Below, piece by piece: positions 1 to 64,000 of a DNA stretch of 64,000 nucleotides. Under the pieces are notes generated by a model, which saw only the letters and a list, made by a program, of their open reading frames with translations, made no database searches and was not told the DNA's origin. Origin of the DNA: a virus (taxonomy: Duplodnaviria; Caudoviricetes); IMG/VR virus record IMGVR_UViG_3300037067_013660, positions 132,896 to 196,895 of that record. One strand, given 5' to 3'. The position numbers and the translations under genes were made by a program. How positions within the stretch are numbered: the first letter of the stretch is position 1; every line of letters begins with the position of its first letter.

Positions 1-8850: not shown

Positions 8851-9516
8851 TTAGAGCACCGGCTCCGGATCTAGGTCCTCGCCATCACGCTCTTTTAAGT
8901 CCTTCACGAAAACGAGTTTGGCGTCCCCGAAATCGTAGCGGCACCCCGCCACCTGCAGGAGCACAGGACAAGTACGAAGTAGCCGCAAGAGCGTTAGTTC
9001 TCCAGGCGTAATCTCCCCACCTCGCCATTTTTCTATCGTGCCTTTCGACAAACCGAGTACTTGTTTTATGTATCCCTCCGAAACTTGTACGCCACCTGGG
9101 AACGTCAGGGTCAGGAGATAGTCCAGCATGGGCCCGACGGTCGCGACGTCTGCCTTCCTGGTGGCGGCACGTACGACAAATTCGTGGCCCTTGGTACGCC
9201 AGCCTTCCTTGCACACGTTACAATGCACAACCCCAACATCATAATGAATGGTCTCGCCAAACGGCGGCGTGTACTCGTACGGTTTCTCGTGCTGGGTCGT
9301 GTCCTCAGAGCCACAGCACGGACAAACGATAGGCGGTAGCGCTACAACGCCATCTCGTACGCGGACTAGACCATCTTCTTCGCAGTCTCCAAGACAGTCT
9401 CTTACATATTCCATACTAAACTCGTGTTCATCGACTGCAAATTGCAAGATAGCTTCCCGCGTAAGGGGTCCGTGGTCACGCAAAAGATTCAGAATATACT
9501 GCTGTCCGTCCATCAT
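8851..9516 (-). CDS. Winged helix plus MqsA-like zinc-ribbon/HTH protein
   Basis: CPCCG...HCNVCKE ribbon then IKQVLGLSKGTIEKWRGG...LTLLRLL. Confidence 0.6.
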   Translation of the reverse strand: MMDGQQYILNLLRDHGPLTREAILQFAVDEHEFSMEYVRDCLGDCEEDGLVRVRDGVVALPPIVCPCCGSEDTTQHEKPYEYTPPFGETIHYDVGVVHCNVCKEGWRTKGHEFVVRAATRKADVATVGPMLDYLLTLTFPGGVQVSEGYIKQVLGLSKGTIEKWRGGEITPGELTLLRLLRTCPVLLQVAGCRYDFGDAKLVFVKDLKERDGEDLDPEPVL

Positions 9517-9527
9517 GATACTTGCTC

Positions 9528-9749
9528 CTACTTTCGTTCCTCGACGTATTCTTTTACCCGTTGCCGTGCCCACTGTTTGTCGTGTTTTGACGTTTCGGGT
9601 GCCAAGCCAATCAATTGCTGTAGCAGTGCCCAAAGCTGTTCCTCTTGGGCGCCAAGGCACCGGGCTTTTTCCATCGCGTTCTCTACGTCAATGAGGAATT
9701 GTCCGCGCCAGTTTTCTTTGTCCTGCATAGCTTGGTCCCTCACAGCCAC
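9528..9749 (-). CDS. Hypothetical protein
   Basis: Operon geometry. Confidence 0.45.
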   Translation of the reverse strand: MAVRDQAMQDKENWRGQFLIDVENAMEKARCLGAQEEQLWALLQQLIGLAPETSKHDKQWARQRVKEYVEERK

Positions 9750-10315
9750 CCGGATGGCTGGTACTCGAACACGATGGGTCCATGCGGGTTATGTTGTAGG
9801 TCGCCATAATGCGGTTCTTGTCCCTCTGCTGCCTCGCTGCCGTAGAACTGGTAGCTGTTCATGTTCTCGCATGCGACCAACAGTAAATCTTGCTCTCCGA
9901 CGTCGGCTGGAACCCGCGTGATGGTGTGGCCGCAATTTGGGCACCGGATTTTCTTGGTTGCCCAACCGGCGGGACCGTTGGGGAAAAGAAGCGCAAGCTT
10001 AAAGCATAGGTCCCGCATCGGAATTTCGGGTAACAGCGGGGCAAGGGCTCGTGCCAAGATTGCGGTATAGTCAATGTAATATGCCTTGACGGTGAACAAG
10101 ATGTGGTGGTCCGGTGCGTAGTCAACCTGGTGTTTGGGTGCATCGAAAATGTGCAGTCCCGTCCGACTCATGTGTAGAAACCCACGCTCGGCTTCGGTTT
10201 CGGCTTCCCGGACGCACCGCATGGGAGCGGGCAGCATTGCCCGGATCTTGGCGATGAAAGCTTTTCGCTCTTCCGGTCGGTCTAGCGTCGCTTCCAAATT
10301 GAATTCGTTACTCAT
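9740..10315 (-). CDS. Hypothetical protein with Zn ribbon
   Basis: GGAGAG RBS; RCPNCG motif. Confidence 0.55.
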   Translation of the reverse strand: MSNEFNLEATLDRPEERKAFIAKIRAMLPAPMRCVREAETEAERGFLHMSRTGLHIFDAPKHQVDYAPDHHILFTVKAYYIDYTAILARALAPLLPEIPMRDLCFKLALLFPNGPAGWATKKIRCPNCGHTITRVPADVGEQDLLLVACENMNSYQFYGSEAAEGQEPHYGDLQHNPHGPIVFEYQPSGWL

Positions 10316-10479
10316 GGTTATCTCTCCGTGATTGGCCGATCACTTGACCAGGCGTAGACCTTGACCCTTAGGTCCTGTGGCTGGTCGTCCAGCGACATTT
10401 CAGTATCGTCGATGCCGAGATATCGACAACACTCTTCTGCCGTCCAATCGACCATTTTCTTCTCTTGCATCTTCGGCCT

Positions 10480-10908
10480 CTATTGTTTCGACACCACGCA
10501 GCCGCGCAGTATCACGTTTACCATCTTGCCCGCACACCGGCCCTTCAGCACCACGGCCTGACCCTTTCGCAACCTCACTAACTGCTGACTGCTGCTCTTG
10601 GAAAACATGCACTGGACAGATCCGAACGTGCGGCCAACCCGCAACGTAACGTAGGGCTCGTCCATTATGTCCTTGCCGATAGAATCAATCTTGCCCGAAA
10701 TTTCCAACACCTTCCCCTTGTACTGAATATCCGCCTCGATCTCATTTTCATCGTAAGCCCTGAAGAGCGCCTCGGCTGAACCCTCAAACGTAGCCTCTGT
10801 GCTCTCTACTTTTTTCTGCTCCTTTTTGTTTTCCTTGTCGTCGCCACTCGTAGCCATGGCAAGAAAAACAGACAAAGCCAGACACGAAACTACCAGTACA
10901 TCTCTCAT
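10480..10908 (-). CDS. OB-fold (tRNA_anti-like) exported protein
   Basis: Signal-like N-terminus; SAEALFRAYDENEIEADIQYKGKVLEISGKI...LRKGQAVVLKGRCAG. Confidence 0.8.
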   Translation of the reverse strand: MRDVLVVSCLALSVFLAMATSGDDKENKKEQKKVESTEATFEGSAEALFRAYDENEIEADIQYKGKVLEISGKIDSIGKDIMDEPYVTLRVGRTFGSVQCMFSKSSSQQLVRLRKGQAVVLKGRCAGKMVNVILRGCVVSKQ

Positions 10909-10930
10909 CTCAGTCCTCGTCCTTTCAAAT

Positions 10931-10996
10931 TTACGACCCTGACCCCGACCGCGACCCCGACCGCTCACAGGCTACTCGCAAAAGCGCAGCGTTCAT
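10931..10996 (-). CDS. 21-aa Ser/Arg/Gly low-complexity peptide
   Basis: MNAALLRVACERSGSRSGSGS*, start overlaps the stop of the upstream gene. Confidence 0.5.
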   Translation of the reverse strand: MNAALLRVACERSGSRSGSGS

Positions 10997-11352
10997 CACT
11001 TCACCTCTTTGGGCAGCGGGTGCGGCCATGGTGAATAATCCATGATGGCACCCTGCTTCACCGTCACTGCTCCATTCGGGAACGGCTCAACCTCGTTCAA
11101 AACACCAGTTCTCAGGGCCTCATTGAAACGTCCCGTGTCTGCAACCCAGGAGGCATCGGAGAGAACGATCTCCGTTTCCGAAACGCTTTCCACGTGACCG
11201 ACGTAGTAGAGCGTAACACCCCGGATCAGGATGTTCTCGCCTACCTTGGCGTGGGTGTCCCCCTGCTTTTGCGACGTACACCCTACACCAAGTCCTTGCG
11301 CCATCGCTACCAACTGCTTCAACTCACCAATCGTCAACTTGTCAATGTCCAT
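10996..11352 (-). CDS. DUF6948-like small beta-barrel phage protein
   Basis: MDIDKLTIGELKQL...ILIRGVTLYYVG...IVLSDASWVADTGRF. Confidence 0.65.
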   Translation of the reverse strand: MDIDKLTIGELKQLVAMAQGLGVGCTSQKQGDTHAKVGENILIRGVTLYYVGHVESVSETEIVLSDASWVADTGRFNEALRTGVLNEVEPFPNGAVTVKQGAIMDYSPWPHPLPKEVK

Positions 11353-11458
11353 CTTCGTTCTCCTTGTCTGCACATGTTGCAATCAAACCACGACGCTGCC
11401 TGCCTGTAGATTAAGCATTATCCATCTCCTGCAACATCCTCCATACCATAGCCTTCAT

Positions 11459-12686
11459 CCTTCTTCAGCGTGGAGACCCCTCCCTTTAGGGGAGGGAGGA
11501 AACGCCGCTCCTTCGTTCAAGTTTGGAAAACACGTTATACTTTAGTAGATGAAGATCATAGCAAAAATTAAGTTGATGCCCGACACCACCCAAGCCAAGG
11601 CGTTGATCCGCACGTTGGAGGCGGCGAACCTTGCGTGCAACAAGATCAGCGTAGTGGCGTGGAAGAAGAAACTGTTTCAGCAGATTTCTCTCCACAAGAT
11701 CGTCTACAGACCCGTCAGGGATCATTTTGACCTCAGTGCTCAGATGACGGTCAGGTGTATCGCCAAGGTAGTGGACGCCTACAAACTGGACAAAGAAACC
11801 AAGAGGGAATTTAAGAAGCATGGGTCCATTGCTTACGACTCTAGGATCCTGACGTACTTTACAGATAAAAAGCAAGTGTCGATCTGGTTGTTGGGTTTGG
11901 GTCGTGTCAAGATGTCGTTCCAAGCGGGTAAACGTCAGATGCGGCTTTTGCAGGTTCAGCAGGGAGAGTCTGACCTTATTTATCGTAAAGGAGAATGGTA
12001 CCTCCACGCTGTTTGCAACATTGAGGAACCTGACGCACTTGATCCAACCGACGCCATCGGTGTGGATCTTGGGGTCCAGAACATAGCGGTCACGAGCGAT
12101 GGAGAGTTCTATACTTCCGATCAAATAGAGTCTACTAGACAGTGGTACAGTAGTCGTAGGGCTGTTTTGCAATCGGTAGGAACCAAGAGTGCTAAAAGGA
12201 GGCTCAGACAAATATCTAAAGGACAGAGTAATTTTCAACGAAACGAAAACCACCGGATCTCCAAGAGTTTGGTCAAGGAAGCTAAACGCACGAAACGTGG
12301 GATTGCCCTTGAGGATTTGACGGGCATTAACACGCGGACCAGGGTTAGGAAGGCGTCTAGATCCAAACGCATGAACTGGAGTTTCTTTCAACTGAGAAGT
12401 TTTATTGGCTACAAGGCTAAGTGGGCTGGAGTTCCCGTCTACTTGGTAGACCCAGCCTACACGAGTCAGCGATGTAATCGGTGTGGCCACATCAGTCGAA
12501 AGAATCGACAGAGCCAGGATAAGTTTTGTTGTCAGGATTGTGGCTATAGGATTCATGCGGATCTCGGTGGAGCTAAGAACATTAGAGGTCTTGGTAGAAA
12601 GATCATAAAGGGTTGTCGTCAACCAACCTATGGTAGCGGTCGAAAGACCAGTTACAAGCCCCTTCCTTTAGGGAGGGGTAGTTGAC
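11459..12686 (+). mobile_element. IS200/IS605-family TnpB-only (IS1341-like) element
   Basis: Follows TTCAT; left hairpin CCCCTCCCTTTAGGGGAGGG; right hairpin CCCCTTCCTTTAGGGAGGGG ending GTAGTTGAC. Confidence 0.88.
11549..12685 (+). CDS. tnpB: RNA-guided endonuclease TnpB
   Basis: RuvC motifs IGVDLG, IALEDL, IHADLGGAKN; Zn finger TSQRCNRCG...CQDCG. Confidence 0.95.
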   Translation: MKIIAKIKLMPDTTQAKALIRTLEAANLACNKISVVAWKKKLFQQISLHKIVYRPVRDHFDLSAQMTVRCIAKVVDAYKLDKETKREFKKHGSIAYDSRILTYFTDKKQVSIWLLGLGRVKMSFQAGKRQMRLLQVQQGESDLIYRKGEWYLHAVCNIEEPDALDPTDAIGVDLGVQNIAVTSDGEFYTSDQIESTRQWYSSRRAVLQSVGTKSAKRRLRQISKGQSNFQRNENHRISKSLVKEAKRTKRGIALEDLTGINTRTRVRKASRSKRMNWSFFQLRSFIGYKAKWAGVPVYLVDPAYTSQRCNRCGHISRKNRQSQDKFCCQDCGYRIHADLGGAKNIRGLGRKIIKGCRQPTYGSGRKTSYKPLPLGRGS

Positions 12687-13186
12687 TTCGTCACCTTCTT
12701 GAATCTGCCCTTGGCGTCTCGTGGCTGTTCTGCCGCAAACTCTCGATAAAGTTCTCGGTCACGGTCAGACCATCTGGCTTGGCGAGCCGGAGGCACAGGA
12801 ACACTGAATGGATCGTCACCCATGACCCTAGTGTAACCGTCCAGCGGCACCTTCACGGGCGTCATGGTTGGCCAGTAGGCGACTAGCAGACAAGGCGTTC
12901 TAGGGCCTGTCTCTTTGAACTCCGGAGGATCTCCGTAGTCGTAGCTATCGATACCCCAATGCGGCTTGGTGCCAGGAATGTGCCTGCCTCGAAGCAACCA
13001 CCTGAATCCAACGACCCAACCGACTGGCTTCGGCCCCTCTAACTGTCCACGCGATTTAGCGGGTTGTGGCTCCCACCGTGCAGCCGCACCGTCGTGTACC
13101 CGGACTAGCTCGGTGTGGACCGCCACCAACTTACCCATCAGCTCTCGGGCGAACCAGTCTGGAATCTGTGGTTTCTTGCGTGACAT
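12668..13186 (-). CDS. Hypothetical protein; last 5 codons supplied by the IS end
   Basis: Ends QPRDAKGRFKKVTK then reads into the element (STTPP*). Confidence 0.6.
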   Translation of the reverse strand: MSRKKPQIPDWFARELMGKLVAVHTELVRVHDGAAARWEPQPAKSRGQLEGPKPVGWVVGFRWLLRGRHIPGTKPHWGIDSYDYGDPPEFKETGPRTPCLLVAYWPTMTPVKVPLDGYTRVMGDDPFSVPVPPARQARWSDRDRELYREFAAEQPRDAKGRFKKVTKSTTPP

Positions 13187-13249
13187 CTAAACGTGTTTCC
13201 TCGTACTCACGTGCTTTTGGTTCAAACCAAGTACATGAGAACAAAATGT

Positions 13250-13426
13250 CTACCATGATTCCTGTATCTCGTCCCGGACCTGCATGAGCAACTGGCCCAA
13301 CAGGTTCCTACCCTTATCTTTACACTTACCGCAGTCACACGAGCCCCATAGATTGTCGTGCCAGGAGTTGCCCTCTACGAGTTTCTGCGTACCGGTCGCG
13401 AGCAGACGTTCCTGTAAGTCCGGCGC
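13250..13426 (-). pseudogene. NADAR/YbiA-family gene, C-terminal remnant
   Basis: APDLQERLLATGTQKLVEGNSWHDNLWG...GRNLLGQLLMQVRDE begins at the IS right end; no start codon. Confidence 0.85.
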
Positions 13427-13427
13427 G

Positions 13428-14699
13428 TCAACTACCCCTAGCTAAAGCAAGGGGCTTGTAGGATCCAGTCCTACAACTTTTCTGGTTTCTACGAAGCCAC
13501 TTACGTCTCAACCATCGTTGAAACGCAGAGGTGTCTTCTCCACCAGCGTAACTTCCCGGTGCTGCACCGGTAGATTTATTAAACAGATACAGTAGTGTTA
13601 GGTTTCTAGCGGCGTTGATGTCTCGATCATGGACAGTACCACAGACAGAACAAGTCCATTGCCTTACGCTAAGGTCTTTAGTTTCCCTGTGGCGTTCTCC
13701 ACAAACGTGGCAGATCTGACTACTGGGAAACCACTTGCTTACCGTGATGACCAATTTACCTCTTTGTTCTGCCTGCTGTTTGAGGATTGACCGAAACATA
13801 CCAAACGCCAGACGAGTGACAGACCGTCCAAACCGTTTCTTATGCTTTAGTTTGCTACGTTTTGCTAAACCCGAGAGATCAATATCCTCCAACACGATGA
13901 CGTCGTGGCGGTCTAGCAATTTATTAGCATAGCGATGAAGCTGATCTGTCCGTCTGTTCCTTATGTACTCGTGGATTTTGGCTACCTTGATCTTCTGTTT
14001 AGCGTAACCATTGGATCCTTTCGTTTTCTTATTCAGTTTCCTTTGTTGCCGTTTGAGTCGCCACTCTTCTTGTTTTAGCCAATCCAGAGGTTTGGGTCTC
14101 GCCCCCGACGGCGTGACAAAAAGAGAAGCAAAAGAAAAGTCTAAGCCTATTACTTTAGTATCGTCTATTTCGTCATTAAGTACATCGGGTTGTTCTGTCA
14201 AAATAGAAGCGTAATATTTACCAGAGGGATCTTGCGAAACCGTAACGCTTTTGATCTTGCCAAACAACCGACGGTGGAAAACTGTTTCGACTAACCCCAA
14301 CTTTGGAAGTTGTAACTTTCCATCTTGAATTCTTATATTTCCACGAGAACAGTTGGTTGTGTAGCTTCGTCTAGCCTTGTGTTTCTTTTTCCACGTAGGG
14401 AACCCAGATTTCTTTTTCTTCTTAGGGTTCTTTCTGTCTTTTAGAAACCGTCCTAACGCTTGCTTTATATTCATCCAAGCGTTACACAGAGCATATGAAT
14501 CTACTTCTGCTAGATAAGGAAACTCTTCTTTGTAGTGAGCTGGTGTAGGATAAGTAAACTTCTTGGTCTTGACGTAAGATGATTTAAGGTCCTCCAGCAT
14601 AAGGTTCCATACCAGACGAACACAGCCAAACGTTCTCTGGATCAACTGAGCTTGTTGATCGTCTGGGTAGATCCTATATTTGTACGCCTTATGGATCAC
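13428..14699 (-). CDS. tnpB: TnpB with N-terminal HTH_OrfB_IS605
   Basis: KAYKYRIYP...FGCVRLVWN; IGLDF, VLEDI, HDRDINAARN; CHVCG/CSVCG. Confidence 0.95.
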   Translation of the reverse strand: MIHKAYKYRIYPDDQQAQLIQRTFGCVRLVWNLMLEDLKSSYVKTKKFTYPTPAHYKEEFPYLAEVDSYALCNAWMNIKQALGRFLKDRKNPKKKKKSGFPTWKKKHKARRSYTTNCSRGNIRIQDGKLQLPKLGLVETVFHRRLFGKIKSVTVSQDPSGKYYASILTEQPDVLNDEIDDTKVIGLDFSFASLFVTPSGARPKPLDWLKQEEWRLKRQQRKLNKKTKGSNGYAKQKIKVAKIHEYIRNRRTDQLHRYANKLLDRHDVIVLEDIDLSGLAKRSKLKHKKRFGRSVTRLAFGMFRSILKQQAEQRGKLVITVSKWFPSSQICHVCGERHRETKDLSVRQWTCSVCGTVHDRDINAARNLTLLYLFNKSTGAAPGSYAGGEDTSAFQRWLRRKWLRRNQKSCRTGSYKPLALARGS

Positions 14700-15109
14700 G
14701 TTTGCTCTGTTCTTTGTTGTTCCACATATTGCTTCAAAATATCGATCGTGACGTTGCCGGTCGTCGCGATAAAATACGATGGACTCCAGAAAGAATCACC
14801 CCACAATTTATCCTGAAGGAAACTCCTGTGTCGCTTCCTGATGGCTCGGGAACTATGTCCCTTCAGGATGTTGATGAACTTCGTGATGTCGAGCGTTGGT
14901 TTGGCTCGGAACAAAACGTGGACATGATCAACACCACATTCTTGTTCGACGACTTCTACGTCGAAGTCTTTCGCGATGGATTCAAACGTCGTCTTGACGT
15001 CCGATACCAACGCTTTCGACGTAAATACTTTCTTGCGGTACTTCACCACGATGATCAAGTGGTAGACCAAGGAAAATACTGCGTTGCTAGTTTTATCTAA
15101 CCTATACAC
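14696..15109 (-). CDS. tnpA: IS200-type Y1 (HUH) transposase TnpA
   Basis: YHLIIVVKYRKKV, HUH motif DHVHVL, KGHSSR, FWSPSYF, catalytic helix LKQYVEQQ. Confidence 0.96.
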   Translation of the reverse strand: MYRLDKTSNAVFSLVYHLIIVVKYRKKVFTSKALVSDVKTTFESIAKDFDVEVVEQECGVDHVHVLFRAKPTLDITKFINILKGHSSRAIRKRHRSFLQDKLWGDSFWSPSYFIATTGNVTIDILKQYVEQQRTEQT

Positions 15110-15239
15110 TACCGTAGCCTCCTTCTACTAAAGCATAACCTATTTTCTTGACTTTTGTGAAGGATGGTTGTAAAACGCATCTTGAAGAGTCGGCTTCCTC
15201 CCCCACCTGAAGGAAGTGGATCCCAGCCGACAGGAACAG

Positions 15240-15731
15240 GTTGGATTCGGGCAGCCAGGAGTTGCCGCCCGCCGCAACCTTCTGTTTCACGGTTTCGATT
15301 TGTTCTTTTGTCCTGGGCACACGGGTAAAATCCCACAGGCGGTCTTCCGCGATCAGGGCATCGACGTCCGCTTGGATCAAATGGTGATTCCAATGGCCGA
15401 GGAAACAATTCCAGTAGAGCCTGTCTACTTCAAGACGAACCAGCATCGTCGTGGTATCTGGATCTAGACCGTCGCATCTTACGTTTCGTTCCGCCATGGC
15501 CAAGATTTTGGGATGGTCTCGGGCGATGGGCTCAGCACCGTACGCCACAGGGTCGAAGAACTCGTTTCCGTACCACTGCTCGTAAAACCGCTTGGCCTCC
15601 GGTGCTAGGCCAACACCGTCGCAATAACAGCACGTACTCTTCTTGCTGCTGTACGGGTTCACGTAGCCTATCCACGTTTTGTTCAACGGCCAATCAAAAT
15701 CCAGCGAAACTCGCTTCAGTGTTCTACCCAT
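15240..15731 (-). pseudogene. Phage hypothetical gene truncated by the IS605 element
   Basis: MGRTLKRVSLDFDWPLNKTW... reads into the IS left end after NSWLPESN. Confidence 0.65.
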
Positions 15732-16155
15732 GATGTTGCTCCTGTACGTCGTCACTTTTCAGATATAGTTCTTTGTATTTAGCCTGGCTATGCGCTATCC
15801 ACTCTTCCGTGATGACCAGGGATTCTCGTACCTGATCCAAATTTTTCTCTAACTCATTAATTCGCCGCTGCACCTCAACTAGTATCCGGTTGGCAGTAGC
15901 TAGGTCCTCAAGCCAGTATCCCATGAGATCCCTGGTCGTTACCTCACGTACATCAGTTAACCGATACAACCACTGCTCTTCTTCATACGTGTTGACCAGG
16001 GTGTCTGGATTCCACTCATCTATGTAACGAACGCGCCGCCAGTTACCGGACTCGGGATTCCGGGTCAGCCACACCTCAGAGGTCAGGTCAGTATCGCGTG
16101 CTACCGCAGTGCCGGTGTGGGTAGGTGCGTCGGGCTGTATTTTATCGTGGTTCAT
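15724..16155 (-). CDS. Hypothetical coiled-coil protein
   Basis: GGAGG RBS; C-terminal heptad pattern. Confidence 0.6.
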   Translation of the reverse strand: MNHDKIQPDAPTHTGTAVARDTDLTSEVWLTRNPESGNWRRVRYIDEWNPDTLVNTYEEEQWLYRLTDVREVTTRDLMGYWLEDLATANRILVEVQRRINELEKNLDQVRESLVITEEWIAHSQAKYKELYLKSDDVQEQHHG

Positions 16156-16182
16156 TTTTCCTCCGGTGAAGTAGTGATCTAC

Positions 16183-16560
16183 CTACTGTTTGGCGTCGAA
16201 CGCCCGCAAGGCCGCGACCGCTGCTTCATGACGCTTCTGCGCTTCTGCTACCCGCTTGGCGTACCGTTCTGCTTCCTGTTGCGCGTTTTGCAATATCTTG
16301 GCCGTGGACTCGATTTCTTTTTCCAGCGGCTTCCGCATTTCCGCGCTGGTGAGGGGCCGTAGGGTCGAGATGTCGATGCGCTCGGACGCAACGGACCAAA
16401 CTTTACGTGCCCCTACATAATCCCCAGTTTCTCGATTGAAGCGGCTACCGTTATCCGTGATGACGAATTTGGGTGTCAGCCGCGCCCGCATCATGTGGCT
16501 GCTAATGATTCGGTCGCCTTGGTAGTAGTGTATCCACCGAACCACGTGGGTCTGTTTCAT
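16183..16560 (-). CDS. Hypothetical protein
   Basis: RLTPKFVITDNGSRFNRETG beta motif plus coiled coil. Confidence 0.6.
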   Translation of the reverse strand: MKQTHVVRWIHYYQGDRIISSHMMRARLTPKFVITDNGSRFNRETGDYVGARKVWSVASERIDISTLRPLTSAEMRKPLEKEIESTAKILQNAQQEAERYAKRVAEAQKRHEAAVAALRAFDAKQ

Positions 16561-17355
16561 GGATCTACCTGAATCCCGACTTCCGTAAAATCGTGTACGA
16601 ACCCGATGGGCAGATCACCGCCACGGCACTGCTCGCTGAATAAGTATCCGCAGCATCGAGCCATCGTGTACACGGCCGGGTAGTTGACCCCGTAGCAACC
16701 AACCAGCTCATCAATAGTCCCGTCCGGTGGACCAGTTCTGGTTGCCGAGGCCCTTTGCATCGCGATCACGGCGGCATATAGGTCGGAGAATGTCATTCGT
16801 CCGCCTCGAATCCGTTGATGATTTTCAGCGCCGTCCACGCACCGTCTCTGTATCCATCATACCTACCCTCGCGATATTCGTCTTTCCATGGACGACTACC
16901 GGAAGCGCCCACGTCTGGCTCCACTGCCTCGGATGCCCACGCGCACAGCTTCCTTACTATCGACTCGTAGTCCGGCGCGTCGGTCATTCGTCCACCTCGA
17001 TTCCAGCGTCTATGAGCGCGGCTCTAGTGGGAGTTCCGGCATGATGAAAAGACAAAAGCTGATCCACCGCCTGTAGCATCGCGGGGAGGGCAGCGTGGGC
17101 GAGTTTGTATGCATCCCACAACCGATGCGAGTAGGCCACCACAAGGCCCTTGTCGGCAGCGTCGAACGTCTTTGCTGCCTCCCGTATTTCACTCAGTTTC
17201 ATGATCGGTCTCCTCTCTCGTGGTGAAGCAAGAGCAGTTATCAGCCAGGCGATTCTGGTAAACCTCGGCCGTGGCCATTGATGGCAGCGGTGGCTTGCAC
17301 CAGCCATGGAACTGAATGCCGTCACGCCGCCACCACCGGCACTCCCCACACGTCC

Positions 17356-17733
17356 TCATGGTCGCACCTCCAGGAGCGCGGCGAGGTCGGCCGTGGAGAG
17401 GGTGCCGCGCATACTGCCGAGACAGGAGTCACTGGCTCGTATCCGCGCCCCTATCCCCTCCCGCAGCCGCGCAAGCTCGGCCTCGGCCTTCTCGGCGCGT
17501 TCCTCGGCACTCGCGGCCCTGGCACCAAGTTCACGGTAGCCGTCTAGCTTCTGGTCAGCGGCCCGCTCCACCATGAAGCGGTAATCCGCCTCGGCCTTCT
17601 CGGCGCGGGCGCGAAGCGCGTACAGCCTCTCGTCTGGCTCGTAGTGATCACACCTCACACCGCACGCGGCGGCTAGGCCCATCACGCACCCCTCGTACTG
17701 GCTCCACTTGTCGCAGGTCTTGCAGTCACTCAT
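17356..17733 (-). CDS. Hypothetical protein (RAEKAEAE coiled coil)
   Basis: Paralogous segments at 24657-24941 and 25297-25800. Confidence 0.6.
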   Translation of the reverse strand: MSDCKTCDKWSQYEGCVMGLAAACGVRCDHYEPDERLYALRARAEKAEADYRFMVERAADQKLDGYRELGARAASAEERAEKAEAELARLREGIGARIRASDSCLGSMRGTLSTADLAALLEVRP

Positions 17734-17758
17734 CTCTCATCCCTCCTTCCACGCGAGC
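17588..17758. repeat. 171-bp near-identical repeat, copy 1 (copy 2 at 25655-25825)
   Basis: Direct comparison; one mismatch seen. Confidence 0.9.
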
Positions 17759-17939
17759 TTCCGACGAAGGGCCGCTAGGGTTGGGGCTACAAAAGACGCA
17801 AGGTAACCACTAGCCACCCACCCGACTGGGCATCGCTCAATTTTTAAGTCGCGCCATGAGTAGAACGCACCGATAGACACCAGCCGCTCTCGCCGCAGCC
17901 GCGCACACCTTTGGCCCTGCTTGTCATAGTAGATATCGG

Positions 17940-18410
17940 TCACGATGTTTCCCTCATGCGCACGGCCGCCACCTTGATCCGATGGACGGTACGGGGAAAC
18001 AACACCTCGCCGAGCACTATCCACTTGCCGTCTACCTGCCCCTTGACTTCGATGGCGTACTCGCCCTCTTTGACCTTGGCGGCAACGCCAACGAGATTTC
18101 TGCGGTACTTCGTGTTGATCATTTCGTTTCCCTTGATGTGATCCACTTTGACCTCTTCCACCAACGCCCTACCGGCGTTTTCCATTGCGACCAGAATTGC
18201 AGATGCCCTGTTCTTGCCTGGCCAGTACGGACTGTCGAGCAGATCCAAGGCCGCGTCGATAAGTTGCCTGCGCAAAACCTCTTCCTTTTCGCACGCCTTC
18301 TCAGCTTCTTTGCGGGCACGATCTGCCTCATCGATCAGTCCTTTTACCGATTCAGCCACGTCCAACCAATTCTTTAATATTAGTTCAAGATGCGCCCTTA
18401 CTTCGGACAT
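17940..18410 (-). CDS. Hypothetical protein
   Basis: GGAGG RBS; operon geometry. Confidence 0.55.
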   Translation of the reverse strand: MSEVRAHLELILKNWLDVAESVKGLIDEADRARKEAEKACEKEEVLRRQLIDAALDLLDSPYWPGKNRASAILVAMENAGRALVEEVKVDHIKGNEMINTKYRRNLVGVAAKVKEGEYAIEVKGQVDGKWIVLGEVLFPRTVHRIKVAAVRMRETS

Positions 18411-18754
18411 TGCGTCCTCCTTTGCGCCTGCGCGCTCAGTGCGTAGTAAGCGCTGGCGGCATCTTCGAGGGCGTCACACACATCGTCCAGATCCAGGAGT
18501 ACGGCGCTATGCTTCTCGCTGGCCGTGTCCCGATGCTCCTGTGCGGCGAGGCACGTCAGATCAGCGATGAGCCCCCTTGCACGCACGATTGCTCGTTGCG
18601 CTGCATTGAAGCGGTGCCCGGTAAATGCACAGATCACTTCTGAGCCCTCCCGCACCAGGCCAACAACGCATGAATTGGCATACGTTCCGTAGGAGAACTC
18701 TCGCCACAGAATCCACACACGGCTCGCCACGCGTCGCATCCACACTTTGGGCAT
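18398..18754 (-). CDS. Hypothetical protein
   Basis: Operon geometry. Confidence 0.45.
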   Translation of the reverse strand: MPKVWMRRVASRVWILWREFSYGTYANSCVVGLVREGSEVICAFTGHRFNAAQRAIVRARGLIADLTCLAAQEHRDTASEKHSAVLLDLDDVCDALEDAASAYYALSAQAQRRTQCPK

Positions 18755-19149
18755 AGACTCAACACCCGAATGTCATGGCACTGGACGGTCGCAAGCTCTG
18801 TCCGAAGCCTTTCGATCTCACGGCGTAACCCGTCGACCTCTTCGCGGTGGTACACGATGGCGTCGTCGTGATCCTTCCAGATGATGCGCTCGATGCGGAT
18901 CCGCTCCCGCAGGCGTTTCCAGACACGGCGCAAAGTATTCTTGTAGAAGAGGACTCGGGCACCAAGTGCCGCAACGGTGTCGGTACCGATGACTTCGCTA
19001 CGGTCCCGCACGTCGACCCGGAGGGTTTGGGTACCTACGGGACCATCCGCTCGCGTTAGTGGTGCGGGTGATGTTTCCCATTGTGCCGTACCCTCGGGCT
19101 CCATGTCGCCGTCGACGAGCTTGCGTTTTCGCATAACCTTCGTTTCCTT

Positions 19150-19731
19150 CTAGTCGCTGGAGTCCACGCGACTTTCGCAGTAGTAGTAATGGGGTCCCGC
19201 CGACCACGACGCGTCGCCCTGTTCCTCACGGCGTCGCACGTAAAACTCTTGGCCGTGACCCAGCACTCCCATTTCGTTCAGCGCGCGGAGATCCTGGTCC
19301 GACAGTTTCGTTTTGGACGTGACGCGCCAACCGTGCCCGTAGTAACAGTTGCCCAGTTGACCACCGCCCGTCGGCGCAATGACGAACACGGGGTCGGCGC
19401 CCGCGTAACGTTCGTCACGCTCGTGTTGCAGCTCGCGCTCCAGCGTGGCGACGCGTTCCTCCAGAAACTTCTGGGTGTAGCGGTGTTGTCGGATCTGTTC
19501 CTCCAGGCGTTCGACCGGTACGCCACCAGCTTGATCGCGCCGCCCGCGCCGATAGCCGTCGGCGTAGGCGTACTGGATCTGCTGCCTGGTGTTGTCGGCA
19601 TCGAACTCGTAGTATTCCTCTTCGCCGTTGTCTCCGTAGACGTACCCCTCGGTCATGCCGGTCGGCGTCGTGACGTAGTGCGCTGGATCGTCCTGCCAGC
19701 GTTGATCCCAGGGTTTGGATTGCTGTTCCAT
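19150..19731 (-). CDS. Hypothetical protein
   Basis: AAGGAG RBS; first gene after a non-coding gap at 19735-19840. Confidence 0.65.
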   Translation of the reverse strand: MEQQSKPWDQRWQDDPAHYVTTPTGMTEGYVYGDNGEEEYYEFDADNTRQQIQYAYADGYRRGRRDQAGGVPVERLEEQIRQHRYTQKFLEERVATLERELQHERDERYAGADPVFVIAPTGGGQLGNCYYGHGWRVTSKTKLSDQDLRALNEMGVLGHGQEFYVRRREEQGDASWSAGPHYYYCESRVDSSD

Positions 19732-19839
19732 TACGCTCTACACTCCTTCACGATTTTGATTTCGACCACACCAACACCTCCACCACCACAATAAAATCAG
19801 GCGGGAAAAATGTCAAGACAAATGCGCGGCCAGCCTTTC

Positions 19840-20547
19840 CTACGGCGACAGCACGTCTACTTCCGACCGCAAGGGATCAGACGGCCAGGGCGTCTGTGCT
19901 AAATCCTGAACACGTAGCCGCAGGGATCCCGCGACGTCGTAGTACGCGTCCACCACGATGCCGATGTCGTTACCCTCGCCTAGAAGGCGTACGAGCAGCC
20001 CGATGGCATCGCGTCGCTTCTGTTCTTTAATTGAGATTTTCTTATTCTTGGGTACTCGCGCTTGTTTCGCGCGTCCTTTGTCCTGGTGGATTTTGTCCTG
20101 TAGGGCCCCGACCAAGGTTTCGGGTGGTGGTGGCTTTCGCGCCGCTTGCTCCTCGGCGGATAACGGTTTCTGTGCCACACGCACACGCAGCATTTCGACT
20201 TCCCGCTGCAACGAGGCCAAGCGACGTAAATCCACGCCCGTACAGTCGGTTCTGCCGGTGCCCCAGCACCCATCGCACACGCCCTCCGTGATGGCCTGGC
20301 CCCCGATGCCGCCCCGCCACGTCGCGGTGCTGCCGTAGCTTTTGCGGCCGACGCCACCACAGCGCGGACACCCTACTCCCAGGACCAACCGGACGGCCCC
20401 GAGCAAGCGCTCTAACTCGGGCATCATGATCTCGGCCATGATGGAGTCCGGTAGTTTGCCGTTGGGTGGATCTCGGTAGAAGGCAAAGGTCTCGGCGATT
20501 TTTTCGGCCAGCTCGGCCAGTTGCTCGTGATCAACCCTGACCAGCAC
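19840..20547 (-). CDS. DnaJ-type zinc-finger protein
   Basis: CPRCGGVG...CDGCWGTG. Confidence 0.6.
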   Translation of the reverse strand: MLVRVDHEQLAELAEKIAETFAFYRDPPNGKLPDSIMAEIMMPELERLLGAVRLVLGVGCPRCGGVGRKSYGSTATWRGGIGGQAITEGVCDGCWGTGRTDCTGVDLRRLASLQREVEMLRVRVAQKPLSAEEQAARKPPPPETLVGALQDKIHQDKGRAKQARVPKNKKISIKEQKRRDAIGLLVRLLGEGNDIGIVVDAYYDVAGSLRLRVQDLAQTPWPSDPLRSEVDVLSP

Positions 20548-20799
20548 GCTACACCTCTTTCTCTACGTTCCCGACTTTGTCTTCCACCCTGTAGGTACCC
20601 TCGATCCACCGAAACGCATCAAGGAACGTGACGGAAAATGACGTCCGTACCGTGCCGTCTAGATCCTGTGTAATAGACTCAAAAGAAACTATCCATGAGT
20701 TATTTGTCGTGGTGGCACAGTCGGGAATGTGGTCGGGGATCTGAAAGCGCCTGTCCCGTAGTTCACCCGCCGTAATGGTGTCGATGCTGTAGCACATGT

Positions 20800-21048
20800 C
20801 TAGGTTCTCTTGACAACGGCAGTCTTGTCCACCGTATCGAACTCTAGCGTCACGGTTTCCCCGTACTCGATCCACTGGCCAAGAAACTCCCTAATTTCGT
20901 CGGTCTTTGTAAGGAACCAACCCTCTGGGTCTTCTGTGTACCCGTCGTAGTCAGGATCGGTTGGTCTAGGTGGCTCCAGACTCTCGATATAGTCGGTAAT
21001 GGCCCAATCCACCGCGTCTGGCGTTTTGAACGTCACGATCATCTGCAT
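20800..21048 (-). CDS. Hypothetical protein
   Basis: AAGGAG RBS; VTFKTPDA...WIEYGETVTLEFDT. Confidence 0.65.
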   Translation of the reverse strand: MQMIVTFKTPDAVDWAITDYIESLEPPRPTDPDYDGYTEDPEGWFLTKTDEIREFLGQWIEYGETVTLEFDTVDKTAVVKRT

Positions 21049-21127
21049 GGCGCTACTCCTTTATCATGGCCAATTTTCCAGCATGGTTTCGATACGCATC
21101 CTTACGACGACGTTTTGTTGTTCTCCC

Positions 21128-21928
21128 CTACAGCTCAAGTCGCAGTTTCTCGCCCTTCTTGATGCTGGCGATCGCGGCGTTGGCCACGACGCGCCAGCAC
21201 TCCCGCTGTACCCTAGCATCGTGCAGGGCGTTGTGCTGGGGTAAAGTATCGTGCCAACCGTTCACCGAGGCGAAGGCGTCGCGATTGACGTCTGGATCGA
21301 TTCCTACGACCCGCAAGACAGTGGCGAGATCGTACGGGATGTAGAAAATGTTCTTTGGGAGTTTCTGGGCACCACCAAAGAGCTGACAGAAAAGCGTCCA
21401 ATCGTACGCCCCTACGTCGACCCAAATTTCCGCCTGGTCAAATCGACGGAGCCACTCAACCAAGCTCTCGGCTACAAAAGCGGTAGGTCCCTTGACGTGG
21501 TGGTGTCCCTCTGGATTCGATACGTCACTACCGACAGGATGGTACGCTAGTATTAAGTTGGTCAACACATTGTCTTGGATCCATGGGTCTACTTGGTGAG
21601 CATCATAGTCCGTGAACTCCGCGTAAAACTCTTCACCTGTGTCCGCCACCAACGCGAGCGAAATCAGGGTGGTGTTCTGGTGCAGACCCGTGAACTCGGT
21701 ATCGAGAAATAGTTTAGTACGTGTTGGCCGCATGGCTTCCTGTTCCTTACGAAACCGCGCTGCTTCCTCTGGCGTAGGTAGCGGCATATATGTGTCCTTT
21801 TCGTAGTCCATGATAGCGGTGACCAACGCGGCCCGTTCCTCGAAGTCTGGGTCACCAGGACGAGCAGACCACAGGGTTTCGAGCCGGGTACACGCAGCCT
21901 CGAACTCTTGTCGATTGTTAATGTGCAT
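21128..21928 (-). CDS. HigA-like N-terminal helical domain fused to a DEDDh 3'-5' exonuclease (Rv2179c-like)
   Basis: INNRQEFEAACTRLETLW...LVTAIMDYE then LFLDTEFTGL, AYDW, HNALHDA. Confidence 0.8.
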   Translation of the reverse strand: MHINNRQEFEAACTRLETLWSARPGDPDFEERAALVTAIMDYEKDTYMPLPTPEEAARFRKEQEAMRPTRTKLFLDTEFTGLHQNTTLISLALVADTGEEFYAEFTDYDAHQVDPWIQDNVLTNLILAYHPVGSDVSNPEGHHHVKGPTAFVAESLVEWLRRFDQAEIWVDVGAYDWTLFCQLFGGAQKLPKNIFYIPYDLATVLRVVGIDPDVNRDAFASVNGWHDTLPQHNALHDARVQRECWRVVANAAIASIKKGEKLRLEL

Positions 21929-22254
21929 TATGCTTTTCCCTTGGTTCTCCACGCTTGCCACGCGTCAAAAATTTCTTGAGCCGCCGCCTCGTAATGATCC
22001 GGTGTCCCAACCGACGCAGAATCGAATAGATGGCAAAACGTACCGTACAACTCATTTTTGACGACAATAAACTCGACCACACCACGACAATCCATCAGCC
22101 ACTCGGCCATAAAGGCGGCCTCGGGCCTGTATTCATGATTGGGTGCCCCCATCCTGATGAGTCCCATGGGGTCGTGCCGTGCGAGGATTTCCCTGATCGT
22201 AACTTCAAGGTCGTGCCAACGTCTACTTACGTCGATCGGAAACTCGTTGCTCAT
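21928..22254 (-). CDS. Hypothetical protein
   Basis: HDPMGL...APNHEY motif; coupled to the exonuclease gene. Confidence 0.55.
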   Translation of the reverse strand: MSNEFPIDVSRRWHDLEVTIREILARHDPMGLIRMGAPNHEYRPEAAFMAEWLMDCRGVVEFIVVKNELYGTFCHLFDSASVGTPDHYEAAAQEIFDAWQAWRTKGKA

Positions 22255-22299
22255 GTTTCATCCTTCCGGCGCCAACATTCCTTGCACCTGTACCAACCA

Positions 22300-22557
22300 T
22301 CACCACAACAATCTCGTGTAAAGCCCAGGGGGCGAACACGTTGCCTTCGGGGCAAAACAGTCGAGGTGCTCTCGTTCGTCCTGGGGCAGCATGGCCCAAG
22401 CATGGTGTCGGTTTGCTTGTTCGATCGCGGCCTTAATCTCAGGGTCTTGAGTAAGTATCAGGACTTCTTCTGGTCGCAAATACAGACCCTTATGTTCTGC
22501 TGCCGCTTGAACTAGTTTGTGGAACACCGTTGGGTTTGCCATCGTAGATTCCTCCAA
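22300..22557 (-). CDS. Hypothetical protein
   Basis: GGAGG before internal MANPT start. Confidence 0.5.
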   Translation of the reverse strand: MEESTMANPTVFHKLVQAAAEHKGLYLRPEEVLILTQDPEIKAAIEQANRHHAWAMLPQDEREHLDCFAPKATCSPPGLYTRLLW

Positions 22558-22586
22558 GACTTTTCATCACGTCTGGGTGGGAGTCG

Positions 22587-23642
22587 TCACCTTACTTTGA
22601 ATATAGTGATACCGACAACGTTACAATCAACAATTTCTTCTAGCTTGCTTGCAGCCGAGCCCATTGTAGTGCCGCTCGTAAGGATGTCGTCTACTACAAC
22701 AATGGTGTGTTGCGGGTCTAAATTAATTACTTTATTCCTGCCCGCTATTTTTACCGACACAACAAAGAACTTTCTGAATCTACCTGGTATTTGTTTCATG
22801 GACTCAAAATGCTTGGTCTGAAACTTATCCATTACAAAATCTGGAGCCGACTCAGATAATTGAATTGTTTTATCTATAATAAAGAAATTAGGTATGAACT
22901 TTGTTTGATAGTGTCTAGCGACAGCATCACCAAAATCAGAAGTTAGTCTACTCGCACTACTGATGCCACATACCATCTTTACTTGTTGTGGCAAGTGCCT
23001 TATCATTTTCTCAGATGTGTGTTCTATAAATTCATCATAAGATTCGTGATTTATTTTGTATTTAGCTTCCGGCATACCTTTGACTGCCTTAAGCATGTCA
23101 ACGGCTAAACTACTATGTTGTTTAATCTGATACGCCGAGTAAACGGTAAATCCACTGACCGTAGTTTCGAACGGTTTCCCGTCCAGTCTGCCGAACGACA
23201 AATCCATAAATCCAAAATTGTCAAGGGTAATGAACAACTCACCTGATTTGTCGTCTACGATAAAACCTGCATCGCGTATCGTTTTTGTCGCGATGTCAAA
23301 GATAATTGCGGGTTTACGTTGTAGTTTGGCCAATCCAATAGTATTCTCCGTACCTTTAGATACACCGTCCCAGAACACCAAAATCATGTCACTGTTCTGA
23401 ACAATTGTTTTGTTGCGGACAACTCCCGCTCCTCTACCATAAGTTTTCCAGTCTGGTGCAAATATTTTGATCGGTAGGTTGTATGCAGCGGCGAATCGTT
23501 CTGCGAACGTATCCGTTCCTGCAGCACCCCCCGATACAATACGGACATCTTCTCCGACGTGATCTACGATAGACATCACGATGTTGGTAAACTCTTGGTA
23601 GTTTGTATAGGTTCTAGACCCTACGATGCCTAGATTAAACAT
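22587..23642 (-). CDS. SLOG (DUF2493/YspA-like) domain fused to a phosphoribosyltransferase domain
   Basis: GIVGSR...IVSGGAAGTD...AGVVRN...FWDGVSKGT (SLOG); IVVVDDILTSGTTM (PRPP-binding loop); markedly AT-rich. Confidence 0.85.
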   Translation of the reverse strand: MFNLGIVGSRTYTNYQEFTNIVMSIVDHVGEDVRIVSGGAAGTDTFAERFAAAYNLPIKIFAPDWKTYGRGAGVVRNKTIVQNSDMILVFWDGVSKGTENTIGLAKLQRKPAIIFDIATKTIRDAGFIVDDKSGELFITLDNFGFMDLSFGRLDGKPFETTVSGFTVYSAYQIKQHSSLAVDMLKAVKGMPEAKYKINHESYDEFIEHTSEKMIRHLPQQVKMVCGISSASRLTSDFGDAVARHYQTKFIPNFFIIDKTIQLSESAPDFVMDKFQTKHFESMKQIPGRFRKFFVVSVKIAGRNKVINLDPQHTIVVVDDILTSGTTMGSAASKLEEIVDCNVVGITIFKVR

Positions 23643-23743
23643 TTTGTTTCCTTTTAGCTATTTTCTTTCGTAGCTTCGCCGTTTCCTTCTTGTGACACAG
23701 TATACACAGGGTCCGGTAATTGTCCAGTCCGCATTCCCCGCCG
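23588..23743. repeat. 156-bp direct repeat, copy 1 (copy 2 at 26370-26525)
   Basis: Covers HNH 3' end plus SLOG 5' end; few synonymous differences. Confidence 0.9.
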
Positions 23744-23855
23744 TCCCATCCCTGCACCACATCCCACGTCCGCCACCTGTATCCAGGCTCAGCAATGCAC
23801 ATGTTCCTCCGCGGCCGCGCGCACTCCCTTCCCTGCTTGTCCAGGTAGGTGTCGG

Positions 23856-24527
23856 TCATGCTCCTACTCCTCTCGGCCACTCGCGGCCGATCTCGGGCAC
23901 CGAGGTCTTGCCGTACACGGGCACTCCGCGGGCACGCAGCGCGTCTGCCAGCAGGTGCGCCCACTCGCGCGAGTAGAGCACCGGACGCGGCGAAAGAAGC
24001 CCCACGACCACCCAGTCGGGCACCCAGTCCCCGATCACGATGGGGGCCAGCAGGGGCTCCACGGAGATCCAGCGGCCGAAGCCCGGCGGGATCTGGCGGA
24101 GGTGAGCACATGCCACATCCCAGCTCGCCTGATCCGTGGCGGTAGCGCCCATCCATGCGGGCACTGCGGGCCATGTGAACCACTCCATCTGCGCCGGGCG
24201 CTTCGTGAGCAGGAGGTACGTGTGTCATGGTGCGCCGTACATGGCGTCATGGACTGCGAGAGTCCAGTCTGCGTCCACTCCCACGCCGTACAGGTCCGAG
24301 GTCGAACACACGAAGATCCGCGCGGGCTTCTTTCGCCTCGCAGGCTCGCCCAGTCGCTCCGGGTGGAACGTGGGCAGGAAGGCCCGCTCCTCATCCGTGC
24401 GACCAAAGCGCCGCGCCATAGCCCGCGCGTAGCAGTACGAGCAGCCCCCGAGGCAGCCTGTTATCGGATTCCAGCTCAGGTCACTCCAGCCGATGGTCTT
24501 GGCGACGTTGTTCATGGCTTCCTCCAC
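23856..24527 (-). pseudogene. DUF5131 (phage Gp37/Gp68) gene with an in-frame TGA
   Basis: WNPITGC...CSYCYA...IFVCSTSDL...GAP*HTYLLLTKRP...WISVEPLL; both ORFs share a frame; stop at 24225-24227. Confidence 0.85.
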
Positions 24528-24656
24528 TTGCCCGCTGCCCCATCGAAGCTGTCAGCCTGCTCTACCAGCCCGCAGCTCGCACAGCACATCTCGTGGCGCA
24601 CGTAGTAGAGTCGGCACTCGACCGCCTCGCCTCCGCACCTCGGGCACGTCTTGAGG

Positions 24657-24941
24657 TCACTCATGGGGCACCTCCAGGAGCGCGGCGAGGTCGGACAGAG
24701 ACAACCTTAAACAGCCCGGAATGGATTGCGTCGCCATCAGCCTCTCAATCCCCTCCCGCAGCCTCGCCAGCTCGGCCTCGGCCTTCTCGGCGCGCAACAC
24801 CAGATCGTCGCCTCGAAGCCGTTGGGTATCCCGCTCCCTCTCGGTGATGGTGAGCGCATGCTCTAGCGCCTGAGCATCGGTGCCATCCAGCGGCATGCGG
24901 CGGCGGCAGGCATCGCGCACAGTGATTTTCTCGTTGCTCAT
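24657..24941 (-). CDS. Hypothetical protein (RAEKAEAE family)
   Basis: GGAGGG RBS; shares C-terminus LAALLEV with 17356-17733. Confidence 0.55.
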   Translation of the reverse strand: MSNEKITVRDACRRRMPLDGTDAQALEHALTITERERDTQRLRGDDLVLRAEKAEAELARLREGIERLMATQSIPGCLRLSLSDLAALLEVPHE

Positions 24942-25084
24942 CGCCCTTCCCTCCGCGCCCAGGGGATCCAGGCGTGCCGGTAGACCACGCCGATACCTAC
25001 GTGTGCGTTTCGTTCGATGTACTCGCGGACCCTGCGCCTGACCGGGCACCACCAGGGAATCCAGACGTGGACCTCTGCGGCGAA

Positions 25085-25300
25085 TCACGGTCTGCGCCTC
25101 CTGCGGGCCCAGATAGTGCCGTAGCCGTCGCCGTGGCCGTAGCCGTCGCCGTGGCCGTAGCCGTGGCCGTGGCCGTAGCCGTGGCCGTAGCCGTAGCCGT
25201 AGCCGTAGCCGTCGCCGTAGCCGTAGCCGTCGCCGTCGCCGTAGCCGTAGCCGTCGCCGTAGCCGTCGCCTACCGGCATCTGCACCGTAGCACCCATCAC
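25085..25300 (-). CDS. Gly-Tyr/Asp/His dipeptide-repeat peptide
   Basis: 6-bp GGCTAC/GGCGAC/GGCCAC tandem repeat at ~25117-25270; coupled to the upstream gene. Confidence 0.6.
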   Translation of the reverse strand: MMGATVQMPVGDGYGDGYGYGDGDGYGYGDGYGYGYGYGHGYGHGHGYGHGDGYGHGDGYGTIWARRRRRP

Positions 25301-25800
25301 AGCCCCCAGTCGTCGCGGACGGGCACGCGGAAGATCTCGGCGTCGGCGGGCAGGTCCACATCTGCGACCGTGCGGATGTCGCTATCTAGCTCCGGATGCT
25401 CGATCACTGCTGCGAAGCCCTGGCCGCCAGTCCAACGGTAGACCCACACCGCGCGAGACAAACGGATCCGTCCATTCTCCTCGGTGATGTCACCGGCGAA
25501 GATCCAGCCGCGATCCACCACCACGACGGCGCGCTTACCTGTGGGGCGCGAGTCCGCGCGGATGTAGTCGATCCCGTTCACCGTGATCCTGTCTTCCATG
25601 ATTTCCTCCTGTTTGTTGTTCATACTCATTCCCTCCCGCAGCCTCGCCAGCTCGGCCTCGGCCTTCTCGGCGCGGGCGCGAAGCGCGTACAGCCTCTCGT
25701 CTGGCTCGTAGTGATCACACCTCACACCGCACGCGGCGGCTAGGCCCATCACGCACCCCTCGTACTGGTTCCACTTGTCGCAGGTCTTGCAGTCACTCAT
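25297..25800 (-). CDS. DUF6948-like protein (probable own start at 25599) in frame with the duplicated N-terminal segment
   Basis: GGAGG before MEDRITVNG; AVVVVDRGWIFAGD...IRLSRAVWVYRW. Confidence 0.6.
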   Translation of the reverse strand: MSDCKTCDKWNQYEGCVMGLAAACGVRCDHYEPDERLYALRARAEKAEAELARLREGMSMNNKQEEIMEDRITVNGIDYIRADSRPTGKRAVVVVDRGWIFAGDITEENGRIRLSRAVWVYRWTGGQGFAAVIEHPELDSDIRTVADVDLPADAEIFRVPVRDDWGL

Positions 25801-26035
25801 CTCTCATCCCTCCTTCCACGCGAGCACCACGGTGATGTCGCGGTCTACCTGGCGTACCGACGCTTCCCACCTGGTGGGCACAAGTACATCATTGCCTAGC
25901 CCCTGGCAGTACTGGAGCATCTGGCGTTTCGACCGAAACGTTTGTTCTTCAGGACGCCAAGGCGTTTGACCTCATAGACACGACCAACCCGCGAGACCAA
26001 CACGAAGGCGTTTTCCCAAGCACAGTCACGCCATT

Positions 26036-26245
26036 TTAGGTTTTTGTTTCCCATTGTTTATTCCACTCGTTGGCCGCCTGTTCAAACCCCACGACGTAGT
26101 GGTCGGTACTGAACTCACACCGGTCACACCAGACCAAGAAAAAATGATGTCTGGTATCGCGGTGTCGAATACGAGTATGTTGTAGCGTTTGACAACCACA
26201 ATTAGGGCAAGGATTTAGACGACGACGTTCAACGTACGGGTTCAT
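26036..26245 (-). CDS. Lar-like restriction-alleviation zinc-ribbon protein
   Basis: LNPCPNCG...VWCDRC...EQAANEWN. Confidence 0.6.
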   Translation of the reverse strand: MNPYVERRRLNPCPNCGCQTLQHTRIRHRDTRHHFFLVWCDRCEFSTDHYVVGFEQAANEWNKQWETKT

Positions 26246-26317
26246 GATGGTGTTTTACCGTGGGTTGCGGAGTACTTGATTACGTTATGTTGTTTCCTCT
26301 GCATGAGACTACAACAG

Positions 26318-26369
26318 GCGCCTGAACCTCCCCAAGGCTAAAGCCTGGGACTTTCGGGTTACAGAGGGA
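26318..26369. mobile_element. Orphan IS200/IS605-like terminal hairpin
   Basis: CCTCCCAAGGCTAAAGCCTGGGAC resembles the CTAAAG/CTTTAG-loop hairpins of the other elements; abuts the 156-bp repeat. Confidence 0.45.
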
Positions 26370-26416
26370 TAAACTCTTGGTAGTTTGTATAGGTTCTAGA
26401 CCCTACGATGCCTAGA

Positions 26417-26932
26417 TTAAACATTTTGTTTCCTTTTAGCTATTTTCTTGCGTAGCTTCGCCGTTTCCTTCTTATGACACAGTATACACAAAGTCCGGTA
26501 ATTGTCCAGTCCACATTCCCCACCGCCCAACACCACGGGTTTGATGTGGTCGGCGTCCCAGTAGCCGCCGTATCGTCTGGTGCCTAACGGTCTACCCAAA
26601 CGCCGCCGAAACTCCTGAACAGCGACTTTGAACGCATCGGTAGTACCGCGTCGTGCCTCGTTGATCTTCAGTGCCAAATGCTGTTCCAACACGACGGTGT
26701 CGGTGCCGCACAAGCAACACACCCCTCGATCTCGCTCGAACAAACACTTGCGCACGTACGCGGGCTGGGTCCGGAGTTTGTGCTGGTGGACGCACTCGTC
26801 AGAACAAAAGGATCTGCGTCCCCTCGGTACCTCGACGCCGCACACCCGACACTTGGCCCGCCCGTCCGGCCCCCTCGGGAGCTTCGCGGGGTTGACCCAA
26901 CCGGCCGATTTGCTGATGCGGCGTCTGCTCAT
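26417..26932 (-). CDS. HNH endonuclease
   Basis: FERDRGVCCLCG...WDADHIKPVVLGGGECGLDNYRTLCILCH. Confidence 0.9.
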   Translation of the reverse strand: MSRRRISKSAGWVNPAKLPRGPDGRAKCRVCGVEVPRGRRSFCSDECVHQHKLRTQPAYVRKCLFERDRGVCCLCGTDTVVLEQHLALKINEARRGTTDAFKVAVQEFRRRLGRPLGTRRYGGYWDADHIKPVVLGGGECGLDNYRTLCILCHKKETAKLRKKIAKRKQNV

Positions 26933-26933
26933 G

Positions 26934-27227
26934 TCAAAATGGCTTCTTGCGACACGTTTCGTTCAGCAACGAATCCACCAGATCGAATTCATCGGCGTCC
27001 TGGCACTTGTGCGCCTCGGTCCAGCAGAGAAATTGTCGGGCCGTCCGGTCGTACTCGACGCGTTCGATGCAGCACCGCTGCACAGGGCACGCGTTTCCCA
27101 ACGACGCGAGGATTAGGCCAGGGTACGGTGGAAACGGCAACGTGGTGTGCCACCAGTGTTCGTTTCCCTTGGGCGGCGTTTCACACGTTAGGTTGAGCCA
27201 AAGCCAAACAGGATATTCGTGTGTCAT
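26934..27227 (-). CDS. Hypothetical protein
   Basis: Operon geometry. Confidence 0.5.
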   Translation of the reverse strand: MTHEYPVWLWLNLTCETPPKGNEHWWHTTLPFPPYPGLILASLGNACPVQRCCIERVEYDRTARQFLCWTEAHKCQDADEFDLVDSLLNETCRKKPF

Positions 27228-27485
27228 TATTTCGTCGCTTTTTGGTAAGGTGCGAAGATGCCGTTTGTATCGCTGGATAGTTGTTTACTCGACAAGTTCA
27301 TGGGCGGTGGCCTCGGCAACCGAGTAGCCCATGCTGCTGAGATCTAGTTCCACGCAGTACGAAACCCACGTACCATTTTCTGTGGGGAAATAGCAGCGTA
27401 GGTATGGTTGAGCTAGTAACATCTGTATTGTTTTGTTCATGGTCATCGTACCTAAACTTTCTTGCCGTCGACGTAACTGCTTCAT

Positions 27486-27583
27486 ATCTCCATTGTCGTA
27501 CTGTGGACTTTTGGTGTAGGGTTGTACGCCATCAGGTTGTAACACCTGTAGAAACCCCTGCCTTTAGGCAGGGGAGCAGTTAC
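27486..27583 (+). mobile_element. 98-bp IS200/IS605 mini-element / omegaRNA-like remnant
   Basis: Follows TTCAT; ends CCCCTGCCTTTAGGCAGGGG-AGCAGTTAC; removal joins ORFs 27482-27697 and 27285-27545 in frame. Confidence 0.6.
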
Positions 27584-27693
27584 AATGGACGCGTGGTGCC
27601 AGACGTCGGTCCTGAAGTCCTGTGTGACCAAGAGGTCCAGTCCTGTGAACCTTCCGGCCACAAAGCTACAGGGGTCCACCATCCACATACGCA

Positions 27694-28089
27694 TCACAAC
27701 ACCTCACGCAATTCATCAATGTGCAGGCGACGCCGCAACACCGCCAACGCTTTGTTGATGATTTTCTCGACGCCAGACTTCGACAGGTTCATCAGGAGTC
27801 CCACTTCTTCTAACGATGCGTCGCCACGATCCGCCACGTCGAGGGCACAGGTTTCGGGAATTTCCCAAGGCTCCATCGACGGGAAGTTCACGACGACGCT
27901 TTTGTGGTCACGGCCGTCCTGGTAATTAAGGTACAGGTGATGACGGCAGCCAACGAACGGACACGGCCGTACACCGTGACGACATTGTTCACGATCTACT
28001 GGACGCGGTTCTGACGATACTTCGGTAGCGTCGTCCTGCAATTTTATAACGCGGGGGCGGTCTGCCCTGCGGATCCTAGGCGTCGGCAT
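27694..28089 (-). CDS. Sigma-70 region-4-like HTH protein with Cys/His-rich N-terminus
   Basis: RPCPFVGCRHHLYL...ETCALDVADRG.ASLEEVGLLMNLSKSGVEKIINKAL. Confidence 0.7.
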   Translation of the reverse strand: MPTPRIRRADRPRVIKLQDDATEVSSEPRPVDREQCRHGVRPCPFVGCRHHLYLNYQDGRDHKSVVVNFPSMEPWEIPETCALDVADRGDASLEEVGLLMNLSKSGVEKIINKALAVLRRRLHIDELREVL

Positions 28090-28537
28090 CGTGGAGCTTT
28101 CGGCTATTGTAACGCGCGATGTCGCATGCAATTTGTTGGTTACGTCGCGCGATAGCCTCGGGCGTTTGCAACGCACACGCGTGGCACAAACCCGATGTAC
28201 TGCCCTGATTTATGGTTTTACCACAAATCGAACACGTGCGGTTTTCCTTTGGTTTAGCTTTGTTGCTTTGACGCCAGCACATCTGGCACATGCCGGTGCG
28301 CGCAATTTTTGACATTTCTTTGCCGCACACAGAACAGAAAACCGGCACTTTGGGTGTAGTGGCTTGTTTTTTCGCTGCCGTCTTCTTGCCGCCGAGTCGT
28401 CCGCGTTGTTTGCGTTGTTGTGTCGTGATGATGGGACGTTTGCATTTTTGGCATCCACGCTCTGGACCGTCGTGGACGTCGCCCGTCTTGGTAAAGTGTA
28501 CCAGCATATAGCGATCCTCCACCGTGAATAAAACCAC
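28076..28537 (-). CDS. Multi-zinc-finger basic protein
   Basis: Repeated CSxCGK...GxCxxC units. Confidence 0.55.
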   Translation of the reverse strand: MVLFTVEDRYMLVHFTKTGDVHDGPERGCQKCKRPIITTQQRKQRGRLGGKKTAAKKQATTPKVPVFCSVCGKEMSKIARTGMCQMCWRQSNKAKPKENRTCSICGKTINQGSTSGLCHACALQTPEAIARRNQQIACDIARYNSRKLHDADA

Positions 28538-28576
28538 AGCGGCGTCCCCTTGTCAATACATTTTATTAGAAATGGA

Positions 28577-29029
28577 TTAAACGGAACCGTCGGCGATCGT
28601 CTGGACGGTGTACCAGAAATCGTCCAACGTGGCCGTGGCGTCCACGGACGTGAGCCACCGGGTTGCCACGTCATCGAGGCCGATGTTTCGCCGAAACACC
28701 GCGACGAAATGGCGGTGGGCGGATCTGCGGTGTCGGGTGTCTTGTTCCAAGAGCCTGGTTTTTATTTCGGCGAGAGCGCGTAGTTTCGCTGGGCGACTGA
28801 TTTTTGCTGGGTGTGCCAACGCAGCGCCGATTTTCGCGAGGCGCATTTGATATTCGTCGGTCCAGTGGTCCAGCAGGTAGTGGGTGAACCCGTAGAGGTC
28901 CAGCAATGACAGTAGGTAACGATGATGAAGCGCAATGGCCAGATGTTCTTCCAGTTTGTCCATCAAAAGGGATCGCGTGTAGGCAAAGGCATATTTACGG
29001 GTCGGCATCATAGCCTCCTGGTTCCCCAA
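28577..29029 (-). CDS. Hypothetical helical protein
   Basis: GGAGG before MMPTRKYA; basic leader ending in Ala. Confidence 0.55.
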   Translation of the reverse strand: MGNQEAMMPTRKYAFAYTRSLLMDKLEEHLAIALHHRYLLSLLDLYGFTHYLLDHWTDEYQMRLAKIGAALAHPAKISRPAKLRALAEIKTRLLEQDTRHRRSAHRHFVAVFRRNIGLDDVATRWLTSVDATATLDDFWYTVQTIADGSV

Positions 29030-29053
29030 CCATAATGTAGTGGCAAAGAAACG

Positions 29054-29281
29054 TCAAGCAGATTCGAGCGAGGGTTCAAGGTCGCGGGGATCGACGGGGA
29101 TCTCGAAGCGGATGCCGCAGCGCGTACACACGACCGCCGCGTAAATCTTTAGGTTGTTGGGGTTCTGGCGAATACCAGAACCCACGCGTCCGTTGGGCGT
29201 GACGACGCGGTCATCGTGCTGCGGTACCAACGAAGCGGTACGGCACACGGGACATAGGGGCTTTTTTCGTTTCGTTTCCAT
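29054..29281 (-). CDS. Small zinc-ribbon protein
   Basis: CPVC...CTRCG. Confidence 0.55.
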   Translation of the reverse strand: METKRKKPLCPVCRTASLVPQHDDRVVTPNGRVGSGIRQNPNNLKIYAAVVCTRCGIRFEIPVDPRDLEPSLESA

Positions 29282-29385
29282 TTAGATGCAGCACGTCCAC
29301 AAGCGCCAACCGACCCAATAGGCCAGCAGCAACGTCAGTAGCGCGAGGTCCGCGATGATCAATTGTCGGGTTTCTCTTGACATCG

Positions 29386-30072
29386 TTAGTTCGTCGTTCT
29401 GTAGTATCGTAGCAAGCCCAGCCTAATTTTGCGTCTGTGTGTAGTACCAAGTTTCTTTCCCTTCTTTCCCTTCTTTGCTTTGCTTATGTTACGCTTATGT
29501 TCCTCGGTAAATATCTTGCCTTTATGTGCAGCACTCATTTTTCTTTTTGTTTCTTCTGAGTGCTTTTTACCCAGCATAGTGCCGACTCGTCCTTTTTGTG
29601 CACAACTTAGATTGCGTTTATGCTCTTCGCTAAGTTTAACTCCCTTATGTGCGTCGCTCATTCTTTTTCTGGACTCAGCACTACGTTTCTTACCTCTAGC
29701 TGCAAAATTTGGTTTGCCTGTTTTGACTTTACTTATTCGTTGACGTGTTTCTAAACTCCGCACTACTCCCAAAGAACTGGCAGCTACCGGACATATATTA
29801 TACCCATAGCGATTATCTGCGGCTCTATACTTATCCATCCAATACTGTTCTTTAATAATTAGCAATTGAACTGGTACGCGTTCAATAACTTTGAATATAA
29901 ACGCGGCAGAACCATACTTTTCAAAGCTACTTTGTAGGTGCTGATTGGGGTGTTTATTAGCATGCAAACGTTCTTTGTGTTGTCTACGTCTGTTTACTAA
30001 ATTTACCGTGCTACCTACGTACACTTTCCCATTAATCTTATTAACAATTTTGTATACTCCTGACTTAATCAT
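29386..30072 (-). CDS. Free-standing GIY-YIG homing endonuclease with NUMOD3 repeats
   Basis: [20 protein letters not shown]; repeated [10 protein letters not shown]-type motifs; AT-rich. Confidence 0.93.
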
Positions 30073-30078
30073 AGTATT

Positions 30079-32451
30079 TTAATTTGTCGTAATGGTCCAG
30101 GCCCAAGGAGCCGTTTGCAACGCTGTCAAACAAGCGGCTTTGACGGCGGGCGTTGGAACTGCGTTAGTTCCGCCAGAGATGTTGATGGTACCGACCAGTG
30201 GTCTAGCCGCAGCGTTGTCGGTGAAATCCGTGAGGATCTGATCCACGGCGGCTAACGAGAGGGCGTTGCCCTCCGCTCTGAATGTCGTACACGTCGTCGC
30301 GATGGTACTGGCGGTGTAGCCCGTCAACTGATTCGTGTCCGCGTAGAAGCCCACCAACTTAGTGTTCGTCGCGAGGCTCGGGATCGAGCCAGTGAGCTGA
30401 TTCGCGTACACGTAGAGGGTCATCAACTTAGTGTTCGTCGCGAGGCTCGGGATCGAGCCAGTGAGCTGATTCGTGTGCACGCTGAAGTTCACCAGCTCAG
30501 TGTTCGTCGCGAGGCTCGGAATCGAGCCAGTGAGCTGATTCGCGTGCGCGTAGAAGCCCACCAACTTAGTGTTCGTCGCGAGGCTCGGGATCGAGCCAGT
30601 GAGCTGATTCGTGTGCACGCTGAAGGTCACCAACTTAGTGTTCGCCGCGAGGCTCGGGATCGAGCCAGTGAGCTGATTCGTGTGCACGCTGAAGTTCACG
30701 ATCGCAGTCGGACTATCCACGGCAAACGTAACGCAGTAGAGTCCCGCGACCGTGTAGGTATGGGCAACGACTTGATCGGCTCCGTTGCCCGTGTGGGACG
30801 TAACGTAGCCATCCCCCCAATCAAACCAGTAGCCCACCCCGTTGGTCACGCTGATGGTCCACGATTGCGTTGTGTCGACGGTCGTCCAGGTGAAATGGCC
30901 TTGCCGTTGGTGCACCGGCTTGGCCGTGACGTTGTGGGCCCCAAGCTTGTCGCCCGTGATTAACGAAACGCTCGTCGCGTCAGCGGCGTCATACAGCAGG
31001 TTAGGGGTCGCGGCGGCGCGGCGGATCTGCAGGGAACCACCGTAGCCCGTGGCTTCTGTTTTCGTCAGGACGCCGGTCGCGATGCACGAGATGGCTTTGC
31101 CGTCGCCGTCGTCCACGACTTTCCACGTGCCCGACGCGATGGTGTAGGGCGTGTTGGACAATTGCCCTGACGTGTCGTTTGCGAACGAGACCCACCAACT
31201 ATCGGGATCCGAGGAGTGCGTCGGGATGCGGGCGAATTGTCGGTACCGGCGTGCGATCCATGTGGCGTCTTTTTGGTCCTCGTACATCGTGAACGCCTTG
31301 ATGGTGCCGCCGAAGAAATTGGCCCCGACTTTTCCCATCAACAAGTTGGAAACCGACACGCCCGTCGCCGTCGTGACGATGACGTGGTAGGGCTGATCAA
31401 TCCGCACGCCCGTACCACCTGATACGCCGTCGAGCCAAACGGTTGGGGTCGTAAAACCCGTCGCGACGAAGTTACCGCCGCTGAACTCGATGACGTTGGT
31501 GCCGCCATCCAAATCAATGATTTTCTGATCCGTCAGGACTGGCAACCACACGATCAATTCAAATGTTTTGCACGTCGTGCCTGTGGCCCCGACCGTAACG
31601 TAGCCGGTTGATCCATCGAATACCCCGACCTTGCCGATTGCCTCGGTGGTGGTGGTGACGCTACCCGTAACGGTCCCGTGGTGGGGCGTGCGGGCGAAAT
31701 CCCGCACGGCGCCGCCGTCGAGTCGCCCGAAATCCCAAATGCCCCGCAGGTTGTTTTCGATCCCGATGACCGGGGGAAACCCAGCGGTGCGTTGGTGTAG
31801 CGCCGGGGTCTTGAGTTTCCTCGACCACGAATGTAACTGGAGGATTTCCTGTGTCGAAAGTTGGCGGTCGAACATAAGTAACGAGGTGATGTCTTGTCCA
31901 GCAGTACCAGCAAAATCAGAATAGTTTGTTCTTAGGTCTTGGGTGATGGGCGATAACGTGATGGCTAAATTGTGTGCACCGAAAAATACACCATCAACGT
32001 AGGTATCGGGAGTTCCGTTAACAGCACTACAGGTCGCGACAGACATGTGGTCCGTTAGACTTAGTTCTACGTCACTGTGTATAGTGCCGTTCCATACACG
32101 CAATTTACCTACGACTGTATCGTATTTCCACGAAAATTTTTGTCCGACTCCATCGTATCCTCTAATAAAAACTTGATAAGGTCCTAATGCGAATGGATTT
32201 CCACTGGCAAAACAAGTCCAAGCGTCACCGTCTAACGATTGCCTAACATCATACGCGTAATTGTTTGTCGCGTTCCACCCGCAGCGCAAATGCAACACGT
32301 TGTTTTTTACGACCCACTCGTTCGCCGCCACCAACGCGGTATTGGCCGCTCCAGTGAGTGACCAGTCGCGCATTGACCCTGTGCACGGAATAACCGCGAA
32401 AACGCAGGAATTGACAATCGCTGGAGATAGATCGTGCAAAGCGTTATCCAT
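30079..32451 (-). CDS. Large virion/adhesin-like protein: LamG-like, PKD-like and leucine-rich-repeat domains
   Basis: FDGSTGYV and FDRQLSTQEI (LamG-like); FDWGDG...HTYTVAGLY (PKD-like); 23-aa NQLTGSIPSL repeats. Confidence 0.8.
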   Translation of the reverse strand: MDNALHDLSPAIVNSCVFAVIPCTGSMRDWSLTGAANTALVAANEWVVKNNVLHLRCGWNATNNYAYDVRQSLDGDAWTCFASGNPFALGPYQVFIRGYDGVGQKFSWKYDTVVGKLRVWNGTIHSDVELSLTDHMSVATCSAVNGTPDTYVDGVFFGAHNLAITLSPITQDLRTNYSDFAGTAGQDITSLLMFDRQLSTQEILQLHSWSRKLKTPALHQRTAGFPPVIGIENNLRGIWDFGRLDGGAVRDFARTPHHGTVTGSVTTTTEAIGKVGVFDGSTGYVTVGATGTTCKTFELIVWLPVLTDQKIIDLDGGTNVIEFSGGNFVATGFTTPTVWLDGVSGGTGVRIDQPYHVIVTTATGVSVSNLLMGKVGANFFGGTIKAFTMYEDQKDATWIARRYRQFARIPTHSSDPDSWWVSFANDTSGQLSNTPYTIASGTWKVVDDGDGKAISCIATGVLTKTEATGYGGSLQIRRAAATPNLLYDAADATSVSLITGDKLGAHNVTAKPVHQRQGHFTWTTVDTTQSWTISVTNGVGYWFDWGDGYVTSHTGNGADQVVAHTYTVAGLYCVTFAVDSPTAIVNFSVHTNQLTGSIPSLAANTKLVTFSVHTNQLTGSIPSLATNTKLVGFYAHANQLTGSIPSLATNTELVNFSVHTNQLTGSIPSLATNTKLMTLYVYANQLTGSIPSLATNTKLVGFYADTNQLTGYTASTIATTCTTFRAEGNALSLAAVDQILTDFTDNAAARPLVGTINISGGTNAVPTPAVKAACLTALQTAPWAWTITTN
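30328..30699 (-). repeat. 69-bp tandem repeat (~5.4 copies) encoding plant-type LRRs
   Basis: Near-identical gtgttcgtcgcgaggctcgggatcgagccagtgagctgattcg framework. Confidence 0.95.
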
Positions 32452-32511
32452 CGGTATTTCCTCGCGGTGGCGTTAGCATGAGCTAATACCGAGCCTCGTG
32501 ATTGTCCATCG

Positions 32512-34584
32512 TTACCTCAGAATTTCGACGCTATTGATGAAGCCGGTGCACGTCGGCGAACCCGATAACAACACGGACGTAACGTCGGGCACGACGCACG
32601 GACCCGACGAGTAAGAACCAGACGTCGTGACTTGAGCACCAGGCTGCCAGTAACGACGGAACGTCGTGTTGTCAATACTCCAAACCGGGGATCCAGTCGA
32701 TACAACACTCGCGAGAGTCGGGATGACGGAGAACCCCTCGACTTCTGTGATGGTCGGAAGCCATAGGGTAAACTCTGTGCCGCTGAACGTCGGCGTAACG
32801 GCACCAGTACCGTCCGCCGCCCACGCATCCGTGACCCTGACGGCCGGATGGTTACGTGAAATGAGCGTCCAATTATCATTCAACGCAGCGTGTGTGCAAT
32901 CTACACTCCAGTTGCCCGTACCCGTCGTGTTCGTAATGGACAACGTACCGGCGCTACATTTCAACCACATGATCGGGTAGACGGTCGATAACGCAGTGTA
33001 ACCACTGGCGGTCGTCGAGATGGTTGCGACGTTAGAAATCGTATAGGCCGTCTTTGATCCATCCGGGGCAACTGCGGGAGTACCGTGGAGAGTCACGGAA
33101 ACGTCGTCGAACTCAACAAAGGTATTGATCGCAGCGCTAGACCCCCATAGTGATAGGCTTGTTGAATAAGCCAGGGCGATCATACTGCACTCTTGCCACG
33201 CCACGTCCGATGTTCCCATACAGGCGTAGGGCAAGCCTGTGGCGTAGGCCGTTGATATGCGGGGGGCGGCTGTGCCGTCCCCGCGCTGCCATCCGTACAA
33301 ATTGTAATACTGGCCTACAGTCAGTATTACTTGCCGTACCTGTGGCTGTAGCGTCGATCCGTTGTTCAGTGCCTTGGCATTCTGCGCCCCACCGTGCGGA
33401 GATGCGTTTTCCTTGGTGGCAGTTGTCTGCGACCCGGGCGTCCAGTCTCCCACTCCCACTGCCTCCATATCCCCATCCGTCAGCAGCTCCGGATTCCCCG
33501 TCACCGTCCAGTTGTTGAGCGCCGCCGAGTAGAGCAGCCGGTTGACGCGCCCTGGCTCCGTCGCCCAGGCCACTCGCGATCCATCCCAGGCATACCCCGC
33601 TGCTCCACCGGGCAGGCAGACTGCCGAGGTAGCCGACATAGCGAAGCAGCGCGCACCGCCCGTCTGCGTCCAGGTCGTGTCCGAGTACGCCGGATGAGTG
33701 CGGCGAAGGGGCTGGGTGAAGTCACCGCAGAGGGCCTGGTGCTGCTCTAGCGTCAGGGCGACTGGCCCGTCATAGCGCAGGCGCGTAACCGCCCCTTCCA
33801 TGGCCGCGCTGGGCCCACTCATGATGTAGATAGATTTGTTCGTGTAGCCGATGCTCCCGTGCGCCGTCGAGTTGATCGTCAGCAGTGTGGCCCCATTGCG
33901 ATACACCTTTGTCTTGTTGGCTCCGCTGGCGTCGTAGGCCAGGGTGTAGCAGGCCCATTCTTGGCGGGCCTTGTCCAGTCCCCCTACACCACCTGCCCCC
34001 CCCGTCCCCCTGGCCTGGTACTGCCATGTCCCGGCTGTCTCCTGCACCATGTATAGGTAATGCCCCCCTGAGTCGTGGAAAGCCCATGGCTGACCCGACA
34101 GCCCCGGGAGATTGCTGCGCTGGATCCATGTCACCGAGTGCTTATCAGAGAGGGTCAGTGTGTGACCGGAGAAATTTGCGTAGTATCCGGTGCCATCGAC
34201 ATAGGTCGTTTTTTCGCTGGTCCACGACACCCCCCCTGAGCCGTCGCGCACGGGCAAGCCAGCCACTACCCCTTCCCTGTGCCCTGAGCCCATCTTGGCC
34301 AAGGTGACACCCTGGGTCCCGTAGTCCGTGAGGTTGCCGGTCCCGCCGGTGTAGTAGCAATTTTGGGGCGCGTCCCATCCCATGTCCCCGCAGAATTGCC
34401 CCGCGCCCGTACCACGAGCGGGGAGAGCGCCGATGTCGCGCATAACCAACATCTGCAACAGCGTATCGCGTACCGCCGGCACTTGACTCGTGTAGACGGA
34501 CGTCGCGATCGCCGCTGCCGCTACGACGGCCGTGCCCGACGCAATCGAAACCCAGCGCTTGCGTTTGTTTTGCCAGAAACCCAT
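32512..34584 (-). CDS. Large virion/fibre-like protein with LamG-like and CBM-like domains
   Basis: LLTDGDME...VEFDDVSV (CBM4/9-like); EPGRVNRLLYS; Gly/Thr/Trp-rich; hydrophobic N-terminal segment. Confidence 0.65.
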   Translation of the reverse strand: MGFWQNKRKRWVSIASGTAVVAAAAIATSVYTSQVPAVRDTLLQMLVMRDIGALPARGTGAGQFCGDMGWDAPQNCYYTGGTGNLTDYGTQGVTLAKMGSGHREGVVAGLPVRDGSGGVSWTSEKTTYVDGTGYYANFSGHTLTLSDKHSVTWIQRSNLPGLSGQPWAFHDSGGHYLYMVQETAGTWQYQARGTGGAGGVGGLDKARQEWACYTLAYDASGANKTKVYRNGATLLTINSTAHGSIGYTNKSIYIMSGPSAAMEGAVTRLRYDGPVALTLEQHQALCGDFTQPLRRTHPAYSDTTWTQTGGARCFAMSATSAVCLPGGAAGYAWDGSRVAWATEPGRVNRLLYSAALNNWTVTGNPELLTDGDMEAVGVGDWTPGSQTTATKENASPHGGAQNAKALNNGSTLQPQVRQVILTVGQYYNLYGWQRGDGTAAPRISTAYATGLPYACMGTSDVAWQECSMIALAYSTSLSLWGSSAAINTFVEFDDVSVTLHGTPAVAPDGSKTAYTISNVATISTTASGYTALSTVYPIMWLKCSAGTLSITNTTGTGNWSVDCTHAALNDNWTLISRNHPAVRVTDAWAADGTGAVTPTFSGTEFTLWLPTITEVEGFSVIPTLASVVSTGSPVWSIDNTTFRRYWQPGAQVTTSGSYSSGPCVVPDVTSVLLSGSPTCTGFINSVEILR

Positions 34585-34632
34585 CGCTACCCCACTTTCG
34601 TTAGAATTCTGAATCTAAAGAGAGGGAAACCG

Positions 34633-35037
34633 TCACATGACTCCCCGTACCTTGATGGACCACGTACCATCGGTATAATCGTCGACCTGCATGGCGACCG
34701 ATTGGGCACCAGCGGGCGCCACCAACTCGATGAACTGTGAATCTTGGTCACCGGCAACAAACGCGTTGCGCATCGACAAGATGCCCAAGAAATGCCACTC
34801 GTCTTCTGCGTCTTTGTAGTGCATGCGGAGCGTACAGGTTTGCGTCACGCCGCCCGCGACCGCGTAGCTGATGTGCCACAACGGCCACTCGCCGTCCGTC
34901 CGCAGCACCACCGCTTTGGCTGCTGTTTTGGCATCACCTTCCGTGACGTTGGCCGCGATGCTCCAAGCAGCGCCGCCAAACAAAGCAGAGTAACTACGAG
35001 GTCCCGCGATAATGGTTCTGATGGTAACGAGTCCCAT
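34633..35037 (-). CDS. Probable structural protein (beta-rich)
   Basis: GGAG RBS; context. Confidence 0.5.
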   Translation of the reverse strand: MGLVTIRTIIAGPRSYSALFGGAAWSIAANVTEGDAKTAAKAVVLRTDGEWPLWHISYAVAGGVTQTCTLRMHYKDAEDEWHFLGILSMRNAFVAGDQDSQFIELVAPAGAQSVAMQVDDYTDGTWSIKVRGVM

Positions 35038-35046
35038 TGATATCTC

Positions 35047-35589
35047 CTACTTCAAACACTTGACAAGCTCAGGCTTTGTCCAGACGTTGATTTCTCCGGT
35101 GACGAGTCGAAGCAGTTCGGCAGAGAATAACTTCAGGTTCGGTGCCGTCACGACGTAGTCGCCCTGCAGCACAGCCCGGAAATTGCAGACGCACGGGCAC
35201 GCGGTCGTCGGCTTCATGACGCCACAACATTTGTCAGGCAACACTAGCCCCTTGTCACGGCATAGTTTGCACGGCGCGAGACTCGGCACCAATTGCTCTC
35301 CTGAACACTTCGAGACGTACCAATCGGCCGGCACGTAGGCTAAAAACCAGTCCCGCCGAACCGCGTAGCCCAAACACTTTTCCAACGCCACGACTTTGGC
35401 GTCCAGGTCCGCGCGAAACGCTGTGGTGTCGTCCTTGGTGGGCGCGATGTACTGTACGCCGCCCGGCGTTTTCTTGGCGGCCTTGCGATTCACCGGATAC
35501 GCCGTGACGTTACTGAAGTACCAGGGTCCATATCCGCGCTGTGGACACGCGGTCAGCAGCAGCGCCGCTATTGCCAGAAGGATTCGCAC
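35047..35589 (-). CDS. Cys-rich lipoprotein
   Basis: GTG start MRILLAIAALLLTAC (lipobox LTAC). Confidence 0.7.
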   Translation of the reverse strand: MRILLAIAALLLTACPQRGYGPWYFSNVTAYPVNRKAAKKTPGGVQYIAPTKDDTTAFRADLDAKVVALEKCLGYAVRRDWFLAYVPADWYVSKCSGEQLVPSLAPCKLCRDKGLVLPDKCCGVMKPTTACPCVCNFRAVLQGDYVVTAPNLKLFSAELLRLVTGEINVWTKPELVKCLK

Positions 35590-35957
35590 GTCACACCAGC
35601 GGTCGTCTCGTTCAGCACCATCGTCAGGATGCCCATCTCGACCATCACGGTGGATTCGGGACAAACCTCCACCCCGTCCTTGACGTCGGTATCGACGACC
35701 TCGTCGTCCAGGTAAAAGTCGCACATAATATCGGCCGTACGGACGACGTCCTGCGGGTTGTGGAGCGGCACGACCGCCAACATCGACAGGGCATCCCCGT
35801 CCCGTGTATTGTCTAAGATAGGGGTTGCGTCGTAGGGCTCAACTGCAGCAACATCGCCCTGGTAATGTTTGCAGGGCGAGACGTTGGGATCGCATCCGTT
35901 GCACGCACTCAGCATCGAAACGAACAAACCCAAAAGTACAAAGTACCGCATGACCAC
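35568..35957 (-). CDS. Lipoprotein
   Basis: MRYFVLLGLFVSMLSAC (lipobox LSAC); GAGGTG RBS. Confidence 0.7.
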   Translation of the reverse strand: MVMRYFVLLGLFVSMLSACNGCDPNVSPCKHYQGDVAAVEPYDATPILDNTRDGDALSMLAVVPLHNPQDVVRTADIMCDFYLDDEVVDTDVKDGVEVCPESTVMVEMGILTMVLNETTAGVTCESFWQ

Positions 35958-36017
35958 CTCTTCTCTTTTCCGTCGTTGTGCGTTATCTATTTCGGCGTTG
36001 GCCGAAAACGCAGAGAA

Positions 36018-37364
36018 CTAAGCTGAACAGGTTTCACCGGGCTTGCGTTCGATCTGGTAGACCAGGCGATCAATGGGTTCGCCCCGCTGGTCCAGTTGGA
36101 AAACGTCGCCCGTAGGATCGATGACGTAGACGCGCTCGGTCTTCAGGTAGTTCTTGAGGGCGTCTTGCTTCCACATCTCTTCGTACTGATCGGCACTCAG
36201 GCAAGTGGTTTGCTGGCCGCCCGGCAGTCCGGGTTTACCCCGGTATTCGAACTTGTAGACGTCGCCCTCGTACTGCAGGACGAACAGGCTTTTGGCTCGC
36301 GCGGCTTTGAATTCCTGTTCCGTCATGGAGCCATCGGTCTCGATGGTTCCGCCAGGCGGCGGGCTGTACTGTGGGTTCGCGGCGTTCTGGCTCAACAGCA
36401 CCAGGTTCACCATCATGGTGAGGGCCTGTTTGAATTTCGCTTCGTCTGGTCCCGTCTCCAACAGCTTGCCGCCGCACAACACAAACCCAGCCGTTACGAA
36501 CTGGACGGCGTTGCTTTGTCCGGCGGTCCGGCGGAACGCCATCAGGATGTGTTCAAATGGTGCGGGTGTCGAGAGCCCCACGACCACGCGGTCTTTATCG
36601 TACGTGAGGATCTGGGCGCCGCCGCTGTACTGCTCGTGCTGCGTCAACTCTATGACCTTTTGCTCCACCAGTTGGCGCGACGGCGTAAAACGACCACGAG
36701 CATTCTGGAAGAACGCGACGAGACGCTGCCAATCCTCGTCCTCCATTTTCTGGAGGATCTTGATCGCCTGCTTCACGACCGTATCGTTACCCAGGGTGTT
36801 GGGCTTTTCCTTCGTCATCGCGTCGGTCAACTTCTTGACGATGTCCTGACGATTTTGCAGATCGAACTCTCCGACCAACGACTCCAACTTCGCCAACACG
36901 GGAGGAAACTGCGTCTCCATCCACTCGATGGCCTGGACGGTATTTTTCTGTTGCTTGCCCGTCAGCTTCGCTTTGTTGGGGTTCGACGGCGTCAACGACG
37001 CCAACGTGCTGAACGACTCCAGCATCGTGACGATGTCGACGGCCGAGGACGCAACGTAACCGACGCGGCACATTTCCGCCACGGCTTCCTGCAGCTTGGG
37101 TTTTTCCCCACCCAAGTTGAAGTCGAACGTCATGAGCATCGGGATACCGAACGGCATGACCAACTGATTCGTTACGTCGATGCCGTCGCCCTCGACCGTT
37201 ATGGCAGGCTTATCCTGTGTCTTCAACTTGTACTTCGCCAGCAATGAAGCTGAACCCTCGACCGCCGCCACTTGTTTGGCTTGTTCGATGGCATCGATGG
37301 CCTTGGGCTTCGTATCAGGTTCCTGCGCCTCACGGTACAGGTGCCCCGCATATTTGATCAGCAT
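36018..37364 (-). CDS. Putative internal head protein
   Basis: Leader MLIKYAGHLYREA; head-module context. Confidence 0.6.
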   Translation of the reverse strand: MLIKYAGHLYREAQEPDTKPKAIDAIEQAKQVAAVEGSASLLAKYKLKTQDKPAITVEGDGIDVTNQLVMPFGIPMLMTFDFNLGGEKPKLQEAVAEMCRVGYVASSAVDIVTMLESFSTLASLTPSNPNKAKLTGKQQKNTVQAIEWMETQFPPVLAKLESLVGEFDLQNRQDIVKKLTDAMTKEKPNTLGNDTVVKQAIKILQKMEDEDWQRLVAFFQNARGRFTPSRQLVEQKVIELTQHEQYSGGAQILTYDKDRVVVGLSTPAPFEHILMAFRRTAGQSNAVQFVTAGFVLCGGKLLETGPDEAKFKQALTMMVNLVLLSQNAANPQYSPPPGGTIETDGSMTEQEFKAARAKSLFVLQYEGDVYKFEYRGKPGLPGGQQTTCLSADQYEEMWKQDALKNYLKTERVYVIDPTGDVFQLDQRGEPIDRLVYQIERKPGETCSA

Positions 37365-37374
37365 GGCGCTACAC

Positions 37375-38163
37375 CTAAACGTAGTGGTTGAGTCGCACGG
37401 CAAACGTATCGACGAGGTCGAGGAACTGGTCGGCCTCGGCCTTGGGCACCACGCCGGTCTCGACCATGAAGCCGTAGAGACAGACCATCTCCGACCGATC
37501 CAGTTGGTTTTGCTGCTGGAACATCAAACCCCAGTCCTCTAGTCGGAGATTCTTGCGGTTGCCCCGCCCCGGCATGTAGGTGTTGCGAACCTTCCAATAG
37601 CCGCGCCAGAAAAGCTCCGTGAGGGCCAGGAGGTCGTCCAGCGGTAGGAGGGCGTCGTCCTGGCTCCAACGCTGTAGTGCGGGCCGTACGGGCACGTAGG
37701 AGTCTCGGTGGTACTGGTCGTTCGGGTTGCCTTCAGCGGCCTGGGGCGCGGGCTCCAGCGCGGGGTAAAGGGCTCGGCGTCGCATGTTGCCTCCATCGTA
37801 GCTGTAGTAGCGCTGCTGCCAGCGGCGCCAGTGGTTCTGGGGTCGCCACGTCACGTCCGTCAGGGTCGAGGGCATGTTGGGATCCCGTGGTCCCCAATAG
37901 GTCGGGAGCACTCGGATGTCATGCAACTCGGGGTTGTGCTGCATGGCGTCTTCGTCGTACCAACCGGATTCAATTTCTGGTCTATCGATCTTCGGTTCCA
38001 TGGCGTACGCGAGGTCATCGAGCGATACCGTGATGGTCTCGTTGGTGTCGACGACTACGAGGTCAACGACGTCGTCCCGTACCTTCACGACGACGGCACC
38101 CTCGTCGCCAAAGTCATGGCCCTCTAGTTCCGAAATGACGTCGCCTTTTTGAAGCTTATCCAT
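37375..38163 (-). CDS. Two-module putative head protein
   Basis: SH3-like acidic N-module, internal MRRRA linker. Confidence 0.6.
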   Translation of the reverse strand: MDKLQKGDVISELEGHDFGDEGAVVVKVRDDVVDLVVVDTNETITVSLDDLAYAMEPKIDRPEIESGWYDEDAMQHNPELHDIRVLPTYWGPRDPNMPSTLTDVTWRPQNHWRRWQQRYYSYDGGNMRRRALYPALEPAPQAAEGNPNDQYHRDSYVPVRPALQRWSQDDALLPLDDLLALTELFWRGYWKVRNTYMPGRGNRKNLRLEDWGLMFQQQNQLDRSEMVCLYGFMVETGVVPKAEADQFLDLVDTFAVRLNHYV

Positions 38164-38202
38164 AACGCCCCTTTGATTGTCGTACGGTGATCGAACGAGA
38201 AA

Positions 38203-38952
38203 CTAATTCAGTCGCCAGTAGACGCCGCTATCAGGAAGGTCACTGAGTTCACCATCGTAGTGACCAAGGAAATGCCCCGCCCCGTCGGTCCTGACGGCAT
38301 CTTTGGCGGCCTCGTCGATGTCGATGCCCCCGAACCGAAGCGCCTGTTTCATGCCTTCTTCTTGTCCGAACATGTCGACCAAGTAGCCGACGGGATCACT
38401 CAACCGCTCCTCTACTTCGCGCTGTACGAAATCGTCGAGGTTTTCGTCGATGGCTTTGCGGAGCAGGTCTTCGTCTACCGCGACGTCGCCGTCCTCGTCC
38501 TCTACCTCGTAGTCCGAAGGATCCAACCCCATGCGTTCCGCCACGTCTTTTGGATCGCGGTCAGCGTCGTACGTCAGATCATTGTAGAGGCTGTCGAATT
38601 CGTCGCTGTAGAGATCGCGACGGATACGGTCCACGTTGATGAAGTTTTCAAGCCAACTTTGAGTGAAAAGCTCTGGTTCTTGCTCCAGGTCCTGCGCCAC
38701 GATCTCGATGGCCAGTTCCTCGGCCGTATCGTAGGAATCGGCCACGGCGAACTCCCGCTGGCCGATCTCCACCTGTACGACGGTTCCGATGCCAGAGGAA
38801 AAACCGTTGAACCCATCGCGCAGTTTAGCACCGTCAGGGTCTTCGTCTTCAACGTCAAAGAACTGTTCCAACGCAGCGGCGAGGGCTTCGCCGTATTCGG
38901 CGGACCACTCGGCCTGCTGCTCGGGAGAAACCTTTTCGGCTTTACGTATCAT
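38203..38952 (-). CDS. Highly acidic putative head cargo protein
   Basis: MIRKA leader; D/E-rich; ends DGAGHFLGHYDG...YWRLN. Confidence 0.65.
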   Translation of the reverse strand: MIRKAEKVSPEQQAEWSAEYGEALAAALEQFFDVEDEDPDGAKLRDGFNGFSSGIGTVVQVEIGQREFAVADSYDTAEELAIEIVAQDLEQEPELFTQSWLENFINVDRIRRDLYSDEFDSLYNDLTYDADRDPKDVAERMGLDPSDYEVEDEDGDVAVDEDLLRKAIDENLDDFVQREVEERLSDPVGYLVDMFGQEEGMKQALRFGGIDIDEAAKDAVRTDGAGHFLGHYDGELSDLPDSGVYWRLN

Positions 38953-38978
38953 TTTACTGCGCTCTCTCTTGCGAGACG

Positions 38979-39245
38979 TTAGGGTTTAACAAAGCCTTGA
39001 ACAACGAGGTCGGGAAAATAATCCAGTACGATGTCCAGGGCTTCGTCGTAAGACGTCGTGATGAAATCTTCCTCGTAGCGTTCCACCCTATGCTCAGCAC
39101 CACGAAATACGTTGTGGAGTTGTCATAGCGTGGTTTTGTAGATCATGTCGATTTCCCAATCGGGATTATCGTATGGATCCGCGTACGGGTGATCGGGCAG
39201 CGGAATCGTCACGAGGAAGAATTTGTCGTTAGAACCAATGACCAT
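38979..39245 (-). pseudogene. Paralogue of 39762-40028 with an in-frame TGA at 39123-39125
   Basis: Same length (267 nt); identical C-terminus DEALDIVLDYFPDLVVQGFVKP. Confidence 0.85.
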
Positions 39246-39271
39246 GATGGTTCTCCTTATTACTAACCGTG

Positions 39272-39733
39272 TTAGCGACTTAAATTATTTACAAGTCCCT
39301 CGGCTTCGTCGTTCGCTTCATTCTCAGTTAAATACCAACCTTCTAAATTTTCGTCTGAGGAACCACCAACCAGCTCTGTTATCGAAATGACGGCCCATAG
39401 TTTAGTTACTGGTTCTTCTACGATCCACACTGACCACATATTACCTTCTGCACTTTCACTTTCAGCTACTTGGTAAGAGGTATTCAGGTTCAACAAAATG
39501 TTAACGTTAAGGTCGTCGATATAATCTGCTACGATGCCAGAGTGAGGTTCATACGTGCGTTTCAGATCGCATTTGGTACAGACTGAAGTATGATAAACGC
39601 CTCCACCGTGTCCCCAAACTCCGGGGTTCTCTTTTATACCACCAATCAGTTCATAATCATTGCTCCAGCGATGTGTTTCGCCATCAACGCATTTTGGCTC
39701 GTCTGGGTTCAGTACGGCGGCTTTACGTATCAT
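39272..39733 (-). CDS. Putative head cargo protein (AT-rich module)
   Basis: MIRKA leader and upstream sequence shared with 38203-38952; KENPGVWGHGGG. Confidence 0.65.
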   Translation of the reverse strand: MIRKAAVLNPDEPKCVDGETHRWSNDYELIGGIKENPGVWGHGGGVYHTSVCTKCDLKRTYEPHSGIVADYIDDLNVNILLNLNTSYQVAESESAEGNMWSVWIVEEPVTKLWAVISITELVGGSSDENLEGWYLTENEANDEAEGLVNNLSR

Positions 39734-39761
39734 TTTACTGCGCTCTCTCTCTTGCGAGACG

Positions 39762-40028
39762 TTAGGGTTTAACAAAGCCTTGAACAACGAGGTCGGGAAA
39801 ATAATCCAGTACGATGTCCAGGGCTTCGTCGTAGGACGTCGTAATGAATTCCTCTTCGTAGCGGTCGTACGCTACCAAGGTACCACGATGAATCCGGCGT
39901 AACTGCGGCATCGTTACCTCGGCGATCATGTCGATTTCCCAGTCGGGATTATCGTACGGATCCGCGTAGGGGTGGCCTGGGAATGGAATCGTTACGAGGA
40001 AGAATTTGTCGTTGGGTCCTATTACCAT
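39762..40028 (-). CDS. Small acidic hypothetical protein
   Basis: GAGGT RBS; duplicated. Confidence 0.7.
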   Translation of the reverse strand: MVIGPNDKFFLVTIPFPGHPYADPYDNPDWEIDMIAEVTMPQLRRIHRGTLVAYDRYEEEFITTSYDEALDIVLDYFPDLVVQGFVKP

Positions 40029-40168
40029 CGTTTACCTCTGCGGACGTTGTCTAATCGTTATGTAGCCAAATTGGTTGTTATGTCGATAGGCTTCGATCTC
40101 ACGGTGTACTCGACGACAAAATTCCGCCGTCACGTAGCTCACGATGGCGTCTTCATCTGCACCACGAG

Positions 40169-40858
40169 TTAACCAAAAGATGGTAAAAAGACGTATGAAT
40201 CTTTGTTGACGATCACATCGGGTATTACGTACTTTGCGTTAGCCGTGATGCCTTCTTGCCATACGTAGATTCTTACCCACCTGGCTTCGTCTGCTTCGCC
40301 CCAATAACACTCGTCTACGCATTTTTGCGCTGCTTCTTTTCCGGAGTTTGCCTGCTCGTAAAAAATTACTTCTTCACCACCATCAGCGTACCAACCAGGC
40401 AATACGACGACAGTTCCATTGTTTGCTGTTTTGAGGTCTAGGTCTTTAGCTATCTGTACCGCAGGTTCTCCGGCTTCCAAGCGTTCCGCTATAACAACAT
40501 CAAGTTGTTGGCTTGGATAATTAGCTGTTCGCATGTCCTCGTCTCCTTCGGGTATCAAGACGTCGGCGTCCTCGGGCACTTCATCCTGCATGGGCGGCCA
40601 GAGGCGGTCGTACTCTTGGTGCAGTAGTTCGGTAGCATCTTCCTCACCAGGAACCTTCAGACTACAGATGCACGTGTGGACTGTTGAGCCGTCCTCCAGC
40701 TTGACCTCGATGGCCGGTGGCTCTAACTGCCACTCGCCGTTGTATTCGGCGGCGTTCAACGTGATGTTGGTGATGACGCCGACGCCGTCGTCGGTCTCGA
40801 CCTCGTCACCTATTCCCAACAGGCGTTCCGTGGTGTCGGCGTTTTCGACTATCGGCAT
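40169..40858 (-). CDS. Modular acidic protein
   Basis: Internal MRTA and LKTA linkers; last module resembles 59801-60145. Confidence 0.6.
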   Translation of the reverse strand: MPIVENADTTERLLGIGDEVETDDGVGVITNITLNAAEYNGEWQLEPPAIEVKLEDGSTVHTCICSLKVPGEEDATELLHQEYDRLWPPMQDEVPEDADVLIPEGDEDMRTANYPSQQLDVVIAERLEAGEPAVQIAKDLDLKTANNGTVVVLPGWYADGGEEVIFYEQANSGKEAAQKCVDECYWGEADEARWVRIYVWQEGITANAKYVIPDVIVNKDSYVFLPSFG

Positions 40859-40860
40859 CG

Positions 40861-41403
40861 TTATTCTCGGGAGGCCCGCGCCACGATGGCGTCGTAATCA
40901 GCGAGCAGTTGGGGGTCGTTCGTTAGGTTCGCTAAGTGCTGTCGGATCGCGGGATCGAATCCGTGGACCTTCAGTAATTCGGCGACGTCGGCGTGGTCTT
41001 TCAAACGGCCTGCCAGTAACTTCAAATAGACCAACCCTTCGAGCGTCGGCAAATTAGGAGCCGCTGGATCCCGCACGACCGAAGGATCTGGATTTCGATC
41101 TTTGCCCTCGGTCAGCACGTCGACCTGTACGTTGGGGTTGAAACGTTTCAACATCTCGAATTTGATCACGCCGTCCGCAACCAAACGGTCGTAGTCGGCC
41201 CGAGGGATCAGGATGTCGATGTCTTCGGTCAGCCGTACGTAGCCGTGGTGCTGAACCGCCAGGCCGCCGACCAACACGGGATCGACGTGGTGCCGCGCCA
41301 TGAACTTGACCAGGGCCTCAAAGTCGCGCCACAACTTCGCCACGGCCTTGCGAAACGAGACGCGGCCAATACGGTGAGCCCAATGGCGATTCCAGAAGTC
41401 CAT
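40861..41403 (-). CDS. Nucleotidyltransferase (Pol-beta superfamily, DUF6036-like)
   Basis: VLVGGLAVQHHGYVRLTEDIDILI...LKLLAGRLKDHAD. Confidence 0.8.
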   Translation of the reverse strand: MDFWNRHWAHRIGRVSFRKAVAKLWRDFEALVKFMARHHVDPVLVGGLAVQHHGYVRLTEDIDILIPRADYDRLVADGVIKFEMLKRFNPNVQVDVLTEGKDRNPDPSVVRDPAAPNLPTLEGLVYLKLLAGRLKDHADVAELLKVHGFDPAIRQHLANLTNDPQLLADYDAIVARASRE

Positions 41404-41434
41404 GGCTTTATGTTATGCCAAGACGATCCAAATG

Positions 41435-44317
41435 TCAATATGGTCCATGTTGAGCTGGTAGGGGCGCCGCGTCGTCTTCCATCATGCCTTCTAGTTCGTC
41501 CTGGTCGATGAAATAAGCGAGACCGTAGGACCCATCGCCCTCGTGGTTTCCGAGATACAGAACACCAGGCAGATTTTGCTGCTGCATTACTTCGCGGATC
41601 TTGCCGTCCACCTCGTCCTGCACACTCATGATATGATCAAAATCCCAACCACCTTCCACGGCTTCAATCCACTCAGGATCCTCACGATCAATGTTAAGAG
41701 CGTCAGCATAATCCTCGGGGCGTCCCGACGCCGACATAATGGTTTCGGCCCAGTATTCGTAGCCGTTGTCGTGGTTAAAGTAATTGTCGGGATCCGCTAG
41801 GATCTCGTTCAGGCATTCTTTTACGATGCCGGGAATAACGTCGAGGTTGAAGCCACGGAAGGTTTCGGCTTTACGTCGCATTGTCTTGGCCTTTCTGGTC
41901 TTGGCGTAAGCGGGCCAGCGGTCGTCACCGCTGCCGTAGTCACCATCGTACGCGGGGGTTTCGTCGATGGCGTCGTGCTGTTCCATGTGCCCATCGGGGT
42001 ACACGACGTATTCGCCGTCGTCGTCCACCAGCAGGACAGGAGTGCCTCGTCGTGCTGCTTCTTGTTCTGCCGTCTGGATGGCTTCGTCGCTCATGACGGA
42101 ACCCTGCAGACCATCGGCGATGACGTCGCCGGTTTCGTAACAGTAGAGAGCGGCGGCTTGACGCCGTATAATGCCAGCACCTCTAGTAATGCGTTGTTCG
42201 ATAGCTTCAGCATCGTCAATCATTTGTTGATCCAAAATATTATAACTCAATGGAACGGCGCGATTTGGTAACGTAGCGATAGAGAAACCAGAAGGAGCAT
42301 TATCAGAATTCTGGATGACCCAGACGGTACCGTCGGACGCTACGTAAAATGTTTCAATCTCTGTACCGTAAAAACTGGTTTCGGCTTGACGCCGCATCTT
42401 GGCTTTACGCACTTTGGCGGTCGTCAGCATCTCGCAGTACGACATCAAGGATTTGACCAACGTATCGTCCACCACGCCATTGCTATCGACGCCTTGGACG
42501 AACCAGTTGTCTTTCTTCTTCTCGAACGTCGTGACGTCCTGGTCCGTGAACTTCGCACCAATGATTTGCTCCACGCACTTGGTGGGAAGCTGGACTTTGT
42601 TGTCGGACGTCCGTTTGCGCTGGCCGCAGCCGCAACCCTTTTGAGCCGCTGCCTTCTGTGTTGCCGCGATGCGGCCCCACGAGGAAACGCGCTCGCCCCA
42701 CACGGCCTCTTCCTGCTGGGCCTTGTCGTCGGCTGGGAAGTTGAACAGCTTCTTGAAAAACTGCTTGACCTTGGAATCGACCTTCGGCTTTTGCTTCTTT
42801 TGCTTCGCGGGCTTCTGTCCCGTGGGCTTCTGCTTGGCCGGCGATTTGTACTGCTGCTGCGTCATCTGCATGGCGGGGGCGCGGGCGTCTCGATCCTGTG
42901 CCTCGACGTACTCGGCACCCTTGTACTTGATCTTCATGTCGGTATCCTTTTGAGGCTGCGTTGTCGCGACCTTGAGTTTCTTGGCCAGGGAACCACAGAA
43001 GGCACCGGGGTCGTCTACTTTGCCTTCCATCTTTTTCATGCACGCTTTGATCTTGTGTTTGCGGTCGCCCGTCAGACCGTCCCAGAACTTTTCTACGGAC
43101 TTCTTGGTCCAGCCGTCGGGCAGATCGGACCACGCGGCGGAAGACCGCACGTCGGCCGTACGCGCGTCATGTCTGTTCTTGTACTGCTTACCTTTACGCC
43201 TGGAAGTCATGAACTTAACTTCCCCGTGGATAGTATCGGGATCATCGGCGTAACCATACGTCCTGATTTTGATGGGATAGCCGTGATCCGTAACCAAGGT
43301 TCTGTACGAAGCCGTGCCGCCAGATTCAAGTTCACGCCCACCGCCATGCTGGTGATCTACCCTAGTGGTCGGTACGTGCAGTAGCACGAGATCCGTGAGT
43401 TGGTCGGCCAACCCGTCGGCCGTATAATCACCAACGACATTTATGTTTACACGAAACGCGCCACCAGACGATCCAACTGGCCCACTTACCGAAAACCTGT
43501 CGCCGGCTTTTCTGGAAAATTCGGGGCGAATCGCTTTGGAAAACGCCATCGACATTTCAGACGGCGAAACAAATGAATCGTTTGCCTTACGAGTCTTGGT
43601 ACTGGCGGCTTTTTGTTCGGCCTGCGGTTCGTCGTCCGTGGCTTTCTGTGGGGCGTCGGGCATCTCTTTCTTCAGGAACGCGACGATGCCGTCAAACGCC
43701 TTTTTGATCATGGGGGCCGCTTGCTTTTTCAAACCCTGGAGCGTCTGGTCGACGTCCGCCTCTTTGCCGATGACCGACATCAAGGCTTCGACGTGCCCCT
43801 TAGCCTTTTGTAGCGAATCACTCTTGACTCCTAGGGCAGTGCGGAGCCCGTCGTCCGTCACGAAATACGCGAGGCCCGCGAGCGCCTGCATGAACGTCGG
43901 GTCCTTCGAGAACTCGGTGGTGTCAACCTTGTGCATCGACATCAGGGCCTTGTCCATCAGTTGGATGACGGCATTCCACACCGTCTTGAACAAGTACTGC
44001 GAGGTCTTGGGGCTAACGTCTTCGTCGCCGCCGATCGCCTTCACGACGTCCGTGGCCCACACGGGATCGTATAGTTTCTGAATCGCGGCTTCCGGCACTT
44101 CGGCAAGACGGACGTAGTGGCGCATTGTACTTCCTTGGTGCTTGTGGTATTGCACCGATTTTTCGTGCTGCTGGGCCAATTCTTTCGTCGGCCCCGAGAA
44201 CAAGAGTTTCGATTCGTCGTGGTCCCAGAGACACCACGTTTGCTTGACCTTGGGGTATTTCCTGCCCGAAGCCTTGTCCTGCGGACGGCACTTCTTGATG
44301 ACGGCGTAGTGTTTCAT
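41435..44317 (-). CDS. 960-aa modular (polyprotein-like) putative internal head protein
   Basis: Roughly eight dissimilar modules separated by basic linkers ending R/K-x-A. Confidence 0.7.
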   Translation of the reverse strand: MKHYAVIKKCRPQDKASGRKYPKVKQTWCLWDHDESKLLFSGPTKELAQQHEKSVQYHKHQGSTMRHYVRLAEVPEAAIQKLYDPVWATDVVKAIGGDEDVSPKTSQYLFKTVWNAVIQLMDKALMSMHKVDTTEFSKDPTFMQALAGLAYFVTDDGLRTALGVKSDSLQKAKGHVEALMSVIGKEADVDQTLQGLKKQAAPMIKKAFDGIVAFLKKEMPDAPQKATDDEPQAEQKAASTKTRKANDSFVSPSEMSMAFSKAIRPEFSRKAGDRFSVSGPVGSSGGAFRVNINVVGDYTADGLADQLTDLVLLHVPTTRVDHQHGGGRELESGGTASYRTLVTDHGYPIKIRTYGYADDPDTIHGEVKFMTSRRKGKQYKNRHDARTADVRSSAAWSDLPDGWTKKSVEKFWDGLTGDRKHKIKACMKKMEGKVDDPGAFCGSLAKKLKVATTQPQKDTDMKIKYKGAEYVEAQDRDARAPAMQMTQQQYKSPAKQKPTGQKPAKQKKQKPKVDSKVKQFFKKLFNFPADDKAQQEEAVWGERVSSWGRIAATQKAAAQKGCGCGQRKRTSDNKVQLPTKCVEQIIGAKFTDQDVTTFEKKKDNWFVQGVDSNGVVDDTLVKSLMSYCEMLTTAKVRKAKMRRQAETSFYGTEIETFYVASDGTVWVIQNSDNAPSGFSIATLPNRAVPLSYNILDQQMIDDAEAIEQRITRGAGIIRRQAAALYCYETGDVIADGLQGSVMSDEAIQTAEQEAARRGTPVLLVDDDGEYVVYPDGHMEQHDAIDETPAYDGDYGSGDDRWPAYAKTRKAKTMRRKAETFRGFNLDVIPGIVKECLNEILADPDNYFNHDNGYEYWAETIMSASGRPEDYADALNIDREDPEWIEAVEGGWDFDHIMSVQDEVDGKIREVMQQQNLPGVLYLGNHEGDGSYGLAYFIDQDELEGMMEDDAAPLPAQHGPY

Positions 44318-44646
44318 CTGTGTGGAATATCTTTTCTTATTCTAACCGCCCACTCTTCTTCGCTCTCTTGGTATTCTTCTGCATATTTGCGCGCAACGAT
44401 TTCTGCCATGAAGTTACCAGCCGCGAGAATCAACAGTTCTGTTAGCGTACCACTACCCCGTGGCCAAATAAACTCGACTTCAGTATACAAAGACTCTCCA
44501 GGTAAATACCCTCCCTCCAAATATCCTGCAATAACGTCTTTTGCAGAGTACCCAGCATATTCAAAAGATCGTGAAAATTCATTTTTGATGAACTCGCGTA
44601 AATGCTCTGGACGTACATCATCCCAATTAAGTGCAGCGTCAAGCAA
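44314..44646 (-). CDS. Acidic hypothetical protein (start uncertain)
   Basis: AT-rich; ATGA-coupled to 41435-44317. Confidence 0.45.
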   Translation of the reverse strand: MLDAALNWDDVRPEHLREFIKNEFSRSFEYAGYSAKDVIAGYLEGGYLPGESLYTEVEFIWPRGSGTLTELLILAAGNFMAEIVARKYAEEYQESEEEWAVRIRKDIPHR

Positions 44647-44699
44647 AGAAGTCGCGATGGTTTTTAATACTGGGTTGGCTCATCAAAAATCCCCCAATT

Positions 44700-44939
44700 C
44701 TAGTACTTGTTGTCGATCATGTGCATGGCGTCGGAAATCTCGCGGTACAGCTCCTGTACGAACCGATCAATGCCGTCGAGCTTCTGGAGTTTATCGGTGC
44801 GCTTGATCCTCGTCTTGATGGCTTTGATGGCGCCGAGCAAACCAGAGCGGCACGCCGCGTCGTTGGCGCGTTCAACGGCACGAGCGTAGCCATCGGTGCT
44901 GAGGGCCTCGCGGTACATATGTCCTGCGTACTTGATCAT
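44700..44939 (-). CDS. Small putative head protein
   Basis: Leader MIKYAGHMYREA. Confidence 0.65.
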   Translation of the reverse strand: MIKYAGHMYREALSTDGYARAVERANDAACRSGLLGAIKAIKTRIKRTDKLQKLDGIDRFVQELYREISDAMHMIDNKY

Positions 44940-44953
44940 GATGGAGTCCTTTC

Positions 44954-46069
44954 TTAGCCAACCAAAATCATGCCTTGGGCTTCTGGATCAAAACCCACGG
45001 GGAATCGAGTGGCACGATTATACTGAGCCTTCTGTAGCTTCGCACCTCGTAGGTCTGCGGTCTGCAGGTTAGTGTGTAGTAAATTCGTCTTTTTCATATT
45101 CGCGGCCTTCAGGTTTACATTCGTCAATACGGCCATTCGTAAGTTCACATCTCGTAAATCAGCTCCCTGTAGGTCCACGTTTTCTAAACTCGCACCTCCT
45201 AGATTAGCGCCCCGCAAATTAATATTGTACAGGGCTAGGTTTTCCATCCGCGCTCCCAGTAAATTTGCCCCACATAAGTCAGTACCCTGTAGCTTTGTAT
45301 TGAATAAAAATGCTTCTTGTAGATTTGCCTTGGACAAATCGGCGCCCTGCAGATTTGTTTCATACAAATTCGCTGATCTCAAATCTGCTTCTTGCAGACC
45401 TACGCCCTGTAGGTCTGCTGCTTGTAGGTCTATGCTCTGTAGTCTTGCGCCGCGTAGATCTACTTTTTCACTGTGCTGTTGGTACCAAGCGTTCCATTCA
45501 GCGACGCTCCGTCGCAGTAAAATAATTTGATCGAAGCGCGTGAACTGTTCGGCATCATAACTGTCGGCTAGTCGGTAAACCCTACCTTGGTAACGAATGG
45601 TCCTCATGGCGTTGCCTTTTACGGCCGCCGCCTTGGCGGGCGTCTCGACTTTGGTCCCGACGTCATCCTGCGTCGTATCTTTTGGTTTCGTCACGACGGT
45701 CTTGTCGCCTGGGTTAGTCTGACGTCGCTGTTTTGTTTCTTGCTTACCCCACCATTGAACCGCAGCCGTGTAGATGGCTTTCTGGAGAATGCCCTCCAGT
45801 GCGTACAGTAGGTTGACTGAGCCCTTGGGAATGTCCCAAGTACCAAGGTGTTGGTTTTCCCACAGCAACGCGATGAGGTCGTCGGGCGCCAATCGAGAAA
45901 CGTCTGGTTTTATCTTTTTGAAGGCGTCGTCGGCCGACGTACCTGCGTCTATGGTTGCTTGGATCTTTTCGACGTACTGGTTGACGTAGCGTCGGAGTTT
46001 ATCGCTGACGGTCGTGTCGACCTTCTTGCCTGGCTCGACCAACCGCATATAGGCTTTTGTTCGTCGCAT
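44954..46069 (-). CDS. Modular protein with C-terminal pentapeptide repeats
   Basis: MRRTKA leader; internal MRTIRYQGRVYRLA; A(D/N)Lxx repeats. Confidence 0.85.
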   Translation of the reverse strand: MRRTKAYMRLVEPGKKVDTTVSDKLRRYVNQYVEKIQATIDAGTSADDAFKKIKPDVSRLAPDDLIALLWENQHLGTWDIPKGSVNLLYALEGILQKAIYTAAVQWWGKQETKQRRQTNPGDKTVVTKPKDTTQDDVGTKVETPAKAAAVKGNAMRTIRYQGRVYRLADSYDAEQFTRFDQIILLRRSVAEWNAWYQQHSEKVDLRGARLQSIDLQAADLQGVGLQEADLRSANLYETNLQGADLSKANLQEAFLFNTKLQGTDLCGANLLGARMENLALYNINLRGANLGGASLENVDLQGADLRDVNLRMAVLTNVNLKAANMKKTNLLHTNLQTADLRGAKLQKAQYNRATRFPVGFDPEAQGMILVG

Positions 46070-46086
46070 TGTCGAATCACCTACGA

Positions 46087-46983
46087 TCAGATGCGGTACA
46101 AATACCGCCTAAGCACATGATTAAGTTCTCGTGTGTGTTCAATCAATACCTTGGTTTTATCCTCAAGCGTATATAGATTATCCAGTAACGCGTTTATGTC
46201 TTTTTTAGAAGACCAATCCAACAGACCGTTGTCGCCGACGTAGTGATGAGACAGGTCATCAAGCTGTCGACCCAGATTCTGTGCCATCCTGTATTCTGCG
46301 ATGTCGTCTAGATCTACGGTGGTGAAATCAATCTTCGCCGCAGGTCTAAACTTACTGGTGGCATTCCTGTGCGCCTCTGTGTTGGGGTGTACCCTGATCC
46401 AAGGAGCGTACACCAAGTCCCATGCGGGTCCCAGCGCCTTGATGATGCGGCGTTTCAGACTACGGAATTCCGACGCAAGTTCCGTTGTTGTGTGGATCTC
46501 GCGCACGGCAAAGCTGTTGATGATGGCGAGGACGGCGTCGCGTTCCGCGTCCGTCAGGTCGGCCTCCAGGTCGTTGTAGAACATCATGAACCACTCGAGC
46601 GAACCGTGGGCCGCCGCGCGGGCCGTGTCGTAGGTTTCTTCGTAGCCATAGTCGTCCGTCATGACAACGTTATCTCGGTAATGTGGCATCGCGATCGCAT
46701 TCCTTAACTCTGGGGTTCTCTCGCCGTCGAACTCTTGTTCCATGGCGTCCAACATGACGTAGTAGTCCGGGTCTTCCATCAGGTGGGCCCACGCGATCTG
46801 GGCAGTGGCGCCCAAGGCATCATCCGTGACGTTGACGCGCTCGTCCATCTTGGTGCCGTGCTCCAACTCCACGTCCATACCGGCGGCCAGGTCCTCGGGC
46901 GTGAACGCTACGTCGTCCCAACGGATCCCGATGGCCTCGCCGACGTCGGCCGCTTCCTCGGGCGTAAAGGCTGTGCGCCGCAT
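46087..46983 (-). CDS. Modular protein with N-terminal DUF5661-like domain
   Basis: MRRTA leader; GMDVELEHG...AQIAWAHLMEDPDYY. Confidence 0.7.
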   Translation of the reverse strand: MRRTAFTPEEAADVGEAIGIRWDDVAFTPEDLAAGMDVELEHGTKMDERVNVTDDALGATAQIAWAHLMEDPDYYVMLDAMEQEFDGERTPELRNAIAMPHYRDNVVMTDDYGYEETYDTARAAAHGSLEWFMMFYNDLEADLTDAERDAVLAIINSFAVREIHTTTELASEFRSLKRRIIKALGPAWDLVYAPWIRVHPNTEAHRNATSKFRPAAKIDFTTVDLDDIAEYRMAQNLGRQLDDLSHHYVGDNGLLDWSSKKDINALLDNLYTLEDKTKVLIEHTRELNHVLRRYLYRI

Positions 46984-46992
46984 CGTGGTCTC

Positions 46993-47748
46993 CTAGTCGT
47001 CCAACCGTTCCGTCAGTTCCATCACCGTGTCCATCATGGTGACGTCGAAACGTCCGCGTGCATCGATGCAACCTTCAAGACGCGGGACCCAATACGCGAG
47101 GGCACGTTCCTCGATCATGGACGAACCCGTTATCTTGGTGGCGGTCCGCAGGATACCGCGTGCGCGGCGTACCAATTCATTTATGTCGGCCGCGATCTCC
47201 TCTAACTCAATACCGAGTTCCTGCAGTTCGTCCTGGTCGTCAATCCTGTTGTTCGGCATCGCAACTCTCTCCTGGTCTCGTGTTAATTCCGCGTAGCCCC
47301 GGTCGGGCTGTTGTACCAATTCCCTGAGCCGTACCCAATCGTTTGGTTCCCGGCCCGCGACGAAATCGTGGAACAGGTAGCGGATCGTAAAATCGGTGGC
47401 GCGGAACGCTTGGTTGGTTCGGGGATCCCGTAGGATCACACGGGGCATCGGATCGTCGGTCAAGTGTTCTTCAACGAAGCGCCGGACCTTCGCCAAACTC
47501 GAAACTCCGAGCTTATTGTAGACGACGAACTCGGCGAACGTTTCGTCTACGTCGTCCTGTTCGTCGGGATCGTACACGTCAACGAACGCCGAAACCTTCA
47601 GGTCGGTTTCGGTCTGAATGGCCCGCAATAATGCCTGTAGCGCACGAAACTGTGCCTCGGGGTCCAGTGGTTCGTCCAATGCCTCCAAGCGAAACTGGAC
47701 GTGGAACTGGCCCTTTTGGTAGAAGTTATCGTCGCGGTAGTGGGGCAT
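46993..47748 (-). CDS. Two-module acidic protein
   Basis: Starts MPHYRD; internal RVAMPNNRID. Confidence 0.6.
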   Translation of the reverse strand: MPHYRDDNFYQKGQFHVQFRLEALDEPLDPEAQFRALQALLRAIQTETDLKVSAFVDVYDPDEQDDVDETFAEFVVYNKLGVSSLAKVRRFVEEHLTDDPMPRVILRDPRTNQAFRATDFTIRYLFHDFVAGREPNDWVRLRELVQQPDRGYAELTRDQERVAMPNNRIDDQDELQELGIELEEIAADINELVRRARGILRTATKITGSSMIEERALAYWVPRLEGCIDARGRFDVTMMDTVMELTERLDD

Positions 47749-48125
47749 TAGCGTCGCGGGAAGTAACTACGTTCGAACTCTTCAGCCTCGTCAACTTCGT
47801 TGGATCTTCTCTCCAACCTTTCCTCTTCGTCCATGCCCTGTAGGATAAGCTCGTGACCCAACTCAGACAATTCTGCGGCTTGAGAAAAGTGTTGAGCCGC
47901 GAACTTACAAGCATCAGCACAGGCCGCCAGGGCATCCATATCCATGGACAAATCAGTCAGTACGTCCCGATCGCGTAGGGCGTCGGAAACGTCAACAACG
48001 TTTAGTTGACTCTGTAATTCCAGCAAAGCATTCAACGCCATTTTCAGTGGCTGTTCTGCTCGAATGAATAAATCGGCACCCGGATCGTAAAGTTGAACGG
48101 AATCTGATTTTCTAAAGTTTCTCAT
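47748..48125 (-). CDS. Acidic helical protein
   Basis: MRNFRKS leader; GA tract upstream. Confidence 0.6.
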   Translation of the reverse strand: MRNFRKSDSVQLYDPGADLFIRAEQPLKMALNALLELQSQLNVVDVSDALRDRDVLTDLSMDMDALAACADACKFAAQHFSQAAELSELGHELILQGMDEEERLERRSNEVDEAEEFERSYFPRR

Positions 48126-48137
48126 GATGCTCTCTCT

Positions 48138-49466
48138 CTACCGTACCGGTAGGTTGGTTTGCCGGGGATCACGGAACTTCCCCGCGTCCTCTTCCAAATA
48201 TTCTTCCAGGTACTCCTCCAACATCCTGGCGAGCACCTGTTGGATCGCGGGCCACGAGGCTTCTGACGCCGCGTTGCTACCGGCATTACTGTACCCAGAA
48301 AATCCCAGGTCGTCCTGCGTGATGCCGTCGTCTCCAAACACCGCCAAAATGTCGTCGACCCAATCGCACGACCATCTCTCGTCACACAAGAACGCACTCA
48401 AGACGTGACCATCGGCCATCAGGGTGTCGAGGATTTCTTGTCCCCGTTCGATCGAAATCTGCATCTTGTTGCTGACGATATCGTCGACCGTATTGAACCA
48501 CTCGGATTCAAACTCAGCGACAAACTTATTGATCGGTTCGTAGTCGACGTCCGCGTAGCCGTGCTGGTCGGCCCAATTATCTTGGAGGTAGCGATAAAAC
48601 TCGTCCAGGTTGGCGAGCAAGAGTTTCGGCGTCACGCCGTACTGGCGTAACGTCTCGACCAGCGCGGGATTGTGTTGCAACTCGTACTCAACGTACCTGC
48701 GCAGACGATCTGGATCGTACCGATACTCCAAATTATCAACAAATTGTTCAACCTCTTCCCACGCTTTATCCGACAGGAAATCAGCTAGGTCGTCCATACC
48801 GGCGGTCCTGTACGACGCCGTCACAGCATCTAGTTTAGGCTCACGCAGACGGTTACGATACCGTTGTTCTGACTCATCAAGACGTGGACGCCACTCACGG
48901 AAACTGATTTTTTCCAACGCGTCCAGCGGCAGCCGCACGTCCATTTCGTAACGCAACTCGTACGGGATGGTTTCCCACTCGTCCCCGACTTGGCGGTACA
49001 TAGGAAACAAGATGGCGTCGGCACCGCCGGGGCTTTTCTTGAACGTGTTGATGCGGCCGATCGCCATTTCGTTAGTTTCGGGCAGCGAGAATTTGACGAA
49101 ATCACCGATCCCAAGATCACCGCGAATATTTAGTGGCACGCGACCGCGCCCAGCGGCACGAACAAATGCAATGCGATCATGACCGCGAATCAGTTGGCTG
49201 ACCGCGTACTCCAGGTCCATCATGCGGGTGACGTCGTCTTCGTCGTCCCGTGGTTCTGGTTCGGCCGTCAGGACCTCGTCCAACACACGGGCCAACGCAT
49301 CCAGCTCGTCCATCGACGCCATGGTTTCACCATAGGCGTTGAGGCGACTACCCAGCGCGTAGATAGGGTCGCCAGAACTTCCGTGGAGCCAAAGAATTAC
49401 CTCGGGGTCTAGGTCCGACGTGTCTACGGGAACATTGTACTCTGGACCGAGTTGTTGGGAACGCAT
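48138..49466 (-). CDS. Modular acidic putative head protein
   Basis: AGGAG RBS; linkers DRIA, VRAA, YRTA. Confidence 0.65.
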   Translation of the reverse strand: MRSQQLGPEYNVPVDTSDLDPEVILWLHGSSGDPIYALGSRLNAYGETMASMDELDALARVLDEVLTAEPEPRDDEDDVTRMMDLEYAVSQLIRGHDRIAFVRAAGRGRVPLNIRGDLGIGDFVKFSLPETNEMAIGRINTFKKSPGGADAILFPMYRQVGDEWETIPYELRYEMDVRLPLDALEKISFREWRPRLDESEQRYRNRLREPKLDAVTASYRTAGMDDLADFLSDKAWEEVEQFVDNLEYRYDPDRLRRYVEYELQHNPALVETLRQYGVTPKLLLANLDEFYRYLQDNWADQHGYADVDYEPINKFVAEFESEWFNTVDDIVSNKMQISIERGQEILDTLMADGHVLSAFLCDERWSCDWVDDILAVFGDDGITQDDLGFSGYSNAGSNAASEASWPAIQQVLARMLEEYLEEYLEEDAGKFRDPRQTNLPVR

Positions 49467-49494
49467 TGTTTTCTCCTGGTTAATCCACCTAAAC

Positions 49495-49524
49495 AAAAGG
49501 CCGAACTGCTAGGCTCGGCCTTTT
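49495..49524 (-). terminator. Intrinsic terminator downstream of the capsid gene
   Basis: AAAAGGCCGA...TCGGCCTTTT hairpin with T-runs on both strands. Confidence 0.7.
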
Positions 49525-49565
49525 GAATCGGGGGATTATGAATTCAAGGTGGGACCTATTGGATG

Positions 49566-50660
49566 CTACAGCTTCGTGCCCTTCGACACACCGCGAGCGT
49601 TACCGATCACGATGCACTCGGACTGACCAATCCACCAGCCCTTACGGGGGCTGCCGTCGACCGCGTGCTTGTCGATCGGGTGGCTGTACATCTTGACGAG
49701 CGGGAGCTTGGCGCCGAGGGTCGCGGGGGACGCCAGCATGTAGACCTCACCAGCCTCAAGGCACCGCAGGGTGTCGTAACGATACCCGTCGGTGAATACC
49801 TCGACGCCGAAGATCTCGCCGAACTTGCCCTCCTCGAACAGCATGTGCTGCTCGACCGGCGAGTACACACCGTGCCAGTCGGTGTCGGCCAGGATGTCGT
49901 TCTGCAGGTCAACCGCCAACAGGCAGGTGGCGGGCTGCAGGCCCCAACCCCAAACCTGATCGCGCAGCGTACCGAACACCGTGGGGGTGAAGGCACCGAA
50001 CGAAACGTTGTTGTTCTGCAGGGTCGAAGCCTGGTCCAACAGGAACTTCGTAACATTGTCCTCCCGCACCATCGTGGCGACGAGGGCGTCGTTGTACTTG
50101 GTCTCTAGGTAGGTCTGGCCCGCGTACCAGAGGTCGGACTCATCGATCAGAACGTTGGCGATGAGCCAGAATTCCTCTGGGTAAATGAACTTGGGCCGAG
50201 GCACGGACTCACGAACGGCACCAGCGGACGTCATGTGCCAAGCCTGCACGTCGTGCTGGTTGATGAACACGCGAGGCGTCCCCTTCTCAGGGGTGTCGAC
50301 GCGCGCCAGGATCTTGTCCGTGAAGGCCATGCGGCCGAGAGTTTCGGAAAGGCTGTCGGCAAAGACTTCACCGAGGCGCTCGAACGCGCCGCCGCGAAGA
50401 CCTGGATCCTGCAGTGCCGCCTCAATGAGACGGGCGGTAGCGCCGTCGTCGGCCTGCGCCGTGCGCTCCATCTGCCCCTCGTTCAGCATCTGGCCCATGG
50501 TGGCCAAAAGCTCACGAAGCCCTGCCTTGTCGTTGGAGTTGTACTGCCCCTGGGAATTCACCAGGGGGGTGGAGGTTTGCTGATAGCCGCCGCTGCGGGT
50601 CCGGACCCACGCGTTACTCTCGGCGACGTTCTGACCCTGTCGGGTGATCTTGAATGTCAT
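49566..50660 (-). CDS. Major capsid protein
   Basis: 364 aa, strong codon bias, followed by a terminator; pattern (GQYNSNDK..L, MVREDN, GEVYML...LG, KGWW...E...IGNARGV) and gene order recall RSL1/Lu11-type jumbo phage capsids, from memory. Confidence 0.8.
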   Translation of the reverse strand: MTFKITRQGQNVAESNAWVRTRSGGYQQTSTPLVNSQGQYNSNDKAGLRELLATMGQMLNEGQMERTAQADDGATARLIEAALQDPGLRGGAFERLGEVFADSLSETLGRMAFTDKILARVDTPEKGTPRVFINQHDVQAWHMTSAGAVRESVPRPKFIYPEEFWLIANVLIDESDLWYAGQTYLETKYNDALVATMVREDNVTKFLLDQASTLQNNNVSFGAFTPTVFGTLRDQVWGWGLQPATCLLAVDLQNDILADTDWHGVYSPVEQHMLFEEGKFGEIFGVEVFTDGYRYDTLRCLEAGEVYMLASPATLGAKLPLVKMYSHPIDKHAVDGSPRKGWWIGQSECIVIGNARGVSKGTKL

Positions 50661-51036
50661 TCCTTTTTCAGCGTAGATACCCTTCCCTAAAGGGAAGAGA
50701 CGAAACGCTGCTCCTTTTGTTGTAGGTGAACAGATCCCTTGGGTCGTAATTTACGACCCAAGGGGGTTGACAGATAAGTTCTCTTACGAGAGATCTGTCC
50801 ACCAGCCGGGGCTGGCGTTAGAGCCTCTTCGCCGATGTTAAGCTGCGTTTTTACACTCGTCACACTTCCCCTACCCTCATAGGGATGTTTAATGATCGAG
50901 CCATAGAGCCCAAAACTAGAGGAGTATTTTGGGGTATGATGCATCAGCTTAACGTAGTCCTTCCTTTTGAGGACTTGGGCTAGTCAACCTGGGGCTTGCT
51001 TGCACAAGCCCCTACCTTTAGGTAGGGGCGATTGAC
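50661..51036 (-). mobile_element. ORF-less IscB-type element carrying an omegaRNA (HEARO-like)
   Basis: Minus strand GTCAAT-CGCCCCTACCTAAAGGTAGGGG...GTTGACTAGCC...ACTACGTTA...AACATCGGCGAAG, colinear with 53570-53812; second hairpin end at 50661-50715; TCAT flank. Confidence 0.88.
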
Positions 51037-51052
51037 GTTACGTCACCTTTCG

Positions 51053-51850
51053 TTAGACAACGGGATATTCAACGCCCAGGTAAGGATCGCTGGCAGAAGG
51101 CAGCGAAATAACCCGACCGAAGCAAGTTCCCAGAGCGTTGTTGTCGAAGATCGTGAGGACGCCACCAGCACCAGTCACGGGGTTGCCGTTGACGGCGGTA
51201 CCGAGCTGCTGGTTCAGCACCCACGCGGCATCGGCGTCATACATGGTGGTGTAGACGATGCAATGCTCACGCGCGATCATGACCTTGTCGAAGGTGTCTT
51301 CGGAGCCGCGACCGATGGCGGACTGACGGAGGATCTCACGGGACTCCGCAACCGTCAGGTTCCAACGATAACGCACGAAGAAGGCGTGGCCAGCGTCGGC
51401 GGCAGCAAACGTGATGATGCCGGTCGCGGCCGCCAGCGTAACGCTCACGCCCGCAACCGCAGCGCCCGCAACCTCAAGCTCCACGTTTGCCGTGGTGTCG
51501 AACACGTAGGCATCGGCAAAACCGGAGTAGCCGTTGGCCACGAGGTTGCTGTGGTCCAGCGTGAAGGTGTAGGGGCCAGGAGCCGCCGGAACGGTTCCGA
51601 CTTCGTAGTTCGTAAAGGTGGTGGCCAGGATCTTGCCGTTGATGGCAAACCCCAGGGGAACGGCATCGCCGAACACTGCGCCCGTGATGCTGGTGGTGGC
51701 CTGCTGGGTAGTGGTTCCGCCCGCTACCATAAGCTGGCCCTCTTCGACGAGATTCGTACCAGCGACCAGCTCGTACTCTTCACGCCGACCAATGAGGGAG
51801 CGTGTCATGTCCCACTTGGACTTAACGCTCGCGCCGGGTTGAATAGCCAT
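51053..51850 (-). CDS. Head decoration/structural protein
   Basis: Immediately upstream of the capsid gene; GAGGA RBS; ends GRVISLPSASDPYLGVEY. Confidence 0.7.
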   Translation of the reverse strand: MAIQPGASVKSKWDMTRSLIGRREEYELVAGTNLVEEGQLMVAGGTTTQQATTSITGAVFGDAVPLGFAINGKILATTFTNYEVGTVPAAPGPYTFTLDHSNLVANGYSGFADAYVFDTTANVELEVAGAAVAGVSVTLAAATGIITFAAADAGHAFFVRYRWNLTVAESREILRQSAIGRGSEDTFDKVMIAREHCIVYTTMYDADAAWVLNQQLGTAVNGNPVTGAGGVLTIFDNNALGTCFGRVISLPSASDPYLGVEYPVV

Positions 51851-52019
51851 AATGAATCCTCCTATGGCAAAGTTGGTGCCCTGTTGTGGGCAATTTCCGT
51901 CTGCACCGCCGACACACGTCGACAGACAAATTCAAAACAACAGCGTAATGCGGGTGATGGTAGGGAAGGGATTCCCTGATGGTGTAATGTGGAAGGCTTC
52001 TACTAAAGACTAACGTATT

Positions 52020-52298
52020 TTAGGAAACTACGGAACGAAGCTGCTCAACAAAACCAACGCCGTCTTGGATATCGGTAGGACCATACAGGTACGTTCTGCT
52101 CTTTTGCGAATCCGTCAGGAAATAGCGGATGGCCAAGTCACCAGCCTGCGTATCGATCCCAAGATCGGCCGCGTAGTCGACGATACGTTCTAGACGACGT
52201 AACGTCGCCTCACGCGTAACATCATCCATCTGGTCCACAAGACCGAAGTCGATGGCTTCGAGCCCTACGATCAGGACTTTGATTTCTCGCGAAATCAT
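52020..52298 (-). CDS. Hypothetical protein
   Basis: Start ATG overlaps the IscB stop. Confidence 0.55.
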   Translation of the reverse strand: MISREIKVLIVGLEAIDFGLVDQMDDVTREATLRRLERIVDYAADLGIDTQAGDLAIRYFLTDSQKSRTYLYGPTDIQDGVGFVEQLRSVVS

Positions 52299-53641
52299 CG
52301 AATCTCCAGCGCAGAAACCCCAAGCTTTAGTTCTGGGGAGGAAGCGCTGCTCCTTTTCTGGATTAGTAAAGTGCTGGCTTTTTCTACTAACCGTAGTTTC
52401 TTGTAGCTTACGCTAGGCGTTACGGTAGTACCGTCCAAAAGCCTTACGTCAAACTGTCCACTAGATCTACGACCAAACACAAAACACTCCTGACCTTTCA
52501 ACACCACTTTGTCAAACAACTGAAAACCATGAACATAACGAGCGGCTTTGTTGACTTTGCGGATCCCACCTCTCGTAATGGTGGCTTTATGGAGCTGTCG
52601 ATTTTGGCCACGAACTTGACGCATAGCACATATTTCGTTTGGTGCCGCTAAAGCATTTCCACTGGTGCAGCGTGCGTCTACTATGTGTGACTTTTCTAAA
52701 CCACATAACTTCCTAGTGTACTTCGTAACGTAACCGTAAGTTTCAGTTACGTTGGGGTATAGATTCTTGACGGCCTGAAGAACAAATCTCCTCATGGTTG
52801 TGATCTGCCCAGCGTCCCTAAAAGAAGGACGCGAACGCTTGAACGTCCTGGTTAGCTTATCTCGGTGGACTGTGTCGTGACAAGTTTTGCACAATGTAAT
52901 TAAATTATCCGGAGAATCACCGCCGGTTTTCCTAGATTCAATGTGGTGCACTTTCAAAATCTTATCCTTGGATTTACCTCGACAGTGTTGACAAACATGA
53001 CCATCTCGGTACAGTACATACGCCCTGACATTTTCAAATCCTAACTGGGGACCTTGCTGGTACGCCGTTCCTTGGATGCCTGGATTCTTTATTTTCTGGA
53101 TGTCAAATTGGGCAGCCTCAATTACGACATTAGTGATGGGCAGGAGTTGGTGAACCAGCTCGATCACCTTAACATGAACCGATACTTTGTTCTGAACCGA
53201 TGGAGCCAACCACCCTTTAGGTTTAGTACGGTTCTGGAATCTAGGTTGGCGATAACGAGTTTTTCTACTACGTCTACTGTTACGGAACGCTTTACGACTA
53301 GACATCAGATTTTGAATGTCGGTCCTGAGCTGAACCTCTGCCTCAAACAGCACCTGTTTAGTGGTTGTAGCTGATAGACCAATATGCTTAGTACCAGCGT
53401 CTACGCCTAATGAGATCGGCTGAACGTTTCCACCCGATGGACCAAGCAACTGGATGGTGAACGGAGTCCTCCTCACCACCTTTGCTTTTCCGGCCTCCAA
53501 CAGTTTCCTAGCCTTCCTAGGATACGTTGGCATTAATGGTTTGCCACGAGACGAGATAACGAAGACCCGAAGGTTTCGTTCCTTAGCCGAAGCTAAAGTC
53601 AGTTGTCCTTCGCCAATGTTAGGATGCGTTACCATGTCCAA
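52295..53641 (-). CDS. iscB: RNA-guided endonuclease IscB (true start probably near 53570)
   Basis: GKPLMPT, RuvC LGVDAG / VIEAAQFD / SHIVDA, Arg-rich bridge helix, HNH VHHI...NLITLCKTCH. Confidence 0.96.
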   Translation of the reverse strand: MDMVTHPNIGEGQLTLASAKERNLRVFVISSRGKPLMPTYPRKARKLLEAGKAKVVRRTPFTIQLLGPSGGNVQPISLGVDAGTKHIGLSATTTKQVLFEAEVQLRTDIQNLMSSRKAFRNSRRSRKTRYRQPRFQNRTKPKGWLAPSVQNKVSVHVKVIELVHQLLPITNVVIEAAQFDIQKIKNPGIQGTAYQQGPQLGFENVRAYVLYRDGHVCQHCRGKSKDKILKVHHIESRKTGGDSPDNLITLCKTCHDTVHRDKLTRTFKRSRPSFRDAGQITTMRRFVLQAVKNLYPNVTETYGYVTKYTRKLCGLEKSHIVDARCTSGNALAAPNEICAMRQVRGQNRQLHKATITRGGIRKVNKAARYVHGFQLFDKVVLKGQECFVFGRRSSGQFDVRLLDGTTVTPSVSYKKLRLVEKASTLLIQKRSSASSPELKLGVSALEIR

Positions 53642-53812
53642 TACACTGTCCCTACCCTCACAGGACTGTTTAATACTGGACCACAGAGCCAGGAACTAGG
53701 ACTCGCATTCTTGGGTGTGATCGTCATCCTAACGTAGTTCTCCTTTCGTAGAACTTAGGCTAGTAAGCATGGGCTCCTAAAAGCCCCCGCCTTTAGGCGT
53801 GGGGTTGCTTAC
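52299..53812 (-). mobile_element. IscB (OMEGA) IS200/IS605 element
   Basis: Terminal hairpins at ~52305-52350 and 53783-53804; TCAT flank; empty site restores an ATGA stop/start overlap. Confidence 0.9.
53570..53812 (-). ncRNA. IscB omegaRNA (HEARO-like) scaffold, 3' end approximate
   Basis: GTAAGC...GCTTAC-TAGCC stem, ACTACGTTA, AACATTGGCGAAG directly upstream of iscB. Confidence 0.85.
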
Positions 53813-54195
53813 GGTTCCGTCAGCTCTTCCTTGAGCTGTTGCTCAAGTGATTCGAGTGTTTCGTCAGAATCGTCCACGCCCCTGACTTCCCCGCGCTCCG
53901 TTGATTTGGGTGCCGGTACCACGTAGCCGGGTTGACGCGCTACCGCCATTTCGGCAGCCTCACGTATCGCCGGATCCCTCGCAAGGTCGTCGTGGAATAT
54001 CCGCGTGACTTCCCGCACCAGTTTATCGACATCCGTCAGGGTTTCGGCCCGTACCTCGATGTACCGCAGGGCCTTGGCTTTTTGACGTTCGTAGCGACCA
54101 TCGTCTTCCCAATCCTGTCGGTGATGACGATCGATCTGTTCCTTGATGAACTGCTTGGGAACGTACAGCACGTTGCTTTTCGGTTGGTAGATCAT
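53809..54195 (-). CDS. Hypothetical protein; stop codon supplied by the IscB element
   Basis: Ends ELTEP with CC from the flank and G-TAA from the element. Confidence 0.65.
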   Translation of the reverse strand: MIYQPKSNVLYVPKQFIKEQIDRHHRQDWEDDGRYERQKAKALRYIEVRAETLTDVDKLVREVTRIFHDDLARDPAIREAAEMAVARQPGYVVPAPKSTERGEVRGVDDSDETLESLEQQLKEELTEP

Positions 54196-54575
54196 TTTAC
54201 ACTCGTTGATGTCTCGATGATGGCGTAGATCAAACGACTGCCGTCAACTGTTCCTTGGGTCTCGAACCGTTGCAACCAATCCAACACCACCTGGACGGCC
54301 TCCACTTCCTTGGCACCGCCGCGTTGCCTGGGGCGCCACCCCTTGCCCTCGACCTTGCAGAACCACACGCCGTCTTTTTCCAGGGCCTTCAAGACGGTGT
54401 CGTGAAGGTCGGGGTCCTTCTGTACGGCGCCCGCGATTTCCTTCGGCAGCGTCCTGACTTCCTTGCCCTTCAGCGGCAGGTTCTTGCCCTCGCGCGAGGT
54501 GCACAGGACGTAGATCCAGAACAGGAGCCCGTCGTCCCGGTAATATTGAATATCCAGTGGAGAGGATTTCGGCAT
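54192..54575 (-). CDS. Hypothetical protein
   Basis: GAGG RBS; ATGA-coupled. Confidence 0.65.
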   Translation of the reverse strand: MPKSSPLDIQYYRDDGLLFWIYVLCTSREGKNLPLKGKEVRTLPKEIAGAVQKDPDLHDTVLKALEKDGVWFCKVEGKGWRPRQRGGAKEVEAVQVVLDWLQRFETQGTVDGSRLIYAIIETSTSVK

Positions 54576-54583
54576 CGCGGCCT

Positions 54584-54913
54584 CTAAAGTAACGCGGGAA
54601 TTAGCCCGGTGTTGTTGTTAATGTTGGTCACGACGTTGCCGACACTATCGACGCCCGTGTGGGTCGTGAGGTTTTCGTCCCACACGGCTGACGCGACGGT
54701 CTCGTGGGTCGCGGAGTGTGGTACCACGACCTCGACCAAATCGGGCACCAACTCGATTATGTTCTTGTTGATAAGCCGTCGGATGACCGGATTATTGTAC
54801 AGTTCGGCGTAACTATTGTAGGGGAAACGTCGCTCCTCTATTTCCTTGAACAGATACTTGACGACCGGTACGTACACGACCAACTGTGTACGGTTACGAA
54901 CCGTGATGGGCAT
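54584..54913 (-). CDS. Hypothetical (possibly structural) protein
   Basis: ITVRNRTQLVVYVP motif; context. Confidence 0.55.
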   Translation of the reverse strand: MPITVRNRTQLVVYVPVVKYLFKEIEERRFPYNSYAELYNNPVIRRLINKNIIELVPDLVEVVVPHSATHETVASAVWDENLTTHTGVDSVGNVVTNINNNTGLIPALL

Positions 54914-54927
54914 GGATGATTGCGCGA

Positions 54928-55200
54928 CTAAGGAACGCGCCCTACGGCGTCGACCGTGACGACCAAACGTTCAAACACCGAGGCATCAGGATCGTCCAGG
55001 TACTGCTCTACGTCGTCGGATCCGCCGTAAGCGTCGGCGCCCTCCTCGCTCCAAATCAATACGTCGAGATTAACGGGACGGCCCGACGTCGCGATCGCGA
55101 CGGCAAACCCAGCGGCTTCGGCAAAACTACCGAAAACGTGCTCATTGCCCGCCGCGTCGTTAACGGCAAACTCAACGTCTGGGTGCAATCGCTTAGACAT
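54928..55200 (-). CDS. Acidic hypothetical protein
   Basis: GAGGA RBS before MSKRLHP. Confidence 0.6.
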   Translation of the reverse strand: MSKRLHPDVEFAVNDAAGNEHVFGSFAEAAGFAVAIATSGRPVNLDVLIWSEEGADAYGGSDDVEQYLDDPDASVFERLVVTVDAVGRVP

Positions 55201-55618
55201 AGGCGTCCTCGTCCTGTTCTTCGTCGTATCGCACGAGGCGGTAGACCGCTTCGTAGCCGTCACCGACGTAAATGAGGCCCGGCATATCGGTGTAGCGAGT
55301 TTCACACAAGCCACACTCGTCGTCAGGCCGTGGTGGCCGCCCGTAGTGATCTTCAAACTGGTCGGCCCACGGGTATTCGTCGTCAGTGCCGGCACCACAG
55401 ACGGGACAGTCGGTCTCGCCGCTCGACATATAGTGATTGACGAGTTCGTAGACTTGTCCTTCGTGCTCCAACGTAGGTGCGGGGATCGGTAAATATCCGC
55501 CGCCCGTCACGATGACGGTCTGGTATTCGTGTGTGGCCCAATCAGGAAAATCCGACTCCGCGTACTCTGGCACACCATCGTAGTTGTAGAGGTAGCCCGC
55601 GAAGGACTTGTGGGCCAT
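55193..55618 (-). CDS. Acidic Zn-binding hypothetical protein
   Basis: CPVCG...CGLC. Confidence 0.6.
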   Translation of the reverse strand: MAHKSFAGYLYNYDGVPEYAESDFPDWATHEYQTVIVTGGGYLPIPAPTLEHEGQVYELVNHYMSSGETDCPVCGAGTDDEYPWADQFEDHYGRPPRPDDECGLCETRYTDMPGLIYVGDGYEAVYRLVRYDEEQDEDAYV

Positions 55619-55720
55619 TTCACCGCCCGTCAGCCCAAACGCCCACTCGACCTGCTCGCGGTCCTTTTGTGCTTCGTCACGAAATTCTGGTCATTGTGCC
55701 ATAACGAATACTCCTGTTGA

Positions 55721-56216
55721 CTACCGAGACAACACGTCTAGGTCGGTTATAAATTCATCAGCGGTCGGAAGGTCCTGCAACGGATAACTCGTGAGTTGTT
55801 GACCCGAAGCTCACACTTCAAGCGCCTTGGTGTTGGTGTTGACGATGTAGGCCCACTCGCAACTGCTGTCTTGCAGAAACTCGCCGTCGTCCGTCATGTG
55901 GCGTACTTCGCCCGTGATGTACGGATCCAACTGACCCTGAAGCTCCCGCAACACTTGGTACCACGTCGGCTCAGCATATCCACCTACCTGGAGGTTCGTA
56001 TAGGGAGCGTAACGTTTCAATTCCTTGTGCGGTACGGGATCCTCAGAATTAACCAAGATGATGCGACTGCACACTTGCTTGAATTTGGCGACACTAACGC
56101 CACGGATTTGTTCCAACACCTGAACGCCTAATTCAGAAGGATAGGAATCGAAAATGATTGTACATGGCCTTCAGGACACCACCGCAAGAAATTCCAACTA
56201 AACCTCGGGTACTCAT
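55721..56216 (-). pseudogene. Phage gene with a frameshift (~56152) and an in-frame TGA (55811)
   Basis: MSTRGLVG...YNHF/DSYPSELG...CEWAYIVN...LEV*ASG...YPLQDLPTADEF. Confidence 0.7.
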
Positions 56217-56227
56217 GTTCTGACTCC

Positions 56228-56716
56228 TTAGCAATCCAGTGGTGCACCACAGCCACGACACGACGTTTCGTCGCCGCGCGGAGTGGTGCCACAGTATACA
56301 CAATCACACTTGGTTTCGTTCGTCAAGATGATGGGCATGTTCTCGGTATTGAGCTTGACCTTCATCTCCAGAAACCACGGCTTGCCTTGAAACTGTAGGC
56401 GGCGGGCCGTGTCGATGTGCATGGTGGTGGCGACGCCGTTGAACGTCACGGGTACGACGGCACCGGGTTGAATTTTGAACGCCTGCTGGTGCTGGTTTAC
56501 CCCAGGCTTGACGGTGTTGAGGTACTTCCAGAAGGGCGAGCCATACCGATGCGCCAGGTTGGTGGCGGCGCGGCGTAATTGGCCACGCGACACGCACGGA
56601 TCCACCCTAATGCCTAGCGCTCGTGCTTCTCGCTTGAGTAAACCGAACTCGGCAGGCGTTGTCGCGCCGCCGCGTGGCCAAATAGCAAGCAACCGACCGA
56701 GAGCGTGCGGGTTCAT
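56228..56716 (-). CDS. Hypothetical protein with C-terminal Zn ribbon
   Basis: CVYCG...CRGCGAPL. Confidence 0.55.
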   Translation of the reverse strand: MNPHALGRLLAIWPRGGATTPAEFGLLKREARALGIRVDPCVSRGQLRRAATNLAHRYGSPFWKYLNTVKPGVNQHQQAFKIQPGAVVPVTFNGVATTMHIDTARRLQFQGKPWFLEMKVKLNTENMPIILTNETKCDCVYCGTTPRGDETSCRGCGAPLDC

Positions 56717-56718
56717 CT

Positions 56719-57072
56719 TTAGATGTTCCTCAGTTTCTGCCCGGACTTCGCCAAATATTTGACGGGTCCGTCTCGGCGGATTGCGTTTAACTCTTGGGTG
56801 AACATCTGGGTTTTGCCCGCCGCCTTCTGCACCAACTTGGGTAGTAACTGCATCAGGGTTTTGACGTCGTACTTCTGCATGTCGTCCGCTTCCCTGATGC
56901 CCGACTGTACCAAGATGTAGGCGAACCCAATCATCACGGCGTCGGCCAGGATTTCCAGGTGGGCGTCCGTGACCTTCAGGAGCTTGGGGTCCGGTACCGC
57001 GCCTTTACCCGGCTTCGTCACGAGGCCGTCGTCAGCCCGTCGGTACAGTGCAGATTTGTAGTGCAGCATCAT
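56719..57072 (-). CDS. Small putative head protein
   Basis: Leader MMLHYKSALYRRA. Confidence 0.6.
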   Translation of the reverse strand: MMLHYKSALYRRADDGLVTKPGKGAVPDPKLLKVTDAHLEILADAVMIGFAYILVQSGIREADDMQKYDVKTLMQLLPKLVQKAAGKTQMFTQELNAIRRDGPVKYLAKSGQKLRNI

Positions 57073-58127
57073 CGATGCCGGGACGTGCGGGTAAAGCGAC
57101 GAGGAGAAACGTGCGGGCGGCGGTATCCGGGTCGTGCCCCCAGCTCAATCTCCGGTACCTCGACGTCCTCCAGATCTAATTCTGGGACTTCCTCGACGTC
57201 CTCTTCCGTCGCCTCGTCTTCGGCCACAGGCTCGACTTCCTCTTCCTCCACGACGTCCACTTCATCGACGTCCTGCTCCCCGACCTCCAGAACCTCGTCG
57301 CCCTCGTCCGATTGAATGTACGCAGCCGTCAGGCTGCTGACGTGATCTTCCAGTGCGCCCGCCACTTCGTCGAGCCCGTAGTGCGTAACGTCCTCGACGA
57401 TCTCGGCGGACCACTCGCGGATGTGCTCGCGCGATTCCTTGACGCCCCGGTTACCCAACTCGTCCTTGACGACTTGGTTGAGTCCGTTGAATCCGTCCTC
57501 GAACTTTTCCAGCAACATCTCCTTCATCGACAGGATGACCTCGCCGTAAATGTCGGGACCGAATTGATCGAACAGATCGGCCAACGCGTCGCCCATGCGC
57601 CGACGAAGCGTACCCGATACTTGACCGGGCTGATGACTCTCGTCACTACCCTGGGCCTTTTTCCTTGCCATGATGCGTCGCATTGCTTTTTCTCGTTTCT
57701 GTCGGGCCGCTCGACGGGCCGCTATATTTAGGTTGATGACGATTTGTTTCTGTCCAGATTCAACCGGGACCGTAATGCTCTCGGCTGTTGGTTCTTCTGC
57801 CGCAACCTCTGGTTCTGCTTCTCCCGTCTCTAGCGTCTGCTCGAACTCGTCGCACAGCAGTTCTGCCGCCATGTACTCGACGTCCTGCGGGAACGTCTGT
57901 TGTCGTACGCCTCCCATTTCTTCCGCATAATTAGCGACCGCTTCTTTGACGACCGTCATGAAGATGCGAACGGCGGCACGACGATCGTACATGCCGCGAG
58001 CCTGCTGGTAGGCCAAGTTTTCCTTGGTGTTGTCGAGCAGCTCTTGGAACTCCGGGTGCTTGTGGATCCAGAAAACGATCTCCTTCGCCACATCTTCGGG
58101 GGTGTTGAAAAAACCGCGTCTTCGCAT
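57069..58127 (-). CDS. Modular acidic protein (scaffold/core-like)
   Basis: N-module paralogous to 60142-60882; basic linker AARRAARQKREKAMRRIMARKKA; E/D-rich tail. Confidence 0.65.
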   Translation of the reverse strand: MRRRGFFNTPEDVAKEIVFWIHKHPEFQELLDNTKENLAYQQARGMYDRRAAVRIFMTVVKEAVANYAEEMGGVRQQTFPQDVEYMAAELLCDEFEQTLETGEAEPEVAAEEPTAESITVPVESGQKQIVINLNIAARRAARQKREKAMRRIMARKKAQGSDESHQPGQVSGTLRRRMGDALADLFDQFGPDIYGEVILSMKEMLLEKFEDGFNGLNQVVKDELGNRGVKESREHIREWSAEIVEDVTHYGLDEVAGALEDHVSSLTAAYIQSDEGDEVLEVGEQDVDEVDVVEEEEVEPVAEDEATEEDVEEVPELDLEDVEVPEIELGARPGYRRPHVSPRRFTRTSRHR

Positions 58128-58186
58128 TACGTTTTTTGCTCTGTTGTTGTGTCTCGCTTCTGATCACTTTGCTAAATAATCAGAAG

Positions 58187-58223
58187 CCAGACCTGGAGTG
58201 CCCGTAGGCACTCCAGCATCTGG
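58187..58223. terminator. Strong intergenic hairpin
   Basis: CTGGAGTGCC-CGTA-GGCACTCCAG with extended stem; no clear U-tract. Confidence 0.45.
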
Positions 58224-58231
58224 GTCTAGGG

Positions 58232-58825
58232 TTAATCGACGCGGACGTACAGCTTGCCGTCACGCTTGTTGCGGATGTACTTGGGGGCGGCGTCGCGCTT
58301 GGTCGCGGCCTTCTTGGCCACGGGGCGTCGACGGGCTACCGGGCGAGCAGGGCGCTCGTCCTCATCAACGGGACGCCGACGGGTAGCGGCACGTCGCCGC
58401 ATGGCCGCGAGCCGCTGCTCCCGGCGCCGCTCGGTCTCCAGGCGCTCCCGCAGGGCCGCCAGGCGCTCCTCACGACGCTGGTCGATGTCGCGGAGGTCCG
58501 ACCTGCGGGCCACGCGGTCGAGGGGCCTACGGGCCACAGGACGCCGCTCAGCCACACGCTCGCGCAGGGGACGACGACCCACGGGGCGGTTCCGCAGGGG
58601 TCGAGGAGCCGCCACACGCTCGCGCAGGGGGCGTCGCGCCACGGGGCGCTCTTCCTCCTGCTCGGCTCGCCGCAACTGCGCCTTCAGGGACGCGATGCGC
58701 CGTCGTAGACCGTCAAGGCGGTCGTCGTCACGGGCGAACCGATCCTTGCGGATGGAATTGCGTCGGGCCGTCGCGACGCGGTCGGCCAAACGCCGACGCT
58801 GGGGCCTGTTGTTTCTCCGGATCAT
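58232..58825 (-). CDS. Arg-rich protamine/histone-like protein
   Basis: GAGGAG RBS; repeated RPVARRPLRERVA; ends KYIRNKRDGKLYVRVD. Confidence 0.75.
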   Translation of the reverse strand: MIRRNNRPQRRRLADRVATARRNSIRKDRFARDDDRLDGLRRRIASLKAQLRRAEQEEERPVARRPLRERVAAPRPLRNRPVGRRPLRERVAERRPVARRPLDRVARRSDLRDIDQRREERLAALRERLETERRREQRLAAMRRRAATRRRPVDEDERPARPVARRRPVAKKAATKRDAAPKYIRNKRDGKLYVRVD

Positions 58826-58886
58826 GGTGAACTCCTCTGTTGCTGCTGTTTGCAGCGGGGTTATGACGCTACGTTGTGTAGCGGTT

Positions 58887-59204
58887 TTAGTATGGTAAGC
58901 CTCTACGTAACTTAGCTAAGTGTGTGGACATGTCTTCTAGATAATCGTTCAACGAACTAACGGCCTCTTTTCCTGCTGGAGTTAACTTATTCTTTGAACT
59001 AGAATAGGAAGCATAGGGTTCGCCTTCAAAGAAAATAGGCCACTCACGAGTTGATAGTGCATCAGCAAGTACGTCCTCTATACTGTCTTGGGCGGCAGCA
59101 AGCATTTCGTAATCGGGTTTACCTCGGCGGATCCAACCATCAAGAATTCGGATCACCACCCTGTCGATTGCCGCTTGTGTTCTCTCTCTCTCTCTCTCGC
59201 TCAT
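58887..59204 (-). CDS. Cassette-like small protein
   Basis: GAGGAG RBS; starts MSERERER (GA tract). Confidence 0.6.
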   Translation of the reverse strand: MSERERERTQAAIDRVVIRILDGWIRRGKPDYEMLAAAQDSIEDVLADALSTREWPIFFEGEPYASYSSSKNKLTPAGKEAVSSLNDYLEDMSTHLAKLRRGLPY

Positions 59205-59249
59205 ATGCTTGCTCCTCATAGGTTTGGTGTCGCTACGTTGTGTAGCGGT

Positions 59250-59561
59250 TTATTCATCAGCCAATATCAAAGTTGGATCTCCATCAACTTCGATCAGTAC
59301 GTCTCCTGCGTCAGCACCAACAACTTTGTACTCAATGTCGGACAGCATCGGAGATCCCGTAAGTAGCGTACTCAGTAAATCCAAAAACGACTCCAAGTCG
59401 CCGTCGATAATGTCGTTTAGATCAACCGCAACGACGCCACTACATTGCCCCATTTCGTAGAGCTGTCTTTCCATTTGCTGTCTAGTCAGTGTGCCTGCCG
59501 GCACTGTTTCGGCCTGTCTGAGTTGCTGCTGCAAATACCTTACTCTCTCTCTCTCTCTCAT
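59250..59561 (-). CDS. Cassette-like small acidic protein
   Basis: GAGGAG RBS; starts MRERERVRYLQQQLRQA. Confidence 0.6.
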   Translation of the reverse strand: MRERERVRYLQQQLRQAETVPAGTLTRQQMERQLYEMGQCSGVVAVDLNDIIDGDLESFLDLLSTLLTGSPMLSDIEYKVVGADAGDVLIEVDGDPTLILADE

Positions 59562-59565
59562 GTCA

Positions 59566-59790
59566 TTACTCCTCATAGGATTGGTGTTGGTAGGGTGGAT
59601 CATCCAGTTGATGTCCGTGGTTCATGACGATGGTTTCGAGCGCGAGGATGTGGTCAACGGCTTCGGCCCATTCGTCGAAAACGAATTCCAAGTCAAACGC
59701 GTCATCTACGGCGTGCAATAACGCATAGACGGCGTCGATGGCGGCTTGCTGCTTGGGACCATAGGCCGATGCTGTTCGTCGATAGCGCAT
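59566..59790 (-). CDS. Small acidic protein
   Basis: AAGGA RBS; MRYRRTA leader. Confidence 0.6.
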   Translation of the reverse strand: MRYRRTASAYGPKQQAAIDAVYALLHAVDDAFDLEFVFDEWAEAVDHILALETIVMNHGHQLDDPPYQHQSYEE

Positions 59791-59800
59791 AGGATTATCC

Positions 59801-60145
59801 TTACGGTTCAATATCATATTGTAGTTCTTGCTCATCAAGGACATCTTCGTCATCGGCACCCATACGCCACACCCGTACCGTCACGGTGCCCAGAGGCCCA
59901 AACTCTGGATCGTAATGCTTTCGCCCGAAGTCGAAAGCGTCGATGAACATTTGACCGGCTTCGTCGGCCGACCTAGCCTCGGGGAAATGCAGGGTGTCGT
60001 CACCATCCGACGCATACCATCCCTGCTGTGCCATCAAACTGGTGGCGACGCGATAATGCCGCTCCGCTTGTCGGATCTGCTGTCTAAGATATTGGATGCG
60101 GTTCATGTCGTGGCTCCTGCTGGTTTCGTACTCGTCTACGCTCAA
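59801..60145 (-). CDS. Small acidic protein
   Basis: AGGAG before MNRIQYLRQQIRQA; YRVA linker. Confidence 0.6.
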   Translation of the reverse strand: MSVDEYETSRSHDMNRIQYLRQQIRQAERHYRVATSLMAQQGWYASDGDDTLHFPEARSADEAGQMFIDAFDFGRKHYDPEFGPLGTVTVRVWRMGADDEDVLDEQELQYDIEP

Positions 60146-60882
60146 CGATCTAACTGGTAGCCAAGATCGCGAACAATGCGATTAAACTGATTAAGTAAAC
60201 TGTAGGCTTCGTCCCATTCATTTATTGCTTTGCCTTCAAAAACCACGTCTAGTATGTCGTAGATGGTGCGGATAGCGTCGCGAACGCTGGTTTCGTTTGG
60301 ACCCGAACGAAACGCCCGGCGCACGCCGGCACCACGACGCTTATCGTACTCCAAATCGTCGCGATAATCTGCTGCTGACTGATCCAAAATTTCGATCACC
60401 TCGTCTGCCGTAAGGGTAGGATCCCACGTGAGTACTGCCGCGATAGCGTCGCCCGCCGCGAGATCTGGACGACTGAGGCTAACTTCCTCTGCGACATCCT
60501 TTGGGTATACCGCTGCCCCGCGCTGGGGGTACCGCTCGCGCCACTTATCAACGTCCTTTTTGAAAACGTGTTTCTCAAAGCTCTCGGGCGCGGCGCCTAC
60601 CTCGGCCATGAATTCGTCGCGCAGCATTTCAGCGGCCATGCGCCGGATCTCGATGGGGAAGTTCTGGTGCCACGTTCCACCGAATTCCTTGGAGTAGGAT
60701 TTGGCGCCTGCTTCCGTCGCCCACATGAATCCCTTGACGGCCAACTCGGGATCGAATTTGTCTTGCGCTAGCTTGCGCGTCATGTTGCGCCAAATCGATT
60801 CTAAATGGCGGTGCGTTGGGTAGTCATTGTTGATCCACAGGACCAATTCTTCGGCGGTGTCGAAGCCACTAAAACGTCTCAT
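60142..60882 (-). CDS. Three-module putative head cargo protein
   Basis: MRRFS leader; AEELVLWINND...AGAKSYSKEFG module; VRRA linker. Confidence 0.65.
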   Translation of the reverse strand: MRRFSGFDTAEELVLWINNDYPTHRHLESIWRNMTRKLAQDKFDPELAVKGFMWATEAGAKSYSKEFGGTWHQNFPIEIRRMAAEMLRDEFMAEVGAAPESFEKHVFKKDVDKWRERYPQRGAAVYPKDVAEEVSLSRPDLAAGDAIAAVLTWDPTLTADEVIEILDQSAADYRDDLEYDKRRGAGVRRAFRSGPNETSVRDAIRTIYDILDVVFEGKAINEWDEAYSLLNQFNRIVRDLGYQLDR

Positions 60883-61285
60883 GATACTGCTCTCTCTCTC
60901 TCTCTCTCTCTGGGCAACCAGAGCGTTGTTGTGGAGATTCGTCAATAACGTCGATCTGAAACTTGCTTGGCCGTGCGGAAAAATTGTGCCATCTGATTAC
61001 TCAGTTGCATGCACGCGTAAATAGACCCATCCTGAAAAAGATTAGTGCGGTCTACGTCTTCGCCCCGTAGGTTTAGCCACGCCTGTAAGGTCCAAGGGTC
61101 GTCCACCAGGGCTTCGATATCCTGCACGGATCCGCAGTCTATTGTTTGCATAAGCTCCAAGAGGGTCTTCAGGGCATTGTTCAGTGCCTCGACGCCCCTT
61201 GGTGCCGTGGTGTTCGTCGTAGATCGGCATGGGTGTTTCGCCTTTTGCGGTACAGCACCGGGAGGCTCGCTGGTTGCCCAGCGCG

Positions 61286-61804
61286 TTAGTCCAACTGGTC
61301 TAGGATTTCTTGGGGCACGTCAAAGAACTGGATCTCGGCGTCCAGCAGCCCGTATCCAAATTTACTAAGACCGGTCAACAATTTTTCAGCCTCGGCGTAC
61401 GGAAGATGTTCGAGCATCCTGATGGACTCAAAGGTACCCTGGTGTATCCATTCCATCTGTTCAGTATCGGTTGGATCAAACCAGAAGGTACCGATCAATT
61501 CTTCTCCATCGTGTCCGCCGTGCCCTTCGTCCAGCGCGTTATCAAAGGTCTTGCGAAGCCACGCTAAACAGTTGCGCTCCAGACGTAAAGAGTCATCCGT
61601 CAATACGTCCCAACCTTTTCGCGTAATACCATCGCCTTCAATCAGTCCCTGTTGTTCCCACTCACGCAAAGTATCGACAAAATCGTCTTCTGGGTAGTTA
61701 ACACGATCAGACAAATTATCCTCAATCGTACCAGACGATGTCGTCAGAATAGCAAACCCAGCACTTATGTCTCGCTCCCTCACAGGTGTGTCGTGCTCTC
61801 GCAT
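61286..61804 (-). CDS. Acidic hypothetical protein
   Basis: AGGAG RBS. Confidence 0.6.
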   Translation of the reverse strand: MREHDTPVRERDISAGFAILTTSSGTIEDNLSDRVNYPEDDFVDTLREWEQQGLIEGDGITRKGWDVLTDDSLRLERNCLAWLRKTFDNALDEGHGGHDGEELIGTFWFDPTDTEQMEWIHQGTFESIRMLEHLPYAEAEKLLTGLSKFGYGLLDAEIQFFDVPQEILDQLD

Positions 61805-61829
61805 GATCTTGCTCCTAGGTAGAACTCGG

Positions 61830-62618
61830 TTAGAAATTCAGGAAATAATCGCTCAACGCTACGGTGTAGGCCGGGTCAGCGACACTGCTCGACTCGACGT
61901 ATACGAATTTTCTAAGCAACTCGTAAATCAGGTGACCGTCGATGACGTCGCCCTTGCCCGTACCTTTGGCGATGTGTTGGCACGTCGTAACGCCGTCGCT
62001 CAGGTAACGGCAGCTCGGCGAACTACACTCCGTCTGCTCGACCAACGCGCCCATCGAGTGACCGACGCGGTTTTTCTTTTGCACCAGGTCCGCGAGTTTC
62101 TTGTCCTTGGACCGATCAAAACCCTTCAGGATCTTGACGTGCCAGCGCCCGCGAAACGATACCAACGTAGCGTCGAAGATCACGCCCTTGGCCTTGGCGT
62201 CGTCCTGGTTGTCGTGGTCCTGGTGCACCGGCTTGCCAATAAAACTAGCGTAACTCGGCCGACCTACTGAAGTTCGCCACGCCGTCAATTCCTCGTATGG
62301 AAAAGCGTCGAGGTTTCGATTTGGATACGAGGCCACGACGATCGGTACCTCGACCAGCACGTAGTCGTGGATGTCGGGGCTGATGTGGTATTGTTCAGCC
62401 GCGAACGGTAGCCAATCAATTTCCAAACGACCGCACGCACACGCGTCCAGTCCGTCGCCCATGGCCACGTCTTTGCCCGCGACCTTGAGTTTGTCGAGGC
62501 GATATCCGTGCACGACTTTCGGGGCTTTGTCGATGACGTTGTCTCGATCAATCGTCTGCGCCAGCATGTAGTCGCCGACGTGGACACCCGGACCATATTT
62601 GACGATGGGGTGGCGCAA
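61830..62618 (-). CDS. Prohead (capsid maturation) protease
   Basis: PNRNLDAF...FIGKPVHQDH.N...AKGVIFDA...HSMGA...C..C...C.H...ESSSVADPA (His/Ser motifs of phage head proteases). Confidence 0.85.
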   Translation of the reverse strand: MRHPIVKYGPGVHVGDYMLAQTIDRDNVIDKAPKVVHGYRLDKLKVAGKDVAMGDGLDACACGRLEIDWLPFAAEQYHISPDIHDYVLVEVPIVVASYPNRNLDAFPYEELTAWRTSVGRPSYASFIGKPVHQDHDNQDDAKAKGVIFDATLVSFRGRWHVKILKGFDRSKDKKLADLVQKKNRVGHSMGALVEQTECSSPSCRYLSDGVTTCQHIAKGTGKGDVIDGHLIYELLRKFVYVESSSVADPAYTVALSDYFLNF

Positions 62619-62626
62619 GATTCGTC

Positions 62627-63259
62627 CTAGTGGGTCGCGGGCGCCGAGACCTTGCGGGTCGTCACGCTCACGACTTTTTCTTGGATGTCGTTCAGGGCTT
62701 CGGAAGTGAAGCGGTCGGCCGTTCGTTGGAGCATTTCGTCCACCGCGTGTTTAATGCGCGGGTGGGTATTGGCGTATTCCTTCGTGACGTCAAACAGATC
62801 GTCACGCAAACGTTTCGCTTCCGTCACCAAGATGACGGTCAGGGCGTTGATCATGGGATCCACGACGGTGTCGCGGAGATCTCGGTACAGTTCGTCGGAC
62901 GACCGGAGTTTCTTGCGCGCCAGGATGGTTTCGCGGTGTTCCCGCATCGCCGCGATCATTTGGTTGATGATGCCGCGTCCGTCGATCCCGGCCTCTGGGT
63001 CAAACTTGTAGTGTTCGCCTGCCTGAATATCCTGTTGGAACTGTGCGATCAACGCGGTGAGCTGGTGCTGTGTGCGCTGTAGCTCTTGGTCCTCGGCCGG
63101 TACTTCCTGTAGGCACTGGAGGTGTCGTTGCAGGGCCGTGACCTCCACGTGATAACGTTCCGCGATCTTCTGGATCGACTGCTTGCCCGCACGGAGACGT
63201 CGGTCAATATTCCGCACGCGCTTGGGGGAAACTTCGTCACAGATGGGACAACCGGCCAT
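62627..63259 (-). CDS. HTH/Zn DNA-binding protein, possible terminase small subunit
   Basis: CPIC...SIQKIAERYHVEVTALQRH then helical region; beside the protease. Confidence 0.45.
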   Translation of the reverse strand: MAGCPICDEVSPKRVRNIDRRLRAGKQSIQKIAERYHVEVTALQRHLQCLQEVPAEDQELQRTQHQLTALIAQFQQDIQAGEHYKFDPEAGIDGRGIINQMIAAMREHRETILARKKLRSSDELYRDLRDTVVDPMINALTVILVTEAKRLRDDLFDVTKEYANTHPRIKHAVDEMLQRTADRFTSEALNDIQEKVVSVTTRKVSAPATH

Positions 63260-63323
63260 TTACGAAACTCCTTGATCTATCTTTTACTTTATGGACACCA
63301 ACACAGACTATTTTAATCTTCCT

Positions 63324-64000
63324 CTAGACCAAAATCATGTCTTGGGCTTCAGGATCAAAACCCGTAGGGAATTTCGTGTACCCGTCAAATTTTGCCCTAC
63401 TGAGGTTTGCTCCGCTGAGGTCTGTTGCGCTGAGGTTTGCTCCGCTGAGGTCTGTTGCGCTGAGGTCTGCCTCGCTGAGGTCTGCCCATCCGAAGTTTGC
63501 CCAAGCGAAGTTTGCCCATCTGAGGTCTGCCCCTCTGAGGTCTGCCCCGCTGAGGTCTGCCACTCTGAGGTCTGCCCCACTGAGGTCTGCCTCATAGAGG
63601 TTTGCCCTACTGAGATTTGCCCTACTGAGATTTGCCCTACTGAGATTTGCCTCTACGAGGTCTGCCTCATAGAGGTTTGCCCATCCGAAGTTTGCCCCAC
63701 TGAGGTTTGCCCCACTGAGGTTTGCCTCTCTGAGGTCTGCCTCTCTGAGGTCTGCCCCACTGAGGTTTGCCCCTCCGAGGTTTGCTATGCTGATTTTTGC
63801 CCCTACGAGGTTTGCCCTACTGAGATTTGCCCTTTTGAGGTCTGCCTCATAGAGGTTTGCCCATCCGAAGTTTGCCCCACTGAGGTCTGCCCCACTGAGG
63901 TTTGCCCCACTGAGGTTTGCCCCTCCGAGGTCTGCCCCTCTGAGGTTTGCCCCACTGAGGTCTGCCCCACTGAGGTCTGCCCCATCGAGGTCTGCCCCAC
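63324..64000 (-). CDS. Pentapeptide-repeat protein, partial (runs off right edge)
   Basis: 15-bp tandem repeats encoding A(D/N)Lxx, in frame to the window end; C-terminus FPTGFDPEAQDMILV matches 44954-46069. Confidence 0.9.
   Translation of the reverse strand, partial: GADLDGADLSGADLSGANLRGADLGGANLSGANLSGADLSGANFGWANLYEADLKRANLSRANLVGAKISIANLGGANLSGADLREADLREANLSGANLSGANFGWANLYEADLVEANLSRANLSRANLSRANLYEADLSGADLRVADLSGADLRGADLRWANFAWANFGWADLSEADLSATDLSGANLSATDLSGANLSRAKFDGYTKFPTGFDPEAQDMILV

Follow-up and report, generated by a model that had tools for sequence, protein, structure and literature searches.

The window, the 64,000-nt stretch of DNA that was analysed, forms the terminal part of a 197-kb jumbo-phage contig that represents 56% of the phage genome and holds seven IS200/IS605-type elements. 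About 91% of the phage genome is coding, and the majority of its genes lie on the minus strand. Three of the elements in the window have no tnpA and adjoin a TCAT, one with a tnpB gene, one with iscB and its omegaRNA, and one with an omegaRNA only; a further element carries tnpA together with tnpB (Table 1).

Table 1. Coordinates of the elements, targets and predicted guides in the window
Feature	Position	Strand	Details
TCAT target of TnpB element	11455-11458	+	TTCAT at 11454-11458, adjoins left end
Non-autonomous IS200/IS605 element, TnpB cargo	11459-12686	+	Pfam, end profiles
TnpB element, left end	11459-11530		guide GAGA; inner hairpin CCCCTCCC/GGGGAGGG
tnpB of TnpB element	11549-12685		
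TnpB element, right-end hairpin	12659-12678		guide CAAG; element ends in TAGTTGAC
Flank, would-be guide part of TnpB omegaRNA	12687-12706	+	predicted from TnpB/reRNA model
Autonomous IS605-type element	13427-15240	-	
tnpB of TnpA element	13428-14699	-	
tnpA	14696-15109	-	Pfam Y1_Tnp, 131 bits
CCAA target of TnpA element	15241-15244	-	
"Mini" right-end-like hairpin module	27535-27586	+	CCCCTGCC TTTA GGCAGGGG AGCAGTTAC
TCAT target of omegaRNA-only element	50657-50660	+	GTCAT at 50656-50660
Gene-less IS200/IS605 element (PATE)	50661-51036	+	full IscB-type omegaRNA
Orphan omegaRNA (HEARO)	50817-51036	-	Rfam HEARO 147.5 bits, full length
Predicted guide of orphan omegaRNA	51037-51052	-	16 nt 5' of scaffold (CGAAAGGTGACGTAAC); IscB model
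TCAT target of IscB element	52295-52298	+	ATCAT at 52294-52298
iscB	52295-53641	-	reads through left end, stops in target TGA
Non-autonomous element, IscB cargo	52299-53812	+	
IscB omegaRNA	53598-53812	-	HEARO 149.6 bits, full length; directly upstream of iscB, abuts right end
Predicted guide of IscB omegaRNA	53813-53828	-	3' end of 128-aa gene

Anatomy of the elements

The TCAT beside the TnpB element reads, on the coding (minus) strand, as the A-TGA stop of a 166-aa phage gene, and excising the element restores the flanking reading frame exactly, with AA/A TGA at the empty site. Its TnpB has the Pfam domains OrfB_IS605 and Cas12f1-like_TNB (PF01385 and PF07282), the latter being the zinc-ribbon TNB domain, and the RuvC D-E-D triad (GVDLG, LEDL, HADL) aligns with solved Cas12f/TnpB. 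The same element occupies the same site in strain L064, and two relatives (L065, ATCAT; L066, TTCAT) have the same TCAT flank. The predicted target of its omegaRNA is the empty site, TTCAT followed by TTCGTCACC.

Beside the omegaRNA-only element, the TCAT supplies the ATG(A) with which the major capsid gene (49566-50660, minus strand) starts. This element has both IS200/IS605 ends and no protein gene, and thus is a PATE; its left end scores 64 bits against the end profile and has the guide GATA, and its right end has the guide CAAG and finishes in GATTGAC. It is present in strain L011 and absent from a relative with 76% capsid identity (L012), which lacks either IscB-type insert and in which GGAGGTGACTT runs directly into ATGAGT, so that the capsid gene starts with ATGA. 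The target predicted for the orphan guide is the empty site followed by ATGACA. The orphan omegaRNA and that of the IscB element are only 68% identical; the former lies 1.3 kb from an IscB with intact motifs.

That IscB (Pfam RRXRR, 224 bits, plus HNH) aligns with solved IscB at its catalytic D and HNH residues. The ATGA junction at its target overlaps the iscB TGA stop and the ATG of a 92-aa phage gene; at the empty site the TCAT would be the stop of the 128-aa gene, which now stops at a TAA supplied by the right end of the element, and excision restores the flanking frames exactly. The left-end guide is GAAA and the right-end guide AAAG, with the element finishing in GCTTAC. All 23 IscB relatives examined (12 from multi-copy genomes and 11 found by profile) adjoin ATGAA, and their flank is always TTCAT, whereas the phage sites vary at the fifth base (T, G, A); the TAM domain of IscB may not accept the phage's own sites, which counts against the explanation that we favor below. 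The closest IscB relatives are in bacterial genomes.

The autonomous element has a left end that starts with CCTGTTCC, with guide GGAT and hairpin CCACTTCC TTCA GGTGGGGG, and its right end finishes in TAGTTGAC. The HUH motif and Tyr of its TnpA are conserved relative to IS608 TnpA. The initial annotation correctly gave it a different target from the other elements but read the word as CCAAC; it is (T)CCAA, and the element begins with the final C. CCAA is confirmed independently by strain L064, where the NADAR site is empty and reads AAGTTCCAA followed by GCGCCGG; viral TnpA relatives target TTAA with guide AAAT, so that AA to GG and TT to CC form a double compensatory change. The TnpB of this element is only 25% identical to that of the TnpB element, and 30 of 33 bases match between the right ends of the two. 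Its left-end hairpin (CCAC TTCC...GGTGGGGG, with a T.T mismatch) differs from those of the TCAT elements, a point against the explanation favored below, and that the left ends of the latter are compatible with the resident TnpA is a guess.

The "mini" at 27486, proposed as a fourth element 3' of TCAT, is rejected as a complete TCAT-flanked element; we read it as a right-end-like relic of ~50 nt beside a truncated repair gene. A search of 27486-27534 for a left-end hairpin or guide found none, and its TTCAT is therefore merely the start codon of the next gene; with a right-end-like hairpin only, it is not a PATE either. The module is 91% identical over 35 nt to the right end of another TnpB element of this phage, TnpB#1, whose family targets TTAC; between the module's guide, GAAA, and its TTAC, pairing fails at position 4. 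A Pyr_excise gene, reduced to only 9 codons, has been replaced by the 208 nt in which the module lies. Four other strains are all identical here, so no empty allele exists.

Ends, guides and targets

The left ends of the three TCAT elements are homologous (nhmmer against a joint profile, 60–65 bits each), which bears out the CAGCG-hairpin layout noticed initially. They are visibly divergent in alignment but share one layout, in which TCAT is followed by 8 nt, the outer stem CAGCG, GA[N]A, the inner hairpin and GC(C/T)GCTCC, and they align in register, with TCAT exactly 8 nt ahead of the outer stem. Sequences upstream of TCAT are unrelated among the three sites, and TCAT is phage DNA, outside the element. 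Profiles and DNA folds place imperfect hairpins, C-rich/G-rich and with loops of TTTA or TAAA, in a subterminal position at either end of each element; terminal inverted repeats are absent. Insertion is 3' of TCAT at the three sites and in more than 25 relatives, and without target duplication, as seen from the frames restored on element removal. A TCAT flank is also found on two other viral contigs (L100/L108, GTCAT; L129, TTCAT). L138, a viral TnpB element, combines this left-end type and the guide GAAA with a GGTCAA flank, which counts against the explanation favored below.

In IS200/IS605 elements it is a guide sequence within the left-end DNA, and not the protein, that reads the tetranucleotide, and in IS608 T-4 pairs with A-34 and C-3 with G-35, while A-2 is unpaired (He et al. 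2011, PMC3201880). We applied this rule as C1-G2, C2-G1 and C4-G4 with C3 unpaired, using CCAA/GGAT and TTAA/AAAT as controls. All left-end guides fit their targets (GAAA, GAGA and GATA with TCAT; GGAT with CCAA; AAAG with TTAC, the last in TnpB#1), and all right-end guides fit their cleavage words (CAAG with TGAC, AAAG with TTAC, GAAG with TCAC). The alignment of ends and derivation of guides that had been suggested as a check thus gave GA[A/G/T]A guides that fit TCAT. Three target words, TCAT, CCAA and TTAC, occur in one phage beside one visible transposase. Since the tetranucleotide is set in cis by the left-end guide, and GA[N]A, GGAT and AAAG predict the three targets, no "TCAT-specific TnpA" of the kind proposed initially is required; nor does its different target exclude the TnpA in the window, whose element has a right end near-identical to that of the TnpB element. 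The ends support the view that the TnpB, IscB and omegaRNA-only elements are one end-family with a common TCAT target.

Placement at gene junctions

Only ~16% of plus-strand TCAT sites in the contig are at gene boundaries, but all three TCAT inserts are, which supports placement at junctions more often than chance. The boundary positions first described are right, including AA/A TGA at 11459. Of 18 sites of IscB-element relatives, 10 are at start codons, compared with 18% of controls (p = 4e-4). All of the elements first described, including the "mini", do lie in the plus orientation. Under the dense minus-strand coding of this phage, only insertions at TCATs that form ATGA start/stop junctions would survive, and therefore the elements would be found at gene boundaries and in a common orientation. 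For the two IscB-type elements, this orientation would let read-through from the upstream phage gene make the omegaRNA.

A further reading, which we regard as speculative and rather unlikely, is that the end-family is tuned to ATGA junctions, allowing life in tight operons without polar damage, and that IscB and the two omegaRNAs, bracketing the capsid module, act as an RNA-guided device for homing or marker exclusion, directed in co-infection at relatives that lack the inserts. It draws on the right end (GTAA...), which gives the upstream gene a new in-frame stop, on IscB, which borrows its stop from the target TGA overlapping the downstream ATG, and on the enrichment of relatives exactly at start codons.

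Mobility and alternative explanations

The three TCAT elements are non-autonomous, which supports mobilization in trans. As a whole, the explanation that we consider probable, with good though not complete confidence, combines cis-encoded TCAT targeting, any compatible TnpA acting in trans, survival at junctions and nuclease-driven restoration. Each element would have been pasted as single-stranded DNA 3' of a TCAT, and the guide GA[A/G/T]A, immediately 5' to the inner hairpin, would pair with T, C and T of the target; because this guide is part of the left end, target choice would be encoded in element DNA and not by the transposase. Any compatible Y1 TnpA could then move TCAT elements, the best candidate being the intact TnpA of the resident IS605, whose own guide GGAT directs that element to CCAA, or a host homologue. 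The nucleases would then cut the site left empty by excision (putative TAMs 5'-TCAT for TnpB and 3'-ATGA for IscB), and recombination would restore the element.

Additional copies of two other families in strain L011 indicate that transposition is ongoing in this phage lineage. The TnpB, omegaRNA-only and IscB elements are each at the same site in the sole other strain locus examined (L011, L064), and within this phage none of the three turned up as an empty allele; this counts against the favored explanation, and their present mobility is putative. Mobilization in trans, the shared target and the excess at junctions, all part of the initial interpretation, are supported, but accumulation by copying within the phage is not shown, because the omegaRNAs are so dissimilar, the left ends divergent and the sites unchanged between strains; separate acquisitions are equally likely.

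One alternative, unlikely in our judgment, is that the phage keeps the elements for a function and they are no longer selfish, whether for RNA-guided cleavage of related co-infecting phages that lack the inserts (a form of marker exclusion centered on the capsid module) or for control of capsid expression. Their constancy of site in the strain contigs examined, the position of the orphan omegaRNA directly before the most highly expressed late gene and 1.3 kb from intact IscB, and the fact that homing between co-infecting phages has already been proposed conceptually would all suit it. However, all cis transposition signals are intact, the divergence of the scaffolds makes use of the orphan by this IscB uncertain, and the guides match only this phage's empty alleles and not the 76% relative.

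It is quite improbable that a separate TCAT-recognizing transposase, encoded elsewhere in phage or host, moves all TCAT elements while the TnpA in the window serves CCAA elements only. The target of the resident TnpA element does differ, as to some extent does its left-end hairpin, the contig covers only part of the genome, and the bacterial affinity of IscB makes entry from the host chromosome via a host TnpA plausible. Against this, it is the left-end guide and not TnpA that reads the tetranucleotide (PMC3201880), and the guides explain all three targets; the right ends of the TnpA and TnpB elements are near-identical; and in Sporosarcina a resident TnpA-TnpB element with TTGAT as its target has the same inner hairpin as the IscB elements, whose target is TTCAT. 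Moreover, Meers et al. (2023) report that a single Geobacillus TnpA is predicted to act in trans on ~50 elements that lack tnpA and belong to several families differing in TAM.

That TCAT is an artefact of boundaries set at minus-strand ATG starts, with the true ends elsewhere, holds for the "mini", where the left boundary is unsupported, and gains something from A being common after start codons, but it is almost certainly wrong for the other three, given left ends in register, more than 25 independent relatives ending in the same word in unrelated contexts, guides that fit and frames exactly restored at 11459-12686 and 52299-53812.

Comparison with known systems

Most of the initial interpretation has already been shown experimentally for the Geobacillus ISGst elements, and the current picture of how these elements work is unchanged. 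Mildly new are the phage setting, the occurrence of a single end type with both TnpB and IscB cargo, and insertion precisely at ATGA start/stop junctions. The locus is a natural illustration that IS200/IS605 target choice is DNA-encoded, and it shows that a jumbo phage carries OMEGA nucleases with intact motifs where its major capsid gene starts. It also provides TAM predictions for a compact IscB and TnpB, of use to tool builders, and it suggests to phage biologists that RNA-guided homing might occur when phages co-infect.

The closest parallel is ISGst5 and its PATEs in Geobacillus stearothermophilus, which are likewise non-autonomous IS200/IS605 elements with iscB, an omegaRNA derived from the right end, a 5'-TTCAT-3' TAM/target at the left end, gene-less derivatives, the TnpA of another element acting in trans and an orientation matching the upstream gene. 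The TTCAT TAM of ISGst5 IscB was measured in Geobacillus, and trans mobilization, gene-less PATEs related to the IscB family and an IscB orientation bias are among the results reported (Meers et al. 2023, bioRxiv 10.1101/2023.03.14.532601). The phage elements differ in residing in a jumbo-phage genome, in a fifth base that is not fixed (T/G/A-TCAT) and in an IscB frame that extends across the left end to the TGA of the target, its stop; moreover, the phage TnpB element shares the IscB left-end type and target, while the TAM given in that preprint for ISGst2 TnpB is TTTAT.

With IS608 (ISHp608) of Helicobacter pylori, the phage elements share a Y1 HUH TnpA (HUH and Tyr aligned), hairpins that are imperfect and subterminal, a guide of 4 nt on the 5' side of the hairpin foot that pairs with the cleavage or target tetranucleotide, and the absence of duplications, and the IS608 pair AAAG/TTAC recurs in TnpB#1. 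The TCAT elements depart from IS608 in that an additional outer stem (CAGCG...CGCTG) encloses their left-end hairpin; they also have no tnpA, target TCAT and have TGAC or TTAC as right-end cleavage word. ISDra2 TnpB and OgeuIscB resemble the phage proteins in their RuvC (and HNH) residues, in a guide RNA made of transposon end plus flank and in a TAM that equals the target, but both are distant (phmmer, 44 and 161 bits, respectively) and the TAMs differ (ISDra2, TTGAT). The free-standing homing endonucleases Seg and Mob of T-even phages are likewise selfish nuclease genes between essential phage genes, and a bias of inheritance in co-infection could be a further likeness; the specificity of the phage elements would, however, be RNA-guided, the elements are also transposable, and homing is putative here.

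The phage contig and its IS elements

The virus record is 196,895 bp long with an estimated completeness of 56% (CheckV), and the window covers its final 64 kb. Sequencing runs containing the phage are SRR22315505/07/09 and SRR18595300. Its major head protein gene (- strand) is 28% identical to the head proteins of the jumbo phages phiRSL1 and Lu11. A crude ORF map of the contig gives a coding fraction of ~91%, with about four-fifths of genes on the - strand. The contig encodes four TnpB, one IscB and one Y1 TnpA and has two full-length matches to HEARO, the IscB omegaRNA; its IS200/IS605-type elements number seven, counting the candidate at 27486 (the "mini"). Both contig ends (C1:1-200, and 196696-196895, which is window 63801-64000) are simple tandem repeats, the first built of CGTCGTCGTCCT units and the second of ~15-nt GCCCCACTGAGGT(C/T)T units, which perhaps made the assembly break off at these points. 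Near window position ~49144, another strain (L011:7529-8056) carries a 526-bp additional coding segment between genes downstream of the capsid gene; the window's 452-aa ORF (48138-49496) corresponds to 267-aa and 349-aa genes in that strain, and a third variant of 442 aa occurs in a Logan contig.

Features discussed and the guides and cleavage sites of their ends (a slash marks the junction)
Feature	Coordinates	TCAT	Left junction	Left guide	Left cleavage site	Right guide	Right cleavage site
TnpB element	11459-12686	11455-11458	TTCAT/11459	GAGA	TCAT		
Orphan omegaRNA element	50661-51036	50657-50660	GTCAT/50661	GATA	TCAT		
IscB element	52299-53812	52295-52298	ATCAT/52299	GAAA	TCAT	AAAG	TTAC
"Mini" (apparent junction)	27486		TTCAT/27486				
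TnpB#1				AAAG	TTAC	GAAG	TCAC
Right ends						CAAG	TGAC
TnpA-carrying IS605	13427-15240 (- strand)						
Major head protein gene	49566-50660 (- strand)						

Element ends and target choice

The initial annotation placed four elements 3' of TCAT with a common CAGCG/hairpin layout at three left ends. The placement holds for the TnpB, orphan omegaRNA (a gene-less PATE) and IscB elements; in the "mini" the sequence is present and the left end is not. A joint profile built from the three left ends supports the layout, scoring each at 60-65 bits and everything else in the contig at 16 or less; in order, it comprises TCAT, 8 nt, the outer stem CAGCG, GA[N]A, the inner hairpin and AGGAA.CGC.GCTCC. 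Right ends are related in five + strand elements, with a hairpin CCCC..CC TTTA GG..GGGG followed by ..TTGAC/ or ..TTAC/, and the HEARO models start precisely at the right ends of both IscB-type elements (51036 and 53812). A weak HEARO match (27 bits, under threshold) on the TnpB element's right end (12594-12686, - strand) reflects the right-end hairpin common to TnpB-type and IscB-type elements. A ribosome-binding site supplied by the left end was rejected as a general feature, a well-spaced GGAG being found only in the IscB element and in none of its relatives.

In IS608, recognition of the cleavage tetranucleotide falls to four bases lying 5' of the hairpin foot: T-4 pairs with A-34 and C-3 with G-35 (the first two positions, crossed), and A-2 is unpaired (He et al. 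2011, PMC3201880). We applied this rule with the last cleavage-site base taken to pair with the fourth guide base by the same scheme, and it fits every end in the contig whose boundary can be fixed. For TnpB#1, another copy in strain L011, 99.7% identical and lying after TATTTAC (window 44501), confirms the TTAC boundary; no recognisable left end was found for TnpB#4.

The TnpA-carrying IS605 offers an independent test, since its guide GGAT predicts CCAA. Strain L064 lacks this element, and its intact NADAR gene reads AAGTTCCAA/GCGCCGG where the window reads ...TAGTTGAC/GCGCCGG; the left-end flank in the window is GAATCCAA/CCTGTTCC. Viral TnpA relatives (64-74% identical) combine the guide AAAT with the flank TTAA/CC, a double compensatory change. 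The word ..CCAAC given for this element in the initial annotation is therefore one base off, the true target being TCCAA. An open frame joining the flanks (CCAAC/...TTGAC/) was discarded as proof of the boundary: it is a coincidence, the left flank not being NADAR, and strain L064 shows that the left-side flank was replaced.

It is clear from these sequences that the target word is set by each element's own DNA and that a TCAT-specific TnpA is superfluous. The proposal of one such transposase is not supported, as the guides (GA[N]A, GGAT, AAAG) account for the target words.

Rearranged loci

Within window 13250-15817, the IS605 plus a 172-aa ORF (15241-15755) stands in place of 775 bp of strain L064, a segment with two small genes and the N-terminal two thirds of the NADAR gene (145 aa, intact in that strain). 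Of NADAR the window retains just the C-terminus (13250-13426, - strand), and a 13-nt string, GGCAACTCCTGGC, flanks the IS605 on both sides. A simple insertion would not give this picture, and the locus has the look of an IS-associated rearrangement.

Likeness to IS ends in the "mini" is confined to 27535-27586 and is of the right-end type, matching the right ends of TnpB#1 (91% identity over 35 nt) and of the TnpB element (78% over 41 nt); 27486-27534 has no left-end likeness. The 208 nt between a sigma-like gene and the next gene open with the first nine codons (MRMWMVDP) of a gene for a pyrimidine-dimer DNA glycosylase, which a relative carries intact (Pfam Pyr_excise; L088:2396-2728). Because the likeness is of right-end type only, without a left end and beside this truncated gene, the hairpin is a relic of an IS-associated rearrangement, and the TTCAT at 69 nt from it just marks where the following gene starts. 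The region is identical in four other strains. A 70-aa ORF called in other strains (27482-27697, - strand) is unrelated to Pyr_excise past the nine codons and includes the right-end-like hairpin. The L088 contig terminates in an IS-type hairpin (GAAT CCCCTTGC TTTA GC) at the 3' end of its Pyr_excise gene.

Gene junctions

TCAT belongs to the phage DNA and not to the elements. At the orphan omegaRNA element it contains the capsid gene's ATG; the capsid gene of a related phage (L012, 76% identical) likewise starts ATGA, insert-free and, by the gene calls, 17 nt past the upstream gene's stop. At the IscB element TCAT contains the ATG of a 92-aa gene, and excising the element in silico gives a 128-aa gene ending ...GAA CCA TGA. 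Excising the TnpB element gives a 166-aa gene ending ...AAA TGA, as the initial annotation had read the empty site. Its claim of gene-boundary placement also stands, for all three inserts lie outside gene interiors, as do only ~16% of the contig's TCAT sites on the + strand.

The simplest reading of this placement is purifying selection in a phage genome so densely coding. With most genes on the - strand, an ATGA junction that tolerates insertion reads TCAT on the + strand, which sets the orientation of the elements. For both IscB-type elements, this orientation allows transcription of the upstream gene to run on into the omegaRNA; a search of the - strand of 50500-54300 for sigma-70-like promoters gave none.

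HEARO elements have reportedly been noted beside ATGA. Among relatives of the IscB, 18 distinct insertion sites were compared, and at 10 of them the terminal ATG starts an ORF of 100 codons or more, as against just 18% of ATGAA controls from those loci (p = 4e-4); a link to start codons seems to be a general trait of this IscB family. The IscB element's right end (GTAA... on the - strand) supplies a new in-frame TAA to the 128-aa gene, whose protein therefore does not change. Lacking a stop codon, the iscB frame runs on to the TGA of the target, where it overlaps the ATG of the following gene; this is also seen in two Anoxychlamydiales copies, and not in Sporosarcina or Exiguobacterium. The orphan omegaRNA element puts 376 nt between the capsid gene's original Shine-Dalgarno (AAAGGTGA) and its ATG and leaves AAAAAGGA directly against that ATG (window 50661-50672; 51041-51052), a displacement evidently tolerated by the phage in all strains seen.

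Independent insertions and origin of the elements

The nearest relatives of the TnpB element occur in other contexts, after ATCAT (L065, protein 85% identical, from the same metagenome sample as L012) and after TTCAT (L066, 65%). IscB relatives (52-66% identity) are found in Bacillota, Chlamydiota and other genomes; where a genome has several copies, homology stops directly past ATGAA (IscB strand), and a profile of the element's end found the same word in 11 more loci, so that all 23 ends matched in full carry it. In two further viral contigs, the same left end follows GTCAT (L100/L108) and TTCAT (L129). These came from a motif scan with 83 matches, most of which lie in a conserved coding region of other phages and are not left ends; the real ones are only L100/L108, L129 and L138. 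L138 (3900-4070) is a TnpB element that shares this left-end type and the guide GAAA; its flank reads GGTCAA in place of TCAT, which makes it either an exception to the guide rule or a case of flank decay.

A search of viral contigs with three flanking proteins and TnpB gave no matches for empty sites in close phage relatives, and a metagenome scan gave a capsid C-terminal fragment only. L014 was rejected as a source, as it is a mosaic that has 822 bp in common with the window and no empty site.

The three TCAT elements are not recent copies of one another: the omegaRNA scaffolds of the orphan and IscB elements are only 68% identical, and the three left ends align as homologous yet visibly divergent. 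Each also sits at the identical site in the sole other strain locus examined for it (L011, L064). Given this divergence and these shared sites, accumulation by copying within the phage is no more likely than separate acquisitions.

Transposase and mobility

That only one TnpA is encoded was confirmed for the whole contig. The resident TnpA keeps the HUH motif and catalytic Tyr, and the last 33 nt of the IS605 right end match the TnpB element's at 30 positions even though the TnpB proteins are 25% identical. Against a role for this TnpA, the left-end hairpin of its element differs from that of the TCAT elements. A common inner hairpin occurs in Sporosarcina in IscB elements (TTCAT) and a resident TnpA-TnpB element (targeting TTGAT), as expected if one transposase serves ends with different guides. 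A TCAT-type left end on a TnpA element in Sporosarcina or Exiguobacterium was considered and rejected; the TnpA-TnpB element there targets TTGAT and only the inner hairpin is common.

Two IS copies of strain L011 are missing from the window, one of TnpB#1 and one of an 87%-identical relative of TnpB#4; the latter is inserted after AAATTCAA, and window 44501 and 56078 are the respective empty sites. Transposition is therefore ongoing in this phage lineage. Nuclease activity, TAMs and homing of the TCAT elements are predictions.

Comparison with known systems

In Geobacillus, the IscB element ISGst5 has the TAM TTCAT and related PATEs, tnpA is absent from most tnpB/iscB elements, for which mobilisation in trans is predicted, and IscB elements are oriented as the upstream gene (Meers et al. 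2023). The target, trans mobilisation, PATEs and orientation bias were hence already known there, and co-infecting phages have been named as possible targets of transposon homing (2026 review). Thus, the TCAT elements are a new instance of known biology, to which they add modestly in three respects: they reside in a jumbo phage, their TnpB and IscB cargoes share a single end type and target, and they are placed exactly at ATGA junctions.

Follow-up and report, generated by a model that had tools for sequence, protein, structure and literature searches.

Arg-x-Ala tags in the head-gene region of a huge uncultured phage are most likely loading and cutting signals of head-packed proteins

Background

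Why do proteins with unrelated bodies, encoded around the protease and capsid genes of a phage, share a short basic motif that ends in alanine? The host cell meets head-packaged proteins before any other phage product, and the head cargo of T4 and phiKZ-type phages includes anti-restriction and takeover factors. To our knowledge, a head-cargo address and cleavage code is known solely for Glu-specific proteases. The window analyzed here (64,000 nucleotides) forms the last part of a 197-kb fragment from a huge uncultured phage whose record is ~56% complete. A first-pass annotation of the window had read R/K-x-A as a packaging or cleavage signal of an expandable library of domains. All the motifs that it listed occur where it had placed them, on the minus strand, as do all features described below. 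At protein starts these are MIRKA (38952 and 39733), MRRTA (46983), MRRTKA (46069) and MRYRRTA (59790). The internal ones are MRRRA (37375-38163, at M127), MRTA and LKTA (40169-40858), FRKA (40861-41403), YRTA (48138-49466), YRVA (59801-60106) and VRRA (60142-60882), and the many copies noted in 41435-44317 number ~12.

Results

The capsid protein and the protease are distant kin of their phiRSL1 counterparts, and no portal homologue was found on the contig. A megablast of 20 kb against GenBank phages gave no match, and scanning IMG/VR with the capsid protein retrieved no relative. Relatives were recovered by a protease scan of IMG/VR. Homologues of the protease number >100, on contigs of up to 365 kb. 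The same tags are present in relatives spanning 39-55% GC.

To assess the motif without bias, we ranked 474 tripeptide patterns from the 36-63 kb genes after correction for composition. MRR ranked 1st (9 observed vs 0.9 expected), RKA 2nd (11 vs 2.1), R.A 4th (71 vs 43.9) and RTA 5th (10 vs 2.3). R.A shows no excess in the rest of the genome (286 vs 287.8 expected). K.A is not enriched in the region (35 vs 34.2), so Arg, not Lys, carries the signal: of the R/K-x-A proposed earlier, the Arg half stands and the Lys half does not. Internal R[RKTQ]A sites number 26 in the region, where within-protein shuffles give 10.6±2.9, and 70 outside it, where they give 64.8; the z is 5.4 for the window region and 6.2 for a relative, G001. 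Basic N-terminal starts are found in 15/36 region proteins vs 26/193 elsewhere (p=2e-4). For the plain [RK].A, counted within the first 8 residues, enrichment is weak (7/36 vs 15/193, p=0.04), and a BLAST-breakpoint test was moderate (44 vs 30.2±5.0). Acidity sets the region proteins apart (median net charge per 100 residues -5.8, vs 0.0 elsewhere, p=4e-6). In a raw region-vs-rest k-mer test acidic patterns dominated, and the motif emerged only once composition was corrected for. In G001 (39% GC, mixed Arg codons), starts with at least 3 R/K occur in 21/43 head-region genes and 0/24 outside. R-x-A is a genuine signal, peculiar to the head-gene region, placed at protein starts and module joints, and common to a whole clade of related uncultured phages.

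Two types of tag occur, and each terminates in Arg/Lys-x-Ala (or another small residue). The first, an Arg-rich run, is M-R-R-x-A in this phage and reaches M-L-R-R-R-R-R-R-x-A-A in relatives. The other is hairpin-like, K-Y-x-G-x-x-Y-R-E-A (KYxGxxYREA); it has 19 matches among the head-region proteins and polyproteins, against 0 in the 50.6 k residues encoded by other parts of the genome. P1 may also be Gly or Ser (MRRRG|F, MRRFS|G), and many different residues can follow the motif Ala (E, A, F, N, Q, S, T, L, D or Y). A T4-type motif ending in Glu was rejected, since no conserved Glu lies around the Ala. The bodies of the tagged proteins do not match one another except for five local paralogue links; otherwise unrelated head-region proteins therefore share an N-terminal tag. 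Modules of ten families stand either first in a protein, after a tag, or within a polyprotein, after R-x-A. One module is preceded by MNKTA|, MRRKA|, MRRTA|, TRTA| or LYREA|; the hairpin tag is interchangeable with the basic tag. The idea of an expandable domain library is borne out in that the same module can be free with a leader in one phage and within a polyprotein behind the motif in another. Around the widespread W..LPKGWT domain the motif lies at a fixed distance and so could belong to that domain. An ESM Atlas search with the 60-residue W domain found viral clusters only, and the genomic contexts of two W-domain proteins held nothing informative.

The largest chain is a polyprotein of 960 residues and ~7 modules (41435-44317), delimited with AlphaFold2 (AF2) and HMMER. 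Its joints carry RLA (44102-44110), RKA (43583-43591), RTA (43154-43162), a hairpin tag (42899-42937), RKAKMRRQA (42383-42409) and RKAKTMRRKA (41867-41896). AF2 predicts confident domains at residues 1-61, 73-222, 250-372, 393-450, 572-648, 743-780 and 817-954, and the module limits found by HMMER agree with them. The first-pass annotation had suggested structure prediction of the modules; in this ORF, four of the six internal domain starts are predicted 0-5 residues past a motif Ala (72, 245, 388 and 817). Several copies of R-x-A fall within a predicted helix or domain, e.g. at residues 161, 200, 207 and 271. Eight pieces of the ORF had no family in Pfam, PHROG or NCBIfam, as was the case for almost all cargo proteins.

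Between the protease and the capsid gene, the two-module protein 60142-60882 has the leader MRRFS|GFD and VRRA|F at residues 187-190. Its N-module equals a G001 internal module after RRRRR|GGFD, and its C-module, after VRRA, equals the free gene 59566-59790, a 74-residue acidic protein with the leader MRYRRTA|S and an AAGGA ribosome-binding site at its start. The acidic protein 59801-60106 has IRQA|E and YRVA|T close to its start; its residues 23-62 match residues 149-188 of 40169-40858, which follow LKTA|N. The acidic protein 59250-59561 (MRERER..., then LRQA|E) has 55 nt, made up of upstream and start sequence, in common with 58887-59204. An Arg-rich basic protein (58232-58825, net +40) carries MIRRNNRPQRRRLA|D and repeated RVA/RLA; it has an orthologue in L016, and its C-terminus matches L003_11609. 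The scaffold-like two-module protein 57069-58127 has the leader MRRRG|FF, an internal MRRIMARKKA|Q (57654-57683) and a very acidic tail. Its residues 153-277 match the N-terminus of a G001 gene starting MARKTKTTLRKA|A, and the module lies between the protease and the capsid gene in all relatives. It showed no homology to the phiRSL1 'ATPase'/scaffold-position protein. In appearance, 58232-58825 and 57069-58127 are closer to scaffold or core proteins than to effectors. In 56228-56716, LRRA|A at residues 47-50 stands ahead of a conserved module, and the L002 homologue begins where the window protein goes on after RRA.

On the other side of the capsid gene, the 442-residue acidic protein 48138-49466 starts MRSQQLGPEY and has an internal YRTA|G; its N-module is internal in a G001 gene (after DRKRKA|G) and in P0019 (after SRTGA|T). 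The acidic protein 47748-48125 starts MRNFRK, with a GA-tract upstream. A DUF5661 protein (46087-46983; Pfam PF18905, E 2e-13) has the leader MRRTA|F, and its G001 homologue has no leader and begins directly at the domain. The protein 44954-46069, with the leader MRRTKA|Y, has a hairpin tag, MRTIRYQGRVYRLA|D (45566-45607), ahead of an NCBIfam Alr5209-type pentapeptide-repeat domain, the only recognizable family among the modules (122.6 bits vs a cut-off of 125); G001 gene 24310 has the same leader type. Hairpin tags also occur in a 79-residue protein (44700-44939; MIKYAGHMYREA|L) and in the 448-residue protein 36018-37364 (MLIKYAGHLYREA|Q, with an internal FRRTA|G). The N-termini of these two are paralogous, and that of the latter matches L001 gene 4629. 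In the acidic protein 40169-40858, MRTA|N (40523-40534) and LKTA|N (40424-40432) are internal, with an in-frame AAGGAG before M109. The leaders MIRKA|A of the acidic protein 39272-39733 and MIRKA|E of the very acidic protein 38203-38952 (net -46) are both present as annotated, but they do not count as independent, because a ~310-bp tandem duplication holds both. Finally, 37375-38163 has an internal MRRRA|L (37771-37785), with an in-frame GGAGG before M127.

The major capsid protein (49566-50660, 364 residues; PHROG 2522, E 3e-35) has the HK97 fold and is homologous to a solved capsid protein, phage G gp27 (6wkk; profile E 6e-15, hhalign probability 97.5%). Its MERTA had been placed at the N-terminus; the motif in fact occupies residues 64-68 of an ORF that aligns over its full length with 52 homologues. 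The motif (R66-T67-A68; 50457-50465) ends a 68-residue extension over gp27, whose 282 residues begin at about window capsid residue 69-71, and A68|Q69 is a candidate maturation site. Trimming of gp27 itself was judged solely from its gene length (282 residues) vs chain length (280). The motif column holds RTA, REA, RQA, RVA, KKA or KVA in ~9/23 of the closest homologues, the G001 capsid protein is without the motif, and Glu is not conserved at the site. The adjoining gene (51053-51850) encodes an untagged virion structural protein (PHROG 16710, E 2e-19) and is next to the capsid gene also in relatives, phiRSL1 and Motura.

The candidate enzyme is a head maturation protease (61830-62618) that matched PHROG 18299 'head maturation protease' (E 1e-46) and no Pfam or NCBIfam family at E<=0.01; PDB sequence searches also gave no match. 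Its AF2 model (pLDDT 85.7) adopts the fold of T4 gp21 and the herpesvirus assemblins. The best Foldseek matches are T4 gp21 and then herpesvirus proteases; VIA gave Z 10.1 against 5jbl_A (T4 gp21; rmsd 2.6 Å, 130 residues aligned) and herpesvirus proteases score Z 7-9.5. Curated gp21- and HK97-type sequence models did not match, and the protease is therefore assigned at fold level only. H135, S188 (in GHSMG) and E242 are invariant in the sequences of 47 homologues, which makes H135 and S188 candidate catalytic residues. The gp21/assemblin fold includes enzymes that cut after Ala.

Discussion

We consider it most likely, from the distribution of the motif, that the Arg-x-Ala tags are loading and cutting signals of proteins packed in the head. 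Our preferred reading, which we put at a probability of roughly 0.55, is that a head-internal scaffold or core and a changeable acidic cargo are tagged, docked and cut by the assemblin-fold protease. The genes around the prohead protease and capsid gene would encode scaffold or core components and changeable, mostly acidic cargo modules, and each head-internal protein would be addressed by a short N-terminal tag, Arg-rich or hairpin. Through this tag the protein would attach to the core of the procapsid during assembly, with the very acidic tails of the scaffold as a plausible docking site. The protease would cut after the small residue, at a position that we infer from the motif; the cut would remove leaders, split polyprotein modules and trim the 68-residue N-terminal piece of the capsid protein. 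The freed cargo may later be ejected into the host. We hold more tentatively, at somewhat less than even odds, the wider proposal of an undescribed head-cargo code in a large clade, with two interchangeable tags, an Arg-x-Ala cut of herpesvirus-like P1=Ala specificity and the capacity to load any domain.

Could the tags instead be permanent, uncut anchors, whose Arg tails bind packaged DNA or acidic partners and balance charge, R-x-A being just how such tails usually finish, with no part for the protease? The 5-7 consecutive Arg of some relatives, far beyond what a cleavage site needs, would fit this, as would the strongly acidic protein bodies and the absence of the motif from the G001 capsid protein. 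We nevertheless find it unlikely, for it leaves unexplained why a non-basic hairpin tag ending in R-E-A replaces the basic tag before the same module, why leaderless homologues begin exactly at the end of the Ala, and why unrelated modules are chained with the motif at each joint. Slightly less likely still is that the internal Met-Arg-Arg-x-Ala copies are fusion scars or internal translation starts and that leaders spread by recombination as DNA cassettes (GA tract, ribosome-binding site and first codons), so that the pattern would mirror the make-up of gene starts and the shuffling of modules, with no signal at the protein level. Internal Met-leaders do keep ribosome-binding-like tracts (AAGGAG, GGAGG or AAAGG, in frame before M65, M461 and M813 of the 960-residue ORF, besides those before M109 and M127), so that some joints may have this origin; 33-nt identical leader cassettes, the 310-bp duplication and GA tracts upstream of starts point the same way. 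Many joints, however, have no Met (TRKA|N, RTA|D, VRRA|F, LKTA|N and LRRA|A, and TERKA|A or TQRKA|E in relatives), and the tag is retained at 39% and 55% GC with mixed codons, most leaders differing in DNA.

That the signal arises by chance or from composition, the genome being 55% GC and the proteins rich in Arg and Ala, is very improbable. The weak enrichment of [RK].A in the first 8 residues, the lack of K.A enrichment and the dominance of acidic patterns in the raw k-mer search speak for it, but it is refuted by the composition-corrected ranks of 1, 2, 4 and 5 out of 474, with no excess elsewhere in the genome, and by replication in the independent 39% GC relative.

Loading and cutting of head-packed proteins has known counterparts, from which the proposed system differs in several ways. 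T4 IPI-III and Alt carry a capsid targeting sequence and are processed by gp21; their tag, an amphipathic peptide of 10 residues, is cleaved behind L/I-x-Glu (PMC9026906). As in T4, a short N-terminal tag ending at a putative protease motif marks unrelated proteins near head genes, the protease fold is shared (Z 10.1 to 5jbl) and the cargo set varies among relatives. Unlike in T4, Arg-x-Ala closes the tags, which are Arg-rich or KYxGxxYREA, and neither a T4-like tag sequence nor hydrophobic-x-Glu is present. T4 internal proteins are basic, the putative cargo here is mostly acidic, and many of its modules form polyprotein chains. The two systems have no sequence homology, and processing is predicted here. 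In phiKZ, 201phi2-1 and SPN3US, head and ejection proteins are processed by gp175 or gp245 (PMC10052503, PMC5694885). In those giant phages, too, a gp21-like protease serves many head proteins, whose N-terminal propeptides it removes at one short motif found also in the capsid protein; the propeptides and the capsid site of our phage are putative. Their cut falls after S/A/G-x-Glu or A-x-Glu, however, and their propeptides are often 100-250 residues long. PHROG and Pfam gave no link to phiKZ-group head proteins; the lineage is a different one, phiRSL1-like, and we found no cleavage data in the literature on the phiRSL1/PaBG group, nor any proteomics for the phage studied here. Herpesvirus assemblins cut V/L/I-x-Ala|Ser and free the scaffold from the capsid interior. 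The phage protease resembles them in fold (Z 7-9.5), in a small P1 Ala (presumed here) and in a defined P3 residue. P3 is Arg/Lys here and hydrophobic there, and herpesviruses have no cargo library or polyprotein chains.

If our reading is correct, phage prohead proteases would include a new specificity class and would be closer to herpesvirus assemblins in specificity. A very short, portable tag would be available for loading foreign proteins into capsids. The code would also explain the long chains of unrelated orphan domains in these genomes, and for a large uncultured group of huge phages the virion cargo would become predictable from the sequence.

Layout of the head genes

The window is the final 64 kb of one 196,895-bp viral contig (about 56% complete by CheckV), and nearly all of its genes lie on the minus strand. 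These include the head maturation protease (61830-62618, minus strand; PHROG 18299, E 1e-46), the major capsid protein (49566-50660, minus; PHROG 2522, E 3e-35) and a virion structural protein with a PHROG match (51053-51850, minus). As the contig is incomplete and encodes no portal homologue, the head module continues past its end. In tblastn, the capsid protein and the protease share 27-38% identity with their counterparts in the jumbo phages phiRSL1, Lu11, PaBG, BcepSauron and Motura and in Erwinia/Dickeya phages. In phiRSL1 and Motura about 3 kb separates the protease gene from the capsid gene, and the tail sheath comes soon after; here the gap is 11 kb, and another 14 kb of orphan genes lie beyond the capsid gene. 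An IscB-like ORF with PLMP, RuvC-I and HNH motifs (52295-53641, minus; PHROG HNH, E 1e-49) interrupts the series of head genes, and an IS200/IS605 TnpA and TnpB pair lies further along (13428-15109, minus). At the extreme contig end (63291-64000), overlapping ORFs on both strands carry GQTSEGQTS-type and pentapeptide-like repeats.

Arg-rich tags are enriched in the head region

The first-pass annotation had read R/K-x-A leaders and linkers on genes around the protease and capsid as a packaging or cleavage signal, and every motif that it listed was found in the window. With gene starts curated by ribosome-binding sites, the leaders, all on the minus strand, include MRRFS (start 60882), MRYRRTA (59790), MIRRNN...RRRLA (58825), MRRRG (58127), MRRTA (46983), MRRTKA (46069) and MIRKA (39733 and 38952). 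We enumerated all tripeptide patterns (abc and a.c) with correction for composition and ranked 474 of them in the 36-63 kb region. MRR, RKA, R.A and RTA ranked 1, 2, 4 and 5 (9 observed against 0.9 expected, 11 against 2.1, 71 against 43.9 and 10 against 2.3, respectively), bearing out the enrichment over other genes; across the genome's remaining 193 genes R.A showed no excess (286 against 287.8 expected). The same enumeration shows Arg, and not Lys, to be the basic residue of the signal. Within-protein shuffles gave a similar picture for internal R[RKTQ]A, with 26 copies against 10.6±2.9 in the region and 70 against 64.8 outside it. The region's proteins are also acidic: per 100 residues, their median net charge is -5.8, compared with 0.0 elsewhere (p=4e-6).

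Both MIRKA leaders are present, but they lie inside one tandem duplication of about 310 bp (copies 38937-39245 and 39718-40028, 86-100% identity). Each copy comprises an 88-residue gene, broken in one of them, a spacer and a GA tract, together with the leader's first 16 nt; the bodies that follow the two leaders are unrelated. The GA tract (GAGAGAGAG..CAGTA) stands directly 5' of the start codon in several leader genes (60885-60900, 39736-39751, 38955-38970 and about 48129-48140), with 5 matches found where 0.28 were expected. It is perhaps an unusual element for ribosome binding or late regulation.

Tags in related phages

A protease scan of IMG/VR recovered five relative contigs (48-70% identity), and an ENA contig encodes a protease 82% identical to that of the window. 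Tags are present on all six. The most distant relative, G001, has 39% GC compared with 55% in the window, with 27 kb between its protease and capsid genes. About 20 of its genes open with leaders such as MLRRHRRRRRLAA, MLRRRRRRMAA, MLKRRRRRVAA, MRRRRRFALA and MRKRRQA, some preceded by similar GA tracts. At least three Arg or Lys among residues 2-8 were found in 21 of 43 genes in the region and in 0 of 24 outside (p=8e-6), and internal R[RKTQ]A is again enriched (33 against 12.2±3.3). The Arg codons of these leaders are mixed, so the selection is at the protein level.

Just upstream of the G001 protease, gene 7956-9794 (same coordinates in comparison sequence L005) encodes a 612-residue protein that alternates poly-Arg blocks ending in Ala or Phe with long poly-Glu/Asp tracts (RRRRRA/QEDDE, RRRRRRF/SEDK, DRRRKA/EEDEDE; a slash marks the presumed joint). 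It is a candidate scaffold whose basic and acidic elements could self-associate. In cultured relatives the scaffold position is occupied by 543-residue proteins annotated as 'ATPase', phiRSL1 ORF134 (L006, 3927-5555) and Motura gp186 (L007, 5078-6706); their starts, MAIGTRKKRVLAAK and MAKTRVIAGVAKQKKFKVAAA, are basic leaders with Ala-Ala as the last two residues.

Tags mark module boundaries

BLAST, together with a full HMMER search over 1.8 billion representatives, yielded ten module families; each is found either at the start of a protein, following a tag, or within a longer protein directly behind the motif. The free gene 59566-59790 (MRYRRTA/S) is the C-module of 60142-60882 after VRRA/F, and a G001 protein start (MARKTKTTLRKA/A) corresponds to 57069-58127 after MRRIMARKKA/Q. 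The first module of the 960-residue ORF (41435-44317, minus) reads MKHYA/VIKKC in the window, MKRTA/VIIPC, MRRCA/NIKEC or a leaderless M/TIKRC in other proteins, and RRPRIA/TIKPC inside a G001 protein.

In the AF2 model of this ORF (mean pLDDT 67), low-confidence linkers separate the confident domains 1-61, 73-222, 250-372, 393-450, 572-648, 743-780 and 817-954. Motif Ala 72, 245, 388 and 817 fall 0-5 residues before 4 of the 6 internal domain starts, an arrangement that we estimate would arise by chance with p of about 4e-4. A coarser test, on 136 breakpoints from BLAST, was only moderately positive (44 against 30.2±5.0). Residues 387-460 (42938-43159) contain a helical W..LPKGWT...DPGAFC domain of about 60 residues that belongs to no Pfam or PHROG family; viral metagenomes hold 579 representative matches, and the domain almost always comes after [KR]-x-A-x-x. 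Among 140 copies, 70% have an [RK]-x-A whose end lies 1-4 residues ahead of the domain, compared with 9% of control windows, which fits the tag hypothesis; the motif could instead belong to the domain itself.

A second, hairpin-like tag, KYxGxxY[RKV]x[AV] (MIKYAGHMYREA, MLIKYAGHLYREA; internally MKIKYKGAEYVEA, MRTIRYQGRVYRLA), has 19 matches, 9 of them N-terminal, in a set of head-region and polyprotein sequences totalling 52 k residues, and 0 in the 50.6 k residues of the rest of the window phage's genome. The C-terminal module ETFRGFNL... follows MRRKA/ in the window; elsewhere it comes after MNKTA/ in a free protein of 146 residues, after MRRTA/ and TRTA/ in one polyprotein each, and after ...GALYREA/ in one further protein. 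The second tag is thus interchangeable with the basic one, and both end in [RK]-x-A.

Internal translation initiation could account for part of the joints. In-frame AAGGAG or GGAGG tracts do precede internal Met-leaders, but many joints have no Met. These ribosome-binding-like tracts indicate that many joints probably arose by fusion of leader-bearing cistrons.

Protease and capsid protein

The predicted protease model (pLDDT 85.7) best matches the T4 prohead protease gp21 (Z 10.1), followed by herpesvirus proteases (Z 7-9.5); H135, S188 and E242 are invariant, and no curated sequence family matched. More than 100 homologues of the protease were recovered. Herpesvirus capsid proteases (assemblins) cut after Ala (V/L-x-A, before Ser), so Ala preceding the cut has precedent in this fold. 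T4-type, phiKZ and SPN3US proteases cut after Glu (PMC9026906, PMC10052503).

MERTA had been placed at the capsid N-terminus, wrongly: it spans residues 64-68, and every one of the 52 homologues can be aligned from the first residue onwards. In a profile comparison the capsid protein matched phage G gp27 (6wkk, E 6e-15), whose gene encodes 282 residues and whose N-terminus aligns at about residue 69-71, so the window protein is longer at its N-terminus by roughly 68 residues, the last of them R66-T67-A68. About 9 of the 23 closest homologues have RTA, REA, RQA, RVA, KKA or KVA in that column, and the remainder often have [RK]-E-P-V-[VT]-A; the distant group that includes G001 has no basic residue there. 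Conservation of this site is the weakest link of the argument.

Proposed role of the tagged proteins

A literature search found no published description of Arg-rich or R-x-A tags. The sole recognisable cargo fold is a C-terminal pentapeptide-repeat domain in 44954-46069 (minus), whose nearest families are the cyanobacterial Alr5209 and HetL (122.6 bits, just under the cut-off of 125); this similarity is a hint that the host is a cyanobacterium and the fold of DNA-mimic type. In our best reading, the tagged proteins are head-internal: the tags would bring them into the procapsid, and the protease would cut them after the small residue. The Arg-rich nature of the tags and the extreme acidity of the tails on scaffold-like proteins (57069-58127 with its homologues, and G001 gene 7956) suggest that loading may proceed by electrostatic docking of the former on the latter.
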